Source: a virus
Taxonomy: Duplodnaviria; Caudoviricetes
DNA length: 40,152 nucleotides
IMG/VR virus record: IMGVR_UViG_3300030376_006008
Coordinates: 1-40,152 of that record
Reading direction: 5' to 3' (one strand)
Both the position numbers and the translations under genes were made by a program. Shown here in pieces: positions 1-40,152 of the stretch (positions are counted from its first letter, which is position 1; each line of letters starts with the position of its first letter). The notes beneath the pieces were generated by a model. It saw only the letters and a list, made by a program, of their open reading frames with translations. It had not been told where the DNA came from and did not search any database.

Positions 1-138
1 GCTAGACCTAAGTCAAAATATAAAAGTAAAAAATTTACTAAAAGTAAAAATGTTAAGGTTATGACGCCAAAAGGTTCTCCTAAAAAAACAACGCCACCAC
101 CAAAAAAAGGAAAAGGAGGAAAACCAGGAAGACCATAA
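1..138 (+). CDS. Partial Lys/Pro-rich basic protein (5' end outside window)
   Basis: Frame 1 reads ARPKSKYKSKK...PPPKKGKGGKPGRP, with TAA at 136-138. Confidence 0.6.
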   Translation, partial: ARPKSKYKSKKFTKSKNVKVMTPKGSPKKTTPPPKKGKGGKPGRP

Positions 139-149
139 AACTATAAGAT

Positions 150-770
150 ATGCCTATACATAAAACAAGTTTATACGATGCTTCGTTAATTTTAGCTCCT
201 AACGGCACACTGGACCTTAGGGGTGTTGCTGCTGTTGTGGGAATAGATGTTAATGGAGCGCATAATGCTGGAACAAAAACAGTTGTTGTAGACGGTACGG
301 ACGCAACAGGTTTTTCTGCTGGTGATAAAGTGATAAGTGGACTAACAGGTGAGGCTTTGGGTACTGTAGCATCTTCTGCAACTAATTCTGTTACATTTGT
401 AAATGGAATAAAACATTCACTAGTAGATGATGATACTTTAGAATTAGCTCCTAAGTTTGAAATAGTAGGTATTATGCCTTTAGGTTCTACTGCTACTGCT
501 GGAGGTAATGAAAGTGATGTTGAAATTGATGTATTAATACCTTGTTCAACAGCTTATTTTGGAACACTTGCTCCCAATGGCGGCTCTTGGCCTGCTTTTG
601 ATGACCACGTAACAAGATTTGGTGCTGGAGCAGAAATAGGAGATGTTCTTTCTACTTCTTTAGACTTGCCTTCGGGAACATTGTTTGAAGGAAGATGGAA
701 AAAAATATCTGTTACTGGTAATGGTTCAGCTATTATATATTTAAAAGCAGCTACTGCTCAAACATTTTAA
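150..770 (+). CDS. Putative virion structural protein, paralog of 774..1505
   Basis: G/A/T-rich beta protein; C-terminal GTLFEGRW...AIIYL resembles the neighbour's GVILYGRW...AVAYL. Confidence 0.5.
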   Translation: MPIHKTSLYDASLILAPNGTLDLRGVAAVVGIDVNGAHNAGTKTVVVDGTDATGFSAGDKVISGLTGEALGTVASSATNSVTFVNGIKHSLVDDDTLELAPKFEIVGIMPLGSTATAGGNESDVEIDVLIPCSTAYFGTLAPNGGSWPAFDDHVTRFGAGAEIGDVLSTSLDLPSGTLFEGRWKKISVTGNGSAIIYLKAATAQTF

Positions 771-773
771 TTT

Positions 774-1505
774 ATGAACATAGATGACCTATCCAAGTTT
801 TCGCTGGGTCAATATGGGTCGGTGACATTAGATTCTGCTGAACAATTATCTTTAATTGGTTCTAGCAAATATCTTATAGGAGCAATACATATATTAAGCA
901 ATAGAGAATCTTCATCTACAGATAACTCATTTCAATATTTAGTAACAAATGACATAAATCCTTTATATTGGGGCACACATTCTGGTGGCTCTATGGTTTT
1001 GCAATTTAATGGAGAGAATATAAATTCTACAGATGACACTATTCAAATTAACAATAGTTTGGATTGGAAATTTATAAGACCAGGCCATACATGTAATTAT
1101 TTTAAAAGAGGTCAATCAGATTCTGGCATAGGGTTAATAACTTCTACAATAGATAGCACTGATTTTCACCCCACCACTTCTACTCGCGTTTATACTGTTG
1201 TAGAAAAAAATGACCACAACAGAACAATAAAACTAAAAGACAGCACTGGTGCTATAGTAAATTTAACAGCACAATCCCCAGATGTTGCGGGTTCTAAAAG
1301 AGCATTAGTTTTTCCAGCCATAACTGCACAAACCACAGCTTTAATAGAAGACTGTATAGATGCTGATGACGACAATCATAATGCTGGACCTTTTGTAGCA
1401 GGAGATAATATAGTAGAAGGCGTTATATTGTATGGTAGATGGAATTTTGTTAAACTAGGTACTTATGTAAGGGCAGTTGCTTATTTAATTCCTAAAATTA
1501 TATGA
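774..1505 (+). CDS. Putative virion structural protein, paralog of 150..770
   Basis: N-terminal SLGQYGS and C-terminal YGRW motif; tightly packed ORF. Confidence 0.5.
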   Translation: MNIDDLSKFSLGQYGSVTLDSAEQLSLIGSSKYLIGAIHILSNRESSSTDNSFQYLVTNDINPLYWGTHSGGSMVLQFNGENINSTDDTIQINNSLDWKFIRPGHTCNYFKRGQSDSGIGLITSTIDSTDFHPTTSTRVYTVVEKNDHNRTIKLKDSTGAIVNLTAQSPDVAGSKRALVFPAITAQTTALIEDCIDADDDNHNAGPFVAGDNIVEGVILYGRWNFVKLGTYVRAVAYLIPKII

Positions 1506-2644
1506 TTACGCGTATTAATTATAATCGCGGCAGAAGGTTTTTAAATCCTTTAGAAATAGAAGCTCAATATATAACAGAAGATAGGGCTACAAACCCTGAC
1601 TTATTATTATGGATAGACTTTACAGACGCAAGTTCTTTAAGAAGTTTTTCTTCAGGTGGCTCCTCTGCTCCCTCTAATGGTGAAGCAATTATGATAGCAC
1701 ATAATAAATCTTATGAAACTTCTAGTTCTAATGCGGGTATGGCAAGCGCAGGAGAAAAGGCTCTTGGAAAATATGCTGCACAAGTAACAAGCAGTTCTAA
1801 ATGCCCCGTTTTTGTTGACCCAGGAGACGGAACGCCATCTTATGCTTCATTTGATGGAGACCAATTTTTAGAAATAACAAAACAAGTGGGTGCAGCTGTA
1901 AATGGTTCAGATTTATCTACAACAGAATTAGATTTAAATAGTTTTTGCATGTATTTTGTGTGTCAAAGAGAAAACCCTTCGGTTTTAACACGACAAGATG
2001 TTATGTTTTTGACATCTAATGATTTTACTGTTGACACTCCAAATCAACATATGGCTTTTTGTTTTGACCCAAATGCAAGCTATGGGGCAGTTTTAGAAAT
2101 GATAGATGGTAATCAAGTGTCTGGAGAAAGGTCAAGATATGTTAAATATAATGATGGAGATGATACAAATTTTCATTATCACGTATTTAATGCATATGAA
2201 CATTTTAATAATAATTCACCAGATAGTAGGCATGTTTCTTTGCAGGCAGACGGAACTCATCATCAATTTGGAGAATATAGTCATAATCCTTCATTATTTC
2301 CTAGCCCTTTTTATTCAAAAAGTGGAGTGCCAGGAGGAACTGTATCTGGTCCTTCGGGTTTAGGAAAACAAGGGGGTCAAGACATAACTTTGCAATTTAC
2401 TTCTGCTAGTTCACATCATCCAAGTATAACTATAGGTGGACAATCAAGATTTGGAAGCGCAAGTTCTCTTCATTCAAAGGGAACTTTTAAAGGTAAAATA
2501 TATGAAGTTTTAATTTTTAAAAGCGAACATGCAGGACCCGCTATAGTTGATGTTTTGTTTTTTAATAAACTTTTTAAACGCAGATGGTCTAATATGTATT
2601 ATTATTTGCAAAGAAAATATCAGTATATATCAGTAAAAATTTAA
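1502..2644 (+). CDS. Tail fibre/receptor-binding-type protein with concanavalin A/LamG-like domain
   Basis: LLLWIDFTD ... FDGDQFL ... FKGKIYEVLIF ... YLQRKY pattern typical of phage LamG-like domains. Confidence 0.55.
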   Translation: MITRINYNRGRRFLNPLEIEAQYITEDRATNPDLLLWIDFTDASSLRSFSSGGSSAPSNGEAIMIAHNKSYETSSSNAGMASAGEKALGKYAAQVTSSSKCPVFVDPGDGTPSYASFDGDQFLEITKQVGAAVNGSDLSTTELDLNSFCMYFVCQRENPSVLTRQDVMFLTSNDFTVDTPNQHMAFCFDPNASYGAVLEMIDGNQVSGERSRYVKYNDGDDTNFHYHVFNAYEHFNNNSPDSRHVSLQADGTHHQFGEYSHNPSLFPSPFYSKSGVPGGTVSGPSGLGKQGGQDITLQFTSASSHHPSITIGGQSRFGSASSLHSKGTFKGKIYEVLIFKSEHAGPAIVDVLFFNKLFKRRWSNMYYYLQRKYQYISVKI

Positions 2645-2649
2645 ATTTG

Positions 2650-2657
2650 TATATTTG
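2650..2657 (+). promoter_or_regulatory. Bacteroidota sigma-A -7 element TATATTTG
   Basis: Matches TAnnTTTG, intergenic, 4 nt before the ATG at 2662; no clear -33 element. Confidence 0.55.
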
Positions 2658-2661
2658 TATG

Positions 2662-3726
2662 ATGAAAAAGATATTATTATTTTTTGTATTATTAACTACC
2701 ATGTGTAGTTCTCAAAATTTTTTTAAGTATTCTACTTTTTATGCCTCTTCTACAATGGGTTCTTCTACTCTAGAGGATGGCATGTTTAAAATAGAAAACA
2801 AAGAGTTATTAGATATTACAGAAGTGCATGCTTACGACTATAATGTAACATTGGGCTGGAGAAAGGTAGCTCGTTTTGATTATGAGGGCAAAATTAAGTC
2901 TTTTTATGACGGAACTGAGTCTACAATGTCAAATAAAGCTCCTATAGGTAATGCTAAGGGGTTTGAGTATTTAGCAAACATATCTTTAGTTCGAGATAGG
3001 GGAGAACAATACATAAATCAGGATTTCTTCTTACGTTATTTGAGTGATTTGTATGTTTTTAAAGCGCAGTTTGTAGACAATCAAAGGGTAGACTTAAAAT
3101 ATGTGTTATCTGAGCTTAAATGGCGTAAAAACGTGGGAAATTGGGATTTTACTATAGGTGGTGCATTTAGAATACACCCAGCATACGGTTTTTTGCCAAT
3201 ATATGAATTTTGGAACCCAGCTGTAACACCATTTACAGCAATAGCTGAAGATTTTGGTTATGTAAGTGAACAATGGATGCAGGGTAATTATGTAAATTAT
3301 GATTGGTTTGACATAAGCAGTGGAGACTCTGTGCAGGTGGCGCATACAACAGGAGAGTTTATGCAGTACCATTTTGGTAATGCGATAGACGATTTTAATG
3401 ATAGTGAACTAGAAAAACTAGGATTACAAAAAGAATTATCAGTAACACTAGGAGTTGCATATTACAAGTGGACTCCAGAATGGTGGTTACACGGCTGGAT
3501 GAATATTCTTCCTTACCACGTAGGTCTTGACGACTACAGTTTTGACTACACGCTACCCCAGTGGGAGGACGACCCTATACCAGCCGTAATAGAATGGGAC
3601 GCTGGTCTTGTTATGGGGGTTAGATTGACTAAAAGCTTGGGACTTTTTATGGAGGGTGTTCATCAAAGATATTGGATGAAACCTGTCTATGAATTTAAGG
3701 TTGGTATAAATTATTTATTTTTGTAA
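2662..3726 (+). CDS. Putative outer-membrane beta-barrel protein
   Basis: Signal peptide MKKILLFFVLLTTMCSSQ; alternating aromatic amphipathic strands; C-terminal YEFKVGINYLFL resembles a beta-signal. Confidence 0.6.
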   Translation: MKKILLFFVLLTTMCSSQNFFKYSTFYASSTMGSSTLEDGMFKIENKELLDITEVHAYDYNVTLGWRKVARFDYEGKIKSFYDGTESTMSNKAPIGNAKGFEYLANISLVRDRGEQYINQDFFLRYLSDLYVFKAQFVDNQRVDLKYVLSELKWRKNVGNWDFTIGGAFRIHPAYGFLPIYEFWNPAVTPFTAIAEDFGYVSEQWMQGNYVNYDWFDISSGDSVQVAHTTGEFMQYHFGNAIDDFNDSELEKLGLQKELSVTLGVAYYKWTPEWWLHGWMNILPYHVGLDDYSFDYTLPQWEDDPIPAVIEWDAGLVMGVRLTKSLGLFMEGVHQRYWMKPVYEFKVGINYLFL

Positions 3727-3727
3727 T

Positions 3728-4378
3728 ATGAAGAAGCTAATATCTATATTAATTACTATATCCTCTTTTGCTTTTGGCCAAGGCTACGACTTTCAACAGT
3801 TGTGCTTAGACTGTGCAGCTCAAAATGGATTTTATTGTGGGGACGACCCAGCTAATTGGACTCAGTATTCTCCTAATGGATGTGTTCCTAATGGAGAGGG
3901 TGGGTTAATGTATCTTAACGATGGATGGGACGATTGCGTCAATGGCGCGGATGAGGACGATGCTGTTCCTACAGAAGCTGAAGAGTGTTCTCCGCCAGCC
4001 GAAGAGTGTGATACTGTATATGTGGAAATACCTGTAATTGAGTATGAATACATATATGAAACAGACACAATAATAGAATACGAAACAATTATAGAAACAG
4101 AATACATATATGTTACAGACACTGTGTATGCTGATGTTTTAGACACATTGTTTATAGATGTTATAGAATATGTTGAGATATTTGTTGTTGACACAATAAT
4201 GGAAATCAATACAGAATATATAGATTGCGATACTGGCTTGCCTTGTAACAGTTCGCTTGAGGAAATACTAGATAAATCAATATCTAATAATTTACTATAT
4301 AATTTACAAGGGCAAGTAATAAGAAAACCAGAAGGTGTTTACATCGAAGGAGGTAGTATTAAATATAAAATAAATTAA
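3728..4378 (+). CDS. Secreted protein with LDL-receptor class A-like module, DTxxV stalk and T9SS-like C-terminal domain
   Basis: Signal peptide ending AFG|Q; CVP...NDGWDDCVNGADE; C-terminal YNLQGQVI...GVYIEGGSIKYK. Confidence 0.6.
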   Translation: MKKLISILITISSFAFGQGYDFQQLCLDCAAQNGFYCGDDPANWTQYSPNGCVPNGEGGLMYLNDGWDDCVNGADEDDAVPTEAEECSPPAEECDTVYVEIPVIEYEYIYETDTIIEYETIIETEYIYVTDTVYADVLDTLFIDVIEYVEIFVVDTIMEINTEYIDCDTGLPCNSSLEEILDKSISNNLLYNLQGQVIRKPEGVYIEGGSIKYKIN

Positions 4379-4380
4379 TT

Positions 4381-4605
4381 ATGGCTTTTAAAGATATTAT
4401 GGGCAAAATTGGTGGCGCTGTTAAAGGTGCTGCAGGTGCTGGCATGTTAGGACCAGTGGGAATGCTAGCAGGAAAACTTTTAGGTAAGAAAGGAATGCGA
4501 GTAAAAAAAGGAAAGAAAAAAATGATGGGCGGTGGAAAGATGAAATATAAGTATAAAAAAGGAGGTTCTGTAAAAAGAGATATGTTTACTCAGCAATACG
4601 ACTAA
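4381..4605 (+). CDS. Small Gly/Lys-rich protein ending QYD
   Basis: 74 aa, ends YKKGGSVKRDMFTQQYD. Confidence 0.75.
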   Translation: MAFKDIMGKIGGAVKGAAGAGMLGPVGMLAGKLLGKKGMRVKKGKKKMMGGGKMKYKYKKGGSVKRDMFTQQYD

Positions 4606-4967
4606 TGTATACTTACAAAGCAGAGGTAGCAAGAGTTATTGACGGAGACACAATAGATGCTAATATAGATTTAGGGTTTGATGTAACCATAAAAAAAAGA
4701 ATTAGATTAGCAGGTATTGATACTCCAGAATCTAGGACTAGAGACTTAGAAGAAAAAAAGCGTGGACTAGCATCTAAAGATAGATTAGTAGAGCTTTTAA
4801 ATAAGGGTAATTTAGTTGTAGAAAGTCAAAGCGTAGGTAAGTTTGGAAGAGTTTTAGGCGTGTTACATATATATCCAGATGATTTAGATTTACCTATTAA
4901 TGTTAATGACACTTTGGTAAAAGAAGGTTTTGCTGTTGAATACTGGGGTGGAAAAAAGAAAAAATGA
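4605..4967 (+). CDS. Thermonuclease (SNase-like) family protein
   Basis: VARVIDGDT, IRLAGIDTPE and GKFGRVLG motifs. Confidence 0.9.
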   Translation: MYTYKAEVARVIDGDTIDANIDLGFDVTIKKRIRLAGIDTPESRTRDLEEKKRGLASKDRLVELLNKGNLVVESQSVGKFGRVLGVLHIYPDDLDLPINVNDTLVKEGFAVEYWGGKKKK

Positions 4968-5179
4968 TGAACATATTTAAAGACGATAATAATTGGAACG
5001 AAAAATCTATAATTGGATTTGTTGCTTTTGCTATTATGGTCTTAATTATGATAGCTGATTTAGTAACAGGGTGGGTGGGCAAAGACCTAGTTATTAATAA
5101 GTTTGTATATGACTCCTTTGTGTGGGTAGTTCTTGGATGTTTTGGAATTAGTGGAGTTGAAAAATTCGCAAAAAAATGA
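4964..5179 (+). CDS. Small 2-TM membrane protein (holin-like)
   Basis: Two hydrophobic segments and a basic C-terminus EKFAKK. Confidence 0.55.
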   Translation: MMNIFKDDNNWNEKSIIGFVAFAIMVLIMIADLVTGWVGKDLVINKFVYDSFVWVVLGCFGISGVEKFAKK

Positions 5180-5457
5180 AAGAAATATCAGAAGATTCTA
5201 AATTTGAAGTAAGCCTAAAATCATTAGGAGGCTTAGCAGTTTTAATTTTTGCCTTTGTAGGTATGTGGTTTACACTACAAGCCGATATAGCTGAGGCAAA
5301 AGAACTTCCAATCCCACCAGAACCAGAAGTTACTAAAATGGAATTTGATATGAAAGATAAAATGATACGTGCAACTATTATGACAACACAAGAAGATGTA
5401 AAAGAAATTAAAGAAGATATTAAGTATCTTAGAGATAAAATAGATGACATGCAATGA
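5176..5457 (+). CDS. Single-TM protein with C-terminal coiled coil
   Basis: Hydrophobic LGGLAVLIFAFVGMWF; heptads VKEIKEDIKYLRDKI. Confidence 0.6.
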   Translation: MKEISEDSKFEVSLKSLGGLAVLIFAFVGMWFTLQADIAEAKELPIPPEPEVTKMEFDMKDKMIRATIMTTQEDVKEIKEDIKYLRDKIDDMQ

Positions 5458-5843
5458 ATATAGCTAATTATATATTAATTTTATTAGGTGTTTTATTTTT
5501 TGTAGTAGGTAGCGCTTTTGGACAGGATTTTGTAAGTTCTGATAATTTTAGTAAAACAATAGCAAAAGATGTTGTTGTTGTAGAATTTTGGGTTGAATGG
5601 AATTCTGCTAATCAGTTTGCAGAGTTAAATAAACTTAAAGAATGTGAAAAGTATAGAGTTGATATAGGCAAATGTAGTAAAATACAAAACAAATATAGTG
5701 TGGCTTCAATACCAACTGTTTTAGTTTTTGAAAACGGAGAGGAAAGAGAAAGGTTTGGACCCAATATAATGTTTCAATTAGATGTTGACAAAAAAACAAT
5801 ACAACACTCTGTAGATACAATAATATTAAATAAATTTCAATAA
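5454..5843 (+). CDS. Exported thioredoxin-fold protein lacking CxxC
   Basis: Signal peptide; VVVEFWVEWNSAN at the WCxxC position; YSVASIPTVLVFENGEE cis-Pro motif. Confidence 0.75.
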   Translation: MNIANYILILLGVLFFVVGSAFGQDFVSSDNFSKTIAKDVVVVEFWVEWNSANQFAELNKLKECEKYRVDIGKCSKIQNKYSVASIPTVLVFENGEERERFGPNIMFQLDVDKKTIQHSVDTIILNKFQ

Positions 5844-6334
5844 TGGCATTACAAGAGTTATTAGCATATTCAGCACAAAAAGTAACAATAAAAGCTTTAA
5901 GAGGTAATCATTTTCAATTAGTGATTAATGTTAAAACAAGTAGTGGTGCTAATTATGATTTTACAAACTCTTCCACCGAAATAGATAATGGTTATTTTCA
6001 AGTTATAACTCCCTCTGGTAATCAAATGCAAAATATATATGCTGCTTATCAAGGCGGTACTTTAGAAAATATTGCGCCTGAAGCTATAACATTTAATACT
6101 GTTGTAGAAGATGGAAAAATAACAATTACATCAACAAACAATAATGGTTTCTGGCCTGCCCCTGGTATATATAGATACAATATTTTTACACAAAAAGTTG
6201 ACTCTACAGAAGCTAATGACCAATTAACCCACTGGTTGTTTGGCGATTTTATTGTTATTGACGACAACCCTTCAAGTAACTTAGGAGGTGTTCCTGCTGC
6301 TGAGCAAGGATTTTTTCCTATAATAGAAGGATAA
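5843..6334 (+). CDS. Small Ig-like/BppU-like tail or baseplate protein
   Basis: RGNHF...GKITI...GIYRYNI...WLFGDFIV pattern. Confidence 0.5.
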   Translation: MALQELLAYSAQKVTIKALRGNHFQLVINVKTSSGANYDFTNSSTEIDNGYFQVITPSGNQMQNIYAAYQGGTLENIAPEAITFNTVVEDGKITITSTNNNGFWPAPGIYRYNIFTQKVDSTEANDQLTHWLFGDFIVIDDNPSSNLGGVPAAEQGFFPIIEG

Positions 6335-6345
6335 AGTAAAAAAAT

Positions 6346-9300
6346 ATGCCTGAAAATATATCTACATATTGGGCAAAAAACGTTAAAATAAAAACATTAA
6401 GGGGCAATAGATTTGAATTTGTTTTAAATGTTAGAAATGAAGATGGCTCTGACTATTCTTTTCCAGAAGGCCATGTAGCGTTTTTTGCAGCTTTTAAAAA
6501 CGTATCTAACCCCGTAGGTACAATAATGCCCACGTCTTCTGGCGCAGCTATACCTTTTAAAACTTTAGTTGAAGAAGGTAAAATTACAGTAAACACTTTA
6601 GGTGGAGAAGAGTCGTTTTATCCAATAGTTGGAACATATAGCTATATTTTGTTTACATATAATCCTAATGATGTTGGCATTAACTTAGAAGATTTAATGG
6701 AAAACGTCATTCCAAATTGGCATTTAAGAGTTGGTTGGATGAGTGATGAATTAACTGATTTATGGACTAATCCTTATGAAACAGATTCTAATATTTTACA
6801 AAATGGTTATTACGACGAATGGTTTCATGTTGTAGGAGACGAAGGACTTTATCCGTGTTTTATACCAGAATGGAAACTTTTACAAGCAAATCAAGAGTCT
6901 GGTTCTAATTTATATTATAGCCAGCCTTTAATAGATTTTCCCTATATAAATAATGACTACCTAGATAATACCGATGTTTGGAGCAACAACAAGTTAACAT
7001 ATCAAAATGGAATGGAAGAGCTTGTTTTAAAAACTATTATACACAAAAAAAATATAGTTAAATGTATATTTGATGAAAGACAATATTTGTATAAATGGTC
7101 AGTGGTTCCTATACCTGTTAGATACAATTCTCAATGTTCCGTTACAAATATACCACCACCTGCTACAGAAATTTTTCCAAATGCTAGCTCTTGGACTAAT
7201 ATTGATGGTGATTCTTATACTTTTCACACAGGCAATTATCCATTTAATTTTTCTCAATATGTAAATGTGGACCCTGAAAACTCTGAAATTACTTCAGCGT
7301 TCAGTTCAGGACAATTATTTAACTTAAGTCAATATTTTGATGTAAACACAGGATTAACAACTTTAGATTTTGCAACAATAGATATGCCAGACACTGTTAT
7401 TAATCTTTTGCCATTTGTTGAAACTGTTGACAACATGTTAAGTACAAACGTATCAAATCCAGGCTTTGGACTTAACCCCGAAGATTTTTCTATTTCTGGA
7501 TTTGCAGGCATGAGTGCTACTACGTCATCATTTATGTATGCTTCGTATAATTATTTTTATGAACAATCCTTAGAATTGTCTGCTAACTATGTTCCAGGAG
7601 ACCTTTTGTATTACCCTATAAATGCAGAGTTTGACACTGATATAATGTTTTCTTTTCAAATGTATTTATCAGGACTTAACCCATATCAAACATTTTTAGA
7701 GTGGGGTATTTTTCCTTATGGTAATGGTCCTAGCGCTAATAATTTGGTGGCTACAAATTTAATAGCTGCTGGTTATTTTGGTTATCCTACTTTTGAAGAA
7801 TATATAGAGTTTAATAGTGTTGGAGGTTCTCCCCCAGGAAATTACATGCAAGGTTTAAATGACTGGAGAAGAATTAAGCCTGAAAAAGTAGGTTTACCGT
7901 ACGCTCCAATAGAGTCTTTAGATGACTTAGACACTTTACTTTCTCCACCACCAATGGGGGTGTCAGACTATTTTACTGTAATGTTTGGAGGCGCTGCTTT
8001 AGAATATCCAGACGCTTTTCCTTGGTGGTCGTATTATCAAACTGGAGGCACTAGCAATCTTAATGTTCCGTATGTTTCTAATTATAGCGCTATTTTTGCA
8101 GAAGGTGCTGAAATAACAGATGCATGGCTACCTTTTTATAGCCCACAATCTTTAGTTGATTGGAATGAAGACTATTTAATATTTCCTAAAACATCTTATT
8201 TTGTAGACATGTTTAACACATATCCTGAACTAGGTCATATTCCTACAGACGCTATAGGAATAGAGGAACCAACTAATGTTATGCTTGAACAGTTAGGAAA
8301 TGAGTTTCCAATAAGCCCAGAACATCAAAACCTTCCTGTAAACACAAATACACCTGGTTGGAATTTAATTCCATATTTAGGTCTTGAAAGTTCTTTATGG
8401 AATTATTTAAACTATACTAATGAAGCTGATTTACCTGGATTTGTATTGTCGGGAGGTGGCGATGTCACATATTGGGGCGTGCCTATAGAAGATGCATATG
8501 AGCAAGCACCAACATATAATGAATATATATTTGAATACAACGGAGTAGTGTATGATTTTTCTAATTGGAGTTTAGAGCCGTCTGTAGACGAAAATGGTTT
8601 TCCAATTTTAAACACATTACAAGAGCAACAGGCTTGGTATGGAAATAATCAAATAAATGACCAGGGGGAACCAACTGGACTTATAGATGATAATCTTTCA
8701 GTTTATACACCTTTTGCAAGCCCTGACACATTTGGGTGGTCTTATAATCCTGCCAATGAGGGTTTGCCCCCTATACCTAATTCTATTGTAGATTTTGTTT
8801 CTAATACACCTGGATTAGACGGAACAATTTATGACTTATGGTGGAACATGTCTAGCGGTTTAATAAATTCTATTACCGAAGTTAGTTCTGTTTTTTCTAA
8901 TCAAATATATTTACAAGAACAATCGCCAGTAACTGCTTTTGATATAGGCATAAATAGTGGACTTGATTTTCAAACTTCTAGTTACAGTTATAATAGTGTA
9001 ACTGAAGATTTTTTTAACCAAAGTTATGCGCCACAATTTGATGTGTATATATCTGGCTATATATTAAATGCAATGTCAGCAAGAGTTAGATTTTATCAAG
9101 AAGGAACGGATATAGGGGCTGGTAGTATACATGCATTTTGCAGAATTACTCGTCCCGACGGAACAGGTTTTCCAGTAAAACCAGAATTTAATACTATATA
9201 TGGCGAATATGAAATTAATGAATTTAATCAAGTGCAATCACAAAATGCCAACCCTTCAAATGTTTCTCCTTATGGCCTTGGAAGGTTTACTGAGGTTTAT

Positions 9301-11778
9301 AATTTAAATAATGAAGACGTTGAAACAACAATTATACCTATAGCTAGAGCCTATCAATTTAATTTTAAACCTGCTTTTGATGGGTCTGTGCTTACAGACG
9401 CCACCCCTGTAGCTGGACAACCTGGAGCTTATGAATTTCTTTTTAGGTTTGTCACCCCATTTGGAGGTCCTACTTCAACAGGTTCAAACACATTAAACAA
9501 AACTATGGATACGGGTTGGGATTTTATAGATTGGGATAATGCTGGTGATAGAAAATTTGTGGTTGAATATAGGTTTGCAAATTTGAAAACAATGTCTCCA
9601 CCTTTTGTTCCTGAAATAAAAAATTGGATTTTTTTAAACGCAAGCAAAAGGGTTTCTGTAGTTAACTCTATGCAACAAAGTGCATTAAAATTTACAGGCT
9701 ATGAGCCTTTAATAGGAAGAACTAATTATAATAATATCACTTATGGTCATTGGTCTATGGGTACTTCTGTTCTTGTAAATGGTAATTTTCCAGAAGTTCC
9801 AAACCCTGACGATTCTGGAATTTTTTCTAACGAAGCACTTTTTAGAATAACGCACGTGCCTACAGAAGGTAGTATAATTAAATTTTTTTTAGAAGATATT
9901 GGAGATGAATTAGGTGAAGGCTACACAAATGTTGCAGAAAATGGAAGTTGGGATTATTATGGATATGGAGGGTCACTTGAAAATGAATTAGCTATTGGTA
10001 TTAATCAATCTGGGCAACCTAGCCATATATATGATACATATGACTACTTTAATCCTTATTTTAATATTCAGATTAAAAGTACGTGGGAACATACGAATGG
10101 TCGACTTGGCATAAATATAAATCGTTTAACAGAAGTATTGTGGGAGGGTGCTCCTGGTGTTGTAATGGGTGCTCCAACGGGGGGTAATTATAGCGCTGCA
10201 TTGTGGGGCGTAGAAATTAATCCAGAACATTATCCAATATATCAAATAGACCAGTTACCTAATGAAGGAGAATCTCTTTTTAAAGTTTACAATGCGTTAG
10301 GTAATGGTGCTAATAGTGAATTACCACCAATTTTTTTTGATATGCATTATTTAAATGAAGAAACTGGAGAAACAGGTATTGTAGAAATACGTAATGCAAG
10401 CTTATATATGGGCAATAATATGGCGATTAATGGATTGTCTTCTCTTTATAATGACGATAGCGGCCCTGTAAATGGCACTGGTGATAATTCTGGTTTTAAT
10501 ACAGAAACACCACTTGTTTATCAAAATTGGAATGGAGTAAATGCTTTAGACGACACCCCTTATGTTGAACAAGTAGTTAATGAACAATCTATATTATCTT
10601 ATGCGTGGTCAATTCCAAGGTCAAGAACTTTTACTACTAAACGAATATTTTGGCATGGGGCTACCACACAGAATACGGAAGAAGATGACATAATTACTTC
10701 ATATTATGGAATGACATATGCTGAAATAAATTCTAATTGGCAGGGTCTTGCAGGTTATTTGTCTTTAAGTCCCATCGACAATAGTTTTGAGGATAGAGGA
10801 GGCTCTAACAATAGTAGGGACATAACTGCTATATTGCCGCAAAACCCAGAGTGGCATGGCAATCCAATGAAATTTTGGTTTGAAAGCAGAGAGTTTTACA
10901 AGCCAAGAATTATAGGGGGACCCCCTCCAGAGCTTGGTGGAACAAACCCGTATTGGCTAGCGGAAGAAATATGTTTAAGAGCGGGTGGAGTTTTTAGAGC
11001 TAGACATACAGTTGGAGAAGGGAGTGTAGAAATTAATGCACAAAATTGTTTATACACTGATGTTTTTTGGACTCCAGAAATAATGGCTGAATGGCCAACA
11101 GACCCAGACTCGGGACTTTTTATTCCCGCAGAACACCCTAATGGAAGTGGTCAATTAATATATGGAAAGGTTTATGCTTATTGGGTTCCTCCTGGAAGAG
11201 GTATGTATCCTCCAAGAATAACTATGTTAAGCAAAAGTATTAGAAGGATAAACTATACAGAATTTTTAGGAACTGATGCGCAAAGTCAACCTTCTAGGGT
11301 TGTAGAAAGAAAAGGTGAATTGAGAGTGTCAGGAACAGCCATGACTATGGATTTAATGAAACTTACAATAAATGAACCTCCTGAATATAATGTGTTTGAA
11401 TACACAGTAAAAATAACTAAGGCTGATGACCCAGAATTTATATATGATACTTTTGATATAGACGCATCTGTACCTTTTCCAACTGATTTTGAAAATTATG
11501 ATTGGTCACAATCCACTACTGTAACAAATCAAACTACAATATTTTTAGGAGAAATGGGCATACCTGATGGTCAAGAATTGCAATTTTATATAAAACCAAA
11601 AGAAAGCTACAGGCAGTTTGATACATCTCAAGAATCTTATATAAGATTAGCTGGGACATACTTTTCAACTACATGGGGAAATAATTCGTATCTTAGTGAA
11701 GACGTGTTAACTCCTGTAAAAGCAAATTATTGGTTATATGGAGATTTTGTAGTAAATAAAAATAACGAAAACGAGTAA
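6346..11778 (+). CDS. Large 1810-aa acidic putative tail/virion protein; both termini paralogous to 5843..6334
   Basis: N-terminal RGNRF...GKITV...GTYSYIL and C-terminal WLYGDFVV; N/P/Y/F/G-rich interior. Confidence 0.6.
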   Translation: MPENISTYWAKNVKIKTLRGNRFEFVLNVRNEDGSDYSFPEGHVAFFAAFKNVSNPVGTIMPTSSGAAIPFKTLVEEGKITVNTLGGEESFYPIVGTYSYILFTYNPNDVGINLEDLMENVIPNWHLRVGWMSDELTDLWTNPYETDSNILQNGYYDEWFHVVGDEGLYPCFIPEWKLLQANQESGSNLYYSQPLIDFPYINNDYLDNTDVWSNNKLTYQNGMEELVLKTIIHKKNIVKCIFDERQYLYKWSVVPIPVRYNSQCSVTNIPPPATEIFPNASSWTNIDGDSYTFHTGNYPFNFSQYVNVDPENSEITSAFSSGQLFNLSQYFDVNTGLTTLDFATIDMPDTVINLLPFVETVDNMLSTNVSNPGFGLNPEDFSISGFAGMSATTSSFMYASYNYFYEQSLELSANYVPGDLLYYPINAEFDTDIMFSFQMYLSGLNPYQTFLEWGIFPYGNGPSANNLVATNLIAAGYFGYPTFEEYIEFNSVGGSPPGNYMQGLNDWRRIKPEKVGLPYAPIESLDDLDTLLSPPPMGVSDYFTVMFGGAALEYPDAFPWWSYYQTGGTSNLNVPYVSNYSAIFAEGAEITDAWLPFYSPQSLVDWNEDYLIFPKTSYFVDMFNTYPELGHIPTDAIGIEEPTNVMLEQLGNEFPISPEHQNLPVNTNTPGWNLIPYLGLESSLWNYLNYTNEADLPGFVLSGGGDVTYWGVPIEDAYEQAPTYNEYIFEYNGVVYDFSNWSLEPSVDENGFPILNTLQEQQAWYGNNQINDQGEPTGLIDDNLSVYTPFASPDTFGWSYNPANEGLPPIPNSIVDFVSNTPGLDGTIYDLWWNMSSGLINSITEVSSVFSNQIYLQEQSPVTAFDIGINSGLDFQTSSYSYNSVTEDFFNQSYAPQFDVYISGYILNAMSARVRFYQEGTDIGAGSIHAFCRITRPDGTGFPVKPEFNTIYGEYEINEFNQVQSQNANPSNVSPYGLGRFTEVYNLNNEDVETTIIPIARAYQFNFKPAFDGSVLTDATPVAGQPGAYEFLFRFVTPFGGPTSTGSNTLNKTMDTGWDFIDWDNAGDRKFVVEYRFANLKTMSPPFVPEIKNWIFLNASKRVSVVNSMQQSALKFTGYEPLIGRTNYNNITYGHWSMGTSVLVNGNFPEVPNPDDSGIFSNEALFRITHVPTEGSIIKFFLEDIGDELGEGYTNVAENGSWDYYGYGGSLENELAIGINQSGQPSHIYDTYDYFNPYFNIQIKSTWEHTNGRLGININRLTEVLWEGAPGVVMGAPTGGNYSAALWGVEINPEHYPIYQIDQLPNEGESLFKVYNALGNGANSELPPIFFDMHYLNEETGETGIVEIRNASLYMGNNMAINGLSSLYNDDSGPVNGTGDNSGFNTETPLVYQNWNGVNALDDTPYVEQVVNEQSILSYAWSIPRSRTFTTKRIFWHGATTQNTEEDDIITSYYGMTYAEINSNWQGLAGYLSLSPIDNSFEDRGGSNNSRDITAILPQNPEWHGNPMKFWFESREFYKPRIIGGPPPELGGTNPYWLAEEICLRAGGVFRARHTVGEGSVEINAQNCLYTDVFWTPEIMAEWPTDPDSGLFIPAEHPNGSGQLIYGKVYAYWVPPGRGMYPPRITMLSKSIRRINYTEFLGTDAQSQPSRVVERKGELRVSGTAMTMDLMKLTINEPPEYNVFEYTVKITKADDPEFIYDTFDIDASVPFPTDFENYDWSQSTTVTNQTTIFLGEMGIPDGQELQFYIKPKESYRQFDTSQESYIRLAGTYFSTTWGNNSYLSEDVLTPVKANYWLYGDFVVNKNNENE

Positions 11779-11779
11779 A

Positions 11780-12070
11780 ATGAAATATTTAGTTGACAAA
11801 ACATCTGGATTAAATATAGTTCATAATAATCTAAGTGGATTGCCAGAAATTACTATTAACTTAAGTTTGTCTAAAGCAAAAATAGTTTTAAAAAATAGCG
11901 CACATATAAGTGGCGTTTACGATTTAAACACTGGTAAAAAAAATCCAGGAATGTCATATTGTGAAATACAAGAAAAAAAACCAACCATTACAGATGATTG
12001 GATTTCTATTTCATCAACTACAAAAAATCAATTATCTCTTAACTTAAAAACTAAATTAAAACAATTATGA
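11780..12070 (+). CDS. Hypothetical protein
   Basis: ORF abutting both neighbours. Confidence 0.55.
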   Translation: MKYLVDKTSGLNIVHNNLSGLPEITINLSLSKAKIVLKNSAHISGVYDLNTGKKNPGMSYCEIQEKKPTITDDWISISSTTKNQLSLNLKTKLKQL

Positions 12071-12555
12071 AATTAGAAGTAATACGAGTGTCTAATAGCA
12101 ATGACTCTACAAGTGGTTTATTATATATATCTCATGGAGATTTTGACAAAGAGTTTTTGTGCTACACTTTAGAAGATGAATATAGAAAAGAAAAAAAATA
12201 TGGAGAAACTAGAATCCCTGAAGGGACTTATAAGCTTGGCCTTAGAACAGTTGGTGGCTATAATGAAAAATATAAAAAACGTTTTGAGGACATTCATATT
12301 GGGATGCTTCACGTTCTTGATGTGCCTAATTTTGAGTATATACTTATACATTGTGGTAATACTGACGAGCATACAGCTGGCTGCCTCCTTGTGGGAGACA
12401 CCCAAGAAAACAACAAAATCAAGAAGGACGGTTTTATAGGTAAGTCATCACAAGCATATAAAAGAATATATCCTGAAATAGCTAAAGCTATAAAAATAGG
12501 TCAGGAAGTGACAATAACATATAAAGATATAACTAACGGTAATTGTGTATGTTAA
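12067..12555 (+). CDS. DUF5675-like L,D-transpeptidase-fold protein, putative endolysin
   Basis: CYTLED, TRIPEGTY and ILIHCGNTDEHTAGCLLVG (HxGN...GC); next to a holin-like gene. Confidence 0.8.
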   Translation: MKLEVIRVSNSNDSTSGLLYISHGDFDKEFLCYTLEDEYRKEKKYGETRIPEGTYKLGLRTVGGYNEKYKKRFEDIHIGMLHVLDVPNFEYILIHCGNTDEHTAGCLLVGDTQENNKIKKDGFIGKSSQAYKRIYPEIAKAIKIGQEVTITYKDITNGNCVC

Positions 12556-12935
12556 AAGGTATAGTAAAAAACCTGATAGGTAATGCAGGTGAAATATTAG
12601 ATGAGGTAATAACCACAGATGAAGAAAGGCTAGATGCTAAAAGAAAGCTTAAAGAGCTGATACTCAGTCATCAAGCTCAGATGGAACAAAATATAACTGA
12701 CAGATGGAAAGCTGATATGAACAGCGATTCTTGGTTGTCAAAAAACGTTAGACCATTAATGCTTATATTTGTAATGGTATGTACTATGCTTTTAATATTT
12801 ATAGATGCTGGATTTCTTGAGTTTCAAGTGGAAGAAAAATGGACAGATTTATTAACAATGGTACTAATAACAATCGTGGGTTCTTATTTTGGAGGACGTT
12901 CGTTAGAAAAAGTTAGAAATGGCAAAGCTAAATAG
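12549..12935 (+). CDS. Holin-like protein (GTA 3TM holin type)
   Basis: TTDEERL, RWKADMNSDSWLSKNVRP and YFGGRS motifs with TM helices. Confidence 0.75.
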   Translation: MLKGIVKNLIGNAGEILDEVITTDEERLDAKRKLKELILSHQAQMEQNITDRWKADMNSDSWLSKNVRPLMLIFVMVCTMLLIFIDAGFLEFQVEEKWTDLLTMVLITIVGSYFGGRSLEKVRNGKAK

Positions 12936-13044
12936 TTTTATATATAGAAGTAATGGGGGTAAAAAACGAAAAGGCGTGCATAGCAAAAATGCTAGCAAGT
13001 CACAAAATAGTTATAAAAAACCCTATAGGGGACAAGGAAGATAA
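12919..13044 (+). CDS. 41-aa basic peptide ending YRGQGR (not in ORF track)
   Basis: MAKLNSFIYRSNGGKKRKGVHSKNASKSQNSYKKPYRGQGR; fills the gap exactly. Confidence 0.75.
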   Translation: MAKLNSFIYRSNGGKKRKGVHSKNASKSQNSYKKPYRGQGR

Positions 13045-13047
13045 ATT

Positions 13048-13377
13048 ATGGCAAAAACACCAGCATGGCAAAGAAAAGCGGGTAAAAACCCTAGTGGTGG
13101 CTTAAATAAAAAAGGAGTTGCTTCTTACAGAAGAGCAAACCCTGGCTCTAAACTTAAAACAGCTGTAACCACCAAGCCTTCTAAATTAAAGAAGGGAAGT
13201 AAGGCCGCTAAAAGACGTAAATCTTTTTGTGCTAGAATGAAAGGTATGAAAAAAAGACGTACTAGCGCAAAAACAGCAAGAGACCCAAATTCAAGAATAA
13301 ATAAATCTCTTCGTAAATGGAATTGCAATACAGGTTGTAGAGTTCCTATGAGAAAAACTGGAGAACAATACGATTAG
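13048..13377 (+). CDS. Small basic phage protein (DUF6321-like) ending QYD
   Basis: PAWQRKAGKNPSGGLN, RRKSFCARM, SLRKWNC, then an extension ending GEQYD. Confidence 0.75.
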   Translation: MAKTPAWQRKAGKNPSGGLNKKGVASYRRANPGSKLKTAVTTKPSKLKKGSKAAKRRKSFCARMKGMKKRRTSAKTARDPNSRINKSLRKWNCNTGCRVPMRKTGEQYD

Positions 13378-13379
13378 TT

Positions 13380-13565
13380 ATGGCAAAGAAAGATGCATGT
13401 TATCATAAAGTAAAACGTAGATATAAGGTTTGGCCTTCTGCATATGCAAGTGGTGCATTAGCTAAATGTAGAAAAAAAGGTGCTAAAAACTGGGGTACTG
13501 GTGGTAAAAAGAAAATGGCACATGGTGGCAAAATTTGTTGTTTAATGAAGTATCAAAAGGATTAA
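13380..13565 (+). CDS. Small basic phage protein ending QKD
   Basis: DACYHKVK...WPSAYASGAL, then MAHGG...YQKD. Confidence 0.75.
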   Translation: MAKKDACYHKVKRRYKVWPSAYASGALAKCRKKGAKNWGTGGKKKMAHGGKICCLMKYQKD

Positions 13566-13834
13566 TGGCTGTACGTAAAACAAAAAAAGGTTTAGCTCTT
13601 AAACGATGGTTTAAAGAAGATTGGAGAACTCCATCAGGCAAAAAAGATTATAGTGGTGGTGAAAGTACATTTCGTCCCACAAAACGTGTATCAAAGAAAA
13701 CGCCCTCTACATGGTCAGAGCTTACACCTTCAGAAAAGGCTGCGGCAAAAAAAGAAAAAACAAGAAAAGGTAGAGTTGGTCGATATAAAAAGAAAAGAAA
13801 AAAAGAGCAAGGAGGTTTAATACAATACGATTAA
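13565..13834 (+). CDS. Small basic phage protein ending QYD
   Basis: ATG overlaps the prior TAA; LKRWFKEDW...RPTKRVSKKTP; ends QGGLIQYD. Confidence 0.75.
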   Translation: MAVRKTKKGLALKRWFKEDWRTPSGKKDYSGGESTFRPTKRVSKKTPSTWSELTPSEKAAAKKEKTRKGRVGRYKKKRKKEQGGLIQYD

Positions 13835-13835
13835 T

Positions 13836-14114
13836 ATGGCAAGAAATTCATTAGCTGGTAAAAGAACGGGTAAATCTAAAACTGCAAAATATTATGCTAA
13901 AAATCCCAAGGCAAGAGCAAAAAAGAAAAAGTATGATACAGATTACCACAAATCTTCATCTAGAAAAAAATACCGCGCAAAGCTAAACAAGTTTAATAAA
14001 AATAATCCAAGCAGCAGAAAAGGTGATGGTAAAGACGCGTCTCATACACAAACAGGTTCTTTAGTTTTAGAGCTACAAAGACGTAATAGAGCTAGAAATA
14101 GGGGTAAAAAGTAG
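13836..14114 (+). CDS. Small basic protein with degenerate HNH-like tail
   Basis: GDGKDASHT...LVLE...NRARN. Confidence 0.6.
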   Translation: MARNSLAGKRTGKSKTAKYYAKNPKARAKKKKYDTDYHKSSSRKKYRAKLNKFNKNNPSSRKGDGKDASHTQTGSLVLELQRRNRARNRGKK

Positions 14115-14187
14115 ATTTTAACATGCATTTGTTAATAAAATACTGTTTTTTTTTGTGTTTTTTAATAAATTTTAACCAAATTTGGGC

Positions 14188-14592
14188 ATGTTCAACATGA
14201 AATATCTTATTATAGCCTCTATACAGGCTACAAAAAATAAGCATGAACTTGATGAAAAAGTAAAGGAGCTCCCTGGCTCATGGGATATAATTTATCCTGA
14301 CGGAACATTGACCACTATATACAATACAAATACTGATGAAGAAATATGCAAAGATTGTTATACAAGATTAGCATATGTAAAAACTTTTGAAAATTCAGAA
14401 AAAGATAACAGAACATATCTTCAGGTAGACTCAATGGAAGTTTATATTAAATACCACATATTAAAAAATCCAAAATTATTTGTTGCAGATTCTAAATGCT
14501 TTAGTAGTATGAGTATGGGATTTGACATAAATAATATTGTAGAAGAGTTAGGGGTGTCTAAAAAAAATATAATGTATACAGTTAAGTTATGA
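14188..14592 (+). CDS. Hypothetical protein (start 14188 or 14197)
   Basis: ORF overlapping the next start codon; no motif recognised. Confidence 0.55.
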   Translation: MFNMKYLIIASIQATKNKHELDEKVKELPGSWDIIYPDGTLTTIYNTNTDEEICKDCYTRLAYVKTFENSEKDNRTYLQVDSMEVYIKYHILKNPKLFVADSKCFSSMSMGFDINNIVEELGVSKKNIMYTVKL

Positions 14593-15872
14593 AAAAAGTA
14601 GACCAAATGAAGAAATTCCTATTAGATAATCCTGATAGGTTAACCTCAAATTATGCAGATACTGCCAAAATGTTTGGAACAAACTATGAGCAAGTTAGAA
14701 GTTTGGCAAGACAAATAAGAGGAGCTCATAGTAATAATAGAAAATCAAAAAAAGAAAGATTACACATGGAAGAGGGGCCTGAGGGTAAGTTTATTGTGTC
14801 TGAAGATAGTACAAGGATACAATCACTAGATGACTTGCTTGAAGCATTTAGTGTAGATGATAGTGAATGGGAGGTTGATTGGTATGATATTGGAACGTAT
14901 GAACAGACAGGTTTTGACAATGACAGAAAGCCTGTTACTACCACCATGTATCGCTGTAAGGCTAAATTAAAAAGGGTTGACCCATTTAAGAACTTAGAGA
15001 TTACTAGGCAATCTTTGATTGATGACTTAAAGGATATGGCTACATATAAGCCTAAGGTTAAAACAAAACTACAAGGGCAGGACACTACCGCGCATTGTCT
15101 AGAGATTGGCGCATATGATTTACATTTAGGAAAGATAGGTATAGTAGGTGATGATTATTCAATGGATATTGCTCAGGAAAGATTGGTAGCGGCTATTGAG
15201 CATTTGTTAAAGAGGGCATCAGGTTTTACTATTGACCAAATTCTATTTGTAGTAGGTAATGATTTCTTAAATACTGATGGTGATAAGCCTATTCCAAGGA
15301 CTACTAAAGGTACTCCTCAGTTTAATAGCGACCATCATATCGAAATGTATAAACGTGGTAGAAAGTTAATTACTATGGTAATTGATGAACTATCTAGTAT
15401 ATGTCCTGTTCATGTAGTTGTTATGCCTGGAAACCATGATGAAGAGTGCATAATGTATCTAGGGGACGCATTAGAGCTGTTCTACGAGCATAACGAGAAT
15501 GTGGTGATAGACAACACTAGACCATTAATGAAAGGCTTTAAATACGGAAATAACTTAATTGCTTTTGACCACGGACATAAGATGAAGGCTGAAAAAGCTG
15601 TACAAATATTACCTCAAAGGTTTAGAGATATATGGAGTGATGTGCGTTATGTGGAGTTGCATAGGGGGCACTTGCATGGCGTACATCATAAAAAGATAGG
15701 AGCTACTAGTGAGCTTAGTGGTATAACAGTAAGGAATCTAGGAAGCATGGCGGCCACTGACCAATGGCATGACGACAAAGGTTTTATAGGAAATGTAAAA
15801 AGAGCTCATGGGTTTATATGGTCTAAGCACAATGGTCTTCAGGCAGAACTATTCTACAACGTTCCATTTTAA
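14589..15872 (+). CDS. Calcineurin-like metallophosphoesterase with N-terminal extension
   Basis: DLHLGK, GND, GNHD, HGH and GHLH metal-binding motifs in order. Confidence 0.85.
   Translation: MKKVDQMKKFLLDNPDRLTSNYADTAKMFGTNYEQVRSLARQIRGAHSNNRKSKKERLHMEEGPEGKFIVSEDSTRIQSLDDLLEAFSVDDSEWEVDWYDIGTYEQTGFDNDRKPVTTTMYRCKAKLKRVDPFKNLEITRQSLIDDLKDMATYKPKVKTKLQGQDTTAHCLEIGAYDLHLGKIGIVGDDYSMDIAQERLVAAIEHLLKRASGFTIDQILFVVGNDFLNTDGDKPIPRTTKGTPQFNSDHHIEMYKRGRKLITMVIDELSSICPVHVVVMPGNHDEECIMYLGDALELFYEHNENVVIDNTRPLMKGFKYGNNLIAFDHGHKMKAEKAVQILPQRFRDIWSDVRYVELHRGHLHGVHHKKIGATSELSGITVRNLGSMAATDQWHDDKGFIGNVKRAHGFIWSKHNGLQAELFYNVPF
15085..15098 (+). repeat. CTACCGCGCATNGT motif copy 1
   Basis: CTACCGCGCATTGT inside a coding linker. 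Confidence 0.75.
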
Positions 15873-15886
15873 CTACCGCGCATCGT
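15873..15886 (+). repeat. CTACCGCGCATNGT motif copy 2
   Basis: CTACCGCGCATCGT immediately after the stop codon. Confidence 0.75.
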
Positions 15887-15900
15887 AAAGCAATCCAAAA

Positions 15901-15946
15901 GTAAAAGGGGATGATTAGATGGTGCACCAAATTCTATCCCCTTTAC
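15901..15946. terminator. Hairpin between convergent gene blocks
   Basis: GTAAAAGGGGAT ... ATCCCCTTTAC inverted repeat. Confidence 0.6.
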
Positions 15947-15970
15947 AATAAATAAAAAAAGAATTACAAA

Positions 15971-16465
15971 TTAATTTTGCAATTTTAATATATTTTCTTT
16001 TATAGCACTGAATTGTTTTAATTCTTGTGTTAACTCAGCAACTCTTCTACTTAATATAGAGTTTTCTTTCTTTAATTTATTAACAGTTTCATAATGAGAA
16101 ACTAAAACTTTTTCAGAATCAAACGTTCTGTCAGTAGCCAACTGAACACATGCATTATAAATCTTTCTATAATAATTAAGCTTCATCATCCATTCATGTT
16201 GATTTTCATAATGTATTACAGACGCATGGTCTCTATTAAGAAATCTACCTGTCTCACTTTTGTTTAACCCAAATACTCTCCTTAATAAATTAGCTACACA
16301 TATTCTTACATCGCCTATCAATCTTTTTCTACTCTTACTAAATAATTCTTCTTTAGTAATATCCCCTAGCTTACAAGCTAAAGCCACAACTTTATTCATA
16401 TCTTCTCTTACTACCGATTCGTTGTGGTCAGAATACGGTGTGATGTCTGTTAATTTATTCATCAT
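15971..16465 (-). CDS. DnaA C-terminal (domain IV) HTH-like protein with coiled coil
   Basis: ELFSKSRKR...R...GRFLNRDHASVIH matches the DnaA domain IV RDHxTVxH signature. Confidence 0.8.
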   Translation of the reverse strand: MMNKLTDITPYSDHNESVVREDMNKVVALACKLGDITKEELFSKSRKRLIGDVRICVANLLRRVFGLNKSETGRFLNRDHASVIHYENQHEWMMKLNYYRKIYNACVQLATDRTFDSEKVLVSHYETVNKLKKENSILSRRVAELTQELKQFSAIKENILKLQN

Positions 16466-16718
16466 TAAATGCTTCTTTTAATTGTTTTTCTATTTTCATT
16501 TCATAGGTTAATGCCATTTCTGATATAACGTCTAAAAAATAAAGATAATGTTTTTGATAATCTGCTTCAGCCGCTTCTGTATATTTAGCTCCTATATATT
16601 CTTGATAGGTTTCTTCATAAGGAGAAAATCCTAAAGCTTCCCATTTCTTTTCTATTTTTCTTTGTGCAAGTTTAGCTGCTAACTGTTCAGCATGTACTCT
16701 AATTGTAGTATATCCCAT
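16455..16718 (-). CDS. Hypothetical protein
   Basis: Operon-packed ORF. Confidence 0.6.
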   Translation of the reverse strand: MGYTTIRVHAEQLAAKLAQRKIEKKWEALGFSPYEETYQEYIGAKYTEAAEADYQKHYLYFLDVISEMALTYEMKIEKQLKEAFNDE

Positions 16719-16719
16719 G

Positions 16720-16965
16720 TTATAATAATTTTAAATGTTTTTGTTTTACTTGTTCATTAAATTCTTTGCTGGATTCAGCTTTATCGTGACACAGTCTGCA
16801 GAGTGCAGCGAGGTTTTCTATAAAATCTTTGGTCTTGCTGCCACCCATTTTTCTTGCTGAAATATGATGGATGTCAACAGCTCTACTTCCGCATGTAGTA
16901 CATGGTATGAAATCTTGCATACCATAACCAAAATGTTTTAGATATATTTTTGTGTGCTTTTTCAA
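16720..16965 (-). CDS. Small HNH endonuclease
   Basis: CTTC...DIHHI...NLAALCRLCH. Confidence 0.85.
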   Translation of the reverse strand: MKKHTKIYLKHFGYGMQDFIPCTTCGSRAVDIHHISARKMGGSKTKDFIENLAALCRLCHDKAESSKEFNEQVKQKHLKLL

Positions 16966-17322
16966 TTATCTGTTTTCAGTATAATCGCCTGAAGCAATTA
17001 AATTATCTGTTTTAGTTTCGTTGAAATATAACCACGCATTATATATCTTACCGCTCATAGTTTCTATAGGAACCTTTTTCCTTTTATACCACGATGGGTG
17101 TCCTTCCAACATATCTAAGGTAAGCAAAATTCTTGGACTGACCAAATATAATTCCCCATATATCTGTGAAACTGACTCAGTCTCAGACACATAGGGAATT
17201 CCATTTGCATACATAGCATAGTTATTTACAGTCCTTCCTATATCAATAGTCTTACAATCCATAATTAATCTATGGTTGTGAAACCCTCTTCTTAATGTAC
17301 CATATACAAAAACTATTTCCAT
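16966..17322 (-). CDS. Gamma-glutamylcyclotransferase (AIG2/GGCT-like)
   Basis: VFVYGTLRRG, GELY and LDMLEGHPSWYKR. Confidence 0.9.
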   Translation of the reverse strand: MEIVFVYGTLRRGFHNHRLIMDCKTIDIGRTVNNYAMYANGIPYVSETESVSQIYGELYLVSPRILLTLDMLEGHPSWYKRKKVPIETMSGKIYNAWLYFNETKTDNLIASGDYTENR

Positions 17323-18167
17323 TATATTTCGTATATTTGCCCCTCGTTATAATCATGTGGCAACTCACCTCCATGAACATAAGCTTTGTAATCTATGATA
17401 GCTTGTGTGTACATAAGTCTTCCTGCTTTTAACATATCTTCAGACATTTTATATACACAGATACAGTAAGGTTTTGATTTTTCTATTGCATATATATAAT
17501 AATCTTTATAGCCTAACGCATCACAATAGAATGCTGCTTGCATATGATACTTTTGATTAACAATAATTTCTTTAAAAGCTTCTGGACTTGCGTCTCTTGT
17601 TGTTTTTAAATCAACTATATATTTTTCTGCAGTATTAACAGCGTCTAACTTACCTTTGCAAAGTATATTATGCACTTCATTTTTCCATAGATATATCTTC
17701 TCAAATTGAGTACAATTATTTAATAAAGAATAATGTTCATTTGCTTTTAAATGGGCATTCATACTCTGCATTAATGAAAAATCCTTATACGACACCGCCT
17801 CTCTGCCACCTAAAGCTTCATTAAACTTTAATAGAGTTGCCTTACCTAGCGTGGTCCGCTTATCTATATTATCTGGCTCTACAAGATAATGTTTACTAAA
17901 TTGTTTATCTTCTAATACCAACATATGAAACGCTGAACCAAACCTCATTGGTGCTGTTGTTTTAATAGGATTATTTAACACATGCTGAAAAGCTCTAGGA
18001 CATTTATCTATAAACATTTTTAGTGTAGAGTTTGTTATATACATATGGTCATCATAATAGTTTAAGTCTGTAACCTCATTGTCTATTATGGGCGTCATCT
18101 TTAACACTTCTTCTTTTTTTACTTTTGCTTTGCGAACTTGCTTTTTTATTTCTTTTTTCTTTGCCAT
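17322..18167 (-). CDS. PD-(D/E)xK exonuclease, RecE/ExoVIII (DUF3799)-like
   Basis: FGSAFH, CKGKLD, IVDLKTT and YHMQAAFY. Confidence 0.85.
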   Translation of the reverse strand: MAKKKEIKKQVRKAKVKKEEVLKMTPIIDNEVTDLNYYDDHMYITNSTLKMFIDKCPRAFQHVLNNPIKTTAPMRFGSAFHMLVLEDKQFSKHYLVEPDNIDKRTTLGKATLLKFNEALGGREAVSYKDFSLMQSMNAHLKANEHYSLLNNCTQFEKIYLWKNEVHNILCKGKLDAVNTAEKYIVDLKTTRDASPEAFKEIIVNQKYHMQAAFYCDALGYKDYYIYAIEKSKPYCICVYKMSEDMLKAGRLMYTQAIIDYKAYVHGGELPHDYNEGQIYEI

Positions 18168-18169
18168 AA

Positions 18170-18517
18170 TTATTTACTTAAAATTTTACTTAACCACGTG
18201 TCTACACCTTTGTTAACATCGTTTGAACTATAATAGTCTACCATTTTAGTAGAGCCATCAGACTGTTCTGTTGGTATAGTTGTGTGTGGTATTAATTTAT
18301 ACTCAGCTACCATAGTTTTTGTTCCCCATCTATTAGGTACGGGTATATCTGAACTATCTATATTATAGCCATCTTTTCTTAAATCAAATATAGTTGCTGA
18401 TAACCTAGTGTTTCCTAGGTCTCTTATTGCTTGAAGACTTGTTATTGTTTTGTGTTTTTTTAGATACTCTAACAGTCTTGTGTAGTGGGTTCCCACTCTT
18501 CTCTTTACTTTTGACAT
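18170..18517 (-). CDS. Winged HTH protein
   Basis: ITSLQAIRDLGNTRLSATIFDLRKDGYNI. Confidence 0.75.
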   Translation of the reverse strand: MSKVKRRVGTHYTRLLEYLKKHKTITSLQAIRDLGNTRLSATIFDLRKDGYNIDSSDIPVPNRWGTKTMVAEYKLIPHTTIPTEQSDGSTKMVDYYSSNDVNKGVDTWLSKILSK

Positions 18518-18896
18518 TTTCTTTTCCTTTTATTGTTATTAATACTCCTGGCTTATCCTTACTGTATTCATACTCATCAAACATAGGTAGGAGGTGGTCA
18601 GAGCTGTCATCTTCCAACCAGTCGTACTTAACCATTAAATCTTGCACAGTTTGCAAGGGATTAACGTAGTCGAACTTCCTCCTAGACTTCCTATAAAATT
18701 TGAAATGAATTATATACGGGGGATTAAACCTTTCTACAAATTCTTTAAAAGGATATGTGTGTTCTAAATATTCTGACTTTGATTCTTTTATATAACGCAT
18801 TGTAGTCTTGCTATGAATCAGGTACTTGCCTGTCCATCTTTTTCCATTCTTACTTGAAGGTACGTTGCCGTTAATAAATATTTCTAAATCATTCAT
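18405..18896 (-). CDS. RusA-like Holliday junction resolvase
   Basis: GNVPSSKN...RRKFDYVN...QDLM...EDD; the last ~37 aa overlap the next gene. Confidence 0.7.
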   Translation of the reverse strand: MNDLEIFINGNVPSSKNGKRWTGKYLIHSKTTMRYIKESKSEYLEHTYPFKEFVERFNPPYIIHFKFYRKSRRKFDYVNPLQTVQDLMVKYDWLEDDSSDHLLPMFDEYEYSKDKPGVLITIKGKENVKSKEKSGNPLHKTVRVSKKTQNNNKSSSNKRPRKH

Positions 18897-19293
18897 ACTC
18901 TACTTCATTGGGGTCTGGTATGTATAGTCCTAGTGACGATGATGCAAACCTTTTGACTTCTTCAATATATTCAGTCATCTCTTGGTTGCTCAACTTAGTA
19001 GTTGATTTCATTCCATCTACCCAAATTCCTTTTATTTGATATTTAGTACGAAGAAACATTGATTTTAATATTTCGTGTGCTTCTTCTTTATCATATCCAG
19101 TTTCATTAGAAACCAGCTTGACAACGACTGCCCAGTAATAAGAGTTAAGGTTCAGGCTACGCCTGTTTTTTTGCTCCCGTACTGTAATAAATACAGTCTT
19201 ACCCTCATTACTAGACAAGTCTTTGTCAAACTGTTCTCTGTTTTGGAAAGTAACCTTTCCATTTTTTATAAACGCTTTGTGCTTATATATCAT
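18889..19293 (-). CDS. NinB/YbcN-like recombination protein
   Basis: RRSLNLNSYYW...HE...STTKLS..EMTEYIE..IPDP. Confidence 0.75.
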   Translation of the reverse strand: MIYKHKAFIKNGKVTFQNREQFDKDLSSNEGKTVFITVREQKNRRSLNLNSYYWAVVVKLVSNETGYDKEEAHEILKSMFLRTKYQIKGIWVDGMKSTTKLSNQEMTEYIEEVKRFASSSLGLYIPDPNEVEYE

Positions 19294-19463
19294 TAGCACT
19301 CACAATTCATTGTTCCAAAACCTAAGTTAAGGACAACTAATTTAAAACATCTTCTAGATATATCAAACTTTAACTCAAATAAAGTTATACCTAAAAGTCT
19401 AGCTTCTAATTTAAATTTATCTGTTTGTCTAGCGTTTGCTGTAAAATAATTTATCATTTTCAT
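19293..19463 (-). CDS. 56-aa hypothetical protein (not in ORF track)
   Basis: MKMINYFTANARQTDKF...MNCEC; TAA overlaps the next ATG. Confidence 0.6.
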   Translation of the reverse strand: MKMINYFTANARQTDKFKLEARLLGITLFELKFDISRRCFKLVVLNLGFGTMNCEC

Positions 19464-19465
19464 AA

Positions 19466-20017
19466 TTAAAATGGTGTTTGTACTTCTGAAGAAGGTGCTG
19501 AATGTAATTTCAACGCCTGTTCATAAGCTGCTCTATCCTCTGGAGACAGTACTTTATTGTAACTATCTTTAAAATTTATTTTTTGTCCAGATGGATTAGC
19601 AAATTTATACTCTATTCTTGACTTTATTTCTGGTGCATTGGTGTCTTTGTCTGTAGTCCAATACTCCCTTGACGCCAAACACACCTCAACAACATTACCC
19701 ATAATACTATTGGCTGCCATTTGCGGGTCTTTAAACGTCGTTGCTCCTGCTGCTACTAAAAAGTTTTTAAATATACTAGTTCTTACTTTAGCTGCTGCCT
19801 CACTCGTGTGAGAATCAATACCATTAAACTTTAAGAATGCAGTACCCTGTAGGTTTTCTACAATAAACTCAAAATATGGTGTGCCTTGATATCCAGCATT
19901 TTCATCACTAGTTTTAAAGCTTTTAATGGTAACTGTGTGAGCTCCTGCTTTTAAATAACTCGATGTTTGTGTTGGTGCGTTCGATGTTAATTCGGTTTCT
20001 TCTAATTTTGGAAACAT
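19466..20017 (-). CDS. Putative ssDNA-binding protein (DUF669-like)
   Basis: Follows the Sak4-like ATPase; YLKAGAHTVTI; ends in PF. Confidence 0.6.
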   Translation of the reverse strand: MFPKLEETELTSNAPTQTSSYLKAGAHTVTIKSFKTSDENAGYQGTPYFEFIVENLQGTAFLKFNGIDSHTSEAAAKVRTSIFKNFLVAAGATTFKDPQMAANSIMGNVVEVCLASREYWTTDKDTNAPEIKSRIEYKFANPSGQKINFKDSYNKVLSPEDRAAYEQALKLHSAPSSEVQTPF

Positions 20018-20154
20018 ATATTCGGTTTTAATAATTAATAATATAGAGGACAAGTAAGTGCCCTCTACCTTTGAAAATTTATGACTCATTATTATATTAT
20101 ATGATTTCGGAGGGATAATGAGCCTCTTTCTTACTAAAGTTTAAACTTATCCTC

Positions 20155-20790
20155 CTAATTATAGTACAATTCACATTTTTCAATAACTGATTTAATGCAA
20201 TTATCAATGTGTAAATTATCAAACATACCCATAGGACTCTTTGCAGAATCTCTACCTGTAGTATTTGTTCTAAATCTGTATGAAACTCCATCATCAGTTG
20301 CTCTCACATCTGTAAACAAAGCTATAACAAATTCTTTCTCAACTCTTTTCTTCCATCTGTTACCATCTACTGCAACATAGCGTTCTTCAACACCATTGTC
20401 GCCGTCATACACGCCGTCAATAGCAGTAAACACAACATACTTATCAGAGTTTTTAGACTTGTCTAAAATCTTATCTATCTCTTTATTATAGTAACTCCAA
20501 ACATCAAAACCTTTGTATCTTATGTCGGCTTCTCTGAATATTATTTCTATAAGAGATGTAAATGATTCTACGATTATTGTGTCTATCTTGTCACTAGACA
20601 TAGCTTTGTCTAAAGCTGAGTGGAACTCTGATACAGATTTAATTGGAACATTCATAAACTCATTAGCGTTCTTGAATGGTAACTGCTTTCTTTCTGTATT
20701 AAGAACTGCAGTTCTTGTTGGTTGCAAGTTTCTCATAGAGCTTGACTTGCCTGAACCTGATGGTCCAGCAATAATTATATTCGGTTTCAT
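20155..20790 (-). CDS. AAA_24/Sak4-like P-loop ATPase
   Basis: GPSGSGKS Walker A; SAKSPMGMF...IDN motif. Confidence 0.8.
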   Translation of the reverse strand: MKPNIIIAGPSGSGKSSSMRNLQPTRTAVLNTERKQLPFKNANEFMNVPIKSVSEFHSALDKAMSSDKIDTIIVESFTSLIEIIFREADIRYKGFDVWSYYNKEIDKILDKSKNSDKYVVFTAIDGVYDGDNGVEERYVAVDGNRWKKRVEKEFVIALFTDVRATDDGVSYRFRTNTTGRDSAKSPMGMFDNLHIDNCIKSVIEKCELYYN

Positions 20791-21011
20791 TTGTCTTTCG
20801 TTTTTAAATTAAACAATTCGGTTTTACTAATCGGTTTTTTATTATTCTTAGATTGAACAAACTTTACATATCCTTTGAACATAAAGTTATTTTCGTTTTT
20901 GATTACATTTTCTAATTCACCAAAGGTTTTATTCATAACCTTACGGAGAAAAGTTTTGCTAATCCCTAATCTTTTAGAAAGTTTAGTTAAAGCTTGTTCG
21001 TAACTAATCAT
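20787..21011 (-). CDS. HU/IHF-like DNA-binding protein with short arm
   Basis: LSKRLGISK...helix...FKGYVKF follows the HU helix-helix-GFGxF layout. Confidence 0.55.
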   Translation of the reverse strand: MISYEQALTKLSKRLGISKTFLRKVMNKTFGELENVIKNENNFMFKGYVKFVQSKNNKKPISKTELFNLKTKDK

Positions 21012-21018
21012 AATGCTG

Positions 21019-21049
21019 CAAATCTACTAAATATATAACAAACAGCAAA
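21019..21049 (-). promoter_or_regulatory. Bacteroidota sigma-A promoter TTTG-N19-TAGATTTG
   Basis: Both elements present at consensus spacing, 7 nt upstream of the ATG at 21011. Confidence 0.8.
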
Positions 21050-21073
21050 ATAGATAGGCAAAAAATATACACA

Positions 21074-22366
21074 TCACATTGTTGGTAAGTCCTCAAATTT
21101 TGTTAAATAATCAACAAACCTTAAGTGTTTACTTCCAATACCAATATTTCTACCTTTAGCAAATATTATTTCTGCTAAACCTTGAACACTATTACCTCTT
21201 TCATCAGTTAAAATGTTATAATATTCAGGTCTGTACACAAACATAACGGTATCAGCAGCTTGCTCAATTTCCCCAGACTCTCTCAAGTCAGCTAGTGTAG
21301 GGCGACCCCCATCGCGTTTACTAACATTCCTAGATAACTGAGAAAGCGCTAATACTGTTATATCTAATTCTTTTGCTAAATTCTTTAATGCTCTTGTTAC
21401 ATGTGACACTTCTTGTTCACGACTACGTCCATTTAAATTGTAACTAATTAATTGCAGGTAGTCTACTACCACCATGTCAACTTGTTTAGTTACAACATAT
21501 TGCCTAATCCTGTTAAGAAGATATTTTAAAGATGTATTTCTACACTCATCAATATATAAAGGCATTTTATCAAAACGAGCTATACTATTATGTATTTTAG
21601 TCCATTCGTCTTGATATATAGCACCTTTAAGCATATGTTTGTTATCAATGTCTGCATCACCACTAATCATACGCATAAGCATTTGATTAACTGACATTTC
21701 GTAAGAAAATACTACACATTTATATTTTCTGCGAGCAGCATTAACAGCAATATTAAGAGCAAAACTGGTTTTACCCATAGATGAAGCACCACCAATGATA
21801 ACTAAATCTTGTTTTTGCCAGCCACTTGTAAACTTATCAATATCTCTGAATCCACTTGGGATACCCGTCATGCCCTGATTATTAACATTGTTTTCAATAG
21901 TCTTGACCATACTGGGCATTTGTTCGCTGATATGAATTAATTTATCATTGGACACATTGCCGATTTTTTGCAGTTCATTTTCTGCATAGTCAATGATAGT
22001 GAACAACTCGTCATTGTCATTGACTTTGTTATTGATATGATGTGCAAGTTTTTGCAGTTGACCTATTTTGTTTTTTTCTAATAATAGTAAAACAAGGTTG
22101 CCTGCAAGATACGGGTCATATGCTCTTTCACTACAGTCTTGAGCAAGCTTAATAGCTTTGTATTTGTCTTTAGACTTATTATAAAACTCAGTCATGTCAC
22201 ATTTACCAGTATTTTGATAAGAGTTGTCTAATATAATAAATAGTCTTTTATTTTCTTCGCATTCAAATAAGTCTGCTGATAATAAAGAATGATTGTCAAA
22301 GTATATAGTTTTGTCTGTCATTAGTTTACCAAGCAAAACCATTTCTATGTAATTTCTATCTTTCAT
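21074..22366 (-). CDS. dnaB: Replicative DNA helicase
   Basis: SSMGKT, VVVDYLQL, LSQLSR and DLRESGEIEQAAD. Confidence 0.95.
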   Translation of the reverse strand: MKDRNYIEMVLLGKLMTDKTIYFDNHSLLSADLFECEENKRLFIILDNSYQNTGKCDMTEFYNKSKDKYKAIKLAQDCSERAYDPYLAGNLVLLLLEKNKIGQLQKLAHHINNKVNDNDELFTIIDYAENELQKIGNVSNDKLIHISEQMPSMVKTIENNVNNQGMTGIPSGFRDIDKFTSGWQKQDLVIIGGASSMGKTSFALNIAVNAARRKYKCVVFSYEMSVNQMLMRMISGDADIDNKHMLKGAIYQDEWTKIHNSIARFDKMPLYIDECRNTSLKYLLNRIRQYVVTKQVDMVVVDYLQLISYNLNGRSREQEVSHVTRALKNLAKELDITVLALSQLSRNVSKRDGGRPTLADLRESGEIEQAADTVMFVYRPEYYNILTDERGNSVQGLAEIIFAKGRNIGIGSKHLRFVDYLTKFEDLPTM

Positions 22367-22667
22367 CTCTTAAATTATTTTTAGGTTGTTTATATATAAA
22401 CTTTGAATTTTGCAACATGTTTGTAATTTCAGGAACTTCATCTTCCCACCTTTCGTGTTTAATCCAACGCACAGGGTGAGGCCAATCAGGATACCACATT
22501 TGATGTTCATCACATATAGCTCTATATCTTTTTTGATTAGACAATGCTTCCATTATTGTTGCATATAATTCTGGCGAGGGTTTTAGCCTTTGCCATGCAT
22601 CAAGGGTTTGTTTTTTACCCACCTTGCGAGGGTATTCTTTCCAGAATGTATCAAATAAACTTTTCAT
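22356..22667 (-). CDS. Phage replication-initiator C-terminal-like domain
   Basis: FDTFWKEYPRKVGK...HPVRWIKHERWEDE; directly upstream of dnaB. Confidence 0.7.
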   Translation of the reverse strand: MKSLFDTFWKEYPRKVGKKQTLDAWQRLKPSPELYATIMEALSNQKRYRAICDEHQMWYPDWPHPVRWIKHERWEDEVPEITNMLQNSKFIYKQPKNNLRDER

Positions 22668-22912
22668 CCTTCTAATTTTTCTATGATTTCTGACTCTAAA
22701 TTAATTAACCAATCATCAGCCACCTCATACATAATGTCTGTTATGTCTACTGAAGTATATACGGTGCTATTAACACAATATATTTCTATTTTGTCTATTT
22801 CTACATGAGACCTTAATGGTTCTGTGTCTGGATATTTTTCTACTTGTTCTGGTATATAGGTGTAGCTAACATGTAGCATGTGCTCTCCTATTTCTATTAT
22901 ATGTTCTGCCAT
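22664..22912 (-). CDS. Hypothetical acidic protein
   Basis: Operon-packed ORF. Confidence 0.6.
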   Translation of the reverse strand: MAEHIIEIGEHMLHVSYTYIPEQVEKYPDTEPLRSHVEIDKIEIYCVNSTVYTSVDITDIMYEVADDWLINLESEIIEKLEG

Positions 22913-22949
22913 AATTTTACAATTTTAATAATTAATATTTAGTTTAAAA

Positions 22950-23031
22950 CTACATAGGGGGGAGAAACGGTAATCGGAACACAAAGTATAACTAAATTAA
23001 TAATTAAATGATTACAACTCCCCCCTTGTAG
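22950..23031. other. Long intergenic stem-loop
   Basis: CTACA(T)AGGGGGGAG/CTCCCCCCTTGTAG outer stem and GTAATC/GATTAC inner stem. Confidence 0.7.
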
Positions 23032-23051
23032 AATGTGTGAATGAGTAGCGA

Positions 23052-24296
23052 TTAACTGAAACGCTCTTCACGTTTATCATAATAGTCTGCTATAATATCT
23101 CCTTCTTTACCCAGGCCTGCAACCAATACTTCACGCATTGATATACATATAGTTGGGTCTTCTTGGAATCTATTGTAGGTTTCTATTATGGTTCTAGAAT
23201 GATTTTCGACAAATTTAACAAAACTCATGCAAAACAGCACCCACTTTCTAATTTTATTATAGTCAAGTGAGCCACTATGTTGCCTAAATTCTATAGTCTC
23301 ACCTCTTTCATTGTAGCTACAGTTGTTAAGGTTAAGCCACTTGTAACGAGTAGACGCATAGTGTCCATTAGGGTGACGCGACTTCTTACAATTGTTTTTA
23401 TCAAACCCTGCATCAGTATTAGAAACATATTTTGAAAGCAATCTTAACATTCGTTTATATGTAAAAGGATAAAGTTTTTTATTAACTGTCCTAATTTTTA
23501 TAAATTCTCTAGGTATAGATTGACAATAACTATTTAATCTTCTTGATTTGGGTTGAATCCTAAACAATTGTTCTTGCATCATTTGCCCCAACATAATAGA
23601 CAGTATACTAAATCTTCTATTGAAGTTAGCCCCACCTATATGAACATGAACACCACAAGTTTTATCAACATCACATTTTGCTGAAAGAGCTTGACATATG
23701 TCTTCTAGTTCTTTCATACCCTTATCGCCCTGAAGAACACCTGTCACATATTCTTTAGCTTCAATACTACCATCATCTACACACTTAAGACTGTATTTAG
23801 ATGTATAGTCTAAATAACCACCACAAGTTTCCATCTCAACACCAAATGTATATGGCATACCATATGTTTTAGTAAGCCTAGTGTCTACAATTTTAAAGGT
23901 GTTTTCCCAGGTTTCTCCTTCATCATATTCATCTTCTGGAACCCAATCATCTCGACTTTCAGAATATAAAAAACCTCTGTGTTCTGCTGTATCACGACAC
24001 TGAAAATATCTATCAGAATATTCTGAGTATTCATAATCAGTATCTTGATGAAACCAACCTTCGCCACCTTGATACAAATCACCATAAATCATTTCTGAGT
24101 CAAGATAATAGCATTCATTTGTATCACACCATTGTAGACAATCATTATCACAATGATAATATAGTCCATCTGATTCACAATGTTGAGCTTCATCTACATG
24201 ACACCAATCTCCATTGTGCAGTTGAACGCAATCATTTTCATGTTGTTCATCGCCATGCATATCAAGAACATAACCTTCTTCTAATTCTTTTTCCAT
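23052..24296 (-). CDS. Putative amidoligase (COOH-NH2 ligase, Amidoligase_2-like) with acidic Cys/aromatic N-terminal repeats
   Basis: FGVEME, DDGSI, EYVT, CGVHVHIG, RYKWLN and TIEFRQH. Confidence 0.85.
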   Translation of the reverse strand: MEKELEEGYVLDMHGDEQHENDCVQLHNGDWCHVDEAQHCESDGLYYHCDNDCLQWCDTNECYYLDSEMIYGDLYQGGEGWFHQDTDYEYSEYSDRYFQCRDTAEHRGFLYSESRDDWVPEDEYDEGETWENTFKIVDTRLTKTYGMPYTFGVEMETCGGYLDYTSKYSLKCVDDGSIEAKEYVTGVLQGDKGMKELEDICQALSAKCDVDKTCGVHVHIGGANFNRRFSILSIMLGQMMQEQLFRIQPKSRRLNSYCQSIPREFIKIRTVNKKLYPFTYKRMLRLLSKYVSNTDAGFDKNNCKKSRHPNGHYASTRYKWLNLNNCSYNERGETIEFRQHSGSLDYNKIRKWVLFCMSFVKFVENHSRTIIETYNRFQEDPTICISMREVLVAGLGKEGDIIADYYDKREERFS

Positions 24297-24307
24297 AATT
24301 TAAAGTT

Positions 24308-25237
24308 TTAATATTGATAATAAATTTGGTCAGCTATTTGTTCTAAAACTTCAATAGCATTTCTTATAGTAGTTTTAGAATTCATGTCTAAATCAGAATG
24401 TTCTATAATTTCCATAAGGTCATTTGCTGCATCAGAATAAACTTGAGCTCTCATATAATCTTCTTCTTCATCGGTGTCCCAAGGGTCTTGTCCTTGCCAT
24501 ATGTTTGCTTGATTATAAATGCTTGACTGTGAGGGTGTTATATTATTATATCCACCATACGAACGCCAGTCTGTATTTATAGTCTTAGCTGCTGGTATAG
24601 GCTTGTGCTTAACTTTAATAGTTTTAATTAACTCGCCGTTTTCCCAAACATATACTCTATCTTTTTCACATTCTTTTACATCTTTTTTTCTTTTAGTTAG
24701 GTTTTCTAAACCTTCTTCTAAAGAACTAAAGTATGTACCCTCTTCTCTTGTTAAATAATAAAGTGGGTTGTTGTGTCTGTAAGTATATAATCTGTTGTCA
24801 CTAGCTGTATATAAAACTGCTTTTGTACCACCAAATAAACCTAAGTTTGACGCATCTCTTGTTTCGCCAAGCACTTTAATAATCATTTCAGAATCAACAG
24901 TAGTTTTCTTTATGTTAAACTTTTTGCCTACTTCTTCATAATTATTTAACACACCATTGTGAGCACCTATAATTCCTTTGTGCTGAAATGGGTGTGCGTT
25001 CTCAACAGTGTTATCACCGTGAGTACCATATCTTGTGTGTCCTATAAGAACACTGCCTGTTTCGTTTGATTCAAGCATTGGTAATATATTCATAGATTCA
25101 TCTAATGTTTTGTATATTTTACCATTTACGAACATTCCTGTAGAGTGGCCACCTCTGGAATCGTTGTCCGCTAATAAATGTAAAGCTTTTAACACGCTTG
25201 TGTCTGCCTTACCTGAAAAGCCTACTAATCCACACAT
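24308..25237 (-). CDS. Class II glutamine amidotransferase (Ntn hydrolase)
   Basis: MCGLVG, RGGHSTG, GHTRYGTHG, NAHPF, HNG and VDSE; in-frame upstream ATG at 25330. Confidence 0.9.
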   Translation of the reverse strand: MCGLVGFSGKADTSVLKALHLLADNDSRGGHSTGMFVNGKIYKTLDESMNILPMLESNETGSVLIGHTRYGTHGDNTVENAHPFQHKGIIGAHNGVLNNYEEVGKKFNIKKTTVDSEMIIKVLGETRDASNLGLFGGTKAVLYTASDNRLYTYRHNNPLYYLTREEGTYFSSLEEGLENLTKRKKDVKECEKDRVYVWENGELIKTIKVKHKPIPAAKTINTDWRSYGGYNNITPSQSSIYNQANIWQGQDPWDTDEEEDYMRAQVYSDAANDLMEIIEHSDLDMNSKTTIRNAIEVLEQIADQIYYQY

Positions 25238-25322
25238 ATTTTTATTTTTTTCAGTGTTAATAATTTCATGGTATTCATCTATTGCGTCGAAGGGTATACC
25301 ATTTACCCCTTCATCCCAAACC

Positions 25323-25799
25323 CTACTCATGACTTGGTAAGTTTTCGGTTGTTATTATAAGTTGCTCTTTTTGTTTTTTAGATATATTACTTCTTATAGG
25401 ACCAAAATCTAAAATTTCTTTAACAAGCCATAACATATCATTTATTCTATCAAGCTGAGTAGTTTTTGCATATTCAACATATGTTTCTATTCTTTCGTAT
25501 TTAGTTTTGGTTTTAGAATCATAAGTAACTCCAGTACCTAAATAAACAGGTCTAAGACTTGCTTTCATAAAACTTGTTAAAACTTCATATATAGATTCTC
25601 TACTAACAAGACAATCAACTTTTAAATTCTTTTTATTTGATTTATCTACTATAAATGCCTTGCTGTTTTCTAAATCTTCAAGCTTGTAAGCTTCTTCTTT
25701 GATTTGTTTTTTGTTATACATAGGTATAACTTTATTATTATTTAGATACTCGCCTAAGGCTTCTCTAATAATATTATAGTTTAATTCATGTTTTGCCAT
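25323..25799 (-). CDS. Hypothetical protein
   Basis: ORF with AT-rich start region. Confidence 0.65.
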   Translation of the reverse strand: MAKHELNYNIIREALGEYLNNNKVIPMYNKKQIKEEAYKLEDLENSKAFIVDKSNKKNLKVDCLVSRESIYEVLTSFMKASLRPVYLGTGVTYDSKTKTKYERIETYVEYAKTTQLDRINDMLWLVKEILDFGPIRSNISKKQKEQLIITTENLPSHE

Positions 25800-25818
25800 A
25801 ATTTATATTTTAATAGTG

Positions 25819-25845
25819 AAAAAATAGGGGACCGAAGTCCCCATT
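25819..25845 (-). terminator. Intrinsic terminator with cUUCGg loop
   Basis: Minus strand GGGGAC-UUCG-GUCCCC followed by UAUUUUUU. Confidence 0.85.
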
Positions 25846-25899
25846 AAATAAACAAAGTGTATACGATAATAAATATTATCATAACAACAAATATTATAT

Positions 25900-26091
25900 C
25901 TACTGTATCCATGTTGCATTTTGACCTCTGACATATTTGTCTATAATGCCTATTTTGTTTTTAGCATCATAAGATATATGATATTTATCTTTAGTAGCTT
26001 TGATAGCATCTGGTAAAACAGTAATACTTGTGTCCCGTTTTTTAAGTGGTAGAATTGCAGGACCTAACAATTCGCATAAATGATATTTCAT
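25900..26091 (-). CDS. Hypothetical protein
   Basis: 63 aa with AT-rich start region. Confidence 0.6.
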   Translation of the reverse strand: MKYHLCELLGPAILPLKKRDTSITVLPDAIKATKDKYHISYDAKNKIGIIDKYVRGQNATWIQ

Positions 26092-26106
26092 AATAATAAG
26101 TTTAAG

Positions 26107-26229
26107 TTAAACAAATATTGCCCACATAATCCATATAAATAAATACATACAATACATGAAGGCAAGTGATAACACGGCAGTTGCAGATATATAAATGATA
26201 CCTTGCAACCATTTAGGTAAATTACTCAT
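26107..26229 (-). CDS. 40-aa single-TM peptide
   Basis: MSNLPKWLQGIIY...WIMWAIFV; ATG preceded by AACTAAAACTATTATT. Confidence 0.65.
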   Translation of the reverse strand: MSNLPKWLQGIIYISATAVLSLAFMYCMYLFIWIMWAIFV

Positions 26230-26285
26230 AATAATAGTTTTAGTTACACAATAGAGAAAAGCAGAGAAAATAGATTGACATAGCG

Positions 26286-26299
26286 CTACCGCGCATGGT
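26286..26299 (+). repeat. CTACCGCGCATNGT motif copy 3
   Basis: CTACCGCGCATGGT, intergenic. Confidence 0.75.
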
Positions 26300-26329
26300 G
26301 ATAGTGAATCCATCAGCGTGGCAATCAGT

Positions 26330-26360
26330 AAAGAGTAAGGGGATACGTTAGTACCCCCTC
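26330..26360 (-). terminator. Probable terminator after 26371..26985
   Basis: Minus strand GGGGGUAC-UAAC-GUAUCCCC followed by UUACUCUUU. Confidence 0.65.
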
Positions 26361-26370
26361 ACAATAGCTA

Positions 26371-26985
26371 TTACATTTCTGCATCTGCGTGTTCAGTTAC
26401 AGTTGATGAGCTTTTTGAATACGTAGGAACGTCAACAAAGTTCATTTGTTTGCCTTTTTTACGCATAGCAAATGTTAGTGTAACATTTTCAGCTTGAACA
26501 TCTGTGTCAAATTGTTTTACATCAGTGTAATCATTGTCACGCAGAATACCATAGAAAGCTTTTGCATAATATAAATCTTCGCCTGTATCGTTACAATTGA
26601 TGATTTCTTCTGCAATGCCTTGAATAGTAGTGTTACGGAATAGCATAGTAACATAGTTCAAGTTTTTATCATCAGAATCTAATTTTATGTTGATAGCAAA
26701 CGCAGGCAGAGGTTTTTTACTATATTGACCTGTGTCCTTGTCGCGTCTTGACACGTACAACATAATGTTAGCACATTGAAACGCAGTAGGTTCTGATAGC
26801 TCATATTTTTGTGAGCCGTTAGCACCTGTTACAATTTTGTCAATCATTTTGAACTCGCCTAATTGCGGATTGAAATTGAACATAGTACCTGTTTTGATAC
26901 CTTCAGTTCTATCGTGCTTAGGTAGTGTTAATGATTGAATTTTGCTGAGCTTATCAGCAACGTTTTTGGAAAATAAACTTTTCAT
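26371..26985 (-). CDS. Hypothetical early protein
   Basis: 204 aa, own terminator, no family recognised. Confidence 0.7.
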   Translation of the reverse strand: MKSLFSKNVADKLSKIQSLTLPKHDRTEGIKTGTMFNFNPQLGEFKMIDKIVTGANGSQKYELSEPTAFQCANIMLYVSRRDKDTGQYSKKPLPAFAINIKLDSDDKNLNYVTMLFRNTTIQGIAEEIINCNDTGEDLYYAKAFYGILRDNDYTDVKQFDTDVQAENVTLTFAMRKKGKQMNFVDVPTYSKSSSTVTEHADAEM

Positions 26986-27080
26986 AATATATAAATTTAA
27001 AATAAAGAGTAATGTACGGCTTACTCATTAACCGAGTTGCATGTTAATACACAACCAATATAGAACAGCAAAAACTGTTA

Positions 27081-27233
27081 TTAATACACTTCGTTAGGGT
27101 ATCCACAATCAGAACATTGAACGATGTCAAATTTGTGTCCTGAATATGTTAGCTTGCCATAGTTTACACTGTAGCAAGAAGAACAATGAACCTGTCGATG
27201 AACAATGTTCTTGGTAAAATCTTTAATATTCAT
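27081..27233 (-). CDS. 50-aa zinc-ribbon protein (not in ORF track)
   Basis: MNIKDFTK...CSSC...CSDCGYPNEVY. Confidence 0.7.
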   Translation of the reverse strand: MNIKDFTKNIVHRQVHCSSCYSVNYGKLTYSGHKFDIVQCSDCGYPNEVY

Positions 27234-27257
27234 AATAATAGATTTAGAAATTAGTAT

Positions 27258-27374
27258 TTATTGCCAGCCACCATTGGGGCAATGATAAGTTGTACCACAA
27301 GAAGTCAACATAGCAAGAGCGATAATAATCACAATGATAGTGACCACTTGTGGTTGAGGAATAAGATGTTTCAT
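27258..27374 (-). CDS. 38-aa micro-lipoprotein (not in ORF track)
   Basis: MKHLIPQPQVVTIIVIIIALAMLTS|CGTTYHCPNGGWQ; LTSC lipobox. Confidence 0.7.
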   Translation of the reverse strand: MKHLIPQPQVVTIIVIIIALAMLTSCGTTYHCPNGGWQ

Positions 27375-27391
27375 ATAAATAATTTTAATAG

Positions 27392-27475
27392 TTAAAAACA
27401 ATATTGACAAACGATGTATATAAAATTGATAAAGTATATAATACCTGTAACAATTCCAGTAATAGTAATATTCAT
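27392..27475 (-). CDS. 27-aa hydrophobic peptide (not in ORF track)
   Basis: MNITITGIVTGIIYFINFIYIVCQYCF; start region like its neighbours. Confidence 0.5.
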   Translation of the reverse strand: MNITITGIVTGIIYFINFIYIVCQYCF

Positions 27476-27508
27476 AGTTGTAAAATTTAATAGTTAGATA
27501 ATAATTAA

Positions 27509-27574
27509 TTAAACAGTTTCAAACCTCTTGATAAATAGGTCAACAAGTTTGAATAAAATGATGCAAGTAATCAT
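27509..27574 (-). CDS. 21-aa peptide (not in ORF track)
   Basis: MITCIILFKLVDLFIKRFETV; start region CTAACTTAAATTCTTTATT-ATG. Confidence 0.45.
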   Translation of the reverse strand: MITCIILFKLVDLFIKRFETV

Positions 27575-27656
27575 AATAAAGAATTTAAGTTAGAAATTAC
27601 ACAATGCACACAACACTCAAATAGTATAACGCATTGTAATTTATACTACATGTGGC

Positions 27657-27669
27657 TTGACAATGTCAA
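27657..27669. promoter_or_regulatory. Palindrome TTGACA-A-TGTCAA, candidate operator
   Basis: Perfect 6-bp inverted repeat in the divergent non-coding region. Confidence 0.4.
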
Positions 27670-28023
27670 TTATTTTTTGTAACTTGGGAGGGTGTGGGAC
27701 AATGACTGTACAGCACAACAAACAAATCACTTAAACAATTAAGCCAATAACGATTAGCATAAACTGTATTGTATTACAGATAGTTCAAGGATAGTGAATA
27801 ATGTATATCGCTCACGTACAGATACGAAGAATATTATATATTTTGTATTAGTGTAGCACTCAAGAACGGACGTTAGGTAGTTCCTGAGGCGAAATTAACA
27901 ATCCTTTTTCTAATTTAAAACTCAGATTGTAAATTTATAGGGTCGGTATTTGAAAAAATACAAAACGAACTCTATATAATGAATAAGGTTCACACACTTG
28001 AAAAAATAAAAAAATTTTTTTCG

Positions 28024-28031
28024 TAGATTTG
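28024..28031 (+). promoter_or_regulatory. Sigma-A -7 element TAGATTTG leading the rightward block
   Basis: TAnnTTTG match 5 nt before the ATG at 28037; TTG at 27998. Confidence 0.65.
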
Positions 28032-28036
28032 CATAC

Positions 28037-28174
28037 ATGCACTTACTAATAAGTTTTCATTGGGGTTTTGTCTTAGGTATAAGGCACTATGAACCCGACA
28101 CAGAACATCCATACACTGAAGCCCAATTCTTTTTAGGGCCAGTATGTTTAACATTAACAGATAAAGAGGTATAA
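28037..28174 (+). CDS. 45-aa hypothetical protein (not in ORF track)
   Basis: MHLLISFHWGFVLGIRHYEP...DKEV; ends 1 nt before the next ATG. Confidence 0.65.
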   Translation: MHLLISFHWGFVLGIRHYEPDTEHPYTEAQFFLGPVCLTLTDKEV

Positions 28175-28175
28175 T

Positions 28176-28553
28176 ATGTGGGGTCATATAAAAAGAGCTA
28201 ATCATAAGTTTATATATGCTAGAAGTGAGAATGATATTGCTGATGATTCATCTCATGCTACCTCAGTATGCTTTCCTGTCTCTGCTATGAGGGGGTTTTC
28301 TTTTATAGGAACAACTCAAATTATTTTGCGTTTTGAAAGCCCTTATCAATACGTTACGGGTGACAATGATGACAACGACGGTATTTTATTAACATTGTTA
28401 ACCTCTAATGCTCATAGAGAGTTTATAGACAACTTTACAAGAGAAATAGCTTTTGGAGAAAAACAACTTATTGTATTATGTGACAATGTAACGGGAGAAA
28501 GATTTGATAATGTAGGTACTTGTGGTATCACAGCTAATGTAGGAGCTGATTAA
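28176..28553 (+). CDS. Paralog family A, copy 1
   Basis: KFIY...FPVSAMRG...IILRF...IVLCDNVTGE. Confidence 0.7.
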   Translation: MWGHIKRANHKFIYARSENDIADDSSHATSVCFPVSAMRGFSFIGTTQIILRFESPYQYVTGDNDDNDGILLTLLTSNAHREFIDNFTREIAFGEKQLIVLCDNVTGERFDNVGTCGITANVGAD

Positions 28554-28554
28554 T

Positions 28555-28887
28555 ATGGAAAAATTTATATACATAGGTAGTCTCACTGGAAACATATCTT
28601 TAGTTTATCCAGCAGAATCTTGGAGAGGAGCTCACCCTGCTAGCGACAATACGTTAAATTTATATTTTACACCTATAGTGGAGGGTGGTTTATTTCCAGA
28701 CAAAGATAATGATGTTATTACTATAGAAACGACAGATGATAATAAACACAAAGAAGTATTAGAAGCTTTGGTAAATGAAATAAATCACGGAGATAGTCAC
28801 GTAACTGTTCTTATAGATAAAGATTCAGGAGAATCTGTGCATTCTCAAATAAGTGGAGTTACAGCTACATTTAGTAGTGACGTTTAA
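28555..28887 (+). CDS. Paralog family A, copy 2
   Basis: KFIY...YPAESWRG...LNLYF...VLIDKDSGE. Confidence 0.7.
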   Translation: MEKFIYIGSLTGNISLVYPAESWRGAHPASDNTLNLYFTPIVEGGLFPDKDNDVITIETTDDNKHKEVLEALVNEINHGDSHVTVLIDKDSGESVHSQISGVTATFSSDV

Positions 28888-28919
28888 TTTTGCAAAAAAA
28901 CGCTTCGCGTTTATTTTAG

Positions 28920-28927
28920 TATATTTG
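28920..28927 (+). promoter_or_regulatory. Sigma-A -7 element TATATTTG
   Basis: Intergenic, 4 nt before the ATG at 28932. Confidence 0.65.
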
Positions 28928-28931
28928 CACC

Positions 28932-29234
28932 ATGGAGAGATACGTTTTGTTTGTTAATACAGCCACTGATTATTTAATGTTTCCTTTGAAAGCTTTCATT
29001 GGTGCTAAATATCTTTCTGCAACTACTATAGACTTGTATTTTGAAAAATCGCCTTTGTCTTTTAAAATAACTTTAACTATTGAAACTGGGACGGGTGTAG
29101 ATGTAGCTTTAAAAATAGCTGAGTTGTTTAGCAGAAATAGCACTGCTACTATTATATTTAATGACACTATAAGTGCTTGGCCTGTTGAAGAGGTTACAGG
29201 AATATCATCATTTACTAAAGTTGTAATAAAATAA
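28932..29234 (+). CDS. Paralog family A, copy 3
   Basis: FPLKAFIG...IDLYF...LTIETG. Confidence 0.7.
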   Translation: MERYVLFVNTATDYLMFPLKAFIGAKYLSATTIDLYFEKSPLSFKITLTIETGTGVDVALKIAELFSRNSTATIIFNDTISAWPVEEVTGISSFTKVVIK

Positions 29235-29878
29235 TGAAATATAATATTACATTTTCATATGGAGCTAATATACATTTAGGAACCTGCGTTGTAACTGCTC
29301 AGGACGACACGTCTATGACCAATTATTATAATAGCACAGAAAGTGGATATACGGATTTTACAACTTTAGATTTAAATGTTGGAGAAAAATTATATGTAAC
29401 ATATGATAAAAGAAATATATTCTTTGCAAGAATATCTGCTATAGCTGCAAATAGCATAACCTTGTCATCAAATCCTGGACAAGTTATACACAATCGTGTG
29501 TTAACAAACGGTCACATATCTCCATATGTAAGAAGAACTCCATACCTATACAGCTATCCTTGCAATAATTATTGTGGAGCTTCTTTATCTAAAAAAGGAG
29601 AAAATTTTAGTGTATACACAGAAAGTAACCCTATATATTCTGACGCAACACATACTGAAACTAACTCTGTTATTTCATTGTATTTTTTAAAAGGAAATAA
29701 TGTAGAAGAAATTAAAGTAGAGGTTAAGGTGGGGTCTGAGTCCACTGCAATTAAAGACTTTCAAAAAATGCTAAGACTAGAAAAAGATGTTAGTTTTATG
29801 TCAGAAATAAAAAAATTAAATAAAGATGTTATTAGTGTTAACTCTATAACAGCTTCTAATAAAAGCAAACTATATTAG
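29234..29878 (+). CDS. Paralog family A, copy 4, with inserted domain
   Basis: C-terminal half YPCNNYCG...ISLYF...VEVKVG. Confidence 0.6.
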   Translation: MKYNITFSYGANIHLGTCVVTAQDDTSMTNYYNSTESGYTDFTTLDLNVGEKLYVTYDKRNIFFARISAIAANSITLSSNPGQVIHNRVLTNGHISPYVRRTPYLYSYPCNNYCGASLSKKGENFSVYTESNPIYSDATHTETNSVISLYFLKGNNVEEIKVEVKVGSESTAIKDFQKMLRLEKDVSFMSEIKKLNKDVISVNSITASNKSKLY

Positions 29879-29896
29879 TATGTTGTTATTTTTTTA

Positions 29897-29904
29897 TATC
29901 TTTG
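29897..29904 (+). promoter_or_regulatory. Sigma-A -7 element TATCTTTG
   Basis: Intergenic, 4 nt before the ATG at 29909. Confidence 0.65.
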
Positions 29905-29908
29905 GGGA

Positions 29909-30214
29909 ATGGTAAATGAAAAAACAGCTTATGGTGTGCTCCATAAAAATATAGCAGGAGAAATGCACCATGTTAGCTTTGCAAACGAATATCCTAGAAT
30001 AGCTGAAAAAGAAGATGATATAGTTATGTATCTTATAGATAATGACTATGAAATATTGGATAAAAAACTATACTATGTAGGTGGGGAAACGCATACAGGA
30101 GTTGAAACATACTTAAATTTAGATACATGTGATTATCATTTAGAAGAATATTCTTGGGTGGAACATGGAGTATGGAAATTAAAATATAAAATTAAAAAAA
30201 AGAAAAATGCCTAA
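29909..30214 (+). CDS. Hypothetical protein
   Basis: 101-aa ORF behind the promoter motif. Confidence 0.65.
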   Translation: MVNEKTAYGVLHKNIAGEMHHVSFANEYPRIAEKEDDIVMYLIDNDYEILDKKLYYVGGETHTGVETYLNLDTCDYHLEEYSWVEHGVWKLKYKIKKKKNA

Positions 30215-30671
30215 TTTAACAGTAACCACAAAAGAACATATCGTTTTACAAGGTAGACAACAGGGTTCTACAAGAACAATGACCTTTGCTAATATTGTTG
30301 ATGTATTTAATAGAATATATTCTTTTAAGCAACAAACATTAACATCTTTATATACCACTCATGCAGACACAGTTTCTGGTGCAGTATTTGATGATGGAAG
30401 TATAAGATATGTAAGAATAACAAATTTAGGAGCAAGTCCTTTAGCTATAAATGTAATAGGAGAAAATAACTTTTCTTATGCATATGAAATACAAAAGGGA
30501 CAATCTATGTATTTGTATAATCATTCTTTAGTAATAGAGGCTGATGATTCTGATGCTATAACTGGAACAGAATTATCAACACTAGAGGATATTGATGAAG
30601 TAAAAGCATACTGTCACAAAGGGGCAGGTAGAGTAGAAGTTTTCATTGCTAGTACTGAAGCAGCAAAATAA
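30207..30671 (+). CDS. Putative structural protein, paralog family B copy 1
   Basis: LTVTTKE...TF...IRYVRITNL shared with the next gene. Confidence 0.6.
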   Translation: MPNLTVTTKEHIVLQGRQQGSTRTMTFANIVDVFNRIYSFKQQTLTSLYTTHADTVSGAVFDDGSIRYVRITNLGASPLAINVIGENNFSYAYEIQKGQSMYLYNHSLVIEADDSDAITGTELSTLEDIDEVKAYCHKGAGRVEVFIASTEAAK

Positions 30672-30678
30672 TTAAAAT

Positions 30679-31146
30679 ATGGCATCAACATTAAAAGTAA
30701 CATTAACAGAAAATTTAACTGTAGATGGCAATAGCTATAGTTCTGAAAGAACTAAAACATTTACAACAATTACTAATGTGTATAAAACCACTGTAGCTGT
30801 AGGCACAGGGGGAATGTCAGAAGTTGTTGCTCTAGCAGCGTCTGCTGGTAATATAGGTACTCTTGACCAAGATACTATAGAATATTTTAGAATAACTAAT
30901 CTTGATGGTACAAATTTTGTAGAATTAGGATTTGAAGATACAAGTGGAAATAATGCTTATTATGTTAAGTTAGACGCAGGAAGAAGTTTTATTGTTCCAG
31001 TATCAAATACAACAACAGAGCACCCAGGGTTTTTTGCACACGACAGCGGTCATGTAACAGGCTCTCATGTTGATATAACTAGTATTACTGCAAATGCAGA
31101 TACTTCTGCTTGCAATATAGAGATAATGGTTGCCATGAACGGATAA
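30679..31146 (+). CDS. Putative structural protein, paralog family B copy 2
   Basis: LKVTLTE...TF...IEYFRITNL. Confidence 0.6.
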   Translation: MASTLKVTLTENLTVDGNSYSSERTKTFTTITNVYKTTVAVGTGGMSEVVALAASAGNIGTLDQDTIEYFRITNLDGTNFVELGFEDTSGNNAYYVKLDAGRSFIVPVSNTTTEHPGFFAHDSGHVTGSHVDITSITANADTSACNIEIMVAMNG

Positions 31147-31147
31147 T

Positions 31148-31675
31148 ATGTATTTATTACAACTAGACAAAAAAGGAGCAATAATAAAAGAAGATGATGG
31201 TCTTTATGCAATAGATGAGTTTAAAGACTTAGTAGATGATATGGGCATGAAAGCTATGCTATGGGTGGCTTTAGTATGTGATTATGATAGCCCTTATAGA
31301 CATTTTGTAGAAAGAGAAAGAGTCAAGTCTGTAAGCAAAAAGATATTTGACAAGTATGAATGGAAGGGTGTAAAAAATGAAAAAATTGCTAACGCAATTA
31401 AAAAGTATAAAGAACTTCAATTTGACCCACTAGATGCTCAGTTAGTGGCATTTAATGAAAAGATTGATGAATATACTCGTTTAATGAGAGATACAAGAAT
31501 AAACGAGGACAATGCCGAAAGTATGCAAAAGATAATGATTGGTATTGAAAAAGTTCTTAATACAAGACAAAAACTTTTAGACGCAATAGAAAGAAGGGGT
31601 AGTAGACAAAAAATTAAAGGCGAAGCAAAAATGAGTTACTTAGAGGAGCAAATGAGTATTAAAGATAAAATATAA
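31148..31675 (+). CDS. Helical protein upstream of TerL, candidate terminase small subunit
   Basis: Position; DYDSPY...AIKKYKELQ; C-terminal coiled coil. Confidence 0.45.
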   Translation: MYLLQLDKKGAIIKEDDGLYAIDEFKDLVDDMGMKAMLWVALVCDYDSPYRHFVERERVKSVSKKIFDKYEWKGVKNEKIANAIKKYKELQFDPLDAQLVAFNEKIDEYTRLMRDTRINEDNAESMQKIMIGIEKVLNTRQKLLDAIERRGSRQKIKGEAKMSYLEEQMSIKDKI

Positions 31676-31679
31676 AATT

Positions 31680-31922
31680 ATGCCAGATAAAAAAAGATAT
31701 AAGGGATATAATCCTATAAAAATAGGAAAACAATTTTATAAAGATGTTAAAAAGAGTGCAAAAGCTAAGTTTGTAGACGAACCTGCATATAGAAAAAAAA
31801 TGAAAGCAGAAAGAAAGCAAGAAATAAAAGAAGGAAAAATTTACACACCACCTAATAAAAGAAAAAAGGATTATAAAAAAGGCGGTAAAATTAGAAATAT
31901 GTTTACAGAGCAATACGATTAA
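31680..31922 (+). CDS. Small basic protein ending QYD
   Basis: Ends YKKGGKIRNMFTEQYD. Confidence 0.75.
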   Translation: MPDKKRYKGYNPIKIGKQFYKDVKKSAKAKFVDEPAYRKKMKAERKQEIKEGKIYTPPNKRKKDYKKGGKIRNMFTEQYD

Positions 31923-31923
31923 T

Positions 31924-32103
31924 ATGAGCAAAAAAATTAAAATAGGGGATAAAAGTTATGTAAAAGATGGCAACAATTTTGTTGAAGAGTCAAATTACAA
32001 AAACTATATGAGAAAAAAAGACACTGCTACAAAAATTGGTGGAGCTTTGAGTAAGGCTCAAAATGTTGCACCAAAATTTCAAGAGCATGTCCAAAAAGAT
32101 TAA
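31924..32103 (+). CDS. 59-aa basic protein ending QKD (not in ORF track)
   Basis: MSKKIKIGDKSY...KIGGALSK...HVQKD; overlaps the TerL start by 17 nt. Confidence 0.65.
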   Translation: MSKKIKIGDKSYVKDGNNFVEESNYKNYMRKKDTATKIGGALSKAQNVAPKFQEHVQKD

Positions 32104-33907
32104 AAATTATGCTCCAGTTATTTATGAGGGCATACCTGATTTAGACCCAGAATCTGTATCTTATCAAGAGTTTTGGGAAGAACAGGTGCATAGGTGTAAA
32201 AACGGATACAAGCCAAAAGGCATGGACCGTATAACAGGAAAGCATTACTATTATCTTAACTTTTATAAGATACTTGGTAATAGTGGAGAAGATGGGAATA
32301 GAAAAACTCTAATAGCTCCTTGGTATAGAGACTTAGATAAATTGTATTTTGATTTATTTGAGCAATGTAAGGAGGAAGAGAAAGGAATGATTATTATTAA
32401 AGCCAGAGATAAAGGTTTTAGTTATATGAATTCTGCGTTATGTGGACATGAATACACATTTTATCCATATAATGAAGTAGGAATTGCTGCTGGTCTACAA
32501 GTTACAGCAGACTCGTTCTTTGACAAAGTGAAAAAAGGATTAAATGGCCAACACATTAATTTAAGGCATTCTGTTTTAAAAGACACTTCTGATATAATAA
32601 GAAGTGGATATAAACAAAAAACCAAAGATGGCAAATGGGCAATAAGTGGTTATCAATCTGCTATACATTGTAGAACAATGTCTAATCCTGAAGTATTTAA
32701 AGGGGAACGTTTGAGTGTTATGATATTTGAAGAGGCTGGTGAGTTTAAAGAACTATTAAATGCGTATATGTCATCTAAAGCTTGTTTTATGGATGGAAAT
32801 ATACAATTTGGTGTACCAGTTATTGGTGGTACGGGTGGTGACATAGAAACATCTTCTAAAGATTTTATGGAAATGTACTATAATGCAGATTCTTTTAATC
32901 TTATACCTATGTTTATACCAGCATCTGTATGTTATCATGGTTTTTTTGATATTAAAACAGGTGTAAGTAATGAAGTAGGTGCAGAAAAAGAATTATTAGA
33001 ACAAAGAAAAAAATTAGAAGGTAGAGATAGCAGTAAGGCGTATAATTTACACATACAAAACTATCCACTTACTGTAGAAGAAGCTTTCTTAAAGACTAAA
33101 GGTAGTAGGTTTGACTTATCTCTTATAAATGCACAAAGAGGTAGAATTATGGGACACACTAAATTTAAGAATCAAATACAAAGAGGAAGATTAGAGTGGG
33201 TGTTTGATAACGAAGATGGATTTATAGAACAAGTAGAATGGGTGGCAGATAAAGGAGGACCATATTTAATTCTTGAACATCCTAATGATGAATATGACAA
33301 TTTGGATATAGGTGGTATAGATTCATATGACCAAGATACTGCAGAAGCGTCTACATCTTTAGGTAGTGCGTTAATATATAGAAGATTTGTTTCGACAGAA
33401 GTAGCAAGCGACTATATAATAGCAGATTATACAGAAAGACCTAAAACTGCAGAAGAATTTTGGGATGGATGTTTAAAATTAGCAATATACTACAATGCAA
33501 AAATGCTTGTAGAGTACACAAAAATTGGTATTATAGATTATTTTAAAAGAAAAGGAGCTTTAAGATATTTAAAAGAAAAACCAAAAACTGCACATGCTCC
33601 TGGTACATTAACTAGGAACAGATATGGATTACAGATGAATAAACAAACAAAATCTGTAATGGAGCAGTACATGGACGATTATATTAAAACAAATGTTGAT
33701 GATATATGGTTCATAGACTTGTTAAATGAACTTGCTGATTATGGAACAAGAAACACGGATAGAGCGATATCGTTTGGTTTATGTTTAATACACAATGTAG
33801 ATGTATACCAAATACAGGCAAGAGAAAAAGAAACGCAAAATAAAAAGTTGGGATTTGTTTACTATAAAAAAGAAAATGGTAGATTAGTTCCTTATAAAGA
33901 AGAATAG
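32087..33907 (+). CDS. terL: Terminase large subunit, crAss-like
   Basis: KARDKGFSY Walker A, IFEEAG Walker B, GGTGG and GGIDSYDQD nuclease motif. Confidence 0.92.
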   Translation: MSKKIKNYAPVIYEGIPDLDPESVSYQEFWEEQVHRCKNGYKPKGMDRITGKHYYYLNFYKILGNSGEDGNRKTLIAPWYRDLDKLYFDLFEQCKEEEKGMIIIKARDKGFSYMNSALCGHEYTFYPYNEVGIAAGLQVTADSFFDKVKKGLNGQHINLRHSVLKDTSDIIRSGYKQKTKDGKWAISGYQSAIHCRTMSNPEVFKGERLSVMIFEEAGEFKELLNAYMSSKACFMDGNIQFGVPVIGGTGGDIETSSKDFMEMYYNADSFNLIPMFIPASVCYHGFFDIKTGVSNEVGAEKELLEQRKKLEGRDSSKAYNLHIQNYPLTVEEAFLKTKGSRFDLSLINAQRGRIMGHTKFKNQIQRGRLEWVFDNEDGFIEQVEWVADKGGPYLILEHPNDEYDNLDIGGIDSYDQDTAEASTSLGSALIYRRFVSTEVASDYIIADYTERPKTAEEFWDGCLKLAIYYNAKMLVEYTKIGIIDYFKRKGALRYLKEKPKTAHAPGTLTRNRYGLQMNKQTKSVMEQYMDDYIKTNVDDIWFIDLLNELADYGTRNTDRAISFGLCLIHNVDVYQIQAREKETQNKKLGFVYYKKENGRLVPYKEE

Positions 33908-33909
33908 TT

Positions 33910-36180
33910 ATGTCGTATACAAATTTTCCAAGACAACTACTTAGTGATAAAGAAAAGACTAAGGATTGGTGTGAGCAAAATTTAGACGCAATGTCTCCAT
34001 ATATAGCTCAACACAACAATAGTCTTTATGTTAATGATAGATACAAAGATATTAGAAATTATCAAGCTTATCATGGTCATTTTGACCCAAAAGACTATGA
34101 GCATGTAACAGACCAGTATGGAACACCTTTTCCTGCTCGTATGACTAACTATAATATAATAGCTCCTAAAATAGATTTATTAACTAGTGAAGAATTGCGT
34201 AGACCATTAGAAACGCAAGTAAATTCTATAAATAAGTCTGCAGTTCAAAGAAAACAAGATATAAAGGTAGGCTTAGTAGCAGAAGCTCTTTTATCAGAAG
34301 TTAAAAAAGAAGTAAACCAAACTATGGGTATGCCTGTAGCAGAAAATGTTATGGGAATGGAAATACCAGACAATATAGAAGAGTTTATGCGATATACTTA
34401 TAAAGAAGCTATAGAGGAAACAGTAGAAGATGGATTAAACTATTTAAAAGAAAGACATCGCTGGAAAGACTTGTTTAGAAATGGTTTTAGAGACCTTTTA
34501 GTAACAGGTAAAGTTTTTTATAAAACAGAAGTTGTAAATGGAGACCCTACAATAAGAAAAGTAGACCCAAGAAATATTGCTTTTGATGTTTCTATAGAAA
34601 GTGATTATTTAGATAACGCACAATGGGTGGTAGAACAAAGATGGTTAGGAATAAACCAAATATTAGATGAATATGGTGACGAACTAACTAAAGAAGACGT
34701 AATAGAGTTAGAAAAAATGAGACATATATCTACAGGAGATGAGTTGTCTAATTATAATTCTAATTTAGATTGGATACAATACGATAGTTCTACTGGCGTA
34801 AAGGTTAGACTTATACACGGAGAATGGAAATCTATACGAGCTATTAAAGTAAAAATATCTCCTAATAAATATGACCCTACTAATCCATTTAGAAAAATAG
34901 TAAAAGATACTTATAAACCAAGAAAGGGAGAAAAGGTAGAAACTAAATATGTAGATGATATTTGGGAGGCTACTAAAATAGGTGGTCAAATAATGGTTAA
35001 TTGTAGACGCAGACCAAATCAAGTAAGGTCTGTAGATGATGCAGGACCAGCTTCATTATCTTATGTGGGTTGTGTGCATAATTTATCTTCAGGTCGTGTT
35101 ACAAGTTTAGTGGACGTTCTTAAACATATTCAAATGTTATACAATGTGGTTATGTACCACATAGAGTTAACATTATCTAGAGCTGGAGGAAAAGCTGTTG
35201 TTTACGATGTTTCACAAATGCCGTCAAATATAGGTATGGACATGCAAACTGTATTGTACCATATTAAAAATGACGGAATTATTCCTATTAATTCTAGGGA
35301 TGAGGGTGGAGTAGATACCGCAAGATTTAACCAATTTCAACAAGTAGATTTTACATTGTCAAATTCTGTGCAACAGTTAATGAACTTAAAATTAATGTTG
35401 GAGCAAACTGCAGGTCAAGTTTGCGGTATATCTCCCCAAAGAGAAGGAGCTGTTTCTCAATATGAAGCAGTTGGTAATGTTCAAAGAACTGTAACACAAT
35501 CTAACTTAGTAACAGAAAGTTGGTTTTATCAACATTCGGAAGTTAAAAAAAGAGTTATAGAACAAGTTTGTAATTTAATGAAAGTTTGTTGGGCTGAAGG
35601 TAAAAAAGCTGGATATATATTAGGAGATGGTGGTTTTAAAATGTTAAAAGTTTTACCTGACGTTGCATTAAATGACTATGGTATATTTGTTACCGAAGGA
35701 GGCAAAGAAGATGCAATAAAACAAGCTATAACACAAATGGCACAATCTGCTTTACAAAGTGGAAGTATAGGGCTATTAGATGTTATTAAAGTTTTAAAAT
35801 CTGATACATTAACTGAAGCAGAACACATATTAGAAAACGGATTACAAGAAATGCAAAAACAACAACAAGCTGCACAAGAGGCACAAATGCAAGCACAACA
35901 AGCTGCCGCGCAAGAATCTCAAGCACAACGTGAGCATGAAACTAATTTAAAGAAATTAGATGTAGACGGCAAGGTAAAAACTGCTGAAAAATTAAATGAA
36001 GGTAAAGTTGCTGTTGCTAATATACAAGCAGATTTAGAAGCTGATATAGCAGATGATAAGATAAGAGCAGGCTTTGATAAAGAAGCTATTCAAGCTGACT
36101 ATAAGGAGAAACAAGAAAAGATAAAATTAAAGCATGATAAAGAAAAGTCTGACAAAGACAGACGCGCAAAAAACAAGTAA
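33910..36180 (+). CDS. Portal protein, crAss-like
   Basis: Follows TerL; FPRQ...W, YNIIAPKIDLL..EE, GISPQREG and Q-rich C-terminal coiled coil. Confidence 0.88.
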   Translation: MSYTNFPRQLLSDKEKTKDWCEQNLDAMSPYIAQHNNSLYVNDRYKDIRNYQAYHGHFDPKDYEHVTDQYGTPFPARMTNYNIIAPKIDLLTSEELRRPLETQVNSINKSAVQRKQDIKVGLVAEALLSEVKKEVNQTMGMPVAENVMGMEIPDNIEEFMRYTYKEAIEETVEDGLNYLKERHRWKDLFRNGFRDLLVTGKVFYKTEVVNGDPTIRKVDPRNIAFDVSIESDYLDNAQWVVEQRWLGINQILDEYGDELTKEDVIELEKMRHISTGDELSNYNSNLDWIQYDSSTGVKVRLIHGEWKSIRAIKVKISPNKYDPTNPFRKIVKDTYKPRKGEKVETKYVDDIWEATKIGGQIMVNCRRRPNQVRSVDDAGPASLSYVGCVHNLSSGRVTSLVDVLKHIQMLYNVVMYHIELTLSRAGGKAVVYDVSQMPSNIGMDMQTVLYHIKNDGIIPINSRDEGGVDTARFNQFQQVDFTLSNSVQQLMNLKLMLEQTAGQVCGISPQREGAVSQYEAVGNVQRTVTQSNLVTESWFYQHSEVKKRVIEQVCNLMKVCWAEGKKAGYILGDGGFKMLKVLPDVALNDYGIFVTEGGKEDAIKQAITQMAQSALQSGSIGLLDVIKVLKSDTLTEAEHILENGLQEMQKQQQAAQEAQMQAQQAAAQESQAQREHETNLKKLDVDGKVKTAEKLNEGKVAVANIQADLEADIADDKIRAGFDKEAIQADYKEKQEKIKLKHDKEKSDKDRRAKNK

Positions 36181-36191
36181 AAAATATTAAC

Positions 36192-36199
36192 TATCTTTG
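36192..36199 (+). promoter_or_regulatory. Sigma-A -7 element TATCTTTG ahead of scaffold and MCP
   Basis: Intergenic TAnnTTTG match. Confidence 0.6.
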
Positions 36200-36228
36200 T
36201 AACAAAGTAAAGAGCAAAAATTATAATT

Positions 36229-37251
36229 ATGAGTGAAAACAAAACAGGCGAAGACCTAATAGAAAAGGTTGAGCAACAAGTTGAAGAAACAACAGAAAAC
36301 AATGAAAGTGCTGGGTTTGACCCTAAAGCATTTATGTCGGAAGATTCTTCTGAAGCAAAAGAAGAAACTGTAGAAGAACAAAAAGAAGAAGTGGTAGAAA
36401 GTAAAAGCGCAGAAGAAGAAGAGGAGTCAGATGAGGATGATTTTACTTGGGATTCTATAGAAACAGATGCTAAGGAAGAAAGCGTAGAAGAAGAAGAAGA
36501 AGATTGGGACGCTAAACCTGAAACAAAAGAAGAAGAGTCTGACAAAACAGAAGAAAAAGAGGCACCATATGATTGGGAAACTCTAGCTAACGAAATAGGT
36601 GTTAAAGCTAAAGATGAAGAAAGTTTTAAAACTGCAGTAAAACAAATGCTAGATAACCCAGCCCCTGTAAGCGATACTGTTACACAATTACAGGATTTTT
36701 TAAAAATGGGTGACCGAAAACTTATTGAAGCTGACCTTGAGGCATCAGGAATGGAAAAAGAAGAAATAAAAGATACTGTAGATAGAATGCAGGATTCTGG
36801 TCTTTTAAAAAGGGAAGCTGTTGTATTAAGAAAAAATTTGCAAAACTATATTGCTAATGAAAGAGATAGATTAAGAAAGATAGAGAAAGAAAGAGTTGCG
36901 ACAAAAGAAAAAGAAAATCTAAATAGCAGAAGAGCTTTGCAAAAATATATAAAAGACAAAGAGGACTTTTTTGGAGGTAAAATTAAAAATACTGAAAAGA
37001 AAGACCTTTATAACTATATAACATCAGGAGAATTTTCTGAGGAATTATACAGTACTCATGCCAATGTTGCGGATGCTGCGTTCTTATGGAAATATAAAGA
37101 CAAAATCTTCAAGATGTTACGTGGCCAAGGAATGGAAAAGGGTAAAGCCGCAGTAATTAATAAAATTACTAATCCAAACCTAGGACGAAAGTCTCAACAT
37201 GTTGATACCAAACAAAAAAGTGGTTTTGACCCTGTTGAGTTTATGAAGTAA
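36229..37251 (+). CDS. Acidic capsid scaffolding-like protein
   Basis: Between portal and MCP; Glu-rich disordered N-terminal half, helical C-terminal half. Confidence 0.65.
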   Translation: MSENKTGEDLIEKVEQQVEETTENNESAGFDPKAFMSEDSSEAKEETVEEQKEEVVESKSAEEEEESDEDDFTWDSIETDAKEESVEEEEEDWDAKPETKEEESDKTEEKEAPYDWETLANEIGVKAKDEESFKTAVKQMLDNPAPVSDTVTQLQDFLKMGDRKLIEADLEASGMEKEEIKDTVDRMQDSGLLKREAVVLRKNLQNYIANERDRLRKIEKERVATKEKENLNSRRALQKYIKDKEDFFGGKIKNTEKKDLYNYITSGEFSEELYSTHANVADAAFLWKYKDKIFKMLRGQGMEKGKAAVINKITNPNLGRKSQHVDTKQKSGFDPVEFMK

Positions 37252-37325
37252 TAAATAAGAAGGCAACGCTATTTTATTTGTTATTGTGTATTAATTTATT
37301 TATAACAATTTAAAATTATTTAAAA

Positions 37326-38753
37326 ATGGCAAAAGTTTATACGGGTACGTATGGAAAGGACACAACGGATGAAACGGCGTTGGTAACCAACTTACTAAAA
37401 TACCCAGAGATAGGTAAGAAAATTATCTCTCAATATCCACGTTTCTCTCTAACATATTTGTTAGAAGCTGCAGGTAGAAATGCTGCAGAAAAAGTTATCG
37501 GCGATTACGCTTTCGAATGGAAGATGATGGGTCGATACAGAAAACCATGTACAATTCACACATCTACAGGAGGAGCTACAGGCGCTGTATCTGCAGGTAG
37601 TACATTTACATTAACTTTTACACATGATACTGCTAATGGTACTTATGGTAATAATTTAAATGTAAACGATGTAGTTAGAATGCCTTCTGGTAACACAGCA
37701 ATCGTAACAGATGCTGGTACTGCAGGTGCTGCTTCTAATGTGGTAACATTCCGAGCTATAGACGCAATTAACGAAACTACAGCTGATGGTGATGTTATAG
37801 GTTGTATTGGTAATGCATTTAATCAAGGTTCATTAGGAGCTGAGGTAGGACAAAACTACGCTTACCCAGATACTTACAAGAACTGGTTAACTCTATCTCG
37901 TAAAAAAACAAAAATTATGGGAACTGACTTAACTGATGTTACTTGGATTGAGTCTAATGGACACAGATTATGGTATTTCACAAAAGAGCAACAAATGACT
38001 GACCAGTTTATGTATGAGCTAGAACTACAAAGATGGTATGGTAAAAAATCAAGTAACATGACTTCTGCAAGCTACCCTGGAGATACAGGATTAGACACAG
38101 GAGAATTTGTTTCTGGTGTGCCAATCATGGGTGATGGTTTATTAGCACAAATTGATGGAGCTAATCAAGCTACATACACACCTGGCGCGTTAACTGAAGA
38201 AGATATTGTAAACTTTATTGGTACACTTTCTAAAAATGCATTAAATGCAGAAGGAAATGTATTTACAGTATTTACTGGTACACAAGGAAGAATTGACTTC
38301 CACAGAGCTATGAAAGACTTATTAGTTACTCTAGGTTCTGGTACTCCAGTATTCGCTGGTAAAGGAGGAGGTGATGTATCGTTAGGTGCAAACTTCCAAG
38401 AGTACAATGTTTTAGGTAATAAGATGATTCTATCTTACTGCCCAGTATTTGATGACCCGAACTTACATAATTCTATTTCATCTACATTTGATACTTCAAA
38501 TGAATCAGGTAAAATGGTATTTATTGATATGGGAATTCAAAATGGTGTTAGTAATGTAGAGTTAATTGCTAAAGGTGCTGAAGGTTTTAACAGAAGTTTT
38601 GTTAAGAAATATGTACCTGGTATGGTTAACCCTTATGACTATAATTCGATGATGGCTGCTAACGGTGATGACTTCTTTGAATGTCAAATTCTTTCTGAAT
38701 CTGGTATTATTCTTAGAAATCCATTATCTTGTGGTATATTATCTAATTCGTAA
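37326..38753 (+). CDS. Major capsid protein, crAss-like
   Basis: 475 aa; position; FEWKMMG, GDGLLAQI, FTGTQG and SESGIILRNP. Confidence 0.88.
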   Translation: MAKVYTGTYGKDTTDETALVTNLLKYPEIGKKIISQYPRFSLTYLLEAAGRNAAEKVIGDYAFEWKMMGRYRKPCTIHTSTGGATGAVSAGSTFTLTFTHDTANGTYGNNLNVNDVVRMPSGNTAIVTDAGTAGAASNVVTFRAIDAINETTADGDVIGCIGNAFNQGSLGAEVGQNYAYPDTYKNWLTLSRKKTKIMGTDLTDVTWIESNGHRLWYFTKEQQMTDQFMYELELQRWYGKKSSNMTSASYPGDTGLDTGEFVSGVPIMGDGLLAQIDGANQATYTPGALTEEDIVNFIGTLSKNALNAEGNVFTVFTGTQGRIDFHRAMKDLLVTLGSGTPVFAGKGGGDVSLGANFQEYNVLGNKMILSYCPVFDDPNLHNSISSTFDTSNESGKMVFIDMGIQNGVSNVELIAKGAEGFNRSFVKKYVPGMVNPYDYNSMMAANGDDFFECQILSESGIILRNPLSCGILSNS

Positions 38754-38761
38754 ATTTAATT

Positions 38762-38801
38762 GATGGCGCAGGGGATAATTTATTTTGTCCCCTCCCCCAT
38801 C
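38762..38801 (+). terminator. Stem-loop after MCP
   Basis: GATGG..AGGGGATAA / TTGTCCCCT..CCATC inverted repeat. Confidence 0.6.
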
Positions 38802-38824
38802 TTAACTTTTAAAAATAAAATAAA

Positions 38825-39130
38825 ATGGCAACAAAATTTTTTTATGTACGAAGAGACGAAAACGAAACAATAGCATTTCCTGTTGATAACGTTCGTTCTT
38901 TTCATATGACAGGCGCTGCCTTGTTAAATATAACAATAGACCCTTTAGAAGGCGGTTCAGGAGATGCTGAGATTGAATTGAGTATAACAGAAGGTAAGTC
39001 AGAAGAAGTAATCAAATCTATAATAGCTGCTGGTCGTTCAAGTAGAGCTTTGTTTATAAGCATTGCTGATAAAGTAACTGGTAAACATTGTAATAGCAAT
39101 ATTACAGATGTAGCTGTTGTTAGTGCTTAA
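38825..39130 (+). CDS. Paralog family A, copy 5
   Basis: KFFY...FPVDNVRS...LSITEGKSEEV...IADKVTGK. Confidence 0.7.
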   Translation: MATKFFYVRRDENETIAFPVDNVRSFHMTGAALLNITIDPLEGGSGDAEIELSITEGKSEEVIKSIIAAGRSSRALFISIADKVTGKHCNSNITDVAVVSA

Positions 39131-39159
39131 TAGAGTATAAATATTTAAAAATTATAATT

Positions 39160-39471
39160 ATGAAAAATTTTTTATTTGCAAGACATTTAGCTGATGCTAA
39201 TGATGCAATTATATGTGTTCCTTACGATAGAATACGCTCTATGCACTTAACTGGCGCTACAGCTTTAAAAATTCAATTCGTAGGTGACAATGGTGCAGAA
39301 GGAAGTGCAATTTTAACAATTACAACTGGTAAATCATTAGAAGTAATGAAAGCTATTGTAAATGCTCAAAGACACACTGGAAATTCTTTTGTAAATATTG
39401 GAGACCAAATTGAGGGTAAATATATTCACCCAAATTTAGAAGCAATATCTACTCTAAGATTTGACGAATAA
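39160..39471 (+). CDS. Paralog family A, copy 6
   Basis: VPYDRIRS...LKIQF...LTITTGKSLEV...IGDQIEGK. Confidence 0.7.
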   Translation: MKNFLFARHLADANDAIICVPYDRIRSMHLTGATALKIQFVGDNGAEGSAILTITTGKSLEVMKAIVNAQRHTGNSFVNIGDQIEGKYIHPNLEAISTLRFDE

Positions 39472-39485
39472 TAAATCAATGTGAC

Positions 39486-39508
39486 GAGGGGGAAAGTTAA
39501 CCCCCCTC
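39486..39508 (+). terminator. GC stem-loop
   Basis: GAGGGGG ... CCCCCTC; weak U-tract. Confidence 0.5.
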
Positions 39509-39559
39509 TAATCATTTAAAAATAGGAAACTAAGTGTTAACTTTAAAAATTATTAAAAA

Positions 39560-40069
39560 ATGAAAGATGTATTTGACGTAAAACGTTCCGCAGATAGCGA
39601 TGACGTTTTAAAATGTTTGAACGGTCAATTTTATAAAGTAGCTACATTAAGTGCAGCTGCCGAAACTATTGAAGATGTTCAATCTGGTACGCTGTTTATC
39701 GTAGATACTGCAGCTACTGGCGCAAAATTAGTAATTAGTCTACCTGCTTGTGCGGCTGGATTACATTACCGATTTTTTATGAAAGCAGACGGTTCTCAGG
39801 CTGTTGACTGGGACGCTAAAGCTGTTACAAGTGGAACTAATGATGACTTTTTAGGAGTTATTAGAGACATGGAAACAGGAACTGAGGCTGAAGTTGCTTT
39901 TAATGGAAGCTCGCACAATCAAATTACATTTGACACCAACTATAATGCTGGTGACTATGTAGAGATTGTTGGAACTGATGCAAATCAGTGGTTAATTATT
40001 CCATCTTCTGTTTCAGGAGATATTGCAGGAATTGCTGCTGCTAATTCATCAGCTAATACTGCTGAGTAA
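39560..40069 (+). CDS. Putative capsid decoration/head fibre protein
   Basis: SGTLFIVD...ISLPA..AGLHYRF...GDYVEI beta pattern, downstream of MCP. Confidence 0.5.
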   Translation: MKDVFDVKRSADSDDVLKCLNGQFYKVATLSAAAETIEDVQSGTLFIVDTAATGAKLVISLPACAAGLHYRFFMKADGSQAVDWDAKAVTSGTNDDFLGVIRDMETGTEAEVAFNGSSHNQITFDTNYNAGDYVEIVGTDANQWLIIPSSVSGDIAGIAAANSSANTAE

Positions 40070-40078
40070 TCAAACTAT

Positions 40079-40110
40079 ATACTTATCCCCTCTTCGGAGG
40101 GGGTGGGTAT
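40079..40110 (+). terminator. cUUCGg stem-loop
   Basis: ATACTTATCCCCTC-TTCG-GAGGGGGTGGGTAT. Confidence 0.65.
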
Positions 40111-40117
40111 TATTATT

Positions 40118-40152
40118 ATGGCAAGGACAATATTAAAATATAACCCAGATAC
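40118..40152 (+). CDS. Start of next CDS (partial)
   Basis: ATG with AT-rich start region, reads MARTILKYNPD to the window end. Confidence 0.5.
   Translation, partial: MARTILKYNPD

What the first reader, a model, noticed from the sequence alone, without database searches (positions are those of the whole stretch)
4381..32103. Six unrelated small basic proteins share a C-terminal (xxGG)...Q[YK]D-stop tag
Seen: the C-termini are YKKGGSVKRDMFTQQYD (4381), NTGCRVPMRKTGEQYD (13048), MAHGGKICCLMKYQKD (13380), KEQGGLIQYD (13565), YKKGGKIRNMFTEQYD (31680) and KIGG...HVQKD (31924). They lie at three loci up to 27 kb apart, and the protein bodies do not resemble each other. None of the other ORFs I called ends in QxD. 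The 4381 and 31680 tails differ at synonymous sites (GGA/GGC, ACT/ACA, GAC/GAT), which favours protein-level selection. However, all four QYD copies use CAATACGAY, so a nucleic-acid role is not excluded. Inference: this is a portable address tag, most simply a capsid-loading or protease-recognition signal for DNA-condensing core proteins. A more speculative option is a Pup-like conjugation tag, since the phage encodes a COOH-NH2 ligase of the same broad fold class as PafA.
Basis: partly seen in the sequence, partly recalled or inferred. Interest (0 to 1): 0.82.

Follow-up and report, generated by a model that had tools for sequence, protein, structure and literature searches.

The report
Swappable cargo tag in marine crassviruses
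Six unrelated small basic proteins of this crAss-like phage, and dozens more in its relatives, end in the same short peptide, which stays in place while the rest of the gene is swapped and likely labels them for loading into the virus head.

Summary
All six ORFs end in Q-x-D-stop: 6 of 67 genes, 0.14 expected. The window is a 40-kb piece of a 60-70 kb crAss-like phage.
- Family-wide: in 14 relatives chosen by capsid protein alone, 48 of 1057 genes end Qx[DN], all on the structural strand; 42 are small and basic.
- Portable: 153 tagged proteins fall into 56 body clusters. At one locus the body is replaced while the tail stays.
- Protein-level: synonymous sites vary freely, apart from one unexplained codon bias.
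- Link to virion cargo: the [YFM]xxGG half recurs in the gene at the cargo-protein-1 position, and between the modules of PhiCrAss001 virion protein gp45. The same bodies occur in T4-like cyanophages; two of the nine homologues read start with leaders resembling T4's capsid-targeting sequence.
Best reading: a head-loading address (0.6). The receptor and any cleavage are unshown. A Pup-like role is unlikely. The scan found this tag before on other DNA (e1-5926504, e1-6126108). Six literature searches found no description.

The parts
4381..4605 (+). 74-aa basic protein; tag YKKGG-SVKRDMFT-QQYD at 4552-4605 (long form)
   Evidence: identical protein in G006, related one in G001
13048..13377 (+). 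109-aa DUF6321 protein; tag CNTGC...EQYD at 13324-13377
   Evidence: Pfam PF19846 E 4e-19; body matches 503 phage records, mostly cyanophages
13380..13565 (+). 61-aa basic protein (KKDACY module, phrog_727); tag MAHGG-KICCLMKY-QKD at 13515-13565
   Evidence: body matches 365 phage records
13565..13834 (+). 89-aa DUF5872 protein; short-form tag KEQGG-LI-QYD at 13802-13834
   Evidence: Pfam PF19197 E 3e-12
31680..31922 (+). 80-aa basic protein in a body-swap slot; tag YKKGG-KIRNMFTE-QYD at 31872-31922
   Evidence: G006 has an unrelated body between near-identical flanks and the same tail from KKGG onward
31924..32103 (+). 59-aa protein; KIGG, 16-residue spacer, QKD at 32029-32103; last codons overlap the likely terminase start (32087)
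   Evidence: 10 orthologues end QKD, QRD or QND
12919..13044 (+). 41-aa basic protein next to the cluster, untagged (internal counter-example)
13836..14114 (+). 92-aa basic protein (phrog_6437), untagged here and in the relatives examined
32063..33907 (+). terminase large subunit (context; likely start 32087)
   Evidence: phrog_6681; crAss001 gp19 E 5e-25
33910..36180 (+). P22-like portal (context; candidate docking platform, inferred)
   Evidence: crAss001 gp20 E 1e-71
37326..38753 (+). crassvirus major capsid protein (context; candidate receptor, untested)
   Evidence: PF23898 E 1e-33
23052..25330 (-). amidoligase_2 (23052-24296) and class II glutamine amidotransferase (24308-25330); with GGACT at 16966-17322 (-), the known phage cassette; judged not part of the tag system

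Best explanation
The six genes carry one two-part C-terminal peptide ([YFM]-[KSA]-x-G-G, a 2-18 residue spacer, then Q-[HYK]-D at the free end) that is kept while the basic body in front of it is exchanged, and it likely works as an address that brings these proteins into the phage head, where they would bind the packaged DNA. Shown: the tag is conserved in frame across the clade, sits on 56 body clusters, is confined to the structural strand, and survives body swaps. Shown: its GG half otherwise occurs almost only in one large protein whose gene follows the ring and muzzle genes, the position of crassvirus cargo protein 1 (gp45). Inferred (about 0.65): the tagged proteins are internal virion cargo, free-standing versions of the basic modules that gp45 carries between GG motifs. 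Inferred (about 0.3): the GG half docks on the small S-H...E-x-x-G-x-E domain of that protein, whose likely counterpart in PhiCrAss001 sits in 12 copies on the portal, while Q-x-D-COOH is a clade-specific second anchor. Inferred: genes are renewed by recombination between the start codon and the tag, giving a fast-changing cargo library.
For: Unbiased set of 14 relatives chosen by MCP: 42 of 267 small basic genes end Qx[DN] against 6 of 790 others (OR 24, p 2e-20; the genomes are related, so p is optimistic). 45 of those 48 have GG or GC in the last 26 residues against 110 of 1009 background; 48 of 48 are on the MCP strand. All 9 near-complete relatives have at least one tag. 153 distinct tagged proteins form 56 body clusters (set partly selected by pattern). 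Swap: window 31680 and G006 share near-identical flanks, with breakpoints just after the start and just before KKGG; five bodies from five different clusters occupy this slot. Overlap control. Motif [YFM][AKSE]xGGx[VILMF] per 1000 aa: tagged 6.4, cargo-1-position proteins 2.3, other proteins of 100 aa or more 0.04. In PhiCrAss001 the strict motif occurs only in gp45 among 101 called genes; gp45 has such GG sites at 20, 209, 263, 332, 373, 427, 562 and 828. Virion peptides 275-300 and 307-320 (PMC10172136) lie in a small basic module between two of them. In phi14:2 the strict motif occurs only in gp080 among 129 called genes, a virion protein by MS/MS annotation at the same position. Same bodies elsewhere: a T4-like 454-aa protein holds DUF6321 at 86% identity and starts MKTFEQFTE; P-TIM40 DUF6321 starts MKNFAQYIEE; T4 IPII and IPIII start MKTYQEFIAE. 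Modules in cyanophage homologues usually follow a Glu, the residue after which T4 gp21 cuts (LIE logo, PMC9026906).
Against: No tagged protein has been seen in a virion: no cultured relative has MCP identity above about 27%, and no MS annotation was found for the cyanophage homologues fetched. The tag is not obligatory. DUF6321 is untagged in G005, G014, HTVC103P and HTVC024P, and DUF5872 is untagged in G005. 49 of 88 strongly basic small late-strand ORFs are untagged, some of them spurious calls. G004 has a single tag. A CTS-like start is clear in only 2 of the 9 cyanophage homologues read. Homology of the clade's domain to gp45 425-552 is weak: no PF25725 hit, hhalign probability 6-14%, HMM E 0.045 though top of the test set, atlas scores 0.88-0.89, below the 0.9 mark. 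Cargo-1 proteins carry GG motifs but not QxD, so QxD has no experimental anchor. A looser GG pattern also hits three non-virion phi14:2 genes. The middle codon is C-ending in about 65% of tags against 23-35% background, which a pure peptide signal does not explain. The cargo-1 gene lies outside this 40-kb fragment and was studied in relatives.
Confidence: 0.6

Rival explanations
1. Maturation site first. The GG motif is cut, possibly by the cargo-1 domain itself, releasing the short xxQxD peptide and splitting cargo protein 1 into modules. This is compatible with head loading but makes cleavage the core function.
For: The domain keeps invariant G, H, E, G, E in 41 sequences and is often flanked by GG motifs. 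The two resolved gp45 segments (214-245 and 425-552) begin at or just after a GG site and end before the next; none of the four MS peptides quoted in the text spans a motif. The T4-like homologues use Glu junctions.
Against: The modelled gp45 segment starts A425-F426-G427-G428, so that motif is continuous in the published model. PMC10172136 treats gp45 as one chain and its main text has no mention of cleavage or protease. No known protease family matched the domain. One family replaces GG with GC.
Confidence: 0.15
2. Cytoplasmic docking or turnover signal. The proteins act late in the infected cell (DNA compaction, lysis timing) and QxD-COOH is read by a host or phage protease or adaptor.
For: An invariant free C-terminus is typical of degrons and PDZ-type ligands (recalled). 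Three of the six lie just downstream of the holin. The tag is dispensable on some bodies.
Against: It does not explain why the GG half is shared with virion cargo protein 1, or why the same bodies sit behind CTS-like leaders in some T4-like phages. No early-strand gene is tagged (0 of 48). The short-form pattern is not enriched in cellular genomes (2 of 55 matches end small basic ORFs).
Confidence: 0.12
3. Nucleic-acid element. The tail is a recombination arm or translational-coupling signal and the peptide is a by-product.
For: Swap breakpoints coincide with the tag. The middle codon is C-ending in 35 of 52 tags drawn one per cluster, against 33% expected (p 4e-7). The 4381 and 31680 tails form a 58-nt repeat at 72% identity.
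Against: In 73 short-form tails, codon positions 1 and 2 are fixed and position 3 is free. Q, D, G and stop codons are at background usage. The Q-to-stop 12-mer occurs 42 times at tagged ends and 3 times elsewhere in 1.08 Mb, overlaps included. There is no shared RNA fold (z -1.7 to +0.55). The spacer varies in whole codons. A secondary role as crossover arm remains likely.
Confidence: 0.07
4. Pup-like or transglutaminase-like conjugation tag served by the phage amidoligase, glutamine amidotransferase and GGACT.
For: The amidoligase is present in 9 of 9 near-complete relatives. Q at -3 is invariant (partly by construction of the set) and D/N alternate at the end, 147 to 6.
Against: Pup ends in GGE or GGQ and is joined through the terminal glutamate (PMC3511204). 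Here the end is D or N, and the E-ending pattern gave 7 hits, none ending a small basic ORF, against 57 of 68 for D. The enzymes are on the opposite strand. phi14:2 and PaP3 carry the cassette and have 0 of 129 and 0 of 78 QxD ends. The cassette is hypothesised to modify peptidoglycan (PMC5498523). Co-occurrence is uninformative because the ligase is universal in the clade.
Confidence: 0.06

Closest known systems
T4 capsid targeting sequence (CTS) of internal proteins IPI-III and Alt (PMC9026906, PMC5694885; passages read)
   Same: A short shared peptide on dissimilar, poorly conserved small basic proteins. Some of the same bodies (DUF6321) occur in T4-like cyanophages behind a CTS-like start.
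   Different: The CTS is N-terminal, 10 residues, and removed by gp21 after Glu. This tag is C-terminal, bipartite, has another sequence, lies in a crAss-like phage, and neither loading nor cleavage is shown.
Crassvirus cargo protein 1 (PhiCrAss001 gp45; PDB 7QOG chain M; Pfam PF25725; PMC10172136)
   Same: Carries repeated [FKS]-[AK]-x-GG type motifs between modules, including a basic module detected in virions; its portal-bound domain shares S-H and G-E with the clade's domain; same gene position after ring and muzzle.
   Different: One large protein, not separate genes; no QxD end. The paper's main text does not describe the GG motifs. Homology of the domains is likely but below standard thresholds.
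Encapsulin cargo-loading peptides (recalled; also named in the scan's notes)
   Same: Short, usually C-terminal peptides that load unrelated cargo into an HK97-fold shell.
   Different: Cellular compartments with enzyme cargo. Binding of this tag to the capsid protein was not tested, and no sequence comparison was made.
Pup / PafA pupylation (PMC3511204; passages read)
   Same: Small low-complexity proteins with a GG near the end; a carboxylate-amine ligase in the same genome.
   Different: Terminal residue D or N rather than E or Q; GG not adjacent to the end; basic variable bodies; ligase is Amidoligase_2, unlinked and present in phages without tags.

Membership tests
T4 CTS | N-terminal propeptide of about 10 residues | tested here: not met
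   The shared element is C-terminal; N-termini vary (MP 53, MA 51 of 153)
T4 CTS | Shared by dissimilar, poorly conserved small basic proteins | tested here: met
   153 proteins, 56 body clusters, median net charge +0.21
T4 CTS | Removed by a prohead protease after Glu | tested here: inconclusive
   No Glu site in the tag; no prohead protease among 56 window ORFs scanned; relatives' full proteomes were not scanned
T4 CTS | Sufficient to package a foreign protein | not testable with these tools
   needs a reporter fusion
Pup | C-terminal GGE or GGQ | tested here: not met
   In 14 MCP-selected relatives, small basic late genes with Q at -3 end D 39, N 3, other 4, none E or Q; spacer GG to Q is 2-18
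Pup | PafA-family ligase encoded beside the tag gene | tested here: not met
   23052 matches only PF12224 Amidoligase_2, opposite strand and 7 kb or more from any tag
Pup | Isopeptide conjugation to target lysines | not testable with these tools
   needs biochemistry or MS
Encapsulin cargo-loading peptide | Short terminal peptide on unrelated cargo | tested here: met
Encapsulin cargo-loading peptide | Binds the inner face of an HK97-fold shell protein | not tested
Crassvirus cargo protein 1 (for the relatives' GG-rich gene) | Gene follows ring gp43 and muzzle gp44 | tested here: met
   gp43 and gp44 homologues precede it in G003 and G004; in G006 gp43 by phmmer and a 2313-aa virion protein by PHROG
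Crassvirus cargo protein 1 (for the relatives' GG-rich gene) | PF25725 domain at Pfam cut-off | tested here: not met
   no hit; only sub-threshold leads
Crassvirus cargo protein 1 (for the relatives' GG-rich gene) | Same fold as gp45 425-552 | tested here: inconclusive
   models at pLDDT 68 and 76; best Z under 5
Crassvirales (the phage) | Crassvirus MCP, portal and terminase | tested here: met
   PF23898; gp19 and gp20 homology
Crassvirales (the phage) | Virion RNA polymerase | not tested
   3,566-4,026 aa ORFs in relatives were not annotated; absent from this fragment

The most novel reading that the evidence does not exclude
Crassviruses have an unrecognised cargo code. The portal-bound domain of cargo protein 1 reads, and may cut, [YFM]xxGG motifs, so gp45 is a processed polyprotein rather than one chain spanning 420 angstroms. 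This marine clade has broken the polyprotein into a swappable library of single genes, each loaded by a C-terminal GG...QxD tag and injected with the genome.
Probability: 0.2. Interest if true: 0.82.

Novelty: new variant of a known kind. Interest (0 to 1): 0.62.

Why it matters
How crassviruses choose the several megadaltons of protein they pack and inject is not explained in the structural work read here (PMC10172136). The tag gives a concrete candidate signal. Its GG half can be tested now in cultured PhiCrAss001 and phi14:2, by looking for cleavage at, or docking of, the gp45 motifs. It also assigns a likely role (internal head cargo) to widespread unknown families such as DUF6321 and DUF5872, and predicts which hypothetical genes of a marine phage clade are virion-borne. 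A 10-residue C-terminal loading tag would be a useful delivery tool for Bacteroidota phages. The principle itself is known from T4, which limits the surprise.

Tried and rejected
Complex prediction of the cargo-1 domain (own GG strand removed) with the 31680 tail gave 'no answer', score 0.00; it is not counted either way. Two AlphaFold models of the domain found no match in PDB by Foldseek or VIA-align and none at E 0.001 or better in BFVD. Sequence searches of PDB with the clade's protein and alignment did not return gp45. The idea that the C-ending middle codon avoids a stray ATG near the next start was tested and rejected: 55 of 84 near against 26 of 41 far. RNA folding of the six tails showed nothing shared. 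Amidoligase co-occurrence could not discriminate. The genome-collection scan gave chance-like matches and no host. PhiCrAss001 gp73 ends FKRGGKQEN; it is a neutral early-region protein and was set aside as probable chance. No virion-proteomics record for the cyanophage homologues was found. Literature searches returned no description of the tag or of the gp45 motifs; the library lacks most subscription papers. Extended Data Table 3 of PMC10172136 could not be read and may list small proteins. Not run: expression or read-level analysis, a tree of DUF6321, folding the tag with MCP, portal or scaffold.
Full report
OBSERVATION. The six ORFs exist as described and are the only ORFs of 25 aa or more, in six frames, that end in Q-x-D. 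With a crude caller (ATG starts, longest first) the window has 67 genes and 0.14 expected QxD ends (P 6e-9); allowing any residue pair, six matches arose in 7 of 20,000 randomisations. The bodies are unrelated by blastp. Two have Pfam families, DUF6321 (13048) and DUF5872 (13565); 13380 matches phrog_727. Two basic neighbours, 12919 and 13836, are untagged.

THE PHAGE. The capsid protein is PF23898, the portal is P22-like, and terminase and portal match PhiCrAss001 gp19 and gp20. The record is 40,152 bases; relatives run to 62-71 kb, so this is a fragment. No cultured phage has MCP identity above about 27%. A Bacteroidota host is inferred from the family only.

FAMILY-WIDE TAG. I fetched 17 related records; 14 were chosen by capsid protein alone and 3 by the tag pattern. 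In the 14, 48 of 1057 called genes end Qx[DN]: 42 of 267 small basic genes against 6 of 790 others. 45 of the 48 have GG or GC in their last 26 residues (background 110 of 1009) and all 48 lie on the MCP strand. The genomes are related, so the p value (2e-20) overstates independence. The caller misses some tags (4 seen) and includes spurious small ORFs. All 9 near-complete records have 1-7 tags; two partial ones (G014, G015) had none called. A pattern scan of IMG/VR gave 67 stretches, with 57 of 68 distinct matches ending small basic ORFs; the same pattern ending in E gave 0 of 7, and cellular genomes gave 2 of 55. Pooling all loci yields 153 distinct tagged proteins, median 89 aa, in 56 single-linkage body clusters. 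This pool was defined by the tag, so its residue frequencies are partly circular, and it includes one likely false positive (L105). The commonest form is Y/F-K/S-x-G-G-I/L-I-Q-H/Y-D; spacers run from 2 (81 cases) to 18.

PORTABILITY. Before the terminase, the window and its closest relative G006 have near-identical flanks but unrelated bodies; identity stops just after the start codon and resumes at KKGG. Five different bodies occupy this slot across relatives. For 31924, the QKD codons overlap the terminase start in 6 of 9 terminase starts examined, and there they force C and G at synonymous terminase positions; in 2 of the other 3 the orthologue still ends QKD without overlap.

PROTEIN OR DNA. 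In 73 short-form tails, positions 1 and 2 of each codon are fixed and position 3 is free; Q, D, G and stop codons match background. The Q-to-stop 12-mer occurs 42 times at tagged ends and 3 times elsewhere, and the tails share no RNA fold. Against this, the Y/H codon ends in C in about 65% of tags, also when one tag is drawn per cluster (35 of 52, p 4e-7), against 23-35% background; distance to the next ATG does not explain it. I leave that unexplained; inheritance of tails as crossover arms is one possibility.

LINK TO VIRION CARGO. The strict motif [YFM][AKSE]xGGx[VILMF] occurs 34 times in 5,346 aa of tagged proteins, 12 times in 5,131 aa of one large protein per genome, and 11 times in 277,687 aa of everything else of 100 aa or more. 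That large protein follows the ring and muzzle genes, the place of cargo protein 1. In PhiCrAss001 (bases 8,001-102,600 examined) the strict motif is found only in gp45, which has eight motif-like GG sites. PMC10172136 (passages) reports gp45 in virions, residues 425-552 bound in 12 copies to the portal wing, and peptides 275-300 and 307-320; these fall in a basic module between the GG sites at 263 and 332. In phi14:2 (all but 418 bases examined) the strict motif is only in gp080, annotated as structural by MS/MS; gp081 has similar motifs; a looser pattern also hits three non-virion genes. The clade's large protein ends in a domain that begins with its own GG motif and keeps invariant G, H, E, G, E; 2,350 cluster representatives match it. 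Its homology to gp45 425-552 is likely but weak: hhalign E 0.006 and 0.002 at 6-14% probability, gp45 top hit at E 0.045, PF25725 clusters at ranks 2 and 3 in the atlas at 0.88-0.89, and no Pfam hit. That this domain reads the tag is inference; the motif similarity and the portal location are its only support.

SAME BODIES, OTHER LABEL. The DUF6321 body matches 503 phage records and the 13380 body 365, mostly cyanophages. In a T4-like single-cell virus a 454-aa protein starting MKTFEQFTE holds DUF6321 at 86% identity plus two weaker modules also seen on tagged proteins; P-TIM40's DUF6321 protein starts MKNFAQYIEE; T4 IPII and IPIII start MKTYQEFIAE. The T4 CTS is 10 residues and sufficient for packaging (PMC9026906; PMC5694885). 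In the other seven homologues read, the start is not CTS-like, though modules usually follow a Glu. None has an MS annotation. DUF6321 is also found with no tag in G005, G014 and two pelagiphages. So the bodies travel between phage families and often, not always, carry a family-specific label.

PUP-LIKE OPTION. Pup ends GGE or GGQ (PMC3511204). The tag does not; the amidoligase is Amidoligase_2 on the opposite strand, universal in the clade (9 of 9 near-complete, 17 of 24 records), and present without QxD ends in phi14:2 and PaP3. The cassette is hypothesised to modify peptidoglycan (PMC5498523, one passage).

VERDICT. Real, portable, mainly protein-level tag (about 0.9). It likely marks internal head cargo (about 0.65); receptor and cleavage are open. 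It works like a T4 CTS or an encapsulin loading peptide (the latter recalled) but fails CTS membership on position and sequence. Searches found no description in the held library; Extended Data Table 3 of PMC10172136 was unreadable. Earlier notes of this scan report the same tag on other DNA; I counted them as leads only. Novelty: new variant of a known kind. Interest 0.62.

Noticed in passing
G001 L128:19654-19896; G002 L132:2690-2884; G003 L136:2107-2307 and three more relatives: A second family of small basic late proteins shares an N-terminal M-[GA]-S-L-L-D-[QN] start with variable bodies and no QxD; possibly another tag. The slot lies just outside this window.
   Followed up: no
tagged proteins, all loci: 53 of 153 tagged proteins begin Met-Pro, against 43 of 793 background genes; the upstream swap breakpoint falls just after these codons.
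   Followed up: partly
window 13324-13377 and 13515-13565: The tails of the two adjacent genes both carry extra cysteines (CNTGC; KICC), kept in several relatives; may indicate metal binding or disulphide pairing.
   Followed up: no
window 1-40152: GATC is absent (0 observed, 74 expected) and CATG is depleted (102 vs 146), suggesting host restriction avoidance.
   Followed up: no
L192:6136-7431 and 9718-9846 (Pelagibacter phage HTVC103P gp79, gp75): A protein after the portal region has many xxxGG motifs plus a domain shared with tape-measure proteins, and a 42-aa basic protein has two GG motifs; the GG code extends beyond crassviruses.
   Followed up: partly
L149:23363-23902 (PhiCrAss001 gp73): Ends FKRGGKQEN, tag-like, but the protein is neutral and in the replication region; probably chance.
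   Followed up: partly
G003 L138:8070-9653: The cargo-1-position protein of this relative has an N-terminal LysM domain; in G006 the next gene has a glycosyl hydrolase 108 domain, fitting cell-wall passage during ejection.
   Followed up: no
window 6346-11778 and 5843-6334: A 1810-aa acidic ORF without family match starts like the upstream 163-aa ORF and varies in length among relatives; already noted by the scan (e1-5908186).
   Followed up: no
window 31148-31675: A 175-aa gene is conserved at 51-99% in all relatives that include the region and anchors the tagged arrays before the terminase; possibly the small terminase subunit.
   Followed up: no
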